Source of the DNA: a virus | Lineage: Duplodnaviria > Caudoviricetes | Virus record (IMG/VR): IMGVR_UViG_3300022660_000081 | Location: 2,500-66,499 of that record | Length of the DNA stretch: 64,000 bases | Strand: one strand, 5' to 3' | Part shown: positions 1 through 64,000 of the stretch, piece after piece | Position numbering within the stretch: the stretch's first letter is position 1 | Layout of the letters: every line of letters starts with the position of its first letter | Program-made: the position numbers and the translations under genes | Notes under the pieces: generated by a model | The model's database searches: none | Seen by the model: only the letters and a program-made list of their open reading frames with translations | Told to the model about the DNA's origin: nothing

Positions 1-2354
1 TCTATCTCTCAAGCGCCAAATCAAACTGTCCTTTGCATATTCTTCCAAGCATTAGATAGCTGTGGCATCTCTGCAACTGCTCATACTGATTGACTTCAAG
101 CCTCTTGTTGCCTTAATAGTCTGATGTAGTTTTCAACATCTCTAGCAGTAGCCTTTTGTCTTAATAATTCAAGAATTTGCTCTATTTCTCACGCCTTTGA
201 TGGATAAAATCAAGCTAAGAAAGAATATCAAGCATTTTTGTTTTCCATTCATAATAGATATCACTGAGCAACTATCTCACTATCTATATTTTTAGGTAGA
301 TAATTTTCATTTTTTAATATATCTATTACTGCAATAGCATCATCTTTGCTCATCTTTTGTCAAACATCTTGTATGTCTAAAGCCCTTTTCCAAGCTCATA
401 CATCTCAAGCTTCATATCTTCACTCTTTAACTCAAAGACGTGTTTTGGCTATATTAAGTAGGTTCTTCTTTTTGTATATTTCGTTTCACAAGTCTTTAAC
501 ATCTTTAGGCATATCTAATTCCCAGTTGTCTAATCACTCTATAAGCTTCTGAGTTTGTTTTTCGTAAACATTCCATTGAGTTCATTTAGTAGCATTTCTA
601 ACTCATTGCTTAATTAGATATTGGCTTCACTTATTAAGTCAAATTCAGTATCACTCTAATATACTATCTACATTTTCTTGTATAGCATCTCATAATCATT
701 TACCATCCTCGTTCTTGATTTTGTTAAGGTTTTTCTTGTTTGCAATCTTAACCTTATATTTATCTCACTCCTTAACTAAATCTAGCATAGGGGCTTTTCA
801 TTCTCCCCAAGATACAGCTCATTGATTTTCTAGTTCTGTGAATTTATCATTTATCTCCTTGAAAAATCATCTTTCTGGTACTTTCTCAGTTAGTCAAGAT
901 ATCTTTTCCTCGTATTGCTTTCATAAATTAGTTACGTCCTTCTCTATATTCTCTATAGCCTTAACTCATTTTTCTCATAGCCATTTAGCTCAAAGTCATC
1001 TAGCTTCTGGGTTTTTGGCTTCTTCTTTTGCGAATTTCCATAACCCCTCTAGTGTGTCTGCATCCATATTCTTTAATGCGTTTTCTACTCTTTCTGGAAG
1101 CGTAGATAGAAACTTTCTAACTACCTTGTTGTTAGATTTTCAACTTTGAGCGTTAATCTCTTTTATATATTTAGCTAGAGCTGGGCTTCTAGTAATTCAA
1201 CTAACTAATAGATTTATAATTCATACATCAGATATGTCTTCTCATTTCAATCAATCTCACTGTAATCATTCTAATGCAGCATATTCTAAAGTGTTAACTA
1301 TACTATCAATTCAAGCAGATGCTATAGTATTTAGAACTGGTTGCATAGTATCTATTACTACCTCTTTTGTTATTGGCATAGATATGTATGTAATAAGCTC
1401 TGCAAGAGTATCTCATATCAATGCGCCTTTAGAACTCTCTATATCATCTTTTGTTAATATTCATTCCTTTAGCTTGTTATTTATTGCTTGAGTTGTTGTT
1501 TTGTGTACGTTCTTTTCAAAGTTCTTATATTCGTCTATACTCCCAACAAATCAATTTGACAATGCTTTATCATATCATTCATATAATTGTCTTTTGTTAA
1601 CTCATCACATATTTGTAGCATCTAATTTAGCGTCTTCTCCTAAAGTTCAAGCCTTATATTTCCTATATTCTTCATCAGATGCTGTGTCCCATACTTTATG
1701 ATAAGTGTCGTACATTTTCTCATCCATCCATTTACCTAATTTGCTTTCTCATAACGCACCAGCTCATCTAACTCACATAGCTGGTAAAAAACTACCGAAG
1801 GCGGCAACTCATTTGGCAGCCTCTGGCTCTCATCATTCGAAAAGGTTTTCCTTCTTATCTTGCTTAACTCAGTATGGGTTTGTTATATTTCAGCTTATGT
1901 CTTCTAGGTATTCGAACACATTAGTGGCAACTCATCACTTTTGGATATAGTCGTCTATAGCCCAAGCTTTGTCTGGACTATTAAATCTATAATATGTCTT
2001 CATCTTCTCCAAAGTTCAAGGCAAGTCTTTACTTGCGTTTATAATCTGTTCTGGGGTGAATTTAGGCTGTCATTTATCATTCACCTTTTTAGAGGCATTA
2101 TCTAAGTATAAATCTATAAGCTTGCTAGTTCTAACATTGAATGCGTCCTCGGCTGGTCTTCAAGTCTTTAAGGCTCAGCTTGATATGGACTTTCTAATGT
2201 TTGACCTATCAGAGAAATATTGATTTAATTTAGTGGCGTTGTTATTAGCCGTATCAACCTCCTCTTGTTTGATAATATCAGATACACTAACTGCTCTTGG
2301 TTGTATTGACGCAGTTTGTTTCTGACTTAATATATCTTTTAGTGATTGTGCCAT
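1..2354 (-). CDS. Phage A large internal virion/ejection protein (3' end lies outside the window)
   Basis: ATG at 2354. Long frame when TGA=Gly (MAQSLKDILSQKQTASIQPRAV...). Follows another ejection-type gene at the end of a podovirus-like late operon. Confidence 0.6.
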
Positions 2355-2371
2355 AATAATTAAATAATGAA

Positions 2372-5275
2372 TTAAATCTCGCTAGGTCAACTTGTAGAGT
2401 ACGAACTGTAATCTATGTCGGCATAGAATGGTGAATTATCTTCTTTGTATGCGTTCCATCTTCAAGCGTTTTCTCACTGCATAATCATATTAGATGCAGA
2501 TGATTTATAAAAGTTTGTAGGAAGTTTTCATCATCATTCTTCTACTGCTGTTGATAGTGCATATATTAAATTCTCAAGATTTTTTTGGAACACATCTCAA
2601 CTCTGATTTCGGTCTAATAAGTTCGCAGCACTAGCCAATAATTTCCATTCTCACTCTGACATAGCTCAGTATGTAGCTCATTGCGCCTTTGTTTCTATTA
2701 GCTTTTGTAAAGTTTCTCTGTTATTAAGAGCGTCGAAGTATGATTTTGCATCATATTGCTTTGTGGTTGGTATGTAACTATATAGCTTACTGAGTAATCA
2801 CGCCTGCACATTTCATCAGCGAAACATATCATTCACAATACTAGACCGATTTCGTAAATCTCCACCTTCAAATTTAGACTTATTTCAATTTATGTATTCG
2901 TATAATTCTATCGCAGCCTCTAGGGAATTAGAAACCGAATTAACATACTTATCTTTCATTCAAGTCCTTGCATAATTTGTGGCTTGTGCAGTAAAGTCGT
3001 ACCAACTAATTCATAATGGCGCATATCTAGCTTCTATATCAGATTTATCGTAATCTTTAGGACTTGCGAGATATGCTTCATAATCTTTTATAAATGTATC
3101 TAAATATCAATCACTGTTCCATCAAGCAAGATTTCCAAATTTAGTATTTTGGTTTGATGCAGTATCTCATTGATTGTAATAAGCCATTTTTGTAATATCT
3201 CATCATTCGTGTTGCAGCATCTTTAATATTAAGGCCTCCTTTTCTTCTCTGTCCATATTTTTCCATTTTTCGTTTGTCATTCATAAATCTTTGGCATAAC
3301 TCCAAGCACTAAATACGTTTTGCTTTGCATTATTTGCAACTCATCTATCTATTAATTCTATCGTCTTGTCTATAGGGTCACCAATCAATTTAGCTGTATA
3401 ATACGTGTGCGTAACTCAGTTTTCATCAGTAGATGTAAAACTATCTCACTGGACGTAATCTACTCATTCAATACCTCATAACTGTTTTGCATAAGCTGTA
3501 ATCATAGCTGTTGGGTTATTATTTCTTTCCGTTCTCATAGTTCACAAACCAGTTGCCGTTCAAATAACAGATGTATTAACTGGCGTAAATTCTCAAGTGT
3601 TATAGTCATATTGATATAATGTATCTCAAACCTTAACAGTATATGGCTCAGCTGAGCTTAATTGCTTGTATGCTGGCTTTGACTTTAATGGTGTCATAAA
3701 GTTTTCTTCCAAAGCCTTACTTAAACTAATTCACTTATTTTGTGCATAAGCTATTACATCATTAATAACTTGTGCCATAGGTCTTTCGATTATGCTTCAG
3801 TATTGTTGATATATAGGAGATAATACGCTTTCAAGAGCCATCTGTTTCTGTGTATATGTTCATTTGTCTGCTTGGTCTAATGTTACGTTAGTAGCAGCAT
3901 ATTGAGCTTGTGCCAATTCAGACATTCACTGTGGAGAATATTGATAATACATTCCATAGTCCTTCTGAAGCTGTGCAATAGTGTCAGCCCCAGCTTTATT
4001 CATCTCAAACCTCTCATCTTGCATATAATCTACATAACCTTGATATCTAGTCATCTCAACTAAGTTGTTCTCCTTTTCTCTTAGTAAGTCTGAGTTGATA
4101 TCTTGTGCCATAGCCATAAGTGTTCACTTAGAGGCTCAAGGGTATCTTTCTACTAAGTCATCGTAAGAGTGTTTAACTATGTTATCTATCTCTACGTTTC
4201 TAGCAGCAAGGTCTGCCAATTCTTTAAGATATTTATTTTCTTCTTCGGATGCGTAATGTTCTCTACGGTCATCTACTAGGTTTCCATCTTTATCAACTAA
4301 TAGTCAATTAGCTTTAAGCCATTCAATTACTTTCCCAGTAGAAGTATCGCCACTATCTCCATTCATAGAGTTTATAGTATCTAATGCTGCTTCATCTTTT
4401 ATTTTGTCTTCTGCTTTAGCTTTAGCATCCATTACCTCAGCATATCTCTGGGGGTCTGAATATTTAAGGTAAGTTATATAACTATCTGGAACTTTTCATC
4501 AAGCAAGCATATTTCCTATATCGTCAGATGTATAGTTATCTAACTGATTATACATCTTTCTATTCTTGTAGTAGTCCATAAGGAACTTCTCTTGTTCTGG
4601 AGTTCTTCCTTTTCAGTCTATAAAGAAGTTTCTGAAAGCATCTTCTGAAGCAAATAAGTCTGGGTTAGTTATAGCAAAACTATCAACATTATCTGCTATT
4701 TGCTTCATTCTTTCTGGGCTATTATCTTGATAGTCCCATTCTCATTGTTTAGGAGTTTCTCCTTCAGTTTTAGGAGTTTCTTGTGTAGGCTGTGATTTAA
4801 TTGTTAATCATTTAGCGGCTAGACTTTGTTTAAGATTAGGACTTTGTTGCAAATATTTCTGCTGGTCTTCATAGCTTAGATTGTTCCAGAAGTTAGCTAA
4901 ATCTGGACTAGCAGCTTTAGTAGTTTCTACTTTAGGAGTTTCTACTTTTGTAGTTCAAGTAGTTGTTCAAGTAGTACCAGCTGAAGTTCATTTCTTCTCA
5001 TAGTATTGAGTTTGTGGGTTATAGTAATAATCTCACTCTCATTGATTAGTATAAGAACTGGTTTTAGTACCAGTAGTTCAACTTCATTGGTATTCTGGTT
5101 TAGCTACATTTGTAGAAGTAGTAGAAGTTTTAGGAGTAGAAGCTTTTGCTTGCTCTGCTTGATAGTCTTTAAGGAATTGTTGTACATTTCATCAAGTCTG
5201 CTGAGCAAACTGTTGCTTTTGTGTATCATTTAAAGCTTCATAGGCAGTCTTAATCTTATTATAGTCGTATGCCAT
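2372..5275 (-). CDS. Phage A ejection/DNA-pilot protein, 967 aa, with a putative lysozyme-like region
   Basis: Read as one frame with TGA=Gly; includes track fragment 3926..4117. Thr/Lys-rich N-terminus, internal NNPTAM...DYVQGDSF...TAKLIGDP...WSY segment, C-terminal GAMSEGEWKLLASAA motif typical of ejection proteins. Confidence 0.65.
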
Positions 5276-5374
5276 CTATATTAATTTAAGGTTTAAATTT
5301 CCCTTTTATTCTTGGGAGTTTTTAACTGTAATATTGGAATTTTCAAGCATTTTGTTGTTATTTTGTATTGACTT

Positions 5375-5875
5375 TTAAGCATTAGTATTTCGTTGTCAGT
5401 ATACTCAAGTTATACTCGTAATTGTAGTTCAAGTAACCCAGCAACTTATCCTAGCCCAATATGTTCATACATAAGTAGCGCCAAATCTGATAGCTTGGTC
5501 TGGAATATAATAACAGGGCGTAAAGAAAAGATTTATATTTTTGCTGTATGGGGTATATTTACACTTGACACAGACAAACTCTCAATTCAATGCCCTCTCA
5601 ACTACTGGTTGCCATTCATCTATGCTATCCCATTGTGATATTTCTACTATTTCGGCTCATCATCATCAAGCTCATCATATAATGCTTGTTTTTGCTATCA
5701 ACTTAGGCTCATTTATTCAAGGTATAACAGTTGCCATACCAGTAGTCGTTTGGTTGTTGGCATTTATCTCTGCAAATAAGTCTTTTGTTTGCTCAGAATT
5801 TATGTTATAATCTATAACATTACTTGGGTCTTTCCTTTCCTCTCATACATAATTAAATCAGATTTCTTCTGCCAT
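5375..5875 (-). CDS. Phage A virion protein, 166 aa, with a Gly-rich linker
   Basis: MAEEIGFNYVGEERKDP...; the run TGA TGA GCT TGA TGA TGA TGA reads GGAGGGG; start overlaps the upstream stop. Confidence 0.65.
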
Positions 5876-7386
5876 TAGTCTAGCATATCGTTATAGTATA
5901 AATCTGCACTATATAAGTTTGTATCTTTAGTCTTTATAGTTCATCATTCAGTCCATTTACAGTTAGTTATTACAAACTTAAATTGTATCCGCTGAAATCT
6001 GCAATTAAGCTTAAGACTTGTAGCAAATGGGCTTCTCATATCACTATCCCTAGTTAATCATCAAGGTTGTGTTAATTCGTGCCATCACCAATTCTCTGGG
6101 TTATCGTCAGTTGCATCAGCCTCAGTTCTATAATATATTTTTATATTTCCAGTATAATCAGTTCAGTTGTAAGTAACCTTAGGAATGTGATAACCAACTC
6201 TCAAATACATACTCTGTTTAATCTCAGACATAGATGTTCAATAGTAACACATTGTCTGTATTTCTCAACTTTCCGCAAGTCAACTACCAATTCATACAGC
6301 AGCTTTTGTGTAAACTCAGCTATTATATATTCTATTCCTACTTATCATTATATAATCTTCGTTTACTCATATTGCTCACATAGTTCATTTACCTTCTACT
6401 TTATGCCATAAATTAAGAACGTCGGCATAGTTCTTGTTTTTGGCTCAATAGATATATATTCAGTCATTTGCGACAAAGTATAATTTATCATCAAATACTA
6501 CCATACCATTTCTAGTAGAGCTATTTATTTCTGCATCTGTTTTTTTAAGTAAATAATACTGATATCAGTTTAATAATCATAGTCACTTATTGCTTAATAA
6601 ATAATGATATCAGTTATATATACAGCTTTGTACAATATGGTATCATTCAAGATATATTACTTCCGTTGGTGCGTTACTAACCTTATCCCAAAGCAATACC
6701 TCAGCTCAATATGGAGAGTTATTTGCAGTTACCCTTACGTAAGCCCCAAGTTCATCTATAAACATAATATAGTATTCTTTTTGCACCGAAAATCAGTCTT
6801 GTAACACATTCCAAACCTCTCTATTTACTATTCTTAATTTATCTCAATCTCACACACATAATACTGTGCTAGTTCAGTATAATGGGTGGTGTCAAGCACT
6901 CGTGAATTGTGTAGCACATCTTCCATAATTTACGTAACTTGCATCGGTTGAACTAGCCATATTTCACCGATTAAGTCAATTATCTATCTTATAATATAAA
7001 TAATCTTTTGTGGATACGTATATATATCAGTTGAATATTTCCAAATCTCTAATGGTTTCTGACATAGTACACAATAATTTAACACCATTTATATTATTCA
7101 CTAAATAGATTTTAGTGTTTGTACAAACTATCCAACCAGAATAATCTCAATCACCCTCTTTGGAGTATGTTATATTTACTATATTTTGCTCGGTATCTGG
7201 TATCTCAAATTTTTTGTTTGGGTCAGCATAAGCTGGTACTCATTTAGGATAAATACTTTTTGCATCCTCTCTAATCTCCATATCATTTGAGAAATAGAAA
7301 GAGTTTTTAATACCAGTAAAGGGGTCGTCTGATAGACCTCAGTTAGCTCATCTAAATATTGGTCAGATTTTAGTATTGTCAGCCAT
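5875..7386 (-). CDS. Phage A head-closure/tail tubular protein (P22 gp10-like), 503 aa
   Basis: MADNTKIGPIFRGANGGLSDDPFTG...; size and position after the adaptor gene. Confidence 0.55.
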
Positions 7387-7388
7387 AA

Positions 7389-8273
7389 TTAGTAATTAAG
7401 AAAGTTTAAATCTGGAAAGTATGCCGTATCGGCAAGTTGTCATCTATCAACTATATTCTGGATAGCTTTGTTCTTCTCACTATCATAGAAGGCTCTACTA
7501 TTATTTCTAGCAGTTTCAAAGTTAACTCACATATTACCATACATCCAATATTTAAGTCATTCAACTATTATATAATGCCATCTTTTGTCAATAAAGATAT
7601 TCTCCTCCTTATCTGTAATTTCTACATCGTAAGCATCAATAGTTCAAGCTAATGTAGTTCATTGGAAATCTTCATAAGCATTTCAAGTAGTAGGCTCTAA
7701 GCTATTTGTATAGATAATACTACCAATGCTTTCCCAAGCATAAGGGTATGGTGTTCATTTAGCATCATTATCTGGACTTCTTGTATAGTCGTGACTATTT
7801 ACTGTAATAGTCCAAATGTTTGGTTGAAGTAATGGGTTATAATCAAATCACCAAATCTCCAATATTGTGCTTTCCTTTGGTGCTGGAATTAAATTAAGCT
7901 CTGTTCTCGTTATGAAACAAGCAAGTGGCTCTTTTAACTCTGTTAAACGGTTTAAATCTACTTTGTCAACGAAATGAACTGGTAAATCTCTCCATTTTCA
8001 GTCTGGTTTTTTTATCCACGCAGCTTGTATCTTGTGCATAGGGAACTTTTCAGACATAATTCAAGGAGTTTCTGTGAAAGTATATTGAACTTGTCCTCAT
8101 ACTACTGGTATTTGTAGTACGTCGTATCAATATCAACTATCAGAGTTCCTTATGTCTGCTCAGAAGTCTTCTATAATGAAATTAAGGAACTTGTAAGCCT
8201 CATCTGTGGTTACAATGTCCTCAGTACATCAAGTCTGTCTTCTTGCTAATGATATTATTTCACTTGGTTTCAT
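7389..8273 (-). CDS. Phage A head-tail adaptor (P22 gp4/tubular A-like), 294 aa
   Basis: MKPSEIISLARRQTGCTEDIVTTDEAYKFLN...; directly follows the capsid gene. Confidence 0.55.
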
Positions 8274-8354
8274 TAAGGTTGTTTTAGATATAAAGCCATC
8301 CTCTTAGGGTCGCCAGCTGCACGAGGCAGCCAGCTATTTAAGAGAATGAGGGGT

Positions 8355-9515
8355 TTAAGCAACCAATACGTCAATACATCTCTTAGCACCTTCAGTGAAT
8401 GTCTTAATTCCGTACAAAGTCCAACAAAGATAGTTGTAACCAGTCTTTTTAGGCTCTTTGTTCTTTTGAACTGCAACATCTTTCTGAATAACCATATCAG
8501 AACATCCGTATTGTCCAGCCCAACAGTGTGCAACTTCTCCTCCTAGAGTAACTCCAGATTGAGAGTAAGCAACGTGTCCAGCTGTGATGATTTCTACGTC
8601 ACTTCCATTAGCAACTGCTTTAGCATTTACTCAAAGTAATTTTGCTCTGTCAGCAGCTGAGAACTCAACGTAATCTCCAGCAGTTCCCATTACTCCGTTA
8701 ATCATTCCGATTAAAGCAGCAGCAGATGGTTTACATTGTCCAGCAGCAGCAGGTGCAGCAGCGAAAGTAATTTTAGCACCGTTGATAGTTAATGTATCAG
8801 CAGCAGCCAAAGAAGAAACTGTAACTAAGTTAGAGTGAGCTACATTGTTAGAAACAAAGATATTGAAGTTACCCCAAGTTCCTAAGTATCCCATTCCTTT
8901 AAGTGTTCCTCTTAAAGCAGCATCAGCTTGTTGGAAACCGTTAACTAAGTTAGTTTGTTGGATGTTAGCTTTAACATCTGGAGTAATAACGAAGAACCAA
9001 GGTTTAGTATCTTCGATGTCGTTTGCATTCATTTTAGCCTCTGTAAGAGTGAATAATTTGAACGCATTAGCAACAGATACAGTTACTGGGTTTCCAGCAG
9101 TTCCTCACATATCTCCATCATCCATAGTGTATTCTGCATTTAATACTTCTTGTAAGAAAGCACCATCGATATCTTTCTTCAAAGCATAAGTCATACGGTC
9201 GATGTATTTGTTAGCAGCATCGTATTTATTCTGTTTAACATCGATTTCATCGATATATACAGTAGCTTCTTTTGATTTATTTACAACTAAGTATTCGTCA
9301 GTTGCAGATACATCTTGAACTGTAACATCAGTTCCTTTAACGTAGTTATTAACTACTACATCTGAATAATATGGTCTATGTACCATATCTCCATCTCTTA
9401 AGACAGCTTGTTCTTCCATTGAAGCTATCTCTCTAGCGATTAACTTCTTTTTAAGAAGTCTTTGTGTCCTAGCACTTCGGTACTCTGGACTAAAAGCATC
9501 TAAATTGTTTGCCAT
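8355..9515 (-). CDS. Phage A major capsid protein (P22-coat/N4-gp56-like), 386 aa
   Basis: Joins track fragments 9105..9515 and 8631..9032 through TGA. N-terminal AFSPEY(CGA=W)SA matches the common PExWS capsid motif. Strongly biased high-expression codon usage. Confidence 0.85.
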
Positions 9516-9548
9516 TGTTTGATATAAATAGGGTTAAAACGGTTTGGA

Positions 9549-10226
9549 CTATTTAATGTATCCAGCCGCAGCTCTTTCAGTCTTTGCCATTCCATCACTC
9601 CAAGCTAAGAAGTCATCATCACTCATAGAATTAAAGTCTTCTTGGCTCTTAGGGGTCTTGATAACCTCTTGTGGCTTAGCAACTCCAGTAAGAGTAGCAC
9701 CAGATTGTGACTTGTGTCTATACTGTTCGTCCAATAACAGTGTAGGGTCGTTTTGTGCAGCATATAATTGAAATGCCTCACTATACGATAAGTCCTTTTC
9801 GGCTCTTATCTTTTCAATACCTTCTTCGTGTCATTTGGCACTAGGGTATTTCTCATAGAAGTCAGCTTTTTCTTTTTCGGCTTCCTTCTGAAGTTCTTGT
9901 GCAGCTATACCTTCTTCTAGTTCTTTAATTCTAGCTTCTAGGTCAGCTGTGTCTTTAGCTTGAGCTTGTAGTCTTTCAACTTCTGCTCTTGCTTCATTCC
10001 TTTGTTTTAGGAGTTTCATAACGGAAGATTGTTTTTCTGTAGTGGTATCAGCTTTAGGTTGTTCCTTAGGCTGTTCTACAACTTCTTCCTTAACTTCCTC
10101 AGCTGGTTGTTCAGCTGTTTCTTGAGCTTGTGTTACTTCTTCGGCTTCTTGCTCGTCAGCTTGAGCCTCTAACTGCTCAATAGTCCCATCCAATTCAGCT
10201 TGGATGAGTTCGTCTTGTGTTGGCAT
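9549..10226 (-). CDS. Phage A scaffolding protein, 225 aa
   Basis: Joins 9831..10226 and 9549..9734 through TGA; Glu/Gln/Ala coiled coil; directly upstream of the capsid gene. Confidence 0.75.
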
Positions 10227-10346
10227 AATCGTAACAATTAAAGTATAAAATGTGCCTTATACTAGGGCGAAGGAGTTACAATTATATGTAGGTGCATAAC
10301 TAGGCTTGCTATACACCCCATATAATACCCTCGACTTGTATATCTA

Positions 10347-10868
10347 TTAAAGACCGTTAAGCTCTAAGCTACTTAGAGCATCAATTTGTTCTTGAACTTC
10401 TGCCTCCCTTGTAGCTTCTTCTTGCTGTTCCTTAACTTTAAGTTCCTCAGCAAGCTTAGAAGGTAAGTTCTCAAAGCATTCTATCCATCGGTTTTCAGCT
10501 CTGTATAAGTCTTCAGTTGTGTATGCGTCTTCATAAACTATATTATCTAACTTATACTCGTGTGTTTTACCAAGAAGCCTATTTATTCTCCAGTTCATAG
10601 ATTTCTCTAAGTCTGCAACCAAAGCTTCTCTAGTTTCTTTGTCCTTTACTTTTAGACCTCAGATTAACTCACTAATGAATTTAATCTCGTGTCTAATCAT
10701 ATCGGCTTCTGAATAGTAAGCAGTTCCAATTACATCTCATTCATCTCATTTCATTCACTCTAATAAGATTTTGTTTTGTTCCTCCTTACTTTCTCTTAGC
10801 TTAGCAACAGCTTTTTCCCATTCTTTGCTGTCTTTAAGGCTCTCGAGTTTAATAATTAATTCCTTCAT
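10347..10868 (-). CDS. Phage A hypothetical protein, 173 aa
   Basis: ATG at 10868 reads through TGA into track fragment 10347..10622. Confidence 0.7.
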
Positions 10869-10894
10869 TCTCTATATATTAGTAATATAAAAGC

Positions 10895-11080
10895 TTATTC
10901 AGTTGGAGTTTCTGTTTCAGTTGGAGTTTCTGTAGGCGTTTCAGTTGGTGTTTCTGTAGGCGTTTCTGTAGGTGTTTCAGTTGGAGTTTCTGTAGGCATA
11001 AGGTAATCTACTTCTGCTCTTTGTGCTGTTTGTACAGCTGGTATCCCCCACTGTCTTCTCTTTACTTCTTTCTTAAGCAT
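10895..11080 (-). CDS. Phage A 61-aa protein with a (PTET)n tail
   Basis: ORF track; 12-bp tandem units at ~10898-10998 encode PTET repeats; AT-rich leader upstream. Confidence 0.65.
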   Translation of the reverse strand: MLKKEVKRRQWGIPAVQTAQRAEVDYLMPTETPTETPTETPTETPTETPTETPTETETPTE

Positions 11081-11098
11081 TGTTAGTTACATTAAAGA

Positions 11099-13063
11099 TT
11101 AAATAATAGATGCAGCAGTAGCACTAGACTGTCAAGGTATCAAGTCTTGTCTTGATACGATGTTTTTATCAGCACTCTGCATAGCTTGTGACATTGCTAT
11201 ATTACTTGAGCTATTAGCCATCTCTGTGAATTGTGGGTTAACTTGCTGTTGTAAAGGCATTTTAACCATAGCATTTCTAAGAGCTTGTAATACAACGTCT
11301 TTAGCTTTAGTATTCTCAGCTTTCTGGAAGTAAACCCAGAAAGTTCTAAGGTATTCTTGTGGGTATTGGAATATAGATTTAGGCACAACATTAAGATTTA
11401 TCATCTCTACGAAGTTAATAGCCACAGTTTCATCATTTTCTAATGGAACTAGCACATTAATCTCGTTAGGTGTCTTTCCATTTACCCTATAACACATTCT
11501 TTGAGCTATTCTCTTACTTACATCTGGTGTAGATGGGTTGTTTAGCATCATTCATAGGTATTTATCCCAGAATATTTGCTCTTTTTCGTTCTTAGACTGT
11601 AAATCAGCCTTAGTTCAAAGTATAATGTGTGGAATTTGTTTAGTGAAGAAGTCATCTTTTCTCAAAGTTAGAGATTTTATCTCAAAGTTAGATACGATAA
11701 CTGCACTTTTCTCATCAACTTCAGAGAAATTCTCTTGATAACCTTTCCACCATTCAAACCAAAACCTTTTATCTCCCCAAGCATTAACTTTATTGTTAAG
11801 TAAACCAATAATGTTAGAGTTTGCTTGTGCTATTTGGCTCTCTGTGGCAGTTGTTCTACCTCCAGATACGATACCCTGCTGTAAACTATCTATATTTGTA
11901 TCGTGCATAGCCTCATTTTCAAGAGATGTAATCATATTAAGGCTATCAGCTTTGATTTGGCTTCTTGGCAACTCCATTCCAACATTAGATAAGTTCTCCA
12001 TAGTATCAACAAAGATGTTTCTACCATTAGTTGTTGGTTTAAGGATGTCGTCTTTATTCTTTATAAGTCTTGAGTTCCAGATGAAATCTCCACCTAGAGC
12101 TTCTTTCTTGGCTTTAATTATGTTTAAGTTGAATAATATTGTCTTTGCGATTTGTTTATCATCCAATTTATCACATACACTCTCTCCAAATGGGTCATTT
12201 CTTCTTGGTTTCCAGTAGTTTAAGATAATAGGAAACTCTATCATATCTGGGTTTTTCTTTTCCTCCTTTAATATAGGCTCTAATTCCTTTATTCTTAATA
12301 CAGTTCTTCTTGCATTTGTAAGAGTAACTATGTATTTCTTACCATTGAAGTTAGTAAAGTGATGATAAACATCTAAAGAGAAGTTAGTCTTTAGGTCATC
12401 ACAACAAGTTGGCATTACATAATTGTAAGCTGAAGCATAAGCTACCCAGTTTTGCTGTGTTTCTGGACTAAAGTATGCTCATACTACCTTATCTAACTGC
12501 TCTTTGTCGTAGCTTCCGTCTTCTATTAAGTCCATCATAGTAGTTGTGAACTCAAATCAGTGAAATCTGTATCAAGTTCAATCGAAACTACCAGTTTGAG
12601 AAGGTATAGGGTCTGGTATCCAACTTAGAGGGTTGATAACCATAAATTTAGGCATCTTCCTAACATCGTCCCAACCATATCTATATCTAATTCAAACTCC
12701 AAAGAAGTACCTATCTTGCTCTTTTTGATAATATAACTGCTGATAATCTTGTTCGTTATTATCGAACTCTGCCATATAATTAAGATTATCTGCTTTATCG
12801 GCAGACATCCAACCATCAGCTGAGGCGAAATTAACAGTTAATCAGTCAGTATAAGATGATGCAATAAGAGTATCAATAGAGTTTGCTATCATATTGATAT
12901 TGATTTTGTTTGGGTCTTTTGCTTGTTTGTCCCATCTGATAACTCTATCTCTATATTGGTTTCTCTTATTTACAACATAATCAAACCCAGCTTGATATTC
13001 TCTATCAATTTGGGCTAAGAGCTTATCTTGGTCTTCTTGGCTTAATACTTCGGAAATCTTCAT
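11099..13063 (-). CDS. Phage A portal protein (P22-like), 654 aa
   Basis: Joins 12842..13063, 11615..12415 and 11132..11551 through TGA; PIILNYWKPRRNDPFGESVCD segment; lies between TerL and scaffold. Confidence 0.8.
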
Positions 13064-13230
13064 ATTGATTAAGCAATATAAATTCTACTACCACAGTGAT
13101 TAAGTATTATTTATAGTATTTCAAGTATGCTATTGTTTTTATATATTGACATATTCTCAAATAAATCTGAAAACTTTTTTTAAAACTTTTTTTAATTTTC
13201 TCTTGATTTTTTATTTTTTTTCATTATAAA

Positions 13231-13445
13231 GGGAACGACACGAGCAGTAATGCTTGCGGATGGCAAGTTGAAGGGTCTTCGCCATCTCCGTATCTCATCC
13301 TATCGGATACCTCATACGCCAGTGTGTTATGAATGATACGGTGTGCCTAGCTTAAGATAGGTAAACTCTTTATAGGGAGAATTACGACAGATATACACAA
13401 AGTGCAGTATAAAAGTGTATAAAGTAATAGTTTTGGTCGTAATTA
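13231..13445 (+). ncRNA. Putative structured non-coding RNA, family unknown
   Basis: GC-rich island after TTGATT-N16-TATAAA. Helices: CGAGCA-GTAA-TGCTTG, GATGGC/GCCATC, CCGTATC/GATACGG, AATTACGAC/GTCGTAATT. Confidence 0.45.
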
Positions 13446-13630
13446 GCTAAGAAATTAGCGTGGAAATTAAAAAAATTTCTTGCTCTCTATAAAGGGTTTT
13501 GACACCATATCTAAGCCTTTCGTTTCCTATATCCAGTATGTTATAGTTTTAGGAAATTATTTAAAGAATATGATTTATAAGATAATATATAATATAAAGA
13601 ATAAAAAAGTGCGATTTTTTTAATTTTGTC

Positions 13631-13753
13631 TTGATTTTTTATAAAAAATATTTATAAATCTTCTTGCGAAGACCCAAATTTGCACATTAGCAAGAAATTA
13701 AAAATTTCTATACTGCTATAAAAGACCACAGATTTGTCACCTGTGGTTTTTTT
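13631..13753 (+). promoter_or_regulatory. Second promoter, short structured leader and intrinsic terminator
   Basis: TTGATT(13631)-N16-TATAAA(13653), same geometry as at 13203; hairpin ACCACAG/CTGTGGT followed by a T run. Confidence 0.5.
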
Positions 13754-13772
13754 ATTTACTACTATATATATA

Positions 13773-14003
13773 ATGATTAAGTACAAGCTAAGATGAGTGT
13801 CTATTGATTATTCGGAGAAACTCTGAAAGAGGGTTTTAGTTATTCCATTGGTTTGAAGACGGATAGACTGAAAGTATGATAAATATATTACAATGGATGA
13901 AGCATTAGATATTGTTAATGACGCAGTTATTGACCCTAATGAGAAAAACTCTATCCTAAGTAAGAAGGATAGAGCAACTTTCTGAAACAAGCCTTTATTT
14001 TAG
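13773..14003 (+). CDS. 76-aa hypothetical protein, opposite strand to the late operon
   Basis: MIKYKLRGVSIDYSEKLGKRVLVIPLVG... ends in TAG; open with TGA=Gly. Confidence 0.6.
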
Positions 14004-14038
14004 CGTGAATTTTTCTTATTTTTTAATTTTTTCACGCA

Positions 14039-15436
14039 CTAATATAGTAAGTCATCATAATCTATCTCGTAAGTACCAGTGATTATCTCACTATTAGCTT
14101 CTGTTTCTTGGACTAAGTATATCATTCTAAACATAATAGCATCTGCAAAGTCTGGTGAGCGGTTTATTCTTCTTTTGAGGTCTTTTTTATCCTCTATTTT
14201 TACCTTTCCATCTGTATCTATACCAGATATAAAGATGTTTTCTAGTTCTTCAGATAATCTATCCCTTATTACTCAGTCTGCATAAACTCTAACAAGCCTT
14301 TTTTCCATCATTTCTTTAAGCTTAAAGTAGCATTGAGCTTTTAGGTTGGCATAGTTTCTAAGGACTAATCATTTTTTCTCTGGCTCAAATCTATATGGAC
14401 GACTGTTGTTTACGAAATTGGTACATCATCTAAGCAAATCGGCTAAACCTCAACCAACTCCATCACTATCTATTACTATATTATGTCTTGATACATTATA
14501 TGAATATTCTAAATCTTTTATTCTGGCTGCTATCTCATCTATAGTATTCCTATCATAATGTAAGATTTTGATACATTCTAACCCCCTCCAAATACAAATA
14601 ACAGTCTTATCATCTCCAAGCCTAGCAACATCCACACTCATATACATTGTGTCCTTCTTTTCTATATTGGTTTCGAACAAGTCTTCGATTTCATCGTGTC
14701 TAAATAGCTTTCAAGCATCTCAAGACCAATCAAAGTTTCAGTATAGAAGCCTCTGTTTAGTAATCTCATCTGTTGAGTTCCTAAGCTGGTTTATATACTC
14801 TGGGTCTATAAACTCATTATCTGTAACTAAAGATGGGATAAATATTGTATCTTCTGGAAGCGTTCCACTCTTTCGTGGAGTATAGAACGTTCTCTTTACT
14901 CGTCACTGGTCTGGGTTGAAGGTACATAATAGCTTAGGTACTAAGCCATATTCCTTGTTTTTCTGCCTAGCAATACGTGTTTTTAGGATAGTAACAGCTT
15001 GCTCATCTATCTCATTCGCCTCATCTATGAAACCTCAAGTCAACTCTAAAGACCCAAACCTTGTGAATAATGGGTCTGCTGGCTGCGTAGCACAGTCTAG
15101 TAAGAGTATCTCACTTCCATTCTCAAACCTTATAATATTGTATTTCTTATCTAGCCTTCACATAAACTTTTTAGGTATTTCATAGATTTGTCCGATTTTA
15201 TAGTAGGTATTAACTGTTGTTTTCATAAGGTTAGATAATTCTCTACGTCCTATAAACCACCTTGTTCAAGGATATTTCCAACACATATATAATAATCGCA
15301 TAACTCAAACAACACTCTTACCTCATCAAGCTCATCCCCCAAATCAGATATTCCTATATGTATTATCAGTGAGATACTGCCAGCACTCTGCTTGCTTCTC
15401 AGTCATCTCAAACTGTGGGTTAAATAAGTTAGCCAT
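14039..15436 (-). CDS. terL: Phage A terminase large subunit, 465 aa
   Basis: Walker A GGGAGGGKS uses TGA codons; Walker B GFIDE; TFNPDQG(W)VKRTFYTP(W)KSG uses CGA for W; nuclease motifs VDVARLGDD and RSPDFADA. Confidence 0.95.
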
Positions 15437-15983
15437 CGTTTTCGTTAGCATCTAAAACTTCCCCCTCAATTACCTCTGGGGCTTTATGCTTAATAGTAAT
15501 AGTAACCTCTCAGATACCAGTAAAGTCTGTGCTTTCTTCCTTCTGTCTTCATACTCATAATCTATTAAGCCTATCCTTAATAGCATCGTGTCTTACTGCT
15601 GCTGGTACATCCTCATTCTGTATCATCTCCATCTGATAGTCTAAACATAACTCAGCATCAGTTGCTATCTTCTCCATAAGATAATCTCTTACCTTATCCA
15701 AATTCTTCATAGCTCTACCATTCCCTCTATCAGAAGCTAGCCATTCCTCTCTATTAGCTAAAGTACCCTTAGCAGCTCTATAAGCAGCTGTGGCATTATG
15801 AGATTGTAAGTATTCATCTACAAAAGCCTTTTGCTTCTCTGTTAGCTTCTTCTTCATAGCTATCTTATCATCTCACTTATACTTTCAGCTTCAAGGCTTT
15901 CAGTCCCTCACTATCTCTCTAATAGCTATAACGTTCTTTGACTTCTCTTGGGGTCATCTTACTTTTTCATTGCTTTCTTCCAT
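15429..15983 (-). CDS. terS: Phage A terminase small subunit, 184 aa
   Basis: LTEKQKAFVDEYLQSHNATAAYRAA HTH motif; extends both ways from track fragment 15555..15857 through TGA. Confidence 0.8.
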
Positions 15984-16345
15984 TTTGCTTTCTTAGAAAC
16001 TAAAGTAGTAGTAGCAATCTCTCAACTCTTAAACTCCTCCATCTTCTTCCTTATCTCCTCTACACTCCAAGCCATAAACGGCTTCTTATGTGTCATTAGG
16101 AAATAATCATTCCTCGCTCTATCCAACTCCCCATTATTCACTTCCTTCCCATACCTCTCAAATAGCTCATTCTGTAACTTGTTTAAGAAACCTAACACAT
16201 CCCAAGTAGGTAAATTCTCAAACCTATTAGCATACACCCTATACTCATTAATAAGCTTGAGTATAGCTTCTGCTTTCTCTGAAGCTTCTCTCCTCTCCAC
16301 TCCAGCGTGGTTGTTTTTGTTCTCTAAATCGATGAACTCAGCCAT
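15959..16345 (-). CDS. Phage A hypothetical protein, 128 aa
   Basis: Track 16022..16345 extended through TGA to TAA. Confidence 0.7.
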
Positions 16346-16367
16346 TTATTATGTTTAAAAGATAAAA

Positions 16368-16511
16368 TTACTTCTTTGCTCTATACTTAATAGAAAGCTC
16401 TTTATCCACTATCTTCCTACACTTTATACAATACTTAGCCTTCCTTTTCATCTCTACTCCACATCTCTGACAAACATTTCACCACCTATGCCCAAATATT
16501 ACATCCACCAT
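16368..16511 (-). CDS. 47-aa Zn-finger protein
   Basis: MVDVIFGHRWGNVCQRCGVEMKRKAKYCIKCRK: two CxxC pairs. Confidence 0.55.
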
Positions 16512-16556
16512 CTCATTCTCTATTATATAAATAAAACGTCCGAAAAACTCGGACAC

Positions 16557-16922
16557 CTAATCATTCCCATAACCTATATCTATCCCCTTATTCCTTAAAT
16601 TATCTAATATACTCTCTAAGGCAGCATTCTTATCTGAAAGTTCCTCGTTCTCTTTAGCATAATAATCTACATTTGCTTGTGCCTCCGCTAAAGCTTCACT
16701 ATCTCCCCCCAAAGAAGAAAGCAACTCCACTTCTCCTACAAGTATCCCTAAAAAATATTTCTCTACCTCCTTATATATAGCATAACTTTCTACTCAGTTT
16801 ATATTAAGAACAATAACCTCTCCTCTATCCATAGCTCTATCTAAGTACCTCGTATCGTCCGAAGCCTTCCCTAACTGGACTAATATGTCCGATTTCTTTT
16901 TATAAGTCCTTAATGAAATCAT
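16557..16922 (-). CDS. Phage A hypothetical protein, 121 aa
   Basis: MISLRTYKKKSDILVQLGKASDDTRYLDRAMDRG...; first gene of the leftward operon. Confidence 0.65.
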
Positions 16923-17379
16923 AGTTCTTAATACCGAAACTGATATAAATGACAGTTCTTTTATAAGCATTTGGTGTGCCGTGTCAAGAGAAAGTTTATT
17001 TTACTGATATTTTTGTCAGTAAATTGTTTTTTACCTTGGTGCGCGCGGTACAATACTATTGAAATTTTATGCGTTCTCATTTGGTTGCTACCCCTCCTCC
17101 GTCCGTCAAAATTTTTTTTTACAAGCAATTCTTAACTGATAAAACACAGCTGTCAAAAATTTTATTGACAGGTTGGGGCTTTTGAATTTTGGCTTTTTAT
17201 CTTAAAAGATAAAAGAAAAAAAAGAATATATCTTATTTATTACGTGTTTTTGTATATATCTTTTTTATATAGTTTTTTAATTAATTAATACTTATTTTTA
17301 TAAAGTTTTATTATTCATTATATAATATATATATCTTTATTATAAGTATTTATTTTTTTATCATATATTTGTTTATATT

Positions 17380-17575
17380 CTTTTTTGGATTTTTTAATTG
17401 TTTTTGATTTTATTTGTTTTTTTGATTTTTATTTTGATTTTGTTTTATTTATTCTTTTTGATTTTCTTTTATTATGTTTTTATTTGTTTTTTGATTTTGA
17501 TTTTATTTGTTTTTTTGATTTTATATTTTATATATTTTTTTGATTTTGTAAAACTTTTTTTGATTTTTTGATATA
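17380..17575. repeat. T-rich low-complexity array with about nine TTGATTTT copies
   Basis: Direct reading; a longer TTTTATTTGTTTTTTTGATTTT-like unit recurs about three times. Confidence 0.8.
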
Positions 17576-17730
17576 TCTTTTTAAGAGTTTTATTAATTCT
17601 TAATTGCTTTTTTATATGATAACTAAAAGTTATATGTTTTTTTATATTTTGTATTGATTTTTTTGATATTTTGAATAATATATAGTCGTTATAATAAATT
17701 TATAACTTTTTATTCTTTATTCTTATTCAA

Positions 17731-18039
17731 ATGAATACAACAACATTTAAAGTAAAAAACTTTTACCATTTAAATCAATTTGTTTTGGATAAAGATTGAA
17801 TAAGTATTTTTCAATCTTATAATTCCACTATTTGTATTATTGATTATTTTAATAAAGTTATAACTTTTTGAAATGATTATAACTATTCAAAAACAACAAC
17901 AAAACATTTAAAAATGTTTTTAAACGAATATTTATCAAATGTTTTTGAAAAAACAAAAGATATTGAAAAAATTATAAAAGATTGATTTTTTAATACTCCT
18001 TATAATGAATATAAAGTTGTTTTAAATTATGACTTATAA
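17731..18039 (+). CDS. First early gene of phage A, 102-aa widespread phage hypothetical
   Basis: NQFVLDKDGISIFQSYNSTICIID...DYNYSKTTTKHLKMFL resembles a common small phage family (recognised from memory). Confidence 0.7.
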
Positions 18040-18068
18040 AAAATTTTTATATCTTATTTATTATTAAA

Positions 18069-20960
18069 ATGTTTTGAATAATTCAAAAATACTTATATGA
18101 TAAAGAAAACTTATCTTTTGTTTTAGACTATTTAATAGACTATAAAGAAAAAAACAATAAAAAATTTAATATTGATAAAGCAAAAAACTTTTTAATTAAT
18201 TTATATATGAAAAAACAAAATAAAGAATTGACAAAAACAAAAATTAATGATAAAATAAATAAACTTTTATATTACATTCAATATGATTTTTAATTGATAA
18301 AACATAAACAAAAACAAAATTTTATATTTTAATTTTATCTTATGTATAATTTAAAAATATTTAATACAAAAAAAGAATTATTTAATTTTATAAACAAAAA
18401 TAAAATAAAAGATTTTAAATATAAATTATATCTTTTTGAATATAAAAACAAAATAATAAATAACTATTTTTTATCTTATAAATAATATTAAAAATGAAAA
18501 ATACTTGAATTAAAAATTGTTATAAAGATTTTAGACTTTTTCAATATTACAATATGAATATTGAAATAATAGACAATAATTTATTTTGTTTATGTTTTAA
18601 AGATAATTATTTTATTGTTTTTGATAAAGAAAATAAAGTTTTTTATATAAATAAACATTTATATAATAATTCAAAATATTTTAATAGTAAAACACTTTTT
18701 GAAAAAGTAAAACGCTTTTTAAAAACTTATTTATGAAAAACTATAAAAAGCAAAATAGACTTTATGATTTTTATTAATGAATGTAAAAATTTTAATAACA
18801 TTGATATAAAAGCGATTGATACATTATACTATAACATATATGAAAATACTATTTTATTTAATAATTAATTATTAAAATGAATAAAACTTTATCAATTAAA
18901 AATATGGATAAATATTGACTAAGTGAAAAATTAAAAGAATATATTAAAAGTGAAAAAATTTGTTTTTTTGCTTATCATATAGAAAAAAATGATTTTGAAA
19001 TATTAAAAAATATTAAATTCAATAATTGTTATGTTTATTGTGTAAAAGAATATTTTTATTCTTTAAAAGATACAAAAACAAGCTATTATATAAATTTTAT
19101 TAATAAAAGAATTTATAATGATTTTTATTCTTTAAATTATGATTTTTGAAAATTAAGATATTCATATTATTTTTATAAATTATAAGATTTTAATAAAGAA
19201 AAAAGATTTTTTGAAAATAATAATTATTTTTTAGACTATACATATAATAGCAAATTTTATAAAGAATATTTTAATAAATAATTTTATTTTATAACTTATT
19301 TAAAAATGAATTTAAAAGAATTAAAACAAGCTTTTATAATATTAAAAAGTCAAAAATTAATAGACTTTTATGAAATTGAAATATTGAAAAAAGAAAAATC
19401 ATAAAAGATTTATAACTTATTTTTGGATAAACGAAAACAAATATTCAATAGCTTTTGATAATGATTTAAAAAAAGATTTTGATTTAAAAAATGAAATAAA
19501 AAAACAAATAGAAAACAAAATAGAAAATTTAAATGTTTTATAAGTTTATTATTGATTGAAAATGAAAATAAAGCTTATTTTATTCTTAATATGATATATT
19601 TATCATTTGAGATTATAAACGTTGCTTATTTTAATTTTTACTATGGTATAAACTGTATTTTACTTTATCAAAATAACTTATTAAAACTTTTACTTTTTAA
19701 AAACTTATCAAAATGAAAAAATATATTTTAACAGATGATATATATTGTATATATCTTACAAAATCAAAAAAAGATTTAATAGACTTTACAAAATGATATT
19801 TAAAAGAGTGAAATATATTAAGCAATTTATGATTATACAAAATAAAGTATAATTCAAAAAAGATAGATATTGATAACTTTTTTTGAGATATTATAGCAAT
19901 AGATAAAAAAACAGATGAAAGCATAGACTATGATAATTATTTAAAATATTGAATTAAAGATTGACTATGTAAAAAAGATTTTTTATATCATAACTTATAG
20001 AAAAAATGTATATACTACAAGAACTTATTAACACTGACCCTATTAAAAAAACAAAAACACTAGAACAAATGGAAAAACGACTATTAGAAAAGGCGTATAA
20101 ACAAGTGTATTATGATAACCTAGATAAACAAACATATAGAAAATTATATAAAGAAATTACATACTGAAATTGATCAAAAGATTTAAACGCTTTTTTGGAG
20201 TATGAATTTTGAGTAAAAATTTTATATCTTAACTTATTATTAAAATGTATTATAGAATATTAGATGATTATTGATATCCATATTATTTTGGATATAATGA
20301 AAAATCTTTAAAAAGATTATCAAAATGGATATATAACGCAGAGCCAGACTTTTTTGATGAAAATGAATATGATGATAAGAAAATATATAGTAAATTAAAA
20401 AGATGAATATACAATATATGATGATATAATGTAGAAAAATCTGAAAAACCTTTTAGCAAAAAAGAACTAGAACAATCTTTTAACTTTTAATTATTATTAA
20501 AATGAATAATACAATAACAATAAATCAATTATACAAAATGTGTTTATATCAAATGAATAAATGAAATTGAGATAAACATATTATGATAACAACAGATGAT
20601 GAGCGAAATGGATATCATAACTTATTTTATTGATTTGTTTATGATAAAGATGAAATAGATAGTGTTTTAGAATATTCTTATCTTGATGAGTGAATAGATA
20701 AGGATAAAATAGTTTTACTTTGATAATAATAAAAATGGCAATAATATTTTACTTTATACTTTTAGCCTTGATATCATTATTTAATGATTAAAAAAGAATT
20801 AGACAATTTAAAATATAGGATATATAAGAAAAGCTGAAAAGCTGATTATATAACCTACAATCAATTTATACAAAATGAAAATGTAGCTTATACCTTTTGA
20901 GAACTACAAAAAAGAAAATCAAAAAAAGACTTGAAAAAGACAAAAAAATAATTATATATA
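18069..20960 (+). other. Cluster of about ten small, extremely AT-rich early ORFs (e.g. 18069..18293, 20502..20726)
   Basis: Short frames ending in TAA/TAG, each preceded by a TTTTATATCTT..TTATTAAAATG leader. Not all boundaries were resolved. Confidence 0.6.
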
Positions 20961-20996
20961 CATTGTTTTCATTTCTATGAAATAAAGAATAAAAGC

Positions 20997-21086
20997 AAAA
21001 AGCCTTTACTTGTAATGTGTGTTTTATGTAGGAGTTTAACACACTTACTAAAACACACAAACTCCTACTACAAGTAGGGGCTTTTT
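20997..21086 (+). promoter_or_regulatory. Long stem enclosing two mutually exclusive helices, followed by a T run, upstream of the replication gene
   Basis: Pairings 20997-21014/21069-21086, 21016-21026/21049-21059 and 21028-21037/21059-21068. Confidence 0.5.
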
Positions 21087-21121
21087 GTTTATTATGTGTT
21101 TTAACTCTTAATAGATACAAA

Positions 21122-21904
21122 ATGGAAATTCTACAAAATGGCTTTTGTATGATACCAAACATAGTATTATACGATAATGAATTATCTGATAAACAAAAAC
21201 TATTGTATTGAACTATCAGTAGTTTATGTGCTGAAAAATGATATTGTCGAGCTTCTAATGAATATATTTGAGAATTGCTTAACGCAGACAAAAGAACTAT
21301 ATCTAGAAATATATCTGAATTAGAGAAAAAATGATATATTCACCTATCATTTGATAATAATTATAAAAGATACATAGAACTTAATAGCGTAATTGAGAAT
21401 AAGGATAGTCAAAATTGTCTAGGGGGGTGGACAAAAATGTCTAGGGGGGATAGTCAAAAATGTCTAGATATAAATATAATAGATAAATATAAAATATATA
21501 ATGATGAAAATTTAGAAAATTCACAAGATACTAATGTTTCAATTCCTAAACAAAAAGATAGCAACACACAATCAAAGACTTCCGAACTTGACATTGTTAA
21601 AAATAGTGATGATATAAGAGATATATTTAATGATGATGAGATAGCACAACATAAGATACAATTAAAGATAATATTAAAAATGGTGGAGTTATGATATAAA
21701 GTTAAGAAATCAAAAGCAGATATAGAAAAAGAATTTGAACGATTAAAAGCAAAAGCAAAGTTATATTGATTAATTCAATGAGATTGAAACATAGCACGAA
21801 CAACATTTTATCAAAAGATAGATAAACGATTTGACTGGCATACAGAAAAATGAAAAAAGGTTAAGAATTTCAAAACAAGTATTATCCCTTTTATTTCTAA
21901 ATAA
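21122..21904 (+). CDS. Phage A replication initiator (N-terminal HTH_36-type), 260 aa
   Basis: LSDKQKLLYGTISSLCAEKGYC(CGA=W)ASNEYIGELL...RTISRNISELEKKGYI; contains internal repeats. Confidence 0.85.
21403..21467. repeat. Iteron-like repeats (candidate origin) inside the initiator gene
   Basis: Three copies of G(T/A)CAAAA(A/T)TGTCTAG, two linked by G runs; lambda O-like placement. Confidence 0.7.
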
Positions 21905-21913
21905 AATAACAAA

Positions 21914-22708
21914 ATGAATAATCAACAATTAGAAGTCTTATGAAAATTCGAGCAAATGCAAAAGCAACTCAAACAAAATGGTAGATTATGAGATAGCTGA
22001 CCTTGTGATATATTATATAACAAATGTAGTGGAGTAATACCTTGAAAGGTATATACAATATGAGCTTATAGTAATGTATGAAAATCTAAATTTGCTTACT
22101 GGCATATAGCTTATTTCCTAAAACAAGGTAAAAAGGTTTTGATTATAAATTTGGAGGTTGATGCACCTCATTGCTTTATGAATATCTTACAAGCAGTAAA
22201 TAATATGAATTATAGCGAGGTAATGGACTATAAACTAACAGATGATGATATAGACTTTTATAGCAACTTAACAATTACAGATGATTTGTATAGACTAGAT
22301 GATATAGTTAAGAAAATAGAAGAAGAACATTATGATATAGTATTTATAGATTTCGTGCAAAATATAGAATGAAAGGGTATGTGAGATTATGAAAAAAATG
22401 CAACAGTGGCAAAAACAATTCAAAGAACGGCAATAAAAACTGGCTCTACTATCTATTCATTATCACAATTAAGTAATTCAGTAGGTAAAGATGTAGCTTA
22501 TGGTAATATGGACTTTATATCTTTAAAATGAAGTGGAGAATACTTTGCTTCTAGCGACGTAATATTTATCCTAAGCAAACAAGATGATGAAATGATAGTT
22601 AAGATATCTAAAAACAAATATGGTAGAAATGGTGGTGAATATGCTTTTGCAGTAGATTTTGCTAGAAATCAATTCACCTTTAAAAGAACTAATGATTGAC
22701 TTGACTAA
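21914..22708 (+). CDS. DnaB-like replicative helicase (C-terminal domain only), 264 aa
   Basis: Walker A GAYSNVGKS; IVFIDFVQ; LSQLS; LKGSGE...SSDV; KNKYG. Confidence 0.85.
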
Positions 22709-22735
22709 AAATTTTAATTATTAATTATAATCAAA

Positions 22736-22936
22736 ATGGAAACTACAAGTAATGGTAATGTAATATACGCAAAAACAAAAGATTATTGCGCTATATGAAC
22801 TAGAAACTTTTTAGAAACTGTATCAAAAATGACCTCTAATGGTTGGACTTTGGTATCACAGTATGATGATTATAACAGTGTGTTATTATGCTTTGCTAAA
22901 TGAGAGTTAAAAGATTTACTTCTTAATCTAAAATAA
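22736..22936 (+). CDS. 66-aa hypothetical protein
   Basis: Open frame between the helicase and NinG genes. Confidence 0.55.
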
Positions 22937-23490
22937 TGATAGACCTATCTAAATACAAAAGCTTATGGAAAACCAAAAAAGCTTTGGAACAAGCAAAACC
23001 AGAAAAATGGCAAGAAATACTTAGATACTATTGACCTAAGGTATGAAAGCCAGTGGCAAAGATAAGTTGGAAATTACTTGCTGATAGAGTATTTAGTGAA
23101 TATGTTAGATTATACTACGCTGATGAGTATTGATATGTAAAATGTATAACAAGTGGAGTAAAGATGTTTTGGAAAGATAGTCAATGCTGACACTTTGTAT
23201 CCAGGTGAGTACTTAAGTATAGATACGATATAGATAATTGTCACCCTCAAAGTTATAGAGATAATGTAGAATTAAGCTGAAATTATAAAGTCTATACTCT
23301 TAAAATGATAGATATGTTAGGTAGAAAAAAAGTAGAATATATGCTTAATGATAAAAGCACAGTAAATTATTGACAAGAACGATATGAGAAAATGATACAA
23401 AAACGATATAAGTTTATAACAGAGAAAAAAGAACTGATTTCAAAAATGTCAAATGAAACTGATACTGATTTAGCAAGTATGGAGTTCTAA
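22936..23490 (+). CDS. NinG/Rap-like recombination endonuclease, 184 aa
   Basis: DRVFSEYVRL...KCITSG...WKDSQCGHFVSRG...RYDIDNCHPQ...GN. Confidence 0.75.
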
Positions 23491-23612
23491 CCTACAAACT
23501 TATAACAAAAAAATAGTATGAATTTTCTATTGAAATTATCAAAAAAATCATTATATATTCAAGTGCTATAATGACATAGCAAAAAACATTTATTTAATAA
23601 CCACTTATTAAA

Positions 23613-23804
23613 ATGACTTACGAAAAAGAAATTGACATTGACTGTTGGAACGACGAGCAACGACCAACAGAATTGTGCTGGGACTGTTTAGAGTTCTGAG
23701 AGTATCTAAGAGAAACTTGAAAAATTGACACCTCTGATGAGGAGTATGAAGCTTGGAGGGACGAGCAAATGGAGAGAGAATTAGAATTGTGTGAAACAAA
23801 TTAA
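23613..23804 (+). CDS. 63-aa very acidic protein
   Basis: MTYEKEIDIDCWNDEQWPTELCWDCLEFGEYLRETGKIDTSDEEYEAWRDEQMERELELCETN; follows a TATAAT promoter-like site at ~23566. Confidence 0.65.
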
Positions 23805-23830
23805 CCTTTTATATCTTTATTTATAGCAAA

Positions 23831-24031
23831 ATGAAATACACAGCTAATTACAAATGAGAGGAAATGGAATTTAATTTCCAAGAAACTTATGAGCCACTTG
23901 ACTTTGTTAGAAACAACGACGATGTAGATTTATTTAAGAAAGAGGGTGGTAAAGTTGTAATTGATTATGAATTAGTTATCAGACTTATGTCTGAATGCTA
24001 TAGCAATATGCTACGTGAGAATTACTTATAA
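23831..24031 (+). CDS. 66-aa hypothetical protein
   Basis: Open with TGA=Gly; conserved leader. Confidence 0.6.
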
Positions 24032-24071
24032 TTCTCAACAAAAAACTTTTAGAAACTAACTACTTATAAAA

Positions 24072-24278
24072 ATGAAAGGAACTATTAAAGCTGGACTATC
24101 CAGAACTTATGCTTTAAGGCAGTATGAAAATATCAAACCTATGATAGAAATAGAAATGGAATATGATAGCGAAAAAGACGATATACAAAAGATATTAGAA
24201 AGTATGAAAATCAAATGTGAGGACTATATTAAGAAGTTTGACCCAAGACCAGAGAATGATGAGCTACCTTTTAGCTAA
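24072..24278 (+). CDS. 68-aa hypothetical protein (acidic LPF tail)
   Basis: ORF track; RTYALRQYENIKPMIEIE. Confidence 0.7.
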   Translation: MKGTIKAGLSRTYALRQYENIKPMIEIEMEYDSEKDDIQKILESMKIKCEDYIKKFDPRPENDELPFS

Positions 24279-24346
24279 GACCCGAGCAAGTCTATAAACT
24301 GCTTAGCTGCTAAAAAACCTTTTATTTATTATTTATTATATTTAAA

Positions 24347-25051
24347 ATGACACGAGGAACAAACACAACAAGCTCAAAAAACTTTTTAAGAGCAAAATTA
24401 GAAAACTTTGGTAAATGACCAGACACTCCAAGATTTGTAATTACAAAATGGAATTGAATGGAGGCTGAAAAGGTATGAGAATGAGCCTTTATAGAAGGAA
24501 CATTACAAAAGATTACAGCAAAAGAAACTCAATATTGAACTTATGTATTATTTGATATAGAGGACGCAGAAAATAATGCTATCCAATGGTGAATGAAACT
24601 TTGACAAACAATGAGAAACATTCTATTTAAGTTATATGCACCAGCAAGCAAAGATATTAAAATCAATAACATTATGCTAAAGACTGGAGTATATAATGAT
24701 AAGAAATTTGTATCTATCTTAGTAGATGGTATGAAATATGATAACCCATTCTCTAAATGGAATGAGGCTTTCCAAAAATATGATGTATCACCAGAAATTA
24801 CAGAAAAGATTAGAATAGTAAAAGACCCAGAAACTTGAGAAGTAGTAAAAAAGGACGAAACAAAACTTGATGAATGGGTAGAACATTTAGTTATTCCTAC
24901 TATCAATAGTTGTTTAAGAAAAGAATGAGATGCTTTCTGGAGTATTGGAACTGAAACAAAAGTTGACTGAACTCCAGTAGAAAAGGACTTAACTAAAGAA
25001 CTTAAAGATAAACAAGACGATATTGATTTAGATAATTTACCTTTTAACTAA
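24347..25051 (+). CDS. Putative ssDNA-binding protein, 234 aa
   Basis: Includes track fragment 24611..24838; acidic C-terminus DDIDLDNLPFN. Confidence 0.55.
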
Positions 25052-25218
25052 GAGCTAAGCAACCTCTATAAAAGGCTTGCAAATCATAATGAATTTGCTA
25101 TAACATAGTTGCATACAATAACCGAAGCCTCATATATCAACGAGGGGAATAATCTTAAATGGTTATTGTGTGCCCCCTTGTTTATATATGGGGCTTTTAT
25201 ATTTGTATGCACACTACA

Positions 25219-25725
25219 ATGGCAAACGAAAATTATGAAAAGAACTGAAAGAAGTTCTTAAAATGTAAAGAATGTGGAGAATTTAAGGAAATCAATTCTG
25301 AAAATTGGTATCCACATAAAGAAGGGTATTTATGAGTTTTATGAAGATGTAAAGAATGTATTAAATGAGGTAGAAAGTCTGAACACGAGCTACAAATGTC
25401 AAGAATTAGAGATAGGGAAAGATATAAGAATAACCCCAAGAGGAGAGATTTTATATACAAAAGCTCAAGGCGTAGAAATAGAATACGCAATGAAGAAAAC
25501 AGAAATTGGAATTTAAGCCACGAGAGAGCCGATAGAAAAATAAAAAAGCTATGAGTTAGACCTAAGACTTGTCCTATATGTTGATATGAATGAAGAATAG
25601 TAGCTCATCATCCAGATATAAATATATGGAATGAAGTTGTATTCTGTTGCCAGATATGCCACGATAAGATACACAAAAACAAAATTGAATGCCCTAAACC
25701 ACTTGATTTACTTGCTAATAATTAG
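25219..25725 (+). CDS. HNH endonuclease with N-terminal Zn finger, 168 aa
   Basis: CKECGEFK...CKEC; CPICG...IVAHHPD...VVFCCQICHDKIH. Confidence 0.8.
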
Positions 25726-25728
25726 TGT

Positions 25729-26115
25729 ATGAGCTTAACTGATGAGGCTCAAAAGATTATCAATGCACCAGCTCAAACAGAGGACGACATCATACAATTA
25801 TCAAAAATAGTTTATATGATGTCCTCTCTGTATAGAGAGAAAATGAATATAGCTAACGAGCAAGAGCAAATGTATAATCTTACAAGAAGCCAAGAAACTC
25901 AAAAAGCTATGGAGGGCTGAAAAAAGATAACAGAGGCAGCTGAAATTGGAAAGCTAAAAGCAGAGGAACAGTATTGAGATTATAGAACAATGGAAGCTGA
26001 CTGTAAAGGAATGCTACAAGTTATGAACTCTATCAGAGAGTTTAAGATAGCTTGGTACGTATCTAATAAATGAACAACAGATTTTATTTCAAATAATCGT
26101 AATCTAAATGAGTAA
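25729..26115 (+). CDS. Helical hypothetical protein, 128 aa
   Basis: Track 25729..25920 extended through TGA. Confidence 0.65.
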
Positions 26116-26425
26116 TGCAGAGGAACTATTAGAGGAGTTATGAAATATAGTAAAATCATTTAATATCTTATGAATGACTAACTATATGTGATGCGACCCC
26201 TCGATATATAATGTATGGAAGAAAAGAAAAGTTCTACCATATAGGAATGTCAAAAAGATAGTAGAATATTTAGAAATGCACAATGACGATATAGTTGATT
26301 TGTGCTGAAAACTAATGGACTACTATAAGAGTGAGAGCAAAAAAAGAGATGAAAAAATCAACGCTACAATAGAAAGGAATAGAGAACGTAGCAGAGAAAG
26401 ATATAAAGCCACTCACTCAAAATAA
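26108..26425 (+). CDS. Putative HTH protein, 105 aa
   Basis: MSNAEELLEELGNIVKSFNILGMTNYMGCDPSIYNVWKKRKVLP; start overlaps the upstream stop. Confidence 0.55.
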
Positions 26426-26449
26426 ACTTTTATTTCTTTATCATTGCAA

Positions 26450-27139
26450 ATGAAACTAAATCTTAAAAACTTAAACAAAGACCAATTTATTAAAATTATT
26501 ATTTGTATCTTAATAGCTTTATTTATAGCTTTACTATCTTGATTAAATACTGTGGCTAATATGCCAAAGACAGTATCCGTAGAAAAATACGAACTATCTA
26601 AACCTAATATTGAATTATCTAAAACTTGGAAACCTTGAGATTTGAATAAGGAATGAAATGCACAAGAAATGCCAGTTCTTACCAGTACCGAAAGTCATCA
26701 GAGATTTATAGAATTATGTGAGAAGTATAATTTACCAGCTGACGTTATTTGGCACACTGAGAATTTCTATGGACTAAAAGAAGGTACTATACTTTGTATA
26801 GCAATAGCAGAAACAAGTGGTTGAAAGAGTGGATACTGAAAGCCTTGATGTTGGAACTACTGAAACGTCTGAAACAACGACTGAGGTGATAGACATTGCT
26901 TCCCCAATCAATGAGCTTGACTTGCAGCAATAGGTAGCACACTTAATAATAGTCTATTATGAATGAATAAAACAATAGCTTGCTTAAACTGAGCTTGAAA
27001 TTGTATAGAGGAATTTGCAAGTGGATATAGATATAGCACTTGAAAAAGTGGTAATCGAGAAAGAAATATGATTTGATGCTTCTACTCTATCTATCAACAA
27101 AAGATAGACCCAACTACTTTTAACTTGCATAATAGATAA
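26450..27139 (+). CDS. Membrane-anchored lysozyme/glucosaminidase-like protein, 229 aa
   Basis: N-terminal TM helix; LCIAIAETSGG...NYGNVGNND...AIGSTLNN...W; homologous to 59955..60800. Confidence 0.6.
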
Positions 27140-27141
27140 AA

Positions 27142-27414
27142 ATGGACTTTCAAACAACTTTAAAATAATGATTAGAAGTGGAGAAAAAGTTTGTAGCCAC
27201 AATGTTAAATTTGTACCCACAAATAGAAAAGATAGAATTTGCACCAGACATTCCATTCAAAGACCGAGATGTTAAATTAACTATCTGATGAAAAGAAGTA
27301 TCGTATGAAATAAAGAGAGATTTCAAAAGCCAAGAAACTTGAAACATAGCATTAGAGATTAAATGTAATTGAAAGCCAAGTGGAGTATTTGCAATACTTT
27401 CAATTGCATATTAA
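27142..27414 (+). pseudogene. Disrupted PD-(D/E)XK nuclease
   Basis: In-frame TAA at codon 9 (27166). D(W)DVK...YEIKRD...TGNIALEI...GKPSG then breaks off at ~27395 where sequence composition changes. Confidence 0.65.
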
Positions 27415-27419
27415 GAAAT

Positions 27420-27459
27420 TCGGAATTTCCGAAAATAGCAGAAAAAACGGAAATTCCGA
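27420..27459. promoter_or_regulatory. Pair of palindromic operator-like sites forming a 12-bp inverted repeat
   Basis: TCGGAATTTCCG (27420-31) and CGGAAATTCCGA (27448-59). Confidence 0.45.
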
Positions 27460-27497
27460 TTATTTAAACAATTTTATATCACTAAACAAGGAAAAAA

Positions 27498-27908
27498 ATG
27501 AAAGTCGAAAAAACTTTTAAAGATTTGCAAAAAAGAATTCAGAATATTTCACAAGCGATGAAAGATGAAATTGATGAATTCAATGACAAATTCGCAGTTG
27601 CGAAAAAAAACACAGAAAAGTTCTTGAAAGAATGCGAAAAAGTATGAATCAAAATTGTTTCACTTTGAACAGAAACTGATTTGATACCAAGAACAAAAAC
27701 ATTTCCGTTTTGACCGAAAAATTCGATTTTTGCTGATTGATATGCAAAAGATAAACACTGACACGAACGACCAGCAATTCGAAGTGTATCAGAAAAATTT
27801 GAACAATCGTGGTGATGTTGAAACACTTGACAGCATAGTTTCGACCTTGAAGAATTCGTTGAATGAGTATATGAGTTCAAGTGATGATGTCGAAGAAAAG
27901 TTTGATAG
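27498..27908 (+). CDS. 136-aa hypothetical protein
   Basis: Open with TGA=Gly; phage B-like codon usage. Confidence 0.65.
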
Positions 27909-27945
27909 ATTTTATTTCATAAACAAGAGAAAAATGTGAAGAATA

Positions 27946-28501
27946 ATGAGTTCATCTATGATGAACGAAAGTCTGAAATCATTGTTGAATGAACAATACA
28001 AAAGAATTGATGAATTGAAGCAACAGATTTCAGAAAAAGATGAAATAATCAAAAAACAAGCAGAAAAATTGAACAAGCTTGAAAAAGAAAACTATGATTT
28101 GAACAAAACAGTTCAAGACCAGCATTTTACGATTCAACAATATGAGCAATGATTCGCAAATTGAAGCCGACATTGAGATGATGTTGAATAGTTTTATTTC
28201 AAAAAAATTCATTGAAATGAAGACAAGCATAAAATTCAAAAAAAAGAACATTGAAACTTTGAAAGAGTGTTGAAAAAAATTGTTTGATTCAGCCGATATG
28301 TATTCAAGAATATTCTTTGATTTAGATATTAGACAAAGCAAGAAAGATTTGATGAGATTGAAGAAATCAGACTTGTGTGATATAATCATCAATACATTCA
28401 TTCTTGAAACACAAGAAAGTGTGAAGTGATATATGGCACACAAATTCAAACAATTACAAGACGATTTTAAACACTATAAACATCACGGTTGACTGTGATA
28501 A
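27946..28501 (+). other. Two small hypothetical ORFs (27946..28191 coiled coil; 28217..28501)
   Basis: Manual translation with TGA=Gly. Confidence 0.55.
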
Positions 28502-28526
28502 AATCAAAATTTTATTTCAAAAAAAT

Positions 28527-28916
28527 ATGACAATGTTGAAAGATTTATTCAATAGTTTACTTGATAAATGACGAAAGCCGTTCGATATGGAATTCACAAA
28601 ATTTCATCACATTTCGAAAGACGGTGCGATATTCTTCTATAAATGAAAGAAACATCACGAATGAAGCCGAAATGTCAGAGATTTTGTCAGTAAAGAAAGT
28701 CTTTTGCGACAATTCGTATGTGAGAATGGAATGATAAACGCAAACGACACACCAGAAGAAAATATAATAAATTATTGGAGATATAATAAAGAAGACCTAA
28801 CAGAATGGCGATATATGAGAAATTATCAATACCGACTAATAGAAAGTTCCTTGAAAGATGAGAGTGAGCTTAAAGACTTTTTACTTCAAAACATTAAGGT
28901 ATGAAACGAAGATTAA
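28527..28916 (+). CDS. 129-aa hypothetical protein, paralog of 62684..63142
   Basis: 3' half nearly identical to the copy at 62936 onward; 5' half diverged. Confidence 0.75.
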
Positions 28917-29204
28917 AAAAATTCAAAAGCCATAAAGTCACTGGTTGAGAATATTGGAAACCATACTACAAGAAATGGTTGCGATGGAAAGAAAAGAAAT
29001 CTGAATTATGATTTGAGTTTGAATATGAATTAAATGAGATATGAAATATAGCAATTCCAGATATTAGGAGATGGGACAAAGAAGTAAAACATATAATCGT
29101 AGATAATGTATTTGATGTATTCATACTTTGAGATTGAAGAATTGTAACACTTTAGACTAATCAGACTTTTATATTATTTACCCTTAGAAAATGAAAAAAG
29201 AAAA
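28710..29204. repeat. ~495-bp direct repeat, copy 1 (copy 2 at 62936-63430)
   Basis: Offset 34,226 bp; a few substitutions in the first ~80 bp, then identical by eye. Confidence 0.9.
28901..29155 (+). CDS. 84-aa aromatic-rich hypothetical protein (identical copy at 63127..63381)
   Basis: MKWRLKKFKSHKVTGGEYWKPYYKKWL...; lies inside the direct repeat. Confidence 0.65.
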
Positions 29205-29768
29205 AAAGAAAGCTGAAGTAGAACAGAGAAAGAGAGTAGCCGAACTTATGAATAAACTATGAAAGTACCGACCAAATATAAAAGTAGAAGAACGAATGGC
29301 TTGTGACGATGTATACCTTGATGTATTAGATATGGCAATAAAAACTAAAGAATACTTTAGTAAATAATCAGACTTTTATATTATTTACCTATGGAGAGAA
29401 TGAAACATACAGGAGATTATGAATTAGATAGAATAAATATGTTAGAGCAAGAATGTGCAGATTTAGAAGAAGATAATAAGAGATTAGAAGAAGAAAATAA
29501 AAAGCTGAAATCAGATTTAGATTTTGTCTATATTGAGTGAAAAATATTAAATAATGACTTGTGTGTGTTGAGAAAAGAAAATGAAATTCTGAAAGAAGAA
29601 AACAAATATTTGAATGAAGAATTGAAGAAATTCATAAAAGCGTATTGAGAACTATTAAAGAAATATAATATATTAGAAGAACACAAAATCGGCGAAAGAG
29701 AAGCAATAGTAAAGGAAAACAAAAAGCTCAAAGAAGAACTACGAGAAATTACTTGAAGAAGATATTAG
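29191..29768 (+). other. Two cassette ORFs (29191..29367; 29391..29768 coiled coil)
   Basis: Each preceded by TAATCAGACTTTTATATTATTTACC. Confidence 0.6.
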
Positions 29769-29912
29769 ATTTATTTCGTAATGATTATCAGATGAAAGAA
29801 GCCTTTTGATGATGTATATGATGTCTTATATATTGATGAATTACATTTCTTACGATATTCTTCATCGTTCGATGTGTAAAGACAAGCATAATACTCTTAT
29901 CATAAAAAACTG

Positions 29913-29945
29913 AAAGAAGCGTAGTTTAGAACTACGCTTTTTCTA
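29913..29945 (+). terminator. Intrinsic terminator
   Basis: AAGCGTAGTT-TAG-AACTACGCTT followed by a T run. Confidence 0.8.
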
Positions 29946-30128
29946 TATTTCTTGTCTTTGCTTACTATTATTATATATCATTTTTACAAAATGAAAAGTA
30001 GTAAATAAAAAAAAGTATACATTTTTTTGACTTTTGTCTTGATTTTGAATATCATATTATTATATAATTATATCGTGATAGTGAGAACACATCACGAAAC
30101 AAAGCTTTATTCCTTTACAAACACGCAA

Positions 30129-31768
30129 ATGACAGACACAACAAACAACACAGATTCAAGAATGAATCTTTACAACAGATTAGAAGACTTCTTGTTCGAG
30201 CTTGAATCAGCAGACAAAAGATTCATCTTGGAGAACAAGTTCGCAAATCTTGTTTACACAGAAGCTTGTGATTTATCTAATCACTTTGGAGAAATCAAAG
30301 ACAATGAGCGAATCGAGAACAAAATCAAAAGATTTGAAGACCAGATTCAAAGATTATTACGAGCATTCGCAAGAAGTGAGATGATTTACAATGACAAAGC
30401 AAAGTTCAAGAAATGGTTGGAAGAAGCGTAAGAGCTTCTTCCTATCAAAACATTTATCTTATTATTACACAATCAAATGACAGACACAACTATCGACCTT
30501 ATGAACAATCATTCCTTGAAACAATTAGAGAATGAGTTCAACAAAAAAATTGAGCAATGAAATTATTTGCCAGATGAATGAGAATGACTTACAAAAGCTA
30601 CGCAACTTGCAACAGCTATCTGTAAGATTGACTATCGCTATTATAATGACGGCGATAGATATGATAGAACATCAGAAATATGAACATATGCAAATCGAAT
30701 TCATAATCATTGCTTCAAATTGAAAAGATTCAGCAATTATGAAGACAATTTGAAATATATGTTGATTATGTGAATCTCGATTATCGATTCACTTTCAGAT
30801 GTAAGAGCAGAATGAAGCGTATATACAGAAGAATGAACTTGGAAATCTCACAAATATCGCTTCTAATTTTATTTCATTATATACACAATCAATGAAAGCA
30901 CGAAAGATTATCATCAAAGACAAATATCTTGATGAACAAACCGAACACATCTTCAAACATTATGAGAATGCCGTAAAGTTCAGAATGAGAATGCGTTCAA
31001 GTGATATGAAGCTATGACATTCTGAAAACAGATTTTGAAGATATTGGAATTCAAAGAAAATCTCACCTATCAAAGAAATAGAAGTTGCTGATGATTATTG
31101 GAAGAAAGATTTCTGAAAATATCTTTCAATATGATATATGTTCGGAATCTGAAAGAAGCCAAAGAATACTTGACGACAAGATTACACAGAAACAGAACAT
31201 CTATCTCACATCTTATATCGAATTCATCACAATATTAGAACATCTCACGAACTTGATAGAAATAGCGAAGATGTGAAGTTTATGTTGGAAGACTTGCAAC
31301 GATACACAGAAACAAGCTTACCAAAGAACGTAGAAGTTGAGCAAAAGAAAGAGCTATTCTTCTCTTGTTGGAAGATATTAGAAAAGCTATGATGTGAACG
31401 ATACATATCAGAAAAAGATAGATGAATGTATGAAGATGAATACAAAGAATACTGTGCAAGAATGGAGAAGCTTCAAGAAGATTTAGTCAAAGAGATGAAA
31501 AGCTTGTAATTATCATCAAGAAATGTATATTTAGTTGATTTATCAAACAAGAGAAATGATTATGACATTACAAGAATATCTTGATTCTAAACGAAAAGAA
31601 CAAATCAACGTGAAGAAGAATAGACCTATGAAGCAGAAAGTGAAAGAGATTATCGAATACTATACACGATTCGATAGAGCAGAACGAGATACAGAAAACA
31701 TATACGATAATGAATCAGAAATCAGACTTTATATATCAAAATATGTAGATGAAAATTGGAATGATTAA
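30129..31768 (+). other. Phage B small early genes (30129..30431, 30477..30866, 30892..31509, 31562..31768)
   Basis: Downstream of a TTGATT...TATAAT promoter-like site at ~30040-30070; the first two both start ATGACAGACACAAC. Confidence 0.65.
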
Positions 31769-31946
31769 ATGATTTTCAGCAACAGAAATAGCTTGGCTGG
31801 AATGAAAAGATGTAGCAACGATATTAAAGAACAGAAAGAGATATATTCCAGTAAGAATAGATAATAATATCAGCAGAACAAAAGAACGCTGATTTTCTAT
31901 CAAATATTTGCGTGTTTGAGATTTACAGAAATATATTAGAGAATAT

Positions 31947-32150
31947 TTGTAATTGTTATACTTTACAATATACATAAGTTATTTGCATAATATCGAGTGT
32001 TAGTTAGAAAAGCAAAGAAGCAGATGTAAAAGTCTGCTTTTTTGTAAAATTCATTTGTAATTATCATACTTTACAATAGCTTATAGATGACATAAGTTAT
32101 ATCTAATTGGTAGAGCGATTGATACGCACATATTTATCTATCGCTTTTTC
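31947..32150 (+). promoter_or_regulatory. Two TTGTAA-N10-TTACAA palindromes, each followed by ACATAAGTTAT and a terminator-like hairpin
   Basis: Palindromes at 31947-68 and 32055-76; hairpins at ~32017-43 and ~32114-50. Confidence 0.5.
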
Positions 32151-32155
32151 TTTTT

Positions 32156-32584
32156 ATGCCAAGAAAACGTAAGACAGAAAAAACACCAAGACAGAAAGCA
32201 ATCGAGAAGCTTGATGATATATTCTCAAAATACATCAGACTTCGTGATTGCGATTCTGAATGAATAGTTATCTGCCCATTATGTTGAGCAAAGAAACATC
32301 GAAAAGAATCACAGAATATGCACTTCATAAGTAGGTGAGTATTGAAATATAGATTTGATGAAGATAATTGCCACGCTTGATGTATGAGATGTAATGTGAT
32401 ACTGAATTGAAACTATATGAGATATACACGCCGAATGATAGAAATGTATGGAATAAAAAAAGTAGATGAAATGATGAATGATAAGAGCGTGTATTCAATA
32501 AAGACATACGAGTTGGAAGAAATGATAGATAATTACGAAAAGCTTGTGAAAGCAATCGCAAGCAGAAAACATTTAGATGTATAA
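32156..32584 (+). CDS. NinG/Rap-like endonuclease (phage B), 142 aa
   Basis: KLDDIFSKYIRLRD...CPLCG...H(W)KESQNMHFISRG...RFDEDNCHAGCMRCN. Confidence 0.85.
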
Positions 32585-32592
32585 ACAAGAGA

Positions 32593-33546
32593 ATGAAAAT
32601 ATTGAGCTTATTTGATTGAATCGCTTGTTGATATGAAGCTTTACTTCGTGCTTGAATCAAGATAGATAAATACTATGCGAGTGAGATAGATAAATATGCA
32701 ATACAGATAGCACAGAAGAATCACCCAGACATCATTGAAGTATGAGATGTTCAAAATATCGTTGGGGGGGGGTATGATATAGACTTACTATTATGATGAA
32801 GCCCTTGTCAATGATTCAGCGTAGCTTGAAAGAAATTAGCATTCGATGACCCAAGAAGTAAGTTGTTCTTCGAATATGTAAGAGTGTTGAAAGAAACGAA
32901 GCCGAGATATTTCTTGTTGGAGAATGTGAAAATGAAGAAAGAATGGCAAGATATAATCAGTAGAGAATTGTGAGTAGAGCCGATTGAGATAAATAGTAGT
33001 TTGGTGTCAGCACAGAACAGAAAAAGATTATACCGAACGAATATACCTGGCATTTCACAGCCAAAAGATAAGTGAATTTTATTGAAAGATGTATTAGAAG
33101 AAAAAGTAGATGAGAAATATTACTTATCAGAAGAACAAGTGAATCAATTATTACGCCGATGAAAGTGAAGAAATGATAGATGAATAGAACACCTAAACAT
33201 AAAATCAGATGAAAAGATATGAGCAATTACATCACATTGTTGAGCAATGTGTAATACAATAAAGTTGATAAAGGAAGTTGAGATACCTTGTGCTACACAG
33301 ATATGAAACAGCCCAAACTTCTGAAACAGCTATGGAAGTCAGAAAGCATATACATTAAGAGCAAGCAACCCAAATGGTGTGATAGAAAAGCATAGAATAA
33401 GAAAGCTGACACCCATTGAATGTGAAAGACTTCAAACATTACCAGATAACTATACTGAATGAGTGAGCGACACACAAAGATATAAGATGTTATGAAACTG
33501 ACGAACTGTTGATGTTATTGCCCATATATTAAGCTTTATATGATAA
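32593..33546 (+). CDS. DNA cytosine-5 methyltransferase, 317 aa
   Basis: Motif I LSLFDGIACG; IV GGSPCQG; VI LLENV; VIII QNRKRLY(W)TNI; X LGNG(W)TVDVIAHI; in-frame G9 tract at 32764-72. Confidence 0.95.
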
Positions 33547-33555
33547 GATAAGAAA

Positions 33556-34065
33556 ATGCCAAAGCAAAAGCGAGATTATGACAAAATCAAAATGGAGTTT
33601 ATGCTTTCAGATTTCGATGATGTAAAATGATTTTTGAGTGATAGTTGAGTGATATACAACTCGAAGCGAACTACGATGACAAAATGACGAACGAAAGAGA
33701 AGAAAGAATTCAAAAGAAGAATCTATGAGCAAGCATTAAAAGAGAAATGAGAAGAAACAGCGAAAGAGATAAGCGATAATGTATGAAGATATGAGATGTT
33801 GAATGAAGATATGCTTGAACGAATGGAGAAGCAAATGGAAGAAGACAGAAGACCAGCACAGAAATGAGAAAAGAAAAGGAAGCTGAATTCGAACGACATA
33901 ATGAATATGCGAAAGATATCGAGAACAGAAAGATGATTACCAACGAACATATCGAAAGTAGATTGAAACATCAAGAATGAAAGAGCAGAACTGACAGATG
34001 ATGAGAAAGAAGCGTTAGATGTGTTGATGTGAAAATCACAAGATAAGCAAAAGTCAAATAAATAG
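33556..34065 (+). CDS. terS: Phage B terminase small subunit, 169 aa
   Basis: MPKQK(W)DYDKIKMEF...TKG(W); directly upstream of TerL. Confidence 0.65.
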
Positions 34066-34147
34066 ATAGAAAGCTTGATTAGAGAAAATCGCTTCCGAGC
34101 AGAAACGAAAAACACAGCATATTGACAATTTATATTTTATATTATCA

Positions 34148-35620
34148 ATGAATCGCAATGAAGCAATAGAGATAATGAAGCAAAGTAGCTTGTTGAGAAA
34201 CAAATACTATGAGCAAAAGTTCTTCGAGTTCTGCCAATTCTATTTTATGGAGTATTACACATTCGATACACCAGCGTGCTTGTTGGAAATCTATCAAGCA
34301 TTGGAAGAATGAAAGAATGTATTCATAGAGTGATTCAGATGAAGTGCTAAAACAACTATTGCACAGATGTATGTAAGCCGATGTATAGCATACAAGAAAC
34401 GTAGAAACATAATGCGATATGCCCAAACGATAGACAATGCAGAAGAAAATCTGACTTACATAGCGAACAGCTTCATATGAGATACAGACTGAGGAGAAAG
34501 ATTTGTTAGAGATTATTGAAACTTATATTACCCAGATTATACAATCAAGCAATGACAGAAGAAAATAAAGAGAATCGATAAGTTTATTACAGAAAACGAT
34601 TGTTATGTTAGAGCGATGTCTTTATGAACATCACCAAGATGAAAGAACTATACAGCACCAGATTGAAAATTCAGACCAGACTTGTTGATATTTGATGATG
34701 TTGATACAATTGCAAGCACAGATTCCAAGAAGAAGATAGATAAGAATTTCGAGTTCTTATTGAATGAAGTATTATGATGAACGACAAATCAGACTCAAAT
34801 GATATTCTTATGAAACACGATATACGAAGATTGATTAGTTCCAAGATTTAGAGAACACATCGCAAATGATAAGAATCGAACAATAATCAGAATACCAATC
34901 TATGATAAAGAAAACAAGATAGTTCGAGATAGATTCGTAGAAACAGATGAAGAAGCGAACAAGCTGAATGAATGAATAAGTGATATACATAGAAGATACA
35001 CATCGCTTGAATCAGAAAGAAGAAGACTTTGAAGCATATCATTTAGTCAGAACTATTTATTAGTTCCTTATGTGATATGACAGCACATCATTACAAGAGA
35101 TATGATTCAATACGATAATGAGTGTAGGAATTACAAGTTCGATTACATTCAGATATGAGTTGACCCAGCTGTAAGTGAAAAAGAATGAAGCGATGAATAT
35201 GCAATCAATATAACGTGATTCATACAAGACAGAATCTATCATCTTGAAAGCATATGATTGAATTGAAAAGAGAAAGACATTTGAGCTTCATCAAACATAG
35301 TGAATCAGATGTATATAAAATATCAAGCAAAAAAAGTTGTAGTTGAAACAGTCGCATATCAGCAAGTCTTGAAGAATGTATTCAAGAGAATGTGAATGGC
35401 TGTTCAAGAATATAAGACTATCAAAGACAAGACAACAAGACTAATGGAGAAACAAGTATTATTTGAAGACAAGAAAGTCTATTTCGCACCGTGATATTGA
35501 AATGATAAATTGATAGAACAATTGTTATCGTTCCCAAATGGAGAACACGATGACCGTATCGACGCAATGCTATTAGCAATGCAAAGCACAAACAAGAGCT
35601 TTTTTATTTGAGCATTCTAA
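34148..35620 (+). CDS. terL: Phage B terminase large subunit, 490 aa
   Basis: Walker A EGFRGSAKTT; LLIFDDVD; GVDPAVSEK..SD; EQLLSFPNGEHDDRIDAM. Confidence 0.95.
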
Positions 35621-35625
35621 TCGAT

Positions 35626-36216
35626 ATGAGAAGAAAAAGCAGTCGATATTCACCACAACAGAAAGCAGAAGCAATGGAAGTTGTAATATGTGAGAATCAA
35701 ATCATTCAGTTTCTATCAAAAGTGAATGAAGAATCAGAAACAGAAAGATATACAACAGAAATCTCGTTGTTTGAATTTCGAAAGCATATACAGAACAAGA
35801 AAGACAATCTTGACCCTTGATTGTTCGAATCAGATTAGTGTTTTATATTCTATTATAATATAATGTCAGAAAGAACTTACACCAAAGTCGATGAATTTAC
35901 ATTCAAGGTCGAAGAAGACAGACATCTTGAAGAAACAATGAGCATTGACAAGCAATTCAATTATCTTATGCAGTTGTGTAATGGAATGCGTGATTGTGTA
36001 AAGAATGCTAATGAGTTTCAAGACAAGTTTGTTCAATTCGTAAAGACTTATAATTGGTATGTTGATATGTTATCAGAAGCCAAAGAGAAGTGTTGATATG
36101 AATACAAGCTTCCAGAAAAAATTGAGCTTCCAGATTGCTTTGATATCATCGAAGTAAAGATAGAGAACATTCCAACAATAGACTTCAAATTAAACGAAGA
36201 AAAGAAAGCAAGTTAG
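35626..36216 (+). other. Two small ORFs between TerL and portal (35626..35838; 35863..36216)
   Basis: Manual translation; followed by a terminator-like hairpin at ~36205-36230. Confidence 0.6.
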
Positions 36217-36301
36217 ATACTTGCTTTTTTCTTAATAATTATGTTTATTCGCTATTTGTGATTATAATGCAGACAATGATATTTATATCACAAACAGCTG
36301 A

Positions 36302-37546
36302 ATGTGATTCGCAGAAAAAATCAAAAGCATAGTTGCAAAGACTTTATGAATTCAAACAAAGTCTTTTTCTTGAAATAGTTTAAGAAGTCTATCTTCATTA
36401 TTAAAGAACGACTATTCACTTGATTTGAATACATATTATACACTTTACGAATACAATGGAGATATTCGCCAAGCTATTCAAAAAATTTCTAATTGAGTTG
36501 CAAGAAACTGAATATACCTACAAGATAATCAAAGAAAGACAATAGAGAACAATATCATTACAGATGAAGTGTATTGATTATTTCAAGCACCTACTTTTCT
36601 TAAATGGAAGAAAGAGCTATACAAGAATTATATGCTATCGTGAGAACTATACTTTTTGCCAGTTTATAATGATTGATGAATAGCTATCTGATTTGATGTT
36701 GTTGATTCAAGAATGGTAAGTAAGACAGTCAATGAATATGGAGTAATACAATATTTCACAGTTTCATCAGATTGACGTGAAGAAAGATATTCACCAAGAG
36801 AAATAGCATACTTCAAACGAGAAGATTCTGTTCATAATCAAGCAGATTGAATGTGAGTATTGAGCTGATGTATATATGACGCACTTGCAGACCTTGAAGC
36901 ACAGAAAACAAACTATTCATTCTATCAGAATTCAGCAATACCGTCAGCTTTGCTTGTTCTTGATGACAATATGACACCAGAAGAAATGCAGAATGCGAAA
37001 GACCAATTTGAAGCACAATACAAGTGAAGCAATAATCAGCATAAAACACTTATTGCTTGATGAATAAAAGAGATAAAGACAATATCACTTTCACCAAGAG
37101 ATATGGAATTCATCAATCAAAGACATCTTACAACAGAAAAGATATCAGCAGTCTTTGGAGTTCCTAAAACAGAATTGTGATATGTAGAAGATGTGAATTA
37201 TTCAAACTGACAAACGCAAAGAAAAGCATTCATAGAGTGAACATTAAGACCACTTGAATCAGACTTTGAGCATATATTGAATAAGTTGCTTGAAATGTTC
37301 AGACCAGACTTACGGAAAAAGATTCGAGTAAAAGCTGATTGAGAACAGCTTGAAGAAACACAAGAGCGAATGGAATGATTAAGAAAAGATGTTCAATGCT
37401 GAATAATGACAATCAATGAAGCAAGAATTGAAAGATGATTCCAAAAGATAGATGATGAGAATGCAGATAAGTTGCTTGTATCGAGAAACGTTGTATTGCT
37501 TGAAGATGTTGCCCTTGACCCAGTTTTATCACTTGATGAAGCATAA
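36302..37546 (+). CDS. HK97-family portal protein, 414 aa
   Basis: ISAVFGVPKTELGYVEDVNYSN...FIEGTLRPL; GIMTINEARIERGF. Confidence 0.92.
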
Positions 37547-37549
37547 TCG

Positions 37550-38374
37550 ATGAGCGTTTCAGCAGATTACAGAAGACTCTTACGTAGAGAAATCAAAATC
37601 AGAACGATAATCGAAAAATCATTCAAGAAACAAAGTGAATTCTTACAAGCACATCTAAAAGACTTATATGAGAACTACAAATACAATATAGAACTTACAC
37701 GAAACAAGCTAAACAATGAACACGTGCATATATATAGAGAAAAGAAAGACCGATTTGACATAGAGAACAATGAGCCGTTATGATGATTCCGAAGAAGTAT
37801 GTGAATATATGATATGATTGATTCAATGAAGCCACAGATAAAAAAGTCAGTCGAGAAGTGATATAAGAGAAGTTATAGATTATTAGAGCCGTTATTGAAA
37901 GAAAATTGATTCAGATACTATGAAGATGTAATAAGTAATTATGAGAATTATCGATGAGAATTAGAGCTATCAGATTACAAATGAAGTATAAGCCATACAA
38001 CGAAGCACGATGTAATAGAAATATTGAAGAATTGAATCGATAATAATCTGACAGTTGATGAAGTTGCAAAAGAAATAGAAAAGAAAAGTGAAGTGTTGTT
38101 CTGAAAATGACGTGCTAATACCATAGCGATTACAGAAATATGAAAAGCATATGAATATTGAAACTATCAGCCAATTAAACAGTTGAGTGATGTGTGAATT
38201 CCTATGGAGAAGAAACGAGAAACTTGCCACGATTCAAGAGTAAGACCAGAACATCGTGAATGTGAAGAATTATGACGAGTGAGTGTTGACTATACATACC
38301 CAAGTGTATGAGTTGCCATTCCACCTTGATGACCAAATTGTCGTTGCACAATTCTATACCGTAGAGCAAAATAG
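37550..38374 (+). CDS. Minor head protein (Mu F/SPP1 gp7-like), 274 aa
   Basis: RANTIAITEIGKAYEYG...KK(W)ETCHDSRVRPEH...PPGGPNCRC. Confidence 0.85.
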
Positions 38375-38396
38375 ATTTATATCTTACAAAAGAACA

Positions 38397-39671
38397 ATGA
38401 AGAAGTTCAAATTAGTAAAAGACAAGTGATACTTCCAATCACTTCGAGAAACAAAATCTGTGAAAGAAACAGAAGATTGAGCTGTTGAGATAAGCTGATA
38501 TGCTTCAACAAAAGACAAAGACAGATGATGAGATGTTGTTGAGCCAAAAGCTTTTCAATCAGCATTAGAAAGATATATGACAAACCCAATTGTTTTGCTT
38601 CAACATAAAATGGACAAGCCAATTGGAATTGTTGAAGAAGCTAATATTGATGACAACTGATTATTTATCAAAGCCAAGATATCACAGAATACTGATTGAG
38701 TAATGGACTTAATCAAGAATGGAGTATTAAGAGCTTTCTCAATCTGATATTCAGTAAAAGATTATGATACTGATGTTCGTGAGCTTGCAGATTGAACATA
38801 TGATATGACAAACATCATTAAAGATTTAGAGCTTTACGAGATAAGTGTTGTTTCTGTTCCAATGAACCCATACGCATTGAGTAAGTCTATTGAAGATTTG
38901 CTTGAAGTAGAAGAACACGAAGAAGAATCAGAAGAAGAAGTTGTAGAAGAAGAAAGCGAAGAAAAAGAAGAAGAAACATCAGTTCAGACTGTTGCAGAAA
39001 GTGAGCAGACAGAAGAAGCTGTTGAAGAATGAGCAGATGTTCAAGAAGAAGAAAAATCAGAAGAAATTGAGTCAGAAGAAATAGAAGAAACAGAAGAACG
39101 CCCAAACGAAGAAGTTGAAGCAAAAGAGATTTGCGAAGAAGCAGACGATAAGAAAGAATGAGTAGTAGAAACTATAAATTCAGAAGAAGTAGAAGAAGTA
39201 GAAACAAAGGTTGATGATTCTTTAATGGAAGAAGACACAATTAAAGAAATCAACGAAATCAATTGAGCAGATGAAAATTCTGAAATAAGTGATGAAGCAG
39301 AAGTTGAAGAAAGTTCTGAAAATGATTCTGAAACTGAATCAAACGATGTTGAAGTCGTTGAAAAACACGATGAAGAAATCGTTGAAACTAAATCAATGGA
39401 AGTAGAATCACAAAAATGATTCGATTTTGAGTCTAAAATCGCACAGCTTACGAAATCATTTGATGATAAGCTTGCAATGAAAGATGAGCAAATCAAATCA
39501 CTTGAATCAAAAGTTGAACAAATGACGAAGCTTTTCGCTGAATCATTAGAAACTATTGATAGAATGGCGACTGCTGTAAAGAATACACCAGTCAATAGTG
39601 GACTTCAATATAAAAGACCACTTAAAAAATGATGATACTTTGACATTGCGTCAATCATCAAATCTTTATAA
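38397..39671 (+). CDS. HK97-type prohead protease with a long Glu-rich linker and C-terminal coiled coil, 424 aa
   Basis: ISGYASTKDKDRGGDVV...VLLQHKMDKPIG...GLFIKAK...RAFSIG...LELYEISVVSVPMNPYA. Confidence 0.9.
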
Positions 39672-39696
39672 TCTTTATTTCGTATTTTAATTACAA

Positions 39697-40785
39697 ATGA
39701 ACTTCAAAGACCTTATTGCAGAAGCAAGAAAACAAGCAAAAATCTTCGTAAAAGAAGAAGTTGTAGAAAAGCCAGAAGTAGAAGAAGAAGCAAAAGCAAA
39801 CGAAGTTATGAACACGTGAGCTACAAACTTTTGAGCTGAATTAATTCCTACTAATGTAGTAGCAGACCCTTTACTTGATATGTTAGGAAACTATTCAAGA
39901 TTATTGCCATTACTTCCTTGAAATCACGGAAACAATATGGCTATTTCAGAAGTTGTTCCAGTAATTGGAGAAGCAAACTTATTCCAATGAAATACTGAAT
40001 GGACAACTGGTGCTGGAAGTCTTACACCAGCTAATAATTGACCAATGACTGATAAAGTAGTTATTTCTCAATGACAATTCATCACTACTGTTGATGTATC
40101 TGATAGAGAACTTACTTATGCTACTGATAGATTAGAAGCTATCATTAGAGAAAGAGTAAACAGAAGTGCTGGTGAAACTATTGACGCTGTAATAATCAAT
40201 GGAGATAGTGCAACAACTGGAAATGTAAACTGAACATATTCAGCAACTGCTTACTACGCACAGCAAGATAATGGAATCAGAAAAGTTGGAATCGCAAATA
40301 CAGCTATTTCTGTTGGAACTCTTACATCTGCACAATATCTTGCAGTTAAAGATGTTCTTGACCCAAGATATCAAGCTGAATTAAATGACTTATTATTCAT
40401 TGAGCCAAGCAATGTTTATAGCAAATCATTAGCTTTGTCTGAATTGATTACTATGGACAAATTCTGACCAAACGCAACAATATCAACTGGTGTTTTGGCT
40501 AAAATCTGGAATATAGATGTATTAGTTGCAAAGAACTTCCCAGCAAAGACTGATTCAACAGGAGTTGTTTCAGCTACATCTTCTGATAATACAAAAGGAA
40601 GTTTCGCTTGTGTTTATAAGCCAGCTATTCAGTATGGTTTCGGAAAACCTTTACAAATCGAAGTTGGACGTGTTCTTGGAAAAGGAATCAAAATCGTTGC
40701 AACTATGGAATTCTGATTCGCTATTGTAAACAACAAAGCTGGACTTGGAAAGACAGTTGGACTTGGAGTAAATGTTTCATTATAG
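39697..40785 (+). CDS. Phage B major capsid protein (HK97 fold), 362 aa
   Basis: GAELIPTNVVAD...; IDAVIINGD; follows the protease; terminator after the stop. Confidence 0.85.
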
Positions 40786-40794
40786 CATAAATTC

Positions 40795-40830
40795 AATGGA
40801 AGAACATCTGCAATATGGTGTTCTTCCAAA
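40795..40830 (+). terminator. Hairpin after the capsid gene
   Basis: TGGAAGAACA/TGTTCTTCCA stem. Confidence 0.55.
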
Positions 40831-40858
40831 GAACTTTATATCAATATCTAAACAAGAA

Positions 40859-41056
40859 ATGGAGAAGAAAATATTAAAAGCAATTCTTGAAGATGAACTC
40901 GTTGATTGAGTAGAAATCAAGAAGTGAGAAAAACACGAGTTTGATAAATCAATGGCTGAATACTTATTAAGAGCATATGGAAGCCACCGAGAAGAAGTTC
41001 AAGAAGAAGCAAAAGAAGAAAAGAAAGCTGAAAAGAAAGTCAGCAAAAAGAAATAA
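40859..41056 (+). CDS. 65-aa head accessory protein
   Basis: Open with TGA=Gly; Lys/Glu-rich tail; position after the capsid gene. Confidence 0.6.
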
Positions 41057-41076
41057 TTTAGTAAGAAACAATCATA

Positions 41077-41667
41077 ATGAGCTATTCAACACTTGCACAA
41101 TTCAAAGCCTATCTATGAATGGACGAATCAGATACGAGTCAAGATACACTTTTGACATCATTCTTGAATTCAGCAAATGAGAAGTTGAACAATCTTTGTT
41201 GAGTAGATAGTTTTTCTCTATGAACACAGAAACAAACTATTGAATCAAGATGAATATATGATTCACCAAGATGACTTGAATTCTATTTGAAGAATAAGCC
41301 AGTTGTAAGCATTGATAAAATCAATTGAGAAGCAACGCCACGAGTAAAGTGAACAGATTATCTTGTTATCTATGACAGAAGAATAATTTGTAAGAAAATA
41401 GCTTTGAATGATTGGTGAATGGCTGAAATCGAATATACAGCTTGATATCAAACTATTCCAGATGATTTGAAACTAATGGAAATGATGTTAGCAAGCTGAA
41501 TGCGACAAGAACATAATTACGAATGAGTTCAATCTTATAGATTATGAGATGAATCAATCACATTCGGAAGTAAGACTTGAAGCAACTGAACATTGACACC
41601 AGATGACCAATATTTCAGCTTTTCAACACTTCTAAACAAATATAAGAACTTTAATTTGCCAATCTAA
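41077..41667 (+). CDS. Head-tail connector (gp6-like), 196 aa
   Basis: YSTLAQFKAYLG...DTLLTSFLNSA...IEYTAGYQTIPDDLK...YRLGDESITF. Confidence 0.85.
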
Positions 41668-41671
41668 ATCA

Positions 41672-41974
41672 ATGAGCATATTATACAACAAGAAAGCATA
41701 TCTATACAAATATATCACTAATGAAAATATGGTATCAAGCTATTCAGAAACTTGAATCTTGTTTGCTTGTAATATTCAGCCAGTAAGCACAAAAGACTGA
41801 ATTGTTTGAGAAGCTTTTTTGAAGACAAAAAAGATGTATTCAGATAAGCAAGTAGAAGTTGGAGATAAAGTAGTATGCGATAGTATTTCTTACATAGTAA
41901 ATAGTGTTGAACATCGAGATTGAGCAAAGAGAAAGTATTACAAATCATTTATTGTAGAAAGCAATTGAAACTAA
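41672..41974 (+). CDS. Head closure protein, 100 aa
   Basis: Position and size; ...VEVGDKVV...YIVNSVE. Confidence 0.65.
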
Positions 41975-42366
41975 TGGACATCACATTCAATGGCGACCGA
42001 GATAAAGTTGAGAATCTTGATAAATCTGTATCGTCAGCTGTTCAAACAATACTTACAGACATTGCATTATTGATTCAGAACAAAGCGAAACAGAACGCAC
42101 CAGTTCGAAGACGTGAAAATTACCCACCAACGCCAAGCAATAAGAAAAGGAGATGATGAACATTAAGAAAAAGCATTTCAACAGATTTCAATAGAATTCA
42201 AAGATGAATGGTTGTTGTATGAAGTGATGTAAAATATGCAAAAGTTCGTGAATTTGTGAACAACTTACAGCCAACAACAAAGAAATATTTGCGAAGATGA
42301 TATTCTGAAAATAAAGACCAAATTCAGAAGATTATCAATGAAGATTTATCAAAGGAATTAAAATAA
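41974..42366 (+). CDS. HK97 gp10-like neck protein, 130 aa
   Basis: AKQNAPV...GTLRKSI...VGSDVKYAK. Confidence 0.8.
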
Positions 42367-42810
42367 ATGTCAATTACATACAGCTTCAAAGAAATATGAG
42401 ATACAATCTATCAATATATGAATCAAATCAAAGATACAGATTTGAAAGTTTGAGCAGTATATAATCACGACATAAAGATAGAAAATTGAATCAGTCTTCC
42501 AGCAATTATTATTACCCCAAGCAATTGAGCAGTTAGTTTATTAGATAGTTGTAGTTATGAAAATCAAATCAATTACACAGTAAGACTGATTGATAGAACA
42601 TACAGCAATTATTGAGATGTAGAAGACAATATAAGAGTAGTTGCTGATATGGTATTACAAAAGCTAAAAGAAATCTGAACGATTACTTGGACTAATAGTA
42701 ATTGAAAGACCGTAAAATGTGAATTTGATTATGAACGATGATTCACAGACACGCAAGAGCCTTTTAGAGTGTTCGAAGTAAGTTGTAGATTCACATCAAT
42801 TGAGCAATAG
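42367..42810 (+). CDS. Tail terminator-like protein, 147 aa
   Basis: Position; LPAIIITP motif. Confidence 0.6.
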
Positions 42811-42827
42811 TTTATATCTTAATTATA

Positions 42828-43010
42828 ATGAAAATGGCGAGAAAATGTAAAAACTGCCCAGAAAAGGAAGAAATATCAAATGTAAAAGCAAAATCAGAAA
42901 GGAAATACAGCTTCCCAGCATTGTGAATAGTTGTAGAAGCAAAGAGCCTTGAAGAAGCTTACAAGAAAGTAAAAGCATTGACTGAATATAAAAACAAGTG
43001 AATAGAATAA
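42828..43010 (+). CDS. 60-aa hypothetical protein
   Basis: Open with TGA=Gly between the terminator-like and tail tube genes. Confidence 0.55.
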
Positions 43011-43034
43011 TTTATTTTATAAACAATTATAAAA

Positions 43035-44174
43035 ATGTCAGACGCATTTATCGGAAGAAAGTCAGCAATATGACTTTGAATCGAATCAACAAGATGAACA
43101 GCTGTTCAGCCAGTTGTATGGTTGCCAAAAACAGCTTGAACATTAAACCCAACAACAGAATCAGCATTAGATGATTCTTGATATGGAGTAATTGATGAAG
43201 TATATGATTCATTCACTACTAAAAATTTCTCTTGATTATCATTAGAGTGAAACGTTAAAAACGATTCAATTTGATACTTATTAGAGCTTGCATTAGGAAG
43301 CTATGAAAAATTGAAAGTTTTCACTTGAACACCTACTTGATGAACTCCTAAAAGATGAGATACAGTTTCTTGATGAGTGTTGAGAAAGATTCTTGTAATA
43401 GGAAATACTACTTATTATTGTTTTGATTGAAGTGTTTCAGCGTGAGTAATTTCAAACTGAACTTGGACTATGACGTGAGTTGCAGTAAATGACTTCAATG
43501 TTCATTTATTTAGTAGATTAAACAGCAATACACACCCAAGTGCAACAATCTATGATATAGACCCAGTTGCCTGAAGTTATGCACCATTCTGTATGATAAA
43601 TACATTCGAATTGTCTTGTGAAGTTGCAGACTATATGAAATTTAGTGCAGAATTCCAATGAAAGCAAATGCAAGCAATCGCCCCTTGAAGTGAGCCAACG
43701 CCAGCATATTCAGATGAGCCAACATTCACAGCTTCAATGTGTTGAGTAAGATTTGCAGATGATGAAGCTTCTCTAAATTCAGCTGATGAAGTATGTATGC
43801 AGAATTTTAGAGTAGCTATCAATAAGAATCTTACAGATATTCAATGTTTTGGAAGCACAGATGTTGATTCATTATATAATCAGCAATTCTGAATTGAGTG
43901 AGATTTTGAAGCATTATTTGATGATACAACATTAAGAGATTATGCTTTGAATAGCACAAAGAAAGCAGTCAGATTCTACGCAGAAAACGGAACTTGAAAC
44001 GACTTTTCAGCAATCTATGTAGATTTGATGAAAGTATGATTAAACGACCGAGCAAAATCTGATTGAAATAATGATATTGTAAAGCAAACAATGTGATTTA
44101 CTGGACAATATTCAAATACAGATTGAGCTTCTATTGAAATCGTTCTAATCAATGGAAATTCAACTTGATACTAA
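43035..44174 (+). CDS. Major tail tube protein, 379 aa
   Basis: FIGRKSAIGLGIESTRGTAVQP...; position before the chaperone and tape measure genes. Confidence 0.8.
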
Positions 44175-44319
44175 TCGACCAGTATTCTCGTGAGCCTATC
44201 GAATGAAGCTAAAAGAACGAGAATCATATATCAACGGCGACTGCTGGCTTTCTTCTCTTGTGCCGTGTAGTCGCCTAATATAAACAAGAGAAATTCTTTA
44301 CAATTTAATACAAGAGAAG

Positions 44320-44601
44320 ATGAAAGTAAAAATCAATTGAGCAGATGTAGAAGTTCAATTCACATCAGCATATACAAGATGAATAGATAAAGAATTCAAT
44401 AAAATTCTTTTCAAGTGAGTAAAAGCAAACACAAACTCTATTTCTCAATGAGTAGAAATGAATCTTGAAAATGTTCAAGACGCAAATGATTATATCGTAA
44501 AAGCTATGACAAATCTTAATGAAGAACAAATCGCACAGCTTTCAATAAACGATTACAACGATATTCTTGCAGAAATAGAAAAAATCAAAATACCCAGCTA
44601 A
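44320..44601 (+). CDS. Tail assembly chaperone G, 93 aa
   Basis: Between the tail tube and tape measure genes; ends ...EKIKIPS TAA. Confidence 0.7.
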
Positions 44602-44848
44602 TAATGATGAAATAATCAATCAATTCGTAAAAACGCTGAAAACTTGAAAGAATCTTACAAAAGAACATCGTGATTATGTATTGATGAAAGAAGTATATCA
44701 TTGTTCGCCAACTGAATTAGACAAACAAGATGAATATATATTAGACTTACATTTCAGAATGCTACAAAAAGAAAGAGAATTCGAATATATAGAAAGGAAA
44801 AGAGCAGAACAGAAAGCAAAAATGAATAGTTTATCACATAAGAAATAG
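44582..44848 (+). CDS. Tail chaperone T extension, reached by a +1/-2 frameshift
   Basis: Open +1 frame from 44579 with no suitable start near its 5' end; YHCSPTELDKQ motif typical of GT extensions. Confidence 0.6.
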
Positions 44849-44851
44849 TAA

Positions 44852-46618
44852 ATGGCTGATTCATCAACTTATACCTTATGACTTGTAATTACAGCACAGA
44901 ATAAAGCGATAGAAGAAATCAATAAGCTTTGAAAATCTGTTGATAATGTGAAATGATGAATCACAAAGCTTTCTGAAACAACAAAAAAAACTTTGAAAAC
45001 AATCTGAACAACAGCAACAGCTATCGCTTGAAGTGTTGTTGCATTATGAAAAACTTTTGTTGATTCAGCATTAGAGAACGAGCCATTACAAAGAAGTTAT
45101 GAAAGATTGACAGAAACAGCACAAATTTCAGCAGATGAAATGCTAAAAGCTATGAGAAAAGCTTCAAAGTGAACTGTTTCAGATACAAAACTTATGGCTT
45201 CTGCAAATACAGCCCTTTCATTGAATGTAGTAAAATCAGCTGATGATATGGCGACTCTTATGGAAATCGCAAGAGTGAAATGACAAGCAATGTGAAGAAG
45301 TATGGAAGAAGCACTTGATGACATCGTAAGATGATTATGACGTGCAAGCCCAATGATTCTTGATAATCTTTGAATAGTTATCAATCAAACAGAAGCACAA
45401 GAAGAATATGCTAAACAACTTTGAAAAACAGCTTCACAATTGACAGAAGCAGAAAAGAAACAAGCCCTTGTAAATGCAGTTGTAAAGCAAGGAAAACAAG
45501 AATTGCTTGAAACGTGAGAATTGCAATTGACTATGGCTGAAAGATTACAAGTTGTAAATGCACAACGAGAAAATATGAAGAATACACTTGGTGAAGCTTT
45601 GTTGCCAATAGTTCAAAGAGTATTAGAAGCTATTACACCTATTATAGAAAGAGTTTCAGAACGAATAGAACAAAACCCAGAACTTACAGCAAATATTATG
45701 CTTACTGTTTGAGCAGTTGCTTGATTAGTTGCTGTATTATCTTGACTTGCATTAGCATTGCCTTGAATAGCAACAGCAATTGGAGTTTTGAGCTGACCTA
45801 TTTGACGAGTTCTTGCTTGAATTACAGCATTAGCAATAGCTTGGAAGAATAATTGGTGATGAATACAAGACAAAACAAAAGAAGCAGTTGCAGATATAGA
45901 AGAAAGAATCTGACCACGAATTGAAAAAATAAGAACACGATTTGAAGAACATTCTATTGAAATCAATACTTATCGATTTGCTTTACGAGAATGAATCAAA
46001 TGAATCTTATCGTGAGCAATAGAATTCATAACTTGAAGTCTTACAATGTTCTTTGATTGACTTTCTATAATGATGTCTTTCTTTTCGTGAGATTTTCAAT
46101 CAGCACGAGAATGATTATGACAGTTTCTTGATGATTTCGCTATTACGGTTGATAATACTATGACAGAAGCCTTTGGAGATATGCGAACTAATATCAAAAA
46201 CTGATTTCTTGAATGATATAATACTTGTGTAGACTTATTGCAAAGACTTTACAACTTTATTCAAAGTATTGTTGCTTGAATCAGAAACGCTTGGAATAGT
46301 ATGACATCAGCAGTAAGTAGTTTTGTTGATAGGTGAGTAAGTGAAGCAAAAAGTCTTATAAAAAGAATGTCGTCTTGAAAGAAAGCTTGATGATGAGTTG
46401 TATATTGATGAGAAACATATCTTGTATGAGAAAACTGACCAGAATTATTCACACCAAGCCAAAGATGAATGATTACTCCAAATAATCAGATTACAAATAA
46501 TAATGGAATAGAAATCAATATTTCGTGAGTAAGTGTAAGAAATGATGAAGATATCAATGCACTTGCAAATGAGATAGTAAGACAAATCAAATTAGAGAAA
46601 GATTTTGGAATAGCTTAA
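44852..46618 (+). CDS. Tape measure protein, 588 aa
   Basis: Ala/Gly-rich helical protein with TM-like stretch; C-terminal GGVVYGGETYLVGENGPELFTP motif. Confidence 0.9.
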
Positions 46619-46641
46619 TTTTACATCAAATCAGATAGAAA

Positions 46642-47472
46642 ATGGACGATATATTATTGAATAGTTGATTGCTATGAAATGCTTGACAGAAAAAGCTAAA
46701 AAAAGCAGAAAGCTGAATGTTCATTTTCAATTGATACAATCTTCACAACTGAACAACAAGAAAGATTATCAATTCGAATCACGATGATTTGTGAAGTATG
46801 GCTTTTGAAACATATAATTACCCAAGAGCAGATTGATGAAATGCTTTGAGTAAGTATTACAGAACAAAGACAATTACTATGACAATGAGCCTTACAGCAC
46901 CAACAGAAGAATGATTGAATGATTTGATAGATGAGCTAAAATTTCAAACAAGCAAAACTCAATGATATCTTGATATAATTATCAATGGAATAGTAAGAAG
47001 ACGAGAAGCAACTTTGACTTCTTTGCAGTTTTGAAGACAATCTTATAATGTGAATCGAATATGAACTGTTCAATTAAGATTTGAATGCGTAAACCCATTA
47101 TCATTCACACTTACATCAATTACAAATACATTTTCTTGAATTAGTGGTGCTTATGCGACTGAAATAAATTACACGTGAAAAGTTGTAGCTTACCCAACAA
47201 TTTATCTAATCGTGCAAGCTGAATACGATTTGAATAGTTTCTCTATCGATATGAACTGATATATCTTCACAATAAATCAGTCAATTTTACCGTGAGATTT
47301 GATTACAATAGATTGAGAAACAAAACTCGTAAAAATCAATGGAGTTATAGTTCCATATAATTGACCATTCCCAGCAATTGAGCCTTGATTGAATCACATA
47401 GAAACAAGCTTGAATAGTTGAGCATTAGCAAATTACGATATGATATTTATATACAAAAACTTGTTCTTGTAA
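46642..47472 (+). CDS. Distal tail protein (Dit-like), 276 aa
   Basis: Follows the tape measure gene; QLRFECVNP...DLITIDGETK...IEPGLNHI. Confidence 0.7.
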
Positions 47473-48524
47473 TGAATAGATATGACATCAAAGTATTCAA
47501 TAAAAATGGAGTCTATCAATCAACGATAAACCCTAATCTGATTATGAATGACATATCTTTTTCTGAAAATACGAACTGATGACAATGACAATTGAATCTG
47601 AATCTTGCATTAGATTTTTGAGATACAACATTCTCTTGATGAGAAATTATTAAGGTTATATTGTATTCAGAAAGATACAAGCAAGGAAAACAGATATATA
47701 TGTGATATGTTTCACAAATTTCAAGAATCTATGAGATAAACAAATGATACATCAATATTGTATGCTTATGAATAGCAAGTTTATTGACAAAGATTCTATA
47801 TGCTTGAAGTTATTCTTGAAGCGTAGCAACATTATTGAATTGAATCATTGCAGAATTCAATTCTAATTATTCTTGAAACCTAATTACAGTATGAAGAATT
47901 GATTCGTTTTCTTCATCTTTGAGCTTTGATTTTGATAATAATATCACTTGTTCGAAAGCAATAGATAAAATCGCAGATTCTTGCAATTACTATCGATTTG
48001 TAAATTCAGAATGAGTATTTTCTTTCAGAAAGAAATGAACGCAGACAAATCATATAGTAGCGAATAAACAAGCTTTGGAGTCTATGAAATTGAATTACAA
48101 TATAGAATCAATGGTGAATAGATTCTATGTATCAAGAAAAGACTGAACAATAAAGACTTACAATGATACAACATCACAAAATACATATTGAATCAAAGAA
48201 AAATACCAGCAACAGACAAGTTTAGAGAATGAAGCAACACAAGATGAATATTGAAACAACTATATTTCACAATATTCAACCCCAAAGAATGCTTCAACAA
48301 TAGTTATCAATTCAGAATATGATATTGAGTCAATTATTCCGTGAGATACAATCACAGTAGTGAATACTACATATCCAGTTCATAATCTACTGATAGAAAA
48401 AATAAATTACAGACCAGATAGAATTACACTTACACTTGAAGAAAATGAAACATTGCGAAGCGTAATAAGTGAATAATTGAGAATATTCAGATTTATTTAT
48501 CGTATTCGTAATTGGTGATTATAA
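47472..48524 (+). CDS. Baseplate hub/tail-tip protein, 350 aa
   Basis: Follows Dit; start overlaps the Dit stop. Confidence 0.6.
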
Positions 48525-48560
48525 TACCAACAATATAGATTTATTTCTTATACAGACAAT

Positions 48561-50597
48561 ATGGCTTTCACAAAATATCAAAACACGAATAATGCCAGTT
48601 CGTTATTGATAGCTGATATTTCAGCAAGTGCAACAACAATGTTGATTACTGACGGCGACCAGAATCTATTCCCAAGTAAATTCCCATTTTTGCTTACATT
48701 AGAACATCTTGATTCTGAATGAAATGTAATATTAAGAGAAATCGTAAAAGCAACAGCTTGAAATCAGAATTCTTATACTGTCGTAAGATGAGCTTGAACT
48801 TGTGTTCAAGATGATACAGCTTCAAATAGAAGCCAAGATAATACAGCACACGCTTTCTATTCGTGAGATAGAGTTTCATTATATCGAACATCTGAACAAG
48901 TAAAAGACATTCAAGATAGATTAGAAACATCAGCAAATGATACAGCAATAGCAGATGAATATAGTTCTTCTCAAACATATACAATATGAGATATTGTAAT
49001 GTATAAATGAGATAGATATGTATGTTCAACAGATGTTTCAACAGCCGAAGAATTTGATTCTACAAAATGGACAAAAGTTTCAGTTCAATATGATTTAGCA
49101 CAAGCACAAGAAGATATAGAAATTTTGAAAAATTCTTGATGAAGTTCAGACCACCTTGAAGAAGAATGTCTTGTATGAGAAAAATATGTTGCAACAGATA
49201 AACTATTCAAACAAGAAACGCCAAGTCTTGATAATTCAACAGTTGATTATAATATATGAGATGTTGCTACAAACACACAAGTTCACATACAAAGAATCGG
49301 AAGTTGAGTAGCAAGTAATACAGTAAAATTGAAAGTAAAGATGACTTGAAGCCCAACAACAGCTTTACATTGTGATGTATATGAATGAACATCTTATGAT
49401 GTATCATCTACTGAAAAAGCTTGGACTTGAACTACATTACTTGCTTCAAGTCAAGTTGCATATACGAGCATAAGTTCAAGCTATGCTGAAATCACTTTCA
49501 CATTAGATAATGAAATCTGATGAACTGAATGACAGCTTCTTGATGTTGTAGTATATCAAGACAATAATACTGTAAACGCTTCAAACTATTATCAAATAGC
49601 TTGTGATTCTACACAATATTCAGAAGCTTTCAGATGTGTATCAGTAAATGGAAGCACAAAAACGCCAAGCTATCTAATGCCATATTGTTCAAGTGATTGA
49701 TTTGCACAATATTTATTATGTAAAGTCAGTTTTTTGGCTTCAAATTTAGAACGAACTTGAAATATTTCAAGTGGTATTTCGTGAAATTCAACTTCGACCG
49801 TTGCAATGGCATTGACAAACCCAACTAATCAACCGATTAAAGTTCCATATTCATCATTGAGTATCACTTGTCGTGCAAATGTAAATTCGGCTATATACGT
49901 TGGTCTTCGAGTTTATGATAGTTCTTGAACGTGAACGTCGAATTGAATAAATTACGGCTATGCAACAACAACAGACGCTACATATACTTGAAATGCTTCT
50001 AATTTATTTAGTCTTCCAGCGTGAAGTTCTTTAAGAATTTGATTTTACAACAGCACATCAACATCTCGTGCATACGTTATAACGAAATATGAATTTCATT
50101 TTGATTGAATTGATAAAAAAAACAACATAAAATCAGAAGTTTCTTGATATGCAGTAAATTGACAAATCTTCAATATATGAGAAATGTGAAAGTTTGCATT
50201 TCGGTGAATAAATAATTGAGAATTCTATACAACAGTTCCTATTTATGATACGAGAACGAAATATCTTATGACAAATGCTGTTGTCAATTCGTCAGCAATA
50301 TATTATAGAACAACAGCAGATGTAGAATGACAATATATGCTTATTGCAAGCATTTGATATTATTCTTGACAATCACATAGCTGATTCACTCTTACCCTTT
50401 GAGATAAGGCATTTTGGAGTTGAGCAACTGTAAGACAATGAGAAACTTTTGTTATGTCAAACCGATTAAAAGTTTGAGATACAATTCAAGTTTATGATAC
50501 TTGACATTGAAACACAACCTATTATGCTGAACTTAGGTGGTGCTTATTATGACCAATGTGAAGTAGTATTACTTCAATGACAGCTTCTACTTCCTAA
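48561..50597 (+). CDS. Tail fibre/receptor-binding protein, 678 aa (constant N-terminal ~381 aa plus variable C-terminus 1)
   Basis: Single frame; CBM-like YSSSQTYNIGDIVMYKGDRYVC segment; Ser/Thr/Gly-rich C-terminus; crossover site at 49702-24. Confidence 0.85.
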
Positions 50598-51493
50598 TAT
50601 GATAAATAAGTCTGTTCTCTTTATGAGTTCAGACTTTTAGTATTCTCGCCATTGAATAGATATATTTCGATTATTCGTGTTATAGCTGTTAGAAATAGTA
50701 AGTATATTATTAGAAGCAAAATTAAGCATTATAGGTTGCGAATTTGAATTAGATATACAACAATATGAGTTTGAAGATTGTCAACGTCAAAGCAGAAAAA
50801 AACAACTCGCATAATACGTAGTTCAATTATATCGTTGAACATATCACTTAATCAACTGTGTTGATTTGTTAAGTGATATTGTGTATGAAGTCGTTGTAGA
50901 AACCCATTGTCTAATCGAACCACTTATATATGGCGTATTATTAAAAAAATTTCCAATAGCATTCATATAATCAGGAAGAACATTATCTGTGAACATTGTT
51001 CAATCTTTTACTCCAAATATATTGATTTTTCATTGTTCTCCAATGCTTCGAATAGTTCAACCAACAGCATATCAGAATATATCTATTGTTGTCTTTCTTG
51101 CATAGCTCACGATTCAGCTTCGGCTTGCTGATGTCAGATAATGCGTTCTTGTAGTATTTGTGTACTGATTGTATGAATATAATCAAACACTTGTTCAAGC
51201 TGGAATTGTGAATGTTAAGTCTTTTGTGTATGTTTCTGATGTTGTTCATAAACTGCAAATAGTTCAGGATATACTTGTTCAATTAGAAAAATTTATTGAC
51301 TGATTTGTTCAGATATTAGCGTATCAAGTTATGGTTGCTGAAATCTGCATACTTACATCAAAAGAATTGCTGTTTGTATAGACAGTATTCTGCCAGCTCG
51401 TAAGAGTTTGATAAGGTACGCTTATAGTTCAAGCTCATCTACTTCAACTAATAGCTTCTTGAATAGTTGTTTTACATAATAAATATTGTGCAA
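49702..51493. mobile_element. Invertible DNA segment bounded by perfect 23-bp inverted repeats
   Basis: TTGCACAATATTTATTATGTAAA at 49702-49724 and its exact reverse complement at 51471-51493. Confidence 0.85.
50637..51491 (-). other. Silent alternative tail-fibre C-terminus (~284 aa, no start codon at its 5' end)
   Basis: Open from the inverted repeat in the same register (AQYLLCK) to TAA at 50637; shares the GYAV.G.I..IGE.GK motif with C-terminus 1. Confidence 0.85.
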
Positions 51494-51603
51494 CATTTCA
51501 GATTTGAATTATAGTTATAAAAGCAACATTTAAGGAATTATTTCTTTTATAAGACTATTATGCTTATAATACATATACTATATTTATTCATATATGAAAA
51601 ATA

Positions 51604-52086
51604 ATGAATGAAGCAGAATGAATCGCAATAGGAATATTCGGTTGAATATCTGTTGCTTGAATTCTTGATTATTTCTCAATTAGTTGAGAATGACTTATTA
51701 TTATGAGCATTATGCTTGTTCTTGATTTCTTATTCTGAATCTTATCTGCAAAAGTGAGATGAGAAAAGATAGAAAGTAGGAAATGCCAAGAATGACTTAT
51801 CAAGAAAATGACTCGCCGACTATTGCCATTCATCGTTGCTTGATGATTGAAATGGACTTGAATGCCTTGAATGGAAGCTTTGACAAAAGTAATAGTCTGA
51901 ATGATAATCTTTTCTGAACTTTACAGCGTAATATGACATATCTATTCAATAAACTATAAGGAAGAACTTCCAGAAGCAGACGCTTTCAAGATGTTATTGA
52001 ACAGCATAGTAAAGTTATTGAGAAATCTGATTAAGAAAGAGAATGAAAAAATAGATACAGAAGATGAAGATTTATCAGAAAAATAA
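51604..52086 (+). CDS. Holin (phage holin family 4-like), 160 aa
   Basis: Several TM helices; LVLDFLFGILSA...S...GLIKK...ELYSVIGHI...LP..F. Confidence 0.8.
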
Positions 52087-52092
52087 TATTCA

Positions 52093-52284
52093 ATGATAGA
52101 TTACAACATCATACAAACTGATTTGTGATTCATCATTAAACGAATTGATGATGAAAAGATTTTGTATCGAAATTGAAGATATCGAACTAAATACAGAAAA
52201 TTTGCAAAAACGTATTATTTCAAAGACCAAGCTTTATCTTGACTAATGATTGCAAGAAGATGTTGAGAAATCGACCCTTACTAA
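52093..52284 (+). CDS. 63-aa hypothetical protein
   Basis: Open with TGA=Gly. Confidence 0.5.
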
Positions 52285-52442
52285 TATTGCTGGCTTGAAT
52301 AATACGATTTTTATTTTTTGGTGCAGTATGTTAGACAATCTGATTGATAGCATAATCAAATATATACAAGAGAAGAAGTTGAGAATTAAGATTTTATCTT
52401 ATAAGAAGAAATCTAATGCACAAGTGAAACAAAGAGATTCCA

Positions 52443-52700
52443 ATGAGTAAACATCACTTGTTGCCAACTTCCAGATGATGAGCAAATATATCAAAGAACA
52501 TAGAGATTATTAGAGATGTGAATCATAGAGCGATTCATACATTATTCCAAAATCAGATGATAGCAGAACAGCTTATTACAACTGTAAATATCAGTTCAAA
52601 AGCTTTGCGTGAAGATGTAAAAGAACGGTTGCTTGAAGTTTTACAAAGTAAAGACATCAAAGACCCATACGAACGATATAAAGATGATTGTATATTATAG
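52443..52700 (+). CDS. Mini HNH-like endonuclease, 85 aa
   Basis: HHLLPTSRGG.N...NI...HRAIHTLF. Confidence 0.7.
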
Positions 52701-52724
52701 CTTTTATCTTCTAAAATATCGCCA

Positions 52725-53672
52725 ATGAAACTTGAAAAAGATGTGATTGATAAAATCAACTCTTACCCACAAGAGAAAACAGATAAAGAAATCTGATTAG
52801 AGCTGTGAATCGATAGACATACAGTCTGAAAATACAGAAGCAGAATCGCAGAAGCATTACAAATGAGCAAGGAAGATAAACAGAAACAAGAGCTTGTGAA
52901 GACATATTCACCAGAAGAACTGAAAGATATATTGAATCATCTTCAAACACATACATCAAAGAGCATAGAGAAAGTGATAAGCGATAAATGACATCTGAAG
53001 TTCGCTCTTGTAAGTGATACACATCTTGGAAATAAGCAATCAGCAAAGAAAGAACTTCAAGACTTCTATAAGAAAGCTTGAAGCGAATGAGTAGAAGCTT
53101 TCATACATTGTTGAGATTTAGTAGATTGAACTTGAAACGTATTCAAATGACAAGTTTATGAGCTTGAAAATGTATGATACGACGAGCAATTGAAAACAGC
53201 TGTGAATGATTACCCTTATTATTGAGATGTGAAGACTTATGTAATATGATGAAATCACGATGAAAGCTTTTTGAAAGAGAATTGAGCGAACATAATCAAG
53301 AACATTGCGAATCTTCGTGATGATATAATTGATATGTGATTCTATGACGCAAGAATCAAGCTTAATTGAGTTGATATAAATTCTCATCATTGAGCTTGAA
53401 ATATGAGCTATGCAAAAAGCTATAAGCCACAGAAACTAATAGAGAACATAGATACAAGAAATCAGCCAGATGTATTTGCGAGCTGACATCGACACGACGC
53501 TTTATATATGGCTTATAGGAATATTCATACATTCTTACCGTGAGCATTCTTGAAGCAGAATCTATTAGCAAAGAGATTGAATCTTTGAACTACTATCTGA
53601 TGACGAATTGTTGAAGTAAATATCAAAGATGATTGAAGTAGTGATATTCAAATGAAGTTTATTGAATATTAG
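52725..53672 (+). CDS. Metallophosphoesterase with N-terminal HTH, 315 aa
   Basis: SDTHLG, HCGDLVDG, GGNHDE, SHHG and GH(W)H motifs. Confidence 0.9.
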
Positions 53673-53694
53673 TTTATATCTTATCTAATCTATT

Positions 53695-54684
53695 ATGAAA
53701 AAAGACTTTGCACGAGATTATTGAGATGAATATGCGTTTTGAGAAGAAGTAGATTTTGATATTAAAGAAATCACGCATAATGTTCGACCACATTCAAATC
53801 AATGAGCAAATACTGAAACATCATCAGCTTGCACGATTATATGAGCATTGAATCAGATAATCAGATTATTCTGAATTGAGCTTACAAAGAAAGAATCAAA
53901 TAATCTATGAATAGAAGTAGTTCACTATTGTGAGCAATTCTGATATAGAATAGGAAGCTGACGAGATACGCCAACAGCAATCAATTCAGTATGTAAGTTT
54001 TGGAATGAGATATGAGCAGAAAGATTCAAGACTGAAAGAGTATTCTATACAAGAAGATATTGGAATACAGAAAAGCCACAAGAAGCATTGAAGAAATGAC
54101 ATCTTGTATGATTCACTATGGCTTTGAACTTTGGAGAAGATAGAAGAAAATGATTAGTCTATAAAGATTCTTACCCAGCTTGATGATGACATCGCTTGAA
54201 TCGACAAAGCACGAAAACAACAAGACCAACTTGATGAGCAAGTGAGCCAACAGCAGATTGTTGAGTTTATGACAATTATGATTGACTTACTAATCAATAT
54301 CTAATAAGAGATAGAAGTAAGTATATGAATAAAGGAATGTATGCTTGGTGATATATTATTCTTCCACAATCACGAATGAAAAAAAGTGTTGAAGAAGAAA
54401 AGAAAGCAATAGCAGAAAGAAAAGCAATAAACTATGTTCTTTGAGCTTTATCTTGTGCTTATGAATCAGTTTCACCAGAATATCAAGAAAAGTTTTCAGA
54501 ATTAGCAAAGCAGATAAGACAAGACTTTAAGAATGCAAGAGCAATGGAATCAGACAAAGAAAAGAAATGAGCGATAGCTATTACTGACGCATTGAGCTAC
54601 TTATACAAATTCGCAAATAGCGAGAATCAGAAAATTTATTCAGAATTAGCGATGAAGAATAGAAAAGATTATAATTTTGAATAA
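53695..54684 (+). CDS. Papain-like cysteine peptidase, probable endolysin, 329 aa
   Basis: NQG...SACTIIG (catalytic Cys), GGH, DNY; lies in the lysis cassette after the holin. Confidence 0.65.
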
Positions 54685-54764
54685 GAAAAGCCAGTTTGTT
54701 TCGTTAGTAAAAAAATTCTTGCAATCAGATATCTATTCAATATGAAATAGATTACTTCGTATGA

Positions 54765-54792
54765 AAAAAGCACCGTTCTGGTGCTTTTTGTT
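54765..54792. terminator. Bidirectional terminator
   Basis: AAAAAAGCACC-GTTCT-GGTGCTTTTT between convergent genes. Confidence 0.8.
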
Positions 54793-54793
54793 A

Positions 54794-55525
54794 TTATTCA
54801 GATGTAGTTTCTTCTGTTGGAGTTTCTTCAACTGGTGCTTCACGCATATAGACTATATGTTCTTGTCATTTGATGTTGTATTTGAAGTAATATCATTCAG
54901 AATCTCTTGGAACTTCATATACAAGCTGAACAAGTAAAGGAATTCAAGGTTTAGAAGTGAGCATTGCTGGTCGATTCTTTACGTAGAAACTGCAAGACAT
55001 TCAACAATCTATTTGAGAATAGCTTCTTCATTGAGAATCATAGATTTTAGGAAACATATTTGTTCGAAGCGTTGCTTCTGCACCTTGTTCATTCTGCACC
55101 TGGAATGAAACAATAAGATATTTAGACATACTTCAAGCAACAAGATTTCATTCGAACATATTATTGCTTTTTAGAGTTGTTTCTTCTTGTATTTCTCACG
55201 GATATATTCAGATTCAATTTTCTACACTTCATCGAATATCATCTCATCAAATGTAGTGAACGATTGGAGTCTTATCAGCAGAACTTCATCATCAGTTTAC
55301 ACGTTTTTCTGCTGAATTGTTTCAGATGTATCAAATAATTAGAAGAATTATGAAGATAGATACAGCCCAGCCAATACATCACATCTTTTTCTTTTTAGTT
55401 TGTTCTACATAAACGACCTTTTCTTCTTTTGCTGATTCCTTTTTACTTCAATCAAGGAATTCTCAACAATGCTTGCATTTTTTAGCACCGTCTTTGATTT
55501 CTTCATTACAGAATGGACATTGCAT
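54794..55525 (-). CDS. Zn-ribbon + TM + extracellular (DUF4352-like) protein, 243 aa
   Basis: MQCPFCNEEIKDGAKKCKHCGEFL; one TM helix; beta-rich ectodomain ending LVYEVP; divergent from the recombinase gene. Confidence 0.7.
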
Positions 55526-55653
55526 AGCGAACGACATTAAGATATAAAGTTGATTAATATATACAGTTATCAAATTGGAAGTAAACTATAAAATTAGAAT
55601 TATCTTTACATTTCAAAGAAAATATATATAGTATAGTATGTTGACATAAGCTT

Positions 55654-56652
55654 ATGAAATACACACAGCTTTTTATATGCTTATGTTTTTCAAATATGCA
55701 CGAATTCAGACAGACATTACAAGACCGATGTGATTATGAAAAGGAAGTAAAAAATCATAATTCACGAGAATATAGATTTTGTATGGTGAGATGTTTCTTT
55801 AAGCGATTAGTTGCAACTAATAGACCAATTATTATCGAAGAAATAGAGCTTTCAGATATTATAAATTACTTGATATATTATAAGACAACACCTATCAAAG
55901 CAAAATGACATAAAATTTGAAAATTCCCAACAAGGAATGCAGAATACAATTCAGTATGTTCAATCAGATGTTTCTTTAAGTATTGCTGTATTGTATGAAT
56001 GAGATTGAAATTCAATCGAGAACAGATTCCGATGTTCAAACAAGATGAAGCAAGACGTGAGCCAATGAGCAATGAAGACTTTGAATTATTACATCAAGCT
56101 ATAAAGAAATATGCAAAATCAGAAGAAATCAGAATCAGAAATGAATTGATGATAGAAATACCACGAGAAACTTGATTAAGAAGAAGCGAAATAGTCAGAT
56201 TAAGATTTGCAGACTTTCATAATCAGAATCGTCAATGCCGTGTTCTTGTAAAGTGAAACAGATATGAATCAGTTTTCTATTCAGAAAAGCTACAAAAGAA
56301 AGTTCTTGATTACGAGAAGCTACTTAATGAGAAATATAAAACACTTGATATTGAATATATATTCATATGTTTAGGACAAAAAGAGAAATGAAAGATAATG
56401 ACTAATGATTTGCTATGATGAAAATTCAGAAGAATAGTAAAAAGAATGCAGAAAGATTGAATGCTTCCAGAATGAAAAAATTTAAGTCTTCATCAAGAAA
56501 GACATTCATTTGCAATGAGATGTGTATATAGCTGACTATCACAACAAGCAACAACCCAACTAATGCGTCATAAAGACCCAAAGATTACGCTTCATTACTA
56601 TCATATGAACGATTCACGACTATTGAATCAATACGATTCGATTTGTGTGTAA
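55654..56652 (+). CDS. Tyrosine recombinase (XerC/D-integrase family), 332 aa
   Basis: TGLRRSE (R), VKGNR (K), HQERHSFA (HxxR), LMRH (H), TLHY (Y). Confidence 0.92.
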
Positions 56653-56949
56653 AATTCCAACTGTAAATAGATACCTAAAATCAAAAAAGTCAAAAGATAG
56701 TGTTTTTTATGTTATTGAATACCTTATGAAACACCAATTAGAAATTGCACTTTCAAAAAAGTGTATATTTTCCATAAAAAATCTTGCAAAAAATTTGACA
56801 AAAAAAAATAAATCATTATATTTAATACAGTTAAGTTTGAAAGTGTTGATGAGAAAGTCAGATTTTGCAAAAAATAACCGACATTTTTCAAGAAACACTT
56901 CGTATCAATAAAGTTCTACCAATTACGAGTAGCTTATGTCAACCACGAT

Positions 56950-57111
56950 ACGACGACAAACTTAACAGCCGTCGTTCAAGAATAAACAACATCAACTTTT
57001 AATTCCGACAAATCAAGGTGTTGTGAAACTGAACGACATCACAACGCCTTTGTTTGTCTGAATTGATTGTGTGTAAGATTCGAACAAACAAAGCAAATGT
57101 TCGAGTCTTTT
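56950..57111 (+). promoter_or_regulatory. Three-hairpin structured leader ending in a terminator, upstream of the replication genes
   Basis: ACGACG/CGTCGT; long imperfect stem 57001-57064; AAGATTCGAACA/TGTTCGAGTCTT followed by a T run. Confidence 0.45.
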
Positions 57112-57130
57112 TATTTATTCAGAAAAACAG

Positions 57131-57298
57131 ATGACAAGAAAAGGAATCATCACAATAGTTGTAAGTATGATTGTGTGCTTACTTACACCAGCTGGACTAT
57201 ATGTGTATGTAGTTCCATTTCTTGTCTGATGTATCTGATGAAAGAAAGTTCGAAAGTTTTATTTCCATTATTTCTTCAAGCAAGATGACAGAAATTAG
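57131..57298 (+). CDS. 55-aa membrane peptide
   Basis: Hydrophobic N-terminus; overlaps the initiator start. Confidence 0.45.
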
Positions 57299-58028
57299 AA
57301 AATCGATAACGCTGTTTGATGACCAATACAAATTCTTCAAAGCGTTCAATTCTTCAAATCTGTTGATTGCTTTCGTTGAATTTATGTTCGAAGACATTGA
57401 GCCAAAATGACTTAATGAACAAGAAAAAATTCTGTTTGATTCTTTGAGAATTAGAATGGACAATCAAAAGAAAAGAAGCGAAGCGTGAGCTATCTGATGA
57501 AAGAAATCACGTTGATGATGAAGACCAGAAAACAAGCAGAACAACAACGAAAAAACAACAAAAGAACAAGCAAAAAACAAGCAAAAAACAAACACAAAAC
57601 AAGCAGAAAACAAGCAAGTAGAAGAAGAAGATAAAGAATATAAGAATAAGAATAATAATACAAATATCATTCTAACGAATGATACAGAAACAAAAGTTTC
57701 TGAATATTGAGATTCAGAAATCAATAAGTGTTTGAATCTAATTAAGACATACAATTGATGATTATTAGATTGAACAGTAAAGAATTCACGCAGATATGCA
57801 AAACTGCTTATTGATAAACTGAATAAGCTTGAATCGATTCAAGAATGAAAATTCACACGAATTGAAACGTTAGAAATCATTCTGAAAGTGATATCGCAGA
57901 ACAAATACCATTCTTCGAAAATCACATCAGTTGAATCGATTTATAGGAATCTCGCCGTTCTAATGCAACAATGCAAGAACGACATACAGAAGCACACAGC
58001 AGAAAATACCGTTTTACCAACGTTATAG
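57285..58028 (+). CDS. Phage B replication initiator (DUF6291-like), 247 aa
   Basis: RKSITLFDD...LLIAFVEFMFED.EP...R..GGKKSRGGGRP; internal repeats. Confidence 0.7.
57527..57617. repeat. AAAACAAGC-type iteron repeats (candidate origin of phage B)
   Basis: At least five AACAAGC copies inside the initiator gene. Confidence 0.6.
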
Positions 58029-58031
58029 AAA

Positions 58032-58358
58032 ATGAATCAAATTAAAGTTTATGAGAAACTAACTTACATTGAATGCTATGATTGAAAAGTAGTTATTACA
58101 CCTACACCAAAAGAAACAGTCAAAGCATTACGAAAATCAGCAGATAGATTCATCGATTTATGAAATCAACTTATCGCAATCTGAAACATCAAGAATGTTG
58201 AAGAAAAAGTATTATCACCAGTCGAGCAGATAGTTTATTCAATAGAAGATAAGTTCATTAGAGATAGATTGAAAGCAGATATTGATAAAAGAATCGAAGC
58301 TTGAATGAGAATCAATGTAGAGATAGTTCAAAATCTTTTAGCAAAGTATGAGTGATAA
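58032..58358 (+). CDS. 108-aa hypothetical protein following the initiator
   Basis: Open with TGA=Gly. Confidence 0.65.
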
Positions 58359-58547
58359 AATGCCCATAGAATGAGTTAGTGAATACGAATGTCAGCCATT
58401 ATTCAAGATATTCCTACGTAGAATCTGATTTAAGAACTATGATGAATATCTCGAATTCTTTGGAGATGATATCGAGAAAAGAAAAGAAACCGTTAGACGG
58501 TTTAGAAAAACTTACCCACGTTTTAGATTAAATAATAAGAAAGACTA

Positions 58548-58946
58548 ATGAAAACTACAACAATCAAAGAAATCGTTTCAGTAGAAGAACGAGAATGACA
58601 ATACTGAAAGATGTATTGACATAAATTAAAGTTAGAGAATTGAGAAACTATCAAGCTCAATAAGAAGAAGCCAAATAGTTTCAAAGTATGAGAAACAATC
58701 TCTTACGAAGAAAATTGAGAATGAAAATGGAAGCAAATCACCGAAGATAATCAAAAGCCAAAGAAGAAGTTCAATGAATCAAACAATGTTTGAGCAATGG
58801 TTGGAATGAGTTATCGCTTGGCTTTCGAAATGGCTTACAAGTGAGAAGATGACTTTCAGAAAACAGTCGCATTAGCTCAAAGAATCTTTGATGAAGCGAT
58901 GTGAACTTACAACGCTTATCAAGAGAATAATCAAGAGAAGAACTAA
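58548..58946 (+). CDS. Putative OB-fold/ssDNA-binding protein, 132 aa
   Basis: IKEIVSVEE(W)EGQYGKMYGHKLKLENGETI...FKVGETISYE. Confidence 0.45.
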
Positions 58947-58972
58947 TTTTACATCTTAATTCTCAAAAACAA

Positions 58973-59953
58973 ATGATTCTAAAAGAAACAAAAGACAAAT
59001 TAGGAAATATGTTATATCAAAAAGACCAAAGCATTTATCTTTACTTAAAAGATAAGCAACAAACAAGAAAACTATGAGCAGTCAGCCCAAAATGAGAATT
59101 GTTCATCAGAAGATACAACAAGCATATATTCAGAAAATTAAATGCTTACTGATTCAATTACAACTTATTGAAACAATTAAGCCCAGATATGCCAGTCGTA
59201 GTGAAAGAAGAAGATTGAACAATTCTCGAAACGACTGTTCAAGAGATTCTTACTCAATGAAATGCAAAGCAATTCATTCAAGATTGATTTGAGCTACAAA
59301 TCTTCTTACCAAGACCTTTATTTCGTAAGTGAAAATAATGAGCATACAAGAGATATTAGACCAATACGAAAGCTTCAAAGTAAAGTGATTGAAGCTTAAC
59401 GAACAAGATATGTATGACTTCCTATCATTACAAGATATCATTCAAGATAAAGTAATCGAATTAAAGTCAGCATACTTGGAAGACAAGCTTGTATTTGATA
59501 GAGATTATTGATTGAAACTTGTCGAACTAAAAGAACAGAAAGACAAAGATTGAAAGAAATTATTCACAGATACAACAGCAAAAGCAATCTGTGATAAAGA
59601 ATTCTTTGAGAAAGAACTCGCATTGATACAAGCAAAAGCAACATATGAAATGTTGATAAACAAAGCAAGCACAATTATTGAATATATCAATGTAATCAAG
59701 CTTGCATTCAAAAAAGACTTTACTGTTTAAGAAAAACAAAATGACCGAGAATGAAAACAAAATAATCTATCAATGACAATCGATAGAAAAGAGCAAATTG
59801 TTTGCCATTAGTAATTCTTCTAATTGGAAGATTGCAAGAATTGAAATGATGATGATTCTTCAACGCAGATTGAAAATGACAATGCTTGAAGCACATAGAA
59901 TCACGAATCAATTAAGACCAGAACGAGAAGCTTTTTATTCCTTAATCGATTAG
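58973..59953 (+). other. Three hypothetical ORFs (58973..59338, 59338..59730, 59741..59953)
   Basis: Manual translation; coupled start/stop codons. Confidence 0.6.
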
Positions 59954-59954
59954 T

Positions 59955-60800
59955 ATGACACAAAAACTAAACAGCTACAAAACTTATAAAGATAATTGAG
60001 TATTAGTAGTTATCTGAATGATAATTGCTTATGTTCTAATGCTGATTCCACTATGCCGATGAAAAACAAATATTCAGAAAGTAGAATCAGAAACAGAAAC
60101 AGCTTGAACAATGGAGAATGAATTTCCATTTGCTATCACAAGCAATAATAAATTCTGTGAAGAAGAAATAGCACAAGAATTGAGAAATATCAAAAATTGA
60201 AGCCAAGATGAGATGTGATTTATGTATTTAATCTGAATAATTTGAAGATGTGATTATGAAATCGAACGAGTTGAACGAGCAAAAGAAAGCAGAAATGCTG
60301 ACCGATACCCTTGAAAGATTTCAGAAGATTGAACACATCAAGAAATGCCAGTAGTTCAAACAAACAATTGAAGCCACCAAGCTTTCAAAGAACTTGCAGA
60401 AGCTTATTGATTAGACGCTTCAACTGTTCGACAAGTCGAGAATCATTACTGAATCAAAGAATGAGTAGTATTATGTATTACAGTCGCAGAAACGAGCTGA
60501 TGAAATAGATGAGCTTGATGAAAGAATATATGAAGTGTAGGAAGTAATGATAGATGAGATAGACCAACTTATGCTTTAATGGAATCTTGACTTGAAGATA
60601 TCTGAAAGACATTGAACAATAGATATTTATGAAACAAGCAAACACTTTGATGTCTATCAAATGCTTGAAGTTGTATAGAGCCAAACGATAATTGAAAAAG
60701 ATATGCAACATCTGATTGAAGCCGAGAAAAGAATATGGTTGCTTGTCTTTCAACGATATATTGACCAATCAAAGCAAGCGAATTTAGTATTAGAAGATAA
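59955..60800 (+). CDS. Membrane-anchored lysozyme/glucosaminidase-like protein (phage B), 281 aa
   Basis: TM helix; LCITVAETSGG...NIGSVGSND...IGKTLNN; homolog of 26450..27139. Confidence 0.6.
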
Positions 60801-60826
60801 GCTTTTATATTCTAATCTAAACAAAA

Positions 60827-62027
60827 ATGAAAAAATCACAAATCGCTGAATTATATGAGAAATACATATGAGAAAAATGCAGTAGAACAACTTATTACAA
60901 GAATATTAGAGCTTGAATGTCGCCATTAGAAGCTTTGAAGAAAACACCGAAAGAAAAAAGATATAAGAAGTGAAAGATTTCATCTGTAAAGTTCCCCAAA
61001 GAGCTTGAACGATATTATCAGCAAGAATGACCGAAAGCAAAGAAAGATAGATTCTATCAAAGACTATATCAATGACGAAGTAAAGAAGAAGCAATAAAAG
61101 TAGATTTCTGAATTCATTATACGAAGCTTCCGAAGAAGAAAACACCAGTATATGCCAGACCTTTCAAGCTTCCAGTAATCAAGAAAAAGAACAAAGACTA
61201 TACAGAAATCAGAATCAGATATTCAAAGGAAGAATGAGATGTAATCAAGAAAGAATATGAAAGAATAATAGAAGAAATTGAGCAACAAATCTTATATGAA
61301 GAAGATGTAAGTTCTATAAGAGAACTGAATAAAAAGATAGACCAGCTAAAAGCTGAATATGAACTATTTATATCTTATCAAAAGACAGATGAATCAATGT
61401 AGAATCTGCAACAAAATTATTCCAGAAAGATTTAATTGATGACCAGCTTTACGATGTTCGAAATGTAGAACAGAAGTCGATAAAGTCTTCAAAGCTTTCA
61501 AGCAAGAACTTGTATCAGAAAACAATGAATTAAGAAACAAGTGTTTCATAACTGATGAGCAGTTCAGAAACCTTGAAAGAGAATACATATCATTGAAGCA
61601 AAGATACGAACTATTACGAGAACAAGACTGTGTGAATCTGAATGATAATTTGAGATTGAAGAAAGAGAACGACAAGCTTTCAAAGTGAGTAGAAAGATTA
61701 TTCAAGAAAATACAGAATCTTGAAGAATGAAAGCCAAACGCTTCTGATTATGAAGTAGTTGCTTTGAGAATCAAGAATCAAGATTTGGAAGAAGAAAACA
61801 AGAAGCTAAAAGAAGATGATGAGAAATTAGAATCAGCTGTTTGAGATTTAGTAAGAGAAAAAAGGAAGTTAGAAAAAGAAATAGAACAATGGAAGAATGC
61901 GAACAAAACATTGAGAATGCACGATTCTAAAATGGAAGCAGAAAACAAATGACTGAAAAAGATTCAAATATGCTGAAAGTCAGTAGAAGAACGAATAGAA
62001 GAAGATAAGAAAGTTGTAAGAGAATAA
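60827..62027 (+). other. Two ORFs: 60827..61402 (repeated Y.R...G(W)S.EEA motifs) and 61389..62027 (Zn finger + coiled coil)
   Basis: Manual translation; CRICNK...CSKC in the second. Confidence 0.6.
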
Positions 62028-63886
62028 TCAGATTTATATTATTAATTATTACAGAGCGATGAAAAAAGGAATAAACTATAAGAAATTAAAAAATTCAGAA
62101 TTAGAAAGAATATGTAAACAGATAAACGACTATAAAATGCACTGACTGTATTTTTGGTATTGTGGCTAATCAGATTTATATGTTTATTAATACCTAATGA
62201 AAAAAGAAGACATAATACTGATTGTATTTATGATTATTATGGTTATATTCACTTGTTATTTATACAATTTGAGATTTAGTCAATCAGACCTTTATATTAT
62301 TACCATAGACTAATGGAAAAACTTATAGAGTTATTAAATGAGTATGAAACACCAAGAAGCTGAATAGTATTTAAGAGTTATGATGATTATGATTGAACTT
62401 TCTATTGAGTAGATTGTGATTGAGAAACAGAAATAGCTTGGAGTGATAGTTATATATGCAGTAAGAAATTCTGATTTATAGAATGGCTTGTAGAGAATGA
62501 GAAAATAAATGAAGAAAAAGTAAAAAAAGAAGCTGAATATTATTGGACAGATGAATACGATGTATATGTGTGATATGTATTTTATCATAGATTACTAATG
62601 CTACTTTCTATTCAAGACAAACCTATTAAAGATTTAATTAGTTATTTGAAGTAATCAGATTTATTTACTTAATTTAATAACCTATGGAAAAGAGAAAAGA
62701 AAAAGCAGATTTAGAACAGCTATTGAATAGCTTGATAGAGAAGGGGTGGAAACCTTTTGGAGATAATGCAATCAAATTTGATTATGACTGAATGAAAACT
62801 CGTTACTGATATTGAGCTATAACATATTTATATAGAGATAGTTATATTGATGACTATTGAGATAAAGTTGAATATGAAGAATGGAAACACCAATTCAATA
62901 ATAGAGAATTAGTAAGTAAAGAAAGCTGACTATGGCAATTCGTGTGTGAGAATGGAATGATAAATGCAAACGACACCCCAGAAGAAAATGCAATAAATTA
63001 TTGGAGATATAATAGAGAAGACCTAACAGAATGGCGATATATGAGAAATTATCAATACCGACTAATAGAAAGTTCCTTGAAAGATGAGAGTGAGCTTAAA
63101 GACTTTTTACTTCAAAACATTAAGGTATGAAACGAAGATTAAAAAAATTCAAAAGCCATAAAGTCACTGGTTGAGAATATTGGAAACCATACTACAAGAA
63201 ATGGTTGCGATGGAAAGAAAAGAAATCTGAATTATGATTTGAGTTTGAATATGAATTAAATGAGATATGAAATATAGCAATTCCAGATATTAGGAGATGG
63301 GACAAAGAAGTAAAACATATAATCGTAGATAATGTATTTGATGTATTCATACTTTGAGATTGAAGAATTGTAACACTTTAGACTAATCAGACTTTTATAT
63401 TATTTACCCTTAGAAAATGAAAAAAGAAAAATCTGACATTAAACTTAGGGAATATAAGCAACCACTATTTCTATATGATTTATTAGAGCATTGAAAATGT
63501 TATAGTAGGTGCGAAATAGAAAATCAATGATGGTATGAAATAGATGGCTATGCTATAACAAGTAGAGATGTAGCAATGTATAAAAAAATGTCACAATTAT
63601 TACAGCAATGAAAGAAAATTGAGCCAATAAACAGTATGTATAGTGCCTTCTTATACAAAGACTAATCAGACTTTTATATTATTTACCTATGGAGATGAAA
63701 GATTTAGAAAAAGAATTAGAAAAATCTGTATGAGAAATAATTATAGACCTACAAAGAGAGATTAGAGAATTAGAAGAAGAAAATAAAAAGCTGAAAAAAA
63801 TTCTGAATAGAATTAAAGAGCTATATGAAGATGAAGAAGAAGCTGAATTGTTGAATTATTTAGACGAAAATTTAGACGAGATTTAG
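62025..63886 (+). other. Cassette array of small ORFs (~62059, ~62197, 62313..62654, 62684..63142, 63127..63381, 63417..63665, 63689..63886) separated by TAATCAGA boundary motifs
   Basis: Motif at 62025, 62167, 62281 (CAA variant), 62652, 63384 and 63663; codon style switches back to phage A-like. Confidence 0.65.
62936..63430. repeat. ~495-bp direct repeat, copy 2
   Basis: Matches 28710-29204. Confidence 0.9.
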
Positions 63887-63906
63887 ACGAGATTTAGACG
63901 AGATTT
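63858..63906. repeat. 11-bp tandem repeat ATTTAGACGAG (three exact copies, one variant, one partial)
   Basis: Exact copies at 63870, 63881 and 63892. Confidence 0.85.
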
Positions 63907-63913
63907 CAGATAT

Positions 63914-63989
63914 GGTATACGTGGTTTAATGGTTAGAACGCTGGTCTGTGGAACTAGAAGTAGCAGTTCAATTCTGCTCGTATACCCCA
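63914..63989 (+). tRNA. tRNA-His (GUG)
   Basis: G-1, acceptor stem GTATACG/CGTATAC, C73, encoded CCA; anticodon loop CTGTGGA; T-arm AGCAG-TTCAATT-CTGCT. Confidence 0.95.
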
Positions 63990-64000
63990 TATATTAATCA

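Follow-up and report, generated by a model that had tools for sequence, protein, structure and literature searches.

Two tailed phages that very probably read UGA as glycine and CGA and CGG as tryptophan

Two phage genomes on one contig

The contig carries, as assembled, two tailed-phage genomes, and we analysed a stretch of 64,000 nucleotides of it, called the window below. Pfam profiles identify phage hallmark genes, including two terminases, portal, capsid, protease and integrase. The features on which the analysis draws are the following:

1-17000, minus strand: late genes of phage 1
5875-7386, minus strand: phage-1 structural gene, with CGG codons 140 and 466
8355-9515, minus strand: phage-1 major capsid protein (Pfam Phage_capsid_2, 23.7 bits, below the curated cut-off of 25 bits)
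14039-15451, minus strand: TerL1, the phage-1 large terminase (Pfam Terminase_6N/Terminase_3)
to about 26100, plus strand: early genes of phage 1
21122-21904, plus strand: replication-initiator-like gene (Pfam HTH_36)
from about 26400, plus strand: phage 2, a unit of about 34 kb
28677-29205, plus strand: left copy of a 529-bp direct repeat, with CGA at 28707-28709
32593-33546, plus strand: C5 cytosine DNA methyltransferase (Pfam DNA_methylase, E = 9.7e-51)
34148-35620, plus strand: TerL2, the phage-2 large terminase (Pfam terminase RNaseH-like domains)
36302-37546, plus strand: phage-2 portal (Pfam Phage_portal, E = 8.9e-49)
38256-40785: capsid and protease genes
55654-56652, plus strand: tyrosine recombinase (Pfam Phage_integrase)
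62903-63431, plus strand: the 529-bp repeat, right-hand copy; its TGG at 62933-62935 matches the CGA of the left copy
63915-63989, plus strand: tRNA-His(GTG) (ARAGORN, Rfam)

Phage 2, at about 34 kb, looks complete; phage 1 looks partial, being cut by the contig start, and its relatives measure 35-42 kb. Between 26000 and 30000, 93-98% of the sampled words occur in 2018 animal-faeces metagenome runs, word matches that do not by themselves show contiguity. The window is AT-rich (about 31% GC), its main arginine codon is AGA, and CGG is used far less than CGA.

UGA as a glycine codon

Open reading frames of at least 100 amino acids cover 82% of the window when TGA is read as a sense codon and 13% when it is read as a stop (code 11), a gain far above chance; the alternative readthrough of TAG or TAA gives coverage of 20% and 50%, respectively. 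The genes are open only with UGA as sense, and in-frame UGA fills conserved glycine positions. The preliminary description had named three invariant sites of this kind, and each is borne out: the Walker A motif GGGAGGGKS of TerL1, where TGA encodes three glycines (GGG GGA TGA GCT TGA TGA GGT AAG AGT, 15340-15314, minus strand), the GGSPCQG motif IV of the methyltransferase (TGA TGA AGC CCT TGT CAA TGA, 32794-32814), and the TGLR motif of the integrase (ACT TGA TTA AGA, 56170-56181). When the window codons are compared with those of 51 related phage loci, TGA exchanges with GGA 472 times, with GGT 408 times and with GGG 130 times, and substitution-matrix inference assigns it glycine. The earlier reading of TGA as glycine thus agrees with the exchanges with GGN in relatives, the matrix inference and the conserved motifs alike.

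CGA and CGG as tryptophan

Strand-consistent open reading frames (16,860 codons) contain 828 TGA, 114 CGA, 5 CGG and 137 TGG codons. Against the same 51 loci, the 90 covered CGA sites face TGG in a relative at 33, Tyr or Phe at 22 and an arginine codon at 1, and the 407 AGA sites face another arginine codon at 155 and TGG at 3. The contrast between the two kinds of site gives Fisher p = 5.5e-24 and 1.8e-15, values that overstate the evidence because the related loci do not count as independent samples. Seen from the other side, CGA or CGG stands in a relative at 36 of the 91 TGG sites of the window. AGA, AGG, CGT and CGC interchange freely, but CGA almost never swaps with these four, and TGG is its commonest exchange although two base changes are needed. 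In the BLOSUM inference CGA scores 2.44 for W, 0.82 for Y, 0.18 for F and -0.69 for M, with R outside the best four; the same procedure gives W for CGG and G for TGA, and every control codon comes out correctly. CGG had been set aside earlier as too rare to assess. Rare it is, yet it can be assessed through the relatives, where it behaves as tryptophan: TGG stands opposite it in 20 of 44 aligned codons, its inference as W has a score of 3.53, and the thin sample of five covered CGG sites comprises three opposite TGG, one opposite Phe or Tyr and one opposite CGT, the last in a doubtful minus-strand reading frame.

The methyltransferase provides a comparison with proteins of the standard code. 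It has CGA at codons 148, 189 and 304 and AGA at the catalytic arginines 143 and 145, and in DNMT3 the residue facing codons 148 and 304 is W in each case. Among 150 cluster representatives of diverse, mostly standard-code homologues, column 148 holds W in 143, R in 5 and Y in 2, column 304 (covered by 145 of the 150) holds W in 120, F in 21, M in 3 and R in 1, and the two AGA columns hold R in 150 of 150. Conserved tryptophan positions had been proposed for CGA at 9479-9477 (capsid, PEY-x-S), at 14902-14900 and 14875-14873 (TerL1), at 21248-21250 (initiator, GYC-x-ASN), and at 33034-33036 and 33502-33504 (methyltransferase); the codons lie at these places, and AGA indeed encodes the catalytic arginines, in TGLR and HxxR of the integrase and in QNRKR of the methyltransferase.

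TerL2 has CGA at codons 78, 90, 244 and 260 and no TGG codon at all; its columns 90, 244 and 260 hold almost solely R or W in 120 homologues. Standard-code Mu-like terminases are informative at one of the four sites, codon 78, where three of four have W. The public terminase homologues contain 4.7% Trp, and because of this they appear to be held in public protein sets in a translation that reads TGA as Trp. The phage-2 portal has CGA codons 173, 342 and 356 and CGG codon 338; in relatives, codons 342 and 356 face TGG and codon 338 faces TTC or TAT. Standard-code portals, at 24-26% identity, are too distant to be informative at these sites. The tyrosine recombinase has six CGA codons, and its catalytic arginine codons are AGA; codon 171 faces Tyr in XerD and TAT or TAC in relatives, and codon 322 faces TGG in relatives.

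In the phage-1 region, TerL1 has CGA at codons 52, 184 and 193, opposite TGG in 18, 5 and 2 related loci, respectively; a PDB sequence search with this protein gave no match at E <= 0.1. At codon 13 of the capsid gene (CGA), 13 loci have TGG and 6 have CGA; at codon 43 of the initiator-like gene (CGA), three have CGA and one has TGG. The CGG codons 140 and 466 of the structural gene at 5875-7386 face TGG in 7 and 12 loci. Taken together, TGG is present in relatives at 6 of the 13 CGA sites covered in the phage-1 region and at all 3 of its CGG sites, and at 25 of 64 covered CGA sites of the phage-2 region; the evidence for CGA as tryptophan holds for each phage on its own.

Two observations within the window point the same way. 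Counting CGA and CGG, the Trp content of four regions is 1.54, 1.44, 1.46 and 1.78%, and the values fall to 1.32, 0.91, 0.45 and 0.81% if TGG is the sole codon counted; the evenness of the former supports CGA and CGG as Trp. The two copies of the direct repeat, 96.8% identical, form a paralogue pair that differs in CGA versus TGG. The earlier assignment of CGA to tryptophan is therefore upheld by codon exchange in relatives, W columns of homologues, Trp content and the repeat pair.

Two other meanings of CGA need to be weighed. First, CGA might be the standard arginine codon, the CGA/TGG pattern arising from frequent Arg-to-Trp replacement or alignment noise. What speaks for this is the default assumption alone, with public protein databases translating the codon as R; it would leave phage 2 with an implausible Trp content of 0.45%, and it conflicts with the near-absence of swaps between CGA and the other four arginine codons, with TGG as the leading exchange partner at two base changes, and with the W that standard-code homologues (DNMT3 and the methyltransferase representatives) invariably have at the CGA positions. 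We consider that codon exchange and the methyltransferase columns have already refuted this reading, which is hardly credible. Second, CGA might be decoded ambiguously, mainly as Trp with some Arg, or with a strain-dependent meaning, the reassignment being incomplete. One CGA site (codon 93 of 32156-32584) faces AGA or AAA in relatives, relatives have CGA opposite 12 window AGA codons, and hosts are described at varying stages of reassignment (PMC8629427). A few CGA sites also face the glycine codons TGA or GGA, for example codon 89 of 41077-41667. Such sites are readily taken as ordinary one-base replacements, and they could reflect residual ambiguity. However, an arginine codon faces just 1 of the 90 CGA sites, CGA occupies invariant Trp columns of the methyltransferase, and misreading would be costly where CGA is the majority Trp codon, as in phage 2 (69%); we therefore regard ambiguous decoding as improbable. 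Tryptophan is the reading that we retain for CGA and CGG; AGA, AGG, CGU and CGC are still arginine, and UGG still tryptophan, in both phages.

The phage-2 lineage shows a pronounced shift in codon usage. In phage 2 itself, CGA makes up 69% of the Trp codons and TGA 83% of the Gly codons. Three relatives have 0 TGG and 26 CGA (L005), 5 TGG and 55 CGA (L007), and 4 TGG and 38 CGA with TGA at 98% of the Gly codons (L049). The CGA share of Trp and the TGA share of Gly rise together (Spearman 0.43, p = 0.003, for loci that are not independent). A heavily used tRNA-Gly(UCA) may wobble-read UGG, and this could select for a shift of Trp to codons outside the UGN box; UGG ambiguity through this tRNA has been raised merely as a possibility (PMC8629427). 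It is conceivable, if rather doubtful, that in this lineage CGA has nearly displaced UGG, and UGA nearly displaced GGN, through such selection.

Host decoding and the wider setting

We propose that in both phages, as assembled, UGA very probably means glycine and CGA, with the rarer CGG, tryptophan, decoded by the host without phage tRNAs. The host would translate UGA with a Gly-type tRNA(UCA) and CGA and CGG with a Trp-type tRNA(UCG); release factors would not act at UGA. The codon meanings rest on comparative evidence; the decoding tRNAs and the identity of the host are what we infer. As had been noted for the window, neither tRNA(UCA) nor tRNA(UCG) is found: by ARAGORN and Rfam, tRNA-His(GTG) is the sole tRNA on the 66.5-kb contig. 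Likewise, no tRNA is found in 37 related loci of up to 21 kb each around terminase or portal. Because such tRNAs are absent from the contig and these loci, the phages would depend on host tRNAs for UGA and CGA. The phages might instead encode their own decoding tRNAs off this contig, as phage 1 seems incomplete beside relatives of 35-42 kb and the tRNA-His shows that tRNA carriage occurs. The empty related loci, a whole contig with tRNA-His alone, and a seemingly complete phage-2 unit with zero tRNAs make this very improbable, and dependence on the host is the reading that we prefer.

The double recoding points to Absconditabacteria (SR1) as the probable host of both phages. In these bacteria UGA is glycine (Campbell 2013, cited in PMC8629427), and CGA and CGG were predicted by Codetta to be tryptophan (Shulgina and Eddy 2021, PMC8629427), in agreement with the preliminary description. 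The three codons have identical reassigned meanings here, and AGA as the main arginine codon, AT-richness and a CGG much rarer than CGA are also shared; the published code concerns bacterial genomes, and here it is seen in phage DNA. A Candidatus Absconditabacterales MAG includes a relative of TerL2 (L046, 45% identity), on a contig that could be mis-binned phage. The marks of Trp identity sought in a tRNA(UCG) were G73, no A20 and A1:U72; that of this MAG has A1:U72 and G73, in which it resembles the MAG's tRNA-Trp(CCA) and differs from the MAG's Arg tRNAs, and the same MAG has a tRNA(UCA) with U73. The tRNA-His provides no host link, the contig and the MAG sharing just 49 of 77 positions. 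CGA stays below 37 per 10,000 codons in every genome of the 2021 study (PMC8629427), and phage 2 and the right end, at 96-98, exceed them all; the MAG, however, uses CGA at 83 per 10,000 (TGG 53). The notion of phage CGA use heavier than in any host was therefore dropped, and the phages use CGA about as heavily as this sampled MAG.

Absconditabacteria and Gracilibacteria are the predicted hosts of a published set of code-25 phages and prophages (Liu et al. 2023, PMC10746230). Those phages, too, are tailed and dense in in-frame TGA, can be read solely if TGA is sense, and lack tRNAs of their own for this codon, and the present contig combines hallmark genes with the coverage of 82% against 13%. 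In that study the code was called from the coding densities obtained with tables 11 and 25; its text mentions none of CGA, CGG and arginine, and so leaves the second reassignment aside. Phages that follow a host reassignment of AGG to Met (Shulgina and Eddy 2021, PMC8629427) likewise adopt a sense-codon reassignment without a decoding tRNA, but with another codon, another amino acid and hosts of another phylum. Our literature search found no report of CGA or CGG as Trp in phages; its coverage was incomplete, so this is no proof of absence. The Absconditabacteria-type code is known for bacteria (PMC8629427), and the present result is confirmatory.

The practical consequence is that none of tables 11, 4 and 25 translates these phages correctly. 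Standard tables read about half of their Trp as Arg, and table 25 turns 14-69% of Trp into Arg, depending on the region; the TGA-as-Trp reading that public protein sets appear to give the terminase homologues degrades homology searches and structure prediction. Double recoding is in turn a strong marker, from sequence alone, of an Absconditabacteria host. The reassignment of a sense codon would give these bacteria no shield from phages, as the phages appear to track the code.

Meaning of TGA, CGA and CGG

The preliminary description proposed that both phages on this DNA read TGA as glycine and CGA as tryptophan. The source record is one contig of 66.5 kb, of which the window takes 64 kb, and two tailed-phage gene sets are present in the window:

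Features of the two phage gene sets
1 to ~17000, minus strand: phage 1 late genes (tail genes, capsid, TerL)
8355-9515, minus strand: phage 1 capsid (Pfam)
14039-15451, minus strand: phage 1 large terminase, TerL1 (Pfam)
18-20 kb: AT-rich gap, 13% GC, no genes recognised
to ~26100, plus strand: phage 1 early genes
from ~26400, plus strand: phage 2 unit
32593-33546, plus strand: phage 2 C5 methyltransferase (Pfam)
34148-35620, plus strand: phage 2 large terminase, TerL2 (Pfam)
36302-37546, plus strand: phage 2 portal (Pfam)
38256-39671, plus strand: phage 2 S78 protease (Pfam)
55654-56652, plus strand: phage 2 tyrosine recombinase (integrase; Pfam)

The glycine assignment is borne out by conserved motifs, in that three glycines of the TerL1 Walker A motif are TGA codons, as are the three in methyltransferase GGSPCQG and the one in integrase TGLR. 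With table 11, open reading frames of at least 100 amino acids cover 13% of the window, and when TGA is a sense codon they cover 82%; making TAG or TAA the sense codon instead gives 20% and 50%, respectively. The 16,860 codons of strand-consistent frames include 828 TGA, 114 CGA, 5 CGG and 137 TGG.

For CGA and CGG, we took 51 related loci from contigs in IMG/VR and GTDB, aligned the window proteins to them by tblastn with both codons masked as X, and recorded which subject codon faces each codon of the window; this test is independent of database translations. Window CGA faces CGA 258 times, TGG 126, TAT 23, CGG 22 and TGA 18 times, and the arginine codons AGA, AGG, CGT and CGC are absent from its ten commonest partners in the 51 loci. 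Window TGG faces TGG (809) and CGA (94), and window CGG faces TGG in 20 of 44 cases. Window AGA pairs with AGG (342), AAA (255), CGT (138) and CGC (43) and almost never with TGG.

Sites by the codons found in relatives
CGA sites: 90 covered; TGG in a relative, 33; other Arg codon, 1; Tyr/Phe, 22
AGA sites: 407 covered; TGG in a relative, 3; other Arg codon, 155; Tyr/Phe not tallied in all regions

The two kinds of site differ by Fisher p values of 5.5e-24 (TGG) and 1.8e-15 (Arg), which are generous, as the loci are interrelated. A BLOSUM62-based search for the best-fitting amino acid returned CGA=W (2.44; second, Y 0.82), CGG=W (3.53) and TGA=G (2.41). Eleven of twelve control codons came out right (AGA, AGG, CGT, CGC, TAT, TTT, AAA, CAA, CTA, GGA, GGT); the twelfth, TGG, was inferred as Y/F, an effect of masking its synonyms CGA and CGG. 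Judged from the codons of relatives, the result holds for each phage: TGG occurs at 6 of 13 CGA and 3 of 3 CGG sites in the phage-1 region, and at 25 of 64 CGA sites in the phage-2 region. Within the window, the two copies of a direct repeat likewise differ at a shared codon position: CGA at 28707, TGG at 62933.

On re-reading the codons, all motifs and coordinates of the preliminary description proved correct, with CGA at 9479-9477, 14902-14900, 14875-14873, 21248-21250, 33034-33036 and 33502-33504. Its statement that catalytic arginines use AGA also stands (integrase TGLR and HxxR, methyltransferase QNRKR). Methyltransferase codons 148 and 304 lie opposite W in DNMT3A/B/C. Across 150 cluster representatives (50% identity), mostly standard-code to judge by their median Trp content of 1.1%, column 148 holds W 143, R 5 and Y 2 and column 304 holds W 120, F 21, M 3 and R 1, while the AGA columns 143 and 145 are R in 150/150; codon 189, within a variable region, is uninformative. 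TerL2 codon 78 is opposite W in three of four Mu-like terminases (Helicobacter, Klebsiella and Mannheimia phages), and integrase codon 171 is opposite Tyr in XerD and TAT/TAC in relatives. Together, these comparisons show the codon meanings.

In 120 TerL2 homologues from the public protein collection (P0001-P0120), columns 90, 244 and 260 are nearly all R or W, as expected if CGA and TGG are synonymous while CGA is annotated as Arg. Their mean Trp content of 4.7% suggests that gene callers took TGA as Trp (table 4), not Gly; such entries would be mistranslated at both TGA (as Trp) and CGA (as Arg).

Exceptional sites and possible codon displacement

One CGA site, codon 93 of 32156-32584, faces AGA/AAA in relatives. 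Several others face TGA or GGA, e.g. codon 89 of 41077-41667, and codons 3, 4 and 40 of 23645-24031 are among the CGA sites opposite AGA/AAA or TGA/GGA, not TGG or aromatic codons. These few sites do not behave as conserved Trp positions. Each partner codon is one base change from CGA, and we take the sites to be normal residue substitutions; nothing else hints at residual ambiguity.

Composition by region (Trp with TGG only; Trp with CGA/CGG added; CGA/CGG share of Trp; TGA share of Gly)
Phage 1 late, 1-17000: 1.32%; 1.54%; 14%; 61%
Phage-1-like early, 17001-26200: 0.91%; 1.44%; 37%; 67%
Phage 2, 26201-56950: 0.45%; 1.46%; 69%; 83%
Right end, 56951-64000: 0.81%; 1.78%; 54%; 93%

TGG is nearly gone in phage-2 relatives, with TGG/CGA counts of 0/26 (L005), 5/55 (L007), 4/38 (L049), 14/82 (L047) and 13/56 (L001), and TGA makes up 76-98% of Gly codons in these five loci. 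A more speculative reading is that CGA has almost displaced UGG in the phage-2 lineage, in step with the displacement of GGN by UGA; the shift could stem from selection to keep tRNA-Gly(UCA) from misreading UGG.

Arrangement of the phage units

The region from 18000 to 20000, extremely AT-rich (13% GC), lies between phage 1's late genes and its divergently oriented early genes, and the synteny of the early genes is kept in phage-1 relatives. The phage-2 unit is flanked by a 529-bp direct repeat (28677-29205 and 62903-63431, 96.8% identity, spacing 34,226 bp), and 57-64 kb looks like the early region found in phage-2 relatives. This spacing, the ~34.8-kb contigs of phage-2 relatives and the gene order of L001, where 58973-61402-like genes lie immediately upstream of 29806-33546-like genes, make 29.2-63.4 kb look like one circularly permuted phage-2 genome. 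Its position within a phage-1-like early region reflects either a real insertion or an assembly chimera.

Other IMG/VR virus records of ~60-65 kb carry two terminase copies spaced ~30-33 kb: G004 (behind L050, 64.4 kb) at 12758 and 46114, and G005 (behind L054, 63.1 kb) at 16589 and 46303. Two-genome contigs thus recur in this phage group, as either tandem prophages or assembler dimers of strain variants. In another record, G002 (behind L032), the TerL1-like gene is in two pieces, 20133-21128 and 22194-22604, ~1 kb apart, as if an element, for instance an intron or homing endonuclease, had inserted into it.

Probable decoding by the host

As the preliminary description held for the window, there is no tRNA(UCA) or tRNA(UCG): the whole contig has tRNA-His(GTG) only, and neither was found in 37 related loci. 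The tRNA-His lies at the right window edge (63915-63989) and has its CCA end encoded; as only 49 of 77 positions match the tRNA-His of a Candidatus Absconditabacterales MAG, it is probably carried by phage and does not mark an attachment site of the host. Host tRNAs would decode TGA and CGA/CGG for both phages. DNA of 26000-30000 is found in animal-faeces metagenomes, and a TerL2 relative (45% identity) sits on a contig of that MAG. Its tRNA(UCG) has A1:U72 and G73, as in its own tRNA-Trp(CCA), while its Arg tRNAs (UCU, CCU, GCG) have another acceptor stem and A73; it also has tRNA(UCA) with discriminator U73. These features agree with the identity rules of Shulgina and Eddy (PMC8629427). The MAG uses CGA 83, TGG 53 and CGG 13 times per 10,000 codons (28,299 sampled); high CGA usage would therefore be a host trait, mirrored by the phages.

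The code of both phages is that predicted by Codetta for Absconditabacteria (PMC8629427). For that phylum, phages and prophages with code 25 have been described (PMC10746230), in a text where CGA, CGG and arginine do not appear, and a literature search, not exhaustive, found no published report of CGA/CGG as Trp in phages. For AGG=Met, phages are known to track a sense-codon reassignment of the host while lacking the tRNA themselves (PMC8629427). The observation of TGA as Gly and CGA as Trp is confirmed, and its interpretation is supported. Double recoding in these phages is the expected consequence of the published host code; the finding corrects annotation and serves as a host marker.

Follow-up and report, generated by a model that had tools for sequence, protein, structure and literature searches.

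Organization of the tail fibre locus

The locus examined here centres on a tail fibre gene at positions 48561-50597 of the window (the whole 64-kb stretch of phage DNA that was analysed), with TMP, Dit and a 352-aa tail gene upstream of it. Read with code 25, the fibre gene encodes 678 aa and contains 46 TGA codons. Its first 380 codons (48561-49700, plus strand) match PHROG 8469, a tail fibre protein (E 5e-9), and share 59-66% identity with the fibres of 12 related phages. This homology ends at the motif PYCxSDGFA, exactly where the fibre gene enters a 23-nt inverted repeat. The left copy, IR-L (49702-49724, plus strand), lies in frame over codons 381-388, with codons 382-388 reading AQYLLCK, and the right copy, IR-R, lies at 51471-51493 on the minus strand. 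The arms are 100% complementary and 1746 nt apart, which confirms the position and the complementarity given in a preliminary description of this DNA, where a perfect 23-bp inverted repeat was placed in the fibre gene at about codon 381 and again downstream. The pair is the longest perfect inverted repeat of the window. Markov shuffles yielded about 0.23 inverted 18-mers per window and none longer, and two matches to the repeat at up to 3 mismatches arose in 0 of 100 shuffles. Identity in the 60-nt flanks of the repeat is only 25% and 35%, the level of random sequence, and a search for a third copy of the site within the window found none.

Beyond the left repeat, the fibre gene continues on the plus strand into tip A (49725-50597), the tip expressed in this record, which comprises 297 aa from the repeat to a TAA stop. 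A second tip, tip B (50637-51470), leads away from the right repeat on the minus strand. Its frame reads AQYLLCK in register with the fibre and continues without a stop through 284 codons, 20 of them TGA, to the TAA at 50637-50639, leaving 39 nt between its stop and that of the fibre. Tip B is silent in this record: the frame has no start codon at its 5' end, and its first ATG, GTG or TTG lies at 51350, 48 codons inside the repeat. The claims made earlier of a start-less minus frame, in register across the repeat and free of internal stops, and of two tips of similar length are thus borne out under code 25. BLASTP aligned the tips with an E-value of 2e-10 (30% identity over 196 aa); the similarity runs on to a common TTYYA near the C-termini, and homology extends across the full length of the tips. 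The same description had pointed to a motif shared by the tips. This agrees with their homology, but the letters quoted for the silent tip were wrong, and the true reading is GYAVGGTIRSIGEQGK, with R rather than W.

Together, the two sites and the DNA between them make up a segment of 1,792 bp (49702-51493) that contains the two tips and the 39-nt spacer only, with the repeats marking the boundary between constant and variable parts. Within the spacer, between the convergent stop codons, RNA folding predicts a hairpin at 50608-50636, on both the plus strand (-14.2 kcal/mol, z -3.8) and the minus strand (-11.1 kcal/mol, z -2.3). A simple terminator scan did not flag it, and we regard it as a candidate two-way terminator for whichever tip is expressed. 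Searches among longer proteins returned no homologues of the tips, and a search of 1.84 billion representative proteins found only the phage's own 237-aa ORF; this lack of homologues is weak evidence because contigs that use code 25 are poorly translated in such libraries. AlphaFold modelling of tip B from a two-row alignment gave an unusable model (mean pLDDT 33).

Genetic code and probable host

Verification that TGA is read as glycine (code 25) came from sequence alignment: when the phage C5-methylase was aligned to DNMT3, TGA codons coincided with glycine in the motifs FxGxG and GGxPC. Because the phage reads TGA as glycine, its host is probably a member of the Absconditabacteria or the Gracilibacteria. 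The earlier proposal of an Absconditabacteria-type host draws on this code, which Gracilibacteria share. Five metagenome-assembled genomes (MAGs) with related contigs all use the standard code, and these contigs were probably mis-binned.

The genetic code also determines how the locus appears in public annotation. The system had been thought to be invisible to gene callers. Standard-code annotation does hide it; however, pipelines that read TGA as tryptophan call a 663-aa fibre and a 237-aa minus-strand ORF, the latter from the internal ATG at 51350.

Both orientations occur in public assemblies

The preliminary description predicted that inversion would yield an intact fibre with the other tip, and suggested looking for both orientations. 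Exact searches of viral and metagenome collections with the 23-mer gave no match, because records close to the window's own had been left out of them; exact-protein look-ups of neighbouring genes led to the flipped form. Contig L021 (ENA ERZ27248457) is 100% identical to the window except that 49702-51493 is inverted (L021 3099-4890 aligns by blastn to window 51493-49702) between collinear flanks. The same inversion is present in L022 and L026, two excerpts of one contig (ENA ERZ27248306). Each of the three sequences matches the window at 100% over 9-11 kb apart from the segment, with the joints inside the repeat, and about 20 kb of the ERZ27248306 contig compared in this way contained zero other differences. 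Both fibre states are therefore found in nature on otherwise base-identical genomes. In the flipped state the constant part is joined to tip B in an intact fusion of 665 aa (annotated as 650 aa in public records, where a later start is used), and tip A lies silent on the opposite strand. 

The window's orientation is shared by L016-L020, L023 and L025, and the alternative is seen in L021, L022, L026 and L024. Counted by their public proteins, about 18 contigs carry the window's orientation (the 663-aa fibre on 6 + 12 and the 237-aa ORF on 12), and the 650-aa fused fibre and a 287-aa silent tip A of the flipped orientation are on 2 contigs each. In one assembly, L019, a 1-bp deletion shifts the frame of the silent tip B. 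The JGI contig L018 ends at the outermost base of IR-L, as expected for a branch in the assembly graph, and from such contig breaks the coexistence of both states inside one sample is suggested. A set of ENA contigs of equal length (34,367 bp), considered as a clue to attP, proved to be rotated versions of a loop that closes on a 531-bp repeat and was rejected.

Assemblers can be misled by inverted repeats, and a single pipeline (megahit k141) produced both full flipped contigs, so we considered whether they might be artefacts of assembly. However, the 23-bp repeat is far below the final k-mer of 141, and reads must therefore span each junction. Two samples hold both junctions, the same pipeline assembled the unflipped form in sister samples, and the independently assembled JGI contig L024 has the flipped right junction, joining the reversed start of tip A to IR-R and the right flank. 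An artefact is thus very improbable.

The flipped genomes also bear on whether the minus frame is simply an independent 237-aa gene that starts at ATG 51350 and converges on the fibre gene, with the repeat incidental. Such an ORF is indeed called on 12 contigs. Yet homology to tip A begins in frame at the repeat, 48 codons before that ATG; the reading frame is uninterrupted from the repeat on, and in flipped genomes it is fused to the constant part of the fibre. We therefore give an independent gene hardly any credence.

The crossover site and its relatives

The repeat together with the preceding T forms a 24-mer (49701-49724) arranged as a 9-6-9 dyad, with arms complementary at 7 of 9 positions and an asymmetric 6-bp centre. 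Reference dif sequences were taken from PMC2731167 and PMC3025954. Of all positions in the window, this site is the most dif-like, matching Bordetella dif at 23 of 28 bases; the maximum was 21 in a set of only 20 shuffles. The site shares with the Xer/dif sites of E. coli, B. subtilis and Bordetella (PMC2731167, PMC3025954) the plan of inverted arms around a 6-bp centre, and its right arm matches the XerD-side arm common to several published dif sites, whereas its left arm is weaker. At the level of sequence, the resemblance to dif is modest.

A near-identical site occurs in L131, a related phage; its recombinase and that of the window share 70% identity. There, a perfect 23-bp inverted repeat differing from ours at 4 of 23 bases, with perfect 8-bp arms, lies in frame both in a different tail gene (372 aa) and in a convergent tip. 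It is read in another frame, as TIIVVQSS, and because the near-identical site is used in another frame and in a different tail gene, it is conserved as DNA. A further relative, L136, contains a pair of these sites, and one lies 13 nt from the end of a contig. Elsewhere in about 350 kb of related DNA the arm motif is absent, and 12 related fibre loci (L002-L008, L011-L015) have neither a junction repeat nor a silent tip. Degenerate site scans of IMG/VR returned 95 and 39 single palindromes, with a partner site only in the contig of L131. We tentatively suggest, with rather more doubt than conviction, that these code-25 phages (this one, L131 and L136) diversify different tail genes through a portable palindromic site of about 22 bp that can be read in any frame and is flipped, in place of a dedicated invertase, by a second role of the single integrase or by host Xer acting on a dif mimic.

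These data can be set against a simpler account, in which a single event of general recombination (RecA- or phage-mediated) across 23 bp of chance or residual homology produced two fixed strains rather than a reversible switch. No dedicated invertase adjoins the segment, the orientation counts are skewed (about 18:2), and a length of 23 bp lies close to the minimum for exchange driven by homology, all of which would fit such an accident. However, flipped and unflipped genomes are identical at all other compared bases, so the flip is younger than any point mutation, and it is present in three assemblies. Perfect identity stops abruptly in surroundings that are about 30% identical at the protein level, the reading register is preserved, the silent tip has no break in its 284 codons, and the near-identical site is reused in another frame and gene in L131 and L136. 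A one-off event is accordingly improbable. We consider it very likely that the tail fibre (receptor-binding) gene of this phage, a temperate siphovirus that uses code 25, contains a functional DNA inversion switch with two states.

The fibre consists of a constant N-terminal part, encoded by codons 1-380, joined to either of two homologous C-terminal tips, which are stored tail to tail between the inverted repeats and can be read in the same frame from either side. A reciprocal, conservative recombination inside the 23-bp repeat flips the segment, fusing tip B to the constant part and leaving tip A as the start-less silent copy. The two tips may bind different receptors, and one lysogen would therefore be expected to release particles of two adsorption types. 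Receptor binding by the tips, which have no homologues elsewhere, is inferred from their position; host-range switching is likewise suggested by the position of the gene and by analogy.

Which enzyme flips the segment?

The crossover is probably site-specific and catalysed by a tyrosine recombinase, because the repeat is built like a core site of this family: two 9-bp inverted arms around an asymmetric, dif-like centre of 6 bp. The sole recombinase of the record is of this type (55654-56652, plus strand; PF00589, E 1.7e-19). Its gene occupies the integrase position, 4.2 kb downstream of the segment and past the lysis genes, and it is the integrase of this phage family; its product has weak Xer-like matches, all far under the family cut-offs. 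Searches of the 66.5-kb record, with stops read through, found no serine invertase (PF00239; the control matched 12 of 14 genomes), and neither a large serine recombinase (PF07508) nor an IS110/Piv-type enzyme was found in the record. No dedicated invertase was identified in the record or beside the segment, which leaves the product of 55654-56652 as the only phage-encoded candidate for the invertase.

Syntenic orthologues of the recombinase are 37-43% identical in relatives that have no switch and 64-70% identical in L131, L132 and L133; L132 (69% identical) has no site. The intergenic DNA after int, conserved among four phages, contains no site-like core, and therefore no shared attP core backs a double role for the recombinase. 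A look-alike site at 56767-56794 (19 of 28) was rejected as being at chance level. We put flipping by the phage's own integrase-position recombinase at not quite an even chance. An Xer-type enzyme of the host, or another invertase, acting in trans is a credible possibility that falls somewhat short of even, with the involvement of Xer itself a hypothesis, and general recombination over short homology seems unlikely. Xer-driven inversions occur in surface-protein loci of Mycoplasma, and pdif modules are carried on plasmids of Acinetobacter.

Significance for phages of uncultured bacteria

Phages of Absconditabacteria and Gracilibacteria are known almost solely from metagenomes, and their hosts are largely uncultured. 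A receptor-binding switch suggests that host surfaces vary for these phages, much as they vary for coliphages and gut prophages. A paper on these phages (PMC10746230) makes no mention of tail fibres or inversion. If the reading of a portable site is true, viruses of candidate-phyla-radiation bacteria would have their first example of such a switch, and host-range switching through a second role of the integrase, or through Xer at a dif mimic, would be a mechanism not previously reported for phages. Because the invertase is missing, the phage offers a tractable system in which to ask whether programmed inversion can be driven by an integrase or by host Xer enzymes. There is also a lesson for annotation: the standard code hides the system, and code-4 callers present the silent cassette as a stand-alone gene.

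Comparison with known inversion systems

Inversion of fibre tips is, as a principle, decades old, and switches of this kind have long been known. The logic here is that of the Mu G segment and the Rin shufflon, and the locus is a real two-state tail fibre switch. It shares with Mu G/Gin, P1 C/Cin and p15B Min a constant N-terminal part whose C-terminus is swapped by in-frame inverted repeats within the gene, a silent copy that lacks a start or promoter, and two particle types per genome. The comparison with Mu G and P1 C drawn in the preliminary description therefore stands for the logic of the switch but not for its parts. Gin, Cin, Min and Pin-type systems have a serine recombinase (Resolvase) beside the segment, whereas the record has none, and hence no such gene that could house their Fis-dependent recombinational enhancer; they co-invert a second gene of the U/U' type, whereas only two tips are inverted here; and in place of gix or cix sites there is a 9-6-9 dyad typical of tyrosine recombinases.

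The Rin shufflon of Bifidobacterium breve and B. longum prophages (Mavrich et al. 2018, PMC6109161) is alike in that a siphovirus receptor-binding protein combines a constant part with promoterless tips through short in-frame crossover repeats, and in that a tyrosine-family enzyme is the expected catalyst. However, that system has several cassettes, 11-bp sites and a dedicated armless recombinase beside the cassettes, whereas this phage has just two cassettes, its site measures 23 bp, and its only recombinase is the one at the integrase position 4.2 kb away, which is also present in relatives without a switch. In the tRNA-Met-integrated bifidoprophages 689b-1 and Bb423phi2 (PMC6109161), an inversion of about 500 bp has no flanking recombinase gene, and an invertase acting in trans was proposed. 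As here, a structural gene exchanges its 3' end for a small, dissimilar gene segment through a single inversion. Their inversion, however, uses an 8-bp site, affects genes whose function is unknown and was deduced from two different prophages, whereas in this phage the site is 23 bp, the gene encodes a tail fibre, and both states are seen on identical genomes.

The inverted repeat and the two fibre tips

A repeat search of the window recovered a 23-nt inverted repeat with 100% complementary arms (49702-49724 and 51471-51493) separated by 1746 nt, the longest perfect inverted repeat within a 5 kb range in the whole window. Order-1 Markov shuffles give a chance expectation of only about 0.23 inverted 18-mers per window, and no dinucleotide shuffle contained two copies of the repeat, even with 3 mismatches. 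Beyond the arms the two copies resemble each other only at the random level (25% and 35% identity over 60-nt flanks). The left arm forms codons 382-388 of the tail fibre gene (48561-50597, plus strand), a code 25 ORF of 678 aa with 46 TGA codons, and is read as AQYLLCK. The same AQYLLCK is read in identical register on the minus strand, in a frame that stays open for 284 codons to a TAA at 50637-50639, 39 nt from the fibre stop, and that has no ATG, GTG or TTG before 51350. The preliminary description had claimed this perfect 23-bp repeat within the fibre gene and a start-less minus-strand frame in the same register. Both are as it had them, no internal stop interrupts the frame, and its account was accurate except for one residue in a quoted motif, which is R, not W.

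The 297-aa tip expressed in the window (tip A) and the silent 284-aa tip (tip B) match by BLASTP with an E value of 2e-10 (30% identity over 196 aa), and in a MAFFT alignment the similarity extends to a C-terminal TTYYA. Judged by these alignments the tips are homologous. Neither has detectable homologues elsewhere, and the two presumably differ in receptor specificity.

Inversion in natural populations

Exact-protein look-ups of neighbouring genes, with TGA=W as in public callers, retrieved contigs of this phage from additional samples. One of them (L021; ENA ERZ27248457, contig k141_1213383) carries the segment flipped: its positions 1-3121 equal window 46604-49724, 3099-4890 equal window 51493-49702 on the opposite strand, and 4868-10483 equal window 51471-57086, all aligned pieces being 100% identical to the window. 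The same arrangement is present in L022 and L026, two excerpts of a second contig (ERZ27248306, k141_3278657), which showed zero other differences from the window over the approximately 20 kb compared, further pieces included. Since flipped and unflipped genomes are otherwise identical, the flip postdates every point mutation in them. L024 (JGI 3300022654) starts with 40 nt of the tip A start reversed, followed by the repeat and the right flank. It thus spans the right junction of the flipped form and was assembled independently, by another pipeline. Both orientations, for which the preliminary description had advised looking, therefore occur in nature. A further contig, L018 (JGI 3300018427; window 49702-51593), terminates exactly at the outer edge of the left repeat, which would be the expected assembly-graph branch point if both joints were present. 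Misassembly could also produce flipped contigs, but it is unlikely because the 23-bp repeat is far below the assemblers' k-mer length and both junctions are present in several samples. Such contig breaks suggest that the two states may coexist within one sample.

Gene callers report a 650-aa fibre and a 287-aa minus-strand ORF in the flipped contigs, vs. 663 and 237 aa in unflipped ones. Read from the upstream ATG with code 25, the flipped fibre gene encodes an uninterrupted 665-aa protein in which tip B is fused to the constant part, the product anticipated by the preliminary description. In the cluster table, the window orientation is represented by the 663-aa fibre (6 + 12 contigs) and the 237-aa ORF (12 contigs), and the flipped orientation by the 650-aa fused fibre and the 287-aa silent tip A (2 contigs each). 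A 66,521-bp contig (L019; JGI 3300022589) lacks one T of the TTT run at window 51233-51235, inside silent tip B, and the frameshift reduces the called ORF from 237 to 214 aa; this reflects either decay of the cassette while silent or an assembly error.

The constant/variable boundary in related phages

Twelve related phage contigs (7 from IMG/VR, 5 binned into MAGs) share Dit, the 352-aa tail gene and fibre residues 1-380/390 with the window at 59-80% identity. Fibre homology stops at PYCxSDGFA, the exact start of the repeat, beyond which the relatives have unrelated tips (whole fibres of 806-830 aa); neither a repeat at the fibre junction nor a silent tip was found in any of the 12. Because homology ends there, the repeat lies on a natural joint between a constant part and an exchangeable tip.

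Contigs L002, L006, L007 and L008 end inside the fibre tip or at most ~600 nt past it, suggesting strain-level tip heterogeneity there too. The MAG-binned code-25 phage contigs (L011-L015) were assigned to bins labelled Fimenecus, Onthomorpha, Clostridia and Alphaproteobacteria. No in-frame TGA is present in the other recombinase genes of these MAGs, and the bins are therefore probably wrong for these contigs.

The crossover site

Core sites of tyrosine recombinases typically consist of 9-bp arms around a 6-bp centre. The left repeat and its preceding T form a 24-mer dyad of this layout, with 9-bp arms complementary at 7/9 positions and a 6-bp non-palindromic centre. Compared with published dif sequences (PMC2731167, PMC3025954), its right arm is identical to the XerD-side arm of several, and the 28-mer at 49699 matches Bordetella pertussis dif at 23/28 positions, a closer resemblance to dif than at any other place in the window (maximum of 21 in 20 shuffles). 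It may be regarded as a lead that falls short of proof.

A search with the window's recombinase yielded three phages with 64-70% identical enzymes (L131-L133). One of these, the related code-25 phage L131, has a 23-bp perfect inverted repeat (4325-4347 and 5674-5696) in the interval separating its fibre genes from the holin. One arm falls on codon 160 of a 372-aa tail gene, the other on codon 27 of a 258-aa frame that runs convergently and would be an alternative tip; both are read in the same register (TIIVVQSS). The sequence differs from the window's repeat at 4/23 positions, the arms being the same and the centre similar, yet it is read in a different frame and lies in a gene unrelated to tips A and B. 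By this sequence comparison the crossover site is conserved as DNA. Six contigs contained no flipped form of L131. When the window and the relatives' loci were scanned with ≤2 mismatches, the arm motif was confined to the repeats themselves, with two arms in the window and two in L131; the remainder of the window and the loci of 16 further related phages lacked it. A separate, looser scan located two such sites in L136, a Logan contig of an L131 relative (14-35 and 737-758), 720 bp apart and flanking a variant cassette; the contig starts 13 nt before one site, which hints at a multi-cassette shufflon. In another L131 relative (L135; Logan SRR30829484), a 367-aa RVT_1 reverse transcriptase (684-1787) just upstream of the holin occupies the position of the inversion cassettes in the others, and may belong to a diversity-generating retroelement with an equivalent role.

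Genome context and genetic code

With TGA translated as X, alignment of the C5 cytosine methylase (32593-33546) to DNMT3 places X on the G of FxGxG and the GG of GGxPC; by this alignment, TGA is glycine. The fibre gene, whose residues 9-307 match PHROG 8469 (tail fibre protein), ends a siphovirus morphogenesis module of terminase (34148), portal (36302), protease (38256), capsid (39697), tube (43035), a 588-aa gene in the tape-measure position (44852), Dit (46642) and the 352-aa tail gene (47418). Downstream come a holin (51604-52086), a metallophosphoesterase (52725-53672; SbcD/Mre11-like by PHROG 7339), two genes of unknown function, a minus-strand gene for a zinc-ribbon membrane protein and finally a tyrosine recombinase (55654-56652). 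For the metallophosphoesterase, which sits between the lysis genes, tblastn gave no match among the related loci; its flanking genes adjoin each other in L011.

A second phage structural module lies on the minus strand at window 3-16970, with small (15429-15983) and large (14039-15451) terminase, a capsid-like gene (8355-9515) and, at 3-7386, large genes rich in TGA. The number of TGA codons per gene varies widely, from 1-9 in 8355-13063 to 35-63 in 3-7386 and the fibre module. Clustered 14-16-bp inverted-repeat pairs (e.g. 17455/20910 and 17535/19757) in the divergent early region (17455-20981) may be operator-like sites. A 531-bp direct repeat (28677-29205 and 62903-63431; 97% identity) has copies 34,226 bp apart; a tRNA-His (63915-63989) lies ~480 nt beyond the right-hand copy. 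Since 34,367-bp ENA contigs (34,226 + 141) are rotations of each other, the phage with the switch forms a closed unit of 34.2 kb, either a circle or a loop in the assembly graph. The joint form of 61-67 kb, given by other assemblies, may represent two related phages in tandem or as a cointegrate.

The candidate recombinase

The full IMG/VR record (66,499 bases, of which the window is 2500-66499) encodes no resolvase-type, large serine or IS110/Piv-type recombinase, and its sole PF00589 protein is the 332-aa tyrosine recombinase, whose Xer-like matches are weak, generic and all far below family cut-offs. In temperate siphoviruses, int is positioned behind the lysis genes. The recombinase has this position and has syntenic orthologues (37-43% identity) in relatives without the repeat, indicating that it is the family's integrase and not a dedicated invertase.

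We infer that the switch is probably inverted either by this integrase in a second role or by a host enzyme acting in trans. The integrase is a candidate in that all genomes in which sites were found (the window, L131 and L136) have the closer enzyme clade, at 64-70% identity; however, L132 has the same clade without a site, L135 has the reverse transcriptase gene there instead, and the DNA after int contains no conserved site-like core. A host enzyme fits equally well and would account for the dif resemblance; an enzyme acting in trans was proposed by Mavrich et al. (PMC6109161) for a bifidoprophage inversion without a recombinase.

The intergenic DNA after int (window 56950-57150, aligned with L131-L133) is strongly conserved in the 4 phages and contains a hairpin followed by a T-run; it may be a small RNA or regulatory region. 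In three relatives (L011, L012 and L014) a 20-nt, 95% inverted repeat, at 14618-14637 and 16072-16091 in L011, flanks the integrase gene and is conserved among them.

Comparison with known systems

The principle of this switch is not new. It follows the same logic as Mu G/Gin and P1 C/Cin, as the preliminary description recognized, but the serine invertase that defines those systems is absent from this record. Among the closest relatives in kind is the Rin shufflon (PMC6109161), and the single recombinase-less inversion reported there is closer still in architecture. The new elements are the code-25 host group, the absence of a dedicated invertase and the reuse of a 23-bp dif-like site across frames and genes; with both states found in nature, the switch is documented in a code-25 phage.

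Follow-up and report, generated by a model that had tools for sequence, protein, structure and literature searches.

The window analysed here spans 64,000 nucleotides (2500-66499) of an IMG/VR virus record of 66.5 kb, with a G+C content of 31%. TGA must be read as a sense codon for long open frames to appear; in the late genes this codon makes up ~7-8% of all codons, which fits its use as glycine (code 25). The region under study sits within a siphovirus-type late operon, in which a tail-fibre gene runs through one of two inverted sites and a second, minus-strand cassette begins at the other. The features needed in what follows are, in window positions:

44852-46618: tape-measure protein, late operon
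46642-47472: Dit, late operon
listed between Dit and the tail-fibre gene: an unassigned 334-aa gene, late operon
48561-50597, plus strand: tail-fibre gene (P0001), code 25 ORF
48561-49698, plus strand: constant N-terminal part of the fibre, residues 1-379 of P0001, code 25 ORF
49699-49726, plus strand: left crossover site, GATTTGCACAA-TATTTA-TTATGTAAAGT (11-6-11), encoding (F)AQYLLCK(V)
49727-50597, plus strand: cassette A, the expressed C-terminal (receptor-binding) tip, in frame to the stop codon at 50595-50597
50637-51468, minus strand: cassette B, the silent alternative C-terminal tip, which lacks its own start upstream of the repeat
51469-51496, minus strand: right crossover site, ATGTTGCACAA-TATTTA-TTATGTAAAAC (11-6-11)
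51604-52086, plus strand: holin (PF05105, E 1.8e-7; phrog_13191 holin), directly after the switch
55654-56652, plus strand: tyrosine recombinase P0003 (PF00589, E 1.7e-19), armless and Xer-like

A predicted switch in the tail-fibre gene

The two crossover sites bracket a 1.75-kb segment. Contained within these 28-bp 11-6-11 sites is a perfect inverted repeat of 23 nt (49702-49724 and 51471-51493, with 1746 nt between the arms), which occurs in two copies only in the 66.5-kb record, the chance expectation being 0.00 at ≤3 mismatches. An earlier note on this DNA had described both sites as 11-6-11 with identical TATTTA spacers, and their sequences are exactly as it wrote them. Each site is an imperfect dyad in which TTGCACAA and TTATGTAA flank the asymmetric 6-bp spacer. 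This is the build of an Xer-type core site, namely two inverted arms around an asymmetric overlap of 6 bp.

The constant part of the fibre matches phrog_8469, tail fiber protein (E 5e-9). In 7 viral contigs, residues 1-390 are conserved at ~60% identity, and the similarity ends at the repeat. Beyond it, cassettes A and B are homologous to each other, with 30% protein identity (E 9e-10). On the minus strand the frame is open from 51500 to 50637, over 288 codons in code 25, and the repeat encodes AQYLLCK in frame both in the fibre gene 48561-50597 and in this minus-strand cassette. The anatomy is that of a host-range switch of the Mu/P1 type, with a constant fibre part and two tips in opposite orientation. 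We infer that the segment flips: recombination between the inverted 28-bp sites would turn it around, swap the distal portion of the fibre while keeping the frame, and fuse cassette B to the constant part as AQYLLCK-TTIQEAIS. Note that the window holds just two crossover sites, with one silent cassette.

A second assembly carrying the segment in the opposite orientation was not found, either by identity look-ups or by exact-match scans with the repeats of the window and of the related phage G402 (described below). In exact-match scans of viral and metagenome contigs, the 23-nt repeat had no match outside the window's own record, and the G402 repeat matched its own contig only. Identity look-ups of the code-11 ORF internal to the segment and of the code-4 fibre gave no match, and the fibre DNA was absent from the 401 host genomes searched.

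The predicted dif of the host clade and the phage sites

Through a relative of P0003 we reached the Absconditabacteria MAG G001. In this genome, a pattern derived from the phage sites matches a perfect dyad, TTGCACAA-GATACA-TTGTGCAA, located exactly at the 127-nt overlap of two contigs, where the assembly branches. The host pattern (≤1 mismatch) was present in 26 of the 121 genomes of G001's class, against two (G018 and G089) for the reversed control pattern. It was found in one place in 24 of the 26 and in two places in G109, and in G001 the single locus is counted on both overlapping contig ends. The predicted site is 28 bp long, ACTTTGCACAA-GATAYA-TTGTGCAAAGT. Conservation is confined to these 28 bp, the flanks being unrelated between genomes, and the arms vary symmetrically from genome to genome (TTGTACAA/TTGTACAA, TTGCATAA/TTATGCAA).

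GC skew was examined in five single-contig host genomes (G066, G098, G076, G034 and G038), and G066 and G098 are complete. In G066 (1.18 Mb), the cumulative G-C over ±200 kb peaks 89 bp from the predicted dif; in G098, the peak over ±100 kb is 57 bp away. The skew of G076 drops sharply at the predicted dif, with the local maximum elsewhere, and for both G034 and G038 there is a fall in mean skew across it but no clear peak. With skew support that is clean in two of the five genomes tested, we read ACTTTGCACAA-GATAYA-TTGTGCAAAGT as the chromosomal dif of these bacteria. It is probably served by one Xer. G030 and G034 have one tyrosine recombinase each, and the host recombinase of G001 scores 240 bits on the NCBIfam XerA model (cut-off 220) and 249 bits on XerD. 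The Absconditabacteria hosts are recoded bacteria with tiny genomes, and no report of a dif in Absconditabacteria was found in the full-text literature searched.

The earlier note had likened the phage sites to the dif of well-known bacteria and had proposed a comparison with predicted dif sites of Absconditabacteria. The resemblance stands, and it is closer to the predicted dif of the host clade than to the dif of B. subtilis, as quoted in the earlier note, or of E. coli (GGTGCGCATAATGTATATTATGTTAAAT; PMC2731167). The left site agrees with the host-clade consensus at 18 of the 22 arm positions and the right site at 16 of 22. Scored with a dif position weight matrix built from the 26 host sites, arms only, they reach 19.1 and 10.0 bits and rank first and second among the ~64,000 positions of the window; the best score in shuffled sequence was 6.4 ± 3.8 bits, and 19.3 was reached once in 200 shuffles. 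Moreover, the two sites are the sole matches in the window at ≤2 mismatches to the host 8-6-8 pattern, where 0.07 were expected. Note that real host dif sites score 25-40 bits, and that the host is predicted at clade level only. Since the scores of the window sites lie below this range, they would be diverged dif mimics, or else the true host would have a variant dif.

In support of this reading, G402 (L002), a complete related phage of 35,960 bp with direct terminal repeats, carries a 1.3-kb segment of the invertible type in a different fibre gene, with perfect 23-nt repeats and cassettes unrelated to those of the window. One of its sites, TTGCACAA-TAATTG-TTGTGCAAAGT, scores 31 bits, inside the host dif range, and encodes TIIVVQS in a codon phase different from that of the window's site. 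Because the codon phase differs, it is the DNA site and not a peptide that is conserved, and we consider G402 decisive for the pattern. The inverted-site design was thus found in two phages, both of which carry a tyrosine recombinase. Further switches were not seen among 39 viral contigs with perfect 8-6-8 arms, nor were further inverted pairs among at least 120 viral contigs with a perfect right arm. The seven phages sharing the constant fibre part have no switch and no dif-like site; their homologous hinge reads a related but non-dif sequence, which suggests that an existing hinge sequence was tuned into the dif-like site.

Finally, G410, a complete TGA-recoded tailed phage of the clade, has one near-perfect dif mimic and neither a tyrosine nor a serine recombinase. 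It fits the description of an IMEX element, with a single dif-like site and no recombinase of its own, which makes the use of host Xer by phages of this clade plausible.

Recombinases of the phage and its relatives

Inversion of tail-fibre genes by serine invertases is classical textbook knowledge and, to our knowledge, every characterised invertible tail-fibre switch brings its own invertase. The G segment of Mu (Gin), the C segment of P1 (Cin) and p15B (Min) share the plan seen in the window: the coding sequence contains short inverted repeats, and inversion between them gives the constant N-terminus an alternative C-terminal cassette, with a host-range outcome. However, those systems have an adjacent serine invertase that works on 26-bp sites with a 2-bp core, helped by an enhancer and Fis, whereas the phage studied here has no serine recombinase, its sites are of the 11-6-11 tyrosine type, and the neighbour of the segment is the holin.

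That no invertase adjoins the segment, as the earlier note had claimed, was confirmed and holds for the whole record. A search reading through stops detected no serine recombinase (PF00239) in the 66.5 kb, and IS110/Piv-type recombinases (PF01548) are also absent from all of it. The earlier note had allowed for a serine invertase beyond the window, and the remainder of the record contains none; nor was one found in five records of related phages, of which three are complete. Its alternative reading of the sites as 10-2-10 serine-type sites found no support in the phage: the arms of the dyad are 6 bp apart, as in the host dif.

The Xer-like recombinase that the earlier note had placed at 55654 is there, and it is the sole PF00589 match, and the sole recombinase, of the record. 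P0003 consists of the catalytic PF00589 domain and a short core-binding N-terminus only. Its catalytic R, K, HxxR, H and Y are intact and align with those of the host Xer, to which it is 24% identical; on the Xer models it scores 65-72 bits, where the host enzyme reaches 240-249, and it falls far short of the XerC/D/A/S cut-offs. The gene lies 4.1 kb downstream of the switch, past the lysis genes and others. A 329-aa gene at 53695-54684 belongs to no Pfam or PHROG family, and its best match in a PDB sequence search (E 0.39) is not significant. Downstream of the recombinase gene there is no tRNA and no Rfam family.

This recombinase is independent of the switch. It is a syntenic core gene, retained in relatives that have no switch. 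In G402, where the enzyme is ~67-71% identical to P0003 (67% by tblastn, 71% by alignment), it accompanies a switch, and the whole genome contains a single tyrosine recombinase; serine recombinases and a third dif-like site are absent. L003 has a recombinase 98% identical to that of L002, with a different fibre, no inverted cassette and no dif-like site, and in the complete phage G404, which again has no dif-like site, a recombinase with 43% identity occupies the same syntenic position. Since the enzyme is kept in these switch-less relatives, and since a third, attP-like dif copy is absent from both the window's record and G402, it would do its job elsewhere than at dif-like sites, and the gain and loss of the switch would be independent of it. 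The conserved motif ACAA-N6-TTGTGCAA in the recombinase gene of L002-L004 was rejected: its conservation is that of coding sequence, and the window lacks it. Only two of the 401 host genomes gave relatives of P0003, and in both cases the contig is short or ambiguous. An integrated prophage was sought in G001 (contig C9); the likeness to the phage is limited to the recombinase region there, and no att site could be defined.

Candidate enzymes for the proposed inversion

Because the arms imitate the dif of the host clade, the most likely enzyme is the host's own Xer, borrowed in trans. Our best explanation, to which we give an even chance of being right, is a host-range switch that works by site-specific inversion and is flipped by the host Xer in trans. 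The enzyme would bind both arms of each site, synapse the inverted copies and exchange strands across the identical 6-bp spacer, and the phage would borrow it in the way that IMEX elements and pdif modules do. Crossover by tyrosine recombinases usually obeys a rule of spacer homology. The phage spacers (TATTTA, and TAATTG in G402) differ from the GATAYA of the host; under this rule crossover with the host dif should therefore be prevented, and recombination of the two phage sites with each other would still be allowed. Counting against the host Xer, in well-studied bacteria Xer recombination at dif requires FtsK at the septum. Archaeal XerA has been reported to act without FtsK (reviewed in PMC5357621), and if the host enzyme resembles it, the phage DNA would need no septal activation.

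A less probable but serious contender is the phage's own tyrosine recombinase (55654-56652), which might invert the segment alone or beside a role in integration or multimer resolution; the arms would then be dif-like since the DNA-binding preferences of this Xer-like enzyme are similar. Neither the record nor the complete relative G402 encodes any other recombinase, both switch-bearing phages carry this one, and an armless, Xer-like enzyme with all its catalytic residues is well suited to plain 28-bp core sites. The Rin shufflon of Bifidobacterium prophages, moreover, is a precedent for phage tyrosine invertases of receptor-binding proteins: phase variation is attributed there to an armless XerD-like tyrosine recombinase (PMC6109161). 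In that system, however, rin lies next to the cassettes, the phage integrase is a separate enzyme, several cassettes are present, and the rix sites are asymmetric repeats of 11 bp (PMC6109161). The window differs from Rin and Rci shufflons in that its sole recombinase is encoded 4.1 kb away and persists without the switch, in that it has one silent cassette, and in that its sites copy the host dif. Also against the phage enzyme are its distance from the segment, with lysis and other genes in between, its low identity to the host Xer and low scores on the Xer models, its presence in the same syntenic place in L003 and G404, where it has no dif-like site to act on, and the missing attP-like copy. 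Taken with the dif-likeness of the arms, the evidence, which is indirect, leans to the host Xer over the phage recombinase.

It is improbable that the switch is inactive, being the fossil of an inverted duplication or a substrate for rare homologous recombination across the 23-nt repeats. That no second assembly in the opposite orientation was found would agree with inactivity. Yet the repeats are identical at 23 of 23 positions while the cassettes share 30% protein identity, the same design with perfect 23-nt repeats surrounds unrelated cassettes in G402, the silent cassette is open and in frame over 288 codons, and 23 nt is short for RecA-type exchange. We consider it more improbable still, and very unlikely, that a serine invertase of the Gin/Cin/Hin type, supplied in trans by the host or a co-resident element, acts on half-sites around a 2-bp core. 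Such a source exists in principle, as PF00239 genes occur in 70 of the 121 host genomes of the class, some of them invertase-sized, and invertases acting in trans are known (discussed in PMC6109161). However, the related phage records lack any such gene, and the 8/11-6-8/11 layout with the arms of the host dif is what a tyrosine recombinase needs; with a serine enzyme it would be an unexplained coincidence.

A comparable layout is seen in Acinetobacter plasmids, where a pdif module on the mobile replicon lies between two inverted Xer sites that are dif-like, as in the window; they are worked by the host XerC/D, and inversions have been reported (PMC5790767, PMC9947245). Those modules carry resistance genes, their host has the two-recombinase XerC/D system and their sites are intergenic (PMC5790767, PMC9947245), whereas the sites of the window lie inside a phage structural gene, keep its reading frame and would exchange a protein tip. 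In Mollicutes, for example at the mba locus of Ureaplasma parvum, inversion between short inverted repeats by an Xer-family enzyme, XerC, switches surface proteins; this is, however, a cellular locus served by a XerC paralogue distinct from the dif-binding CodV, and its sites have not been shown to be dif mimics (PMC3599477). IMEX phages (CTXphi, TLCphi, VGJphi) resemble the window in placing a dif mimic on a mobile element and would share with it the use of host Xer instead of an enzyme of their own. They differ in having a single site, used for integration at dif, whereas the window has two inverted sites with non-dif spacers, within a gene, that would act on each other, and a recombinase is present. 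The full-text literature searched contained no account of a phage fibre switch with dif-like sites.

Taken together, it is quite possible, if a little short of an even prospect, that tailed phages of Absconditabacteria-type hosts have recruited the dimer-resolution Xer of their hosts, with its symmetric 28-bp dif, to flip a fibre tip with no invertase of their own, and that clade-mates use a single dif mimic, with no recombinase, for integration or resolution. If so, the window would hold the first Xer-driven host-range switch, and the clade would have its first described dif/Xer system. Phages could then outsource the variation of their host range to an essential, universally present host enzyme, and the uses of Xer would widen beyond dimer resolution, IMEX integration and pdif modules. 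The analysis also yields a predicted dif, and possibly a single-recombinase Xer system, in an uncultured and recoded bacterial lineage, together with a short, portable pair of sites that may serve to probe the Xer activity of such organisms.

Head modules of the record and surroundings of its recombinase

The record contains two complete packaging and head modules on opposite strands, one at positions 1-16000 of the window (minus) and the other at 32500-51500 (plus):

15429-15983, minus strand, TerS
14039-15451, minus strand, TerL
11099-13063, minus strand, portal
8355-9515, minus strand, capsid
34148, plus strand, TerL
36302, plus strand, portal
38397, plus strand, protease
39697, plus strand, capsid
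41077, plus strand, adaptor

Therefore, the record represents either two phages or a chimeric assembly.

We also analysed the regions flanking the tyrosine recombinase P0003. The divergent intergenic region upstream (55574-55653), kept in four relatives, carries two TTGACAT motifs and the palindrome CATAAGCTTATG, and is probably a promoter/operator. Downstream, positions 56990-57110 of the window are non-coding and contain nested hairpins with 26-nt arms (57001-57026 / 57039-57064). This stretch is kept in loci L002-L004, and searches of it for tRNAs and Rfam families gave no match; it may serve as an attP, an origin or a terminator. Note that the fibre genes of the related phage loci L002 (2144-3835) and L003 (3201-5783) have 124-142 TGA codons, and that they encode long glycine-rich tracts whose codons are almost all the reassigned stop codon.

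A candidate chromosomal dif in the host class

In the Absconditabacteria-type genomes we identified ACTTTGCACAA-GATAYA-TTGTGCAAAGT (loci L025-L049) as a candidate chromosomal dif, as exemplified by genomes G066 (C1:498134-498155) and G098 (C1:539190-539211). Its arms are perfectly symmetrical, the site is present in a single copy per genome, and in two complete genomes it coincides with the GC-skew maximum. Some of these genomes have only one Xer-type recombinase.

A possible element at dif, and dif-like sites in phage and provirus records

The assembly of the host MAG G001 breaks just past its dif site, where the end of contig C1 (L010 1400-1526) and the start of contig C7 (L014 1-400) overlap by 127 nt. 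C7 carries two additional, degenerate dif-like sites less than 300 bp beyond the break and, taken together with the break itself, these suggest that part of the population carries an element inserted at dif.

In G409, classed as a provirus (L113 3147-4868; L129 83-1796), a full dif-like site with the spacer TGTACC adjoins a recombinase gene whose product is 29-33% identical to the host Xer. This locus could encode a dif-targeting integrase, or it could lie at the edge of a prophage and take in the host dif.

Finally, G410 (IMGVR_UViG_3300007537_000001) is a complete, TGA-recoded tailed phage of 47.7 kb with terminal repeats. It carries one near-perfect dif mimic, ACCTTGCACAA-GACTCA-TTGTGCAAAGT (L109 232-259; record position 30053), and a search of its complete genome found neither a tyrosine nor a serine recombinase. 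G410 is a candidate for a tailed IMEX (an integrative element exploiting Xer), or for a plasmid prophage resolved by the host Xer.
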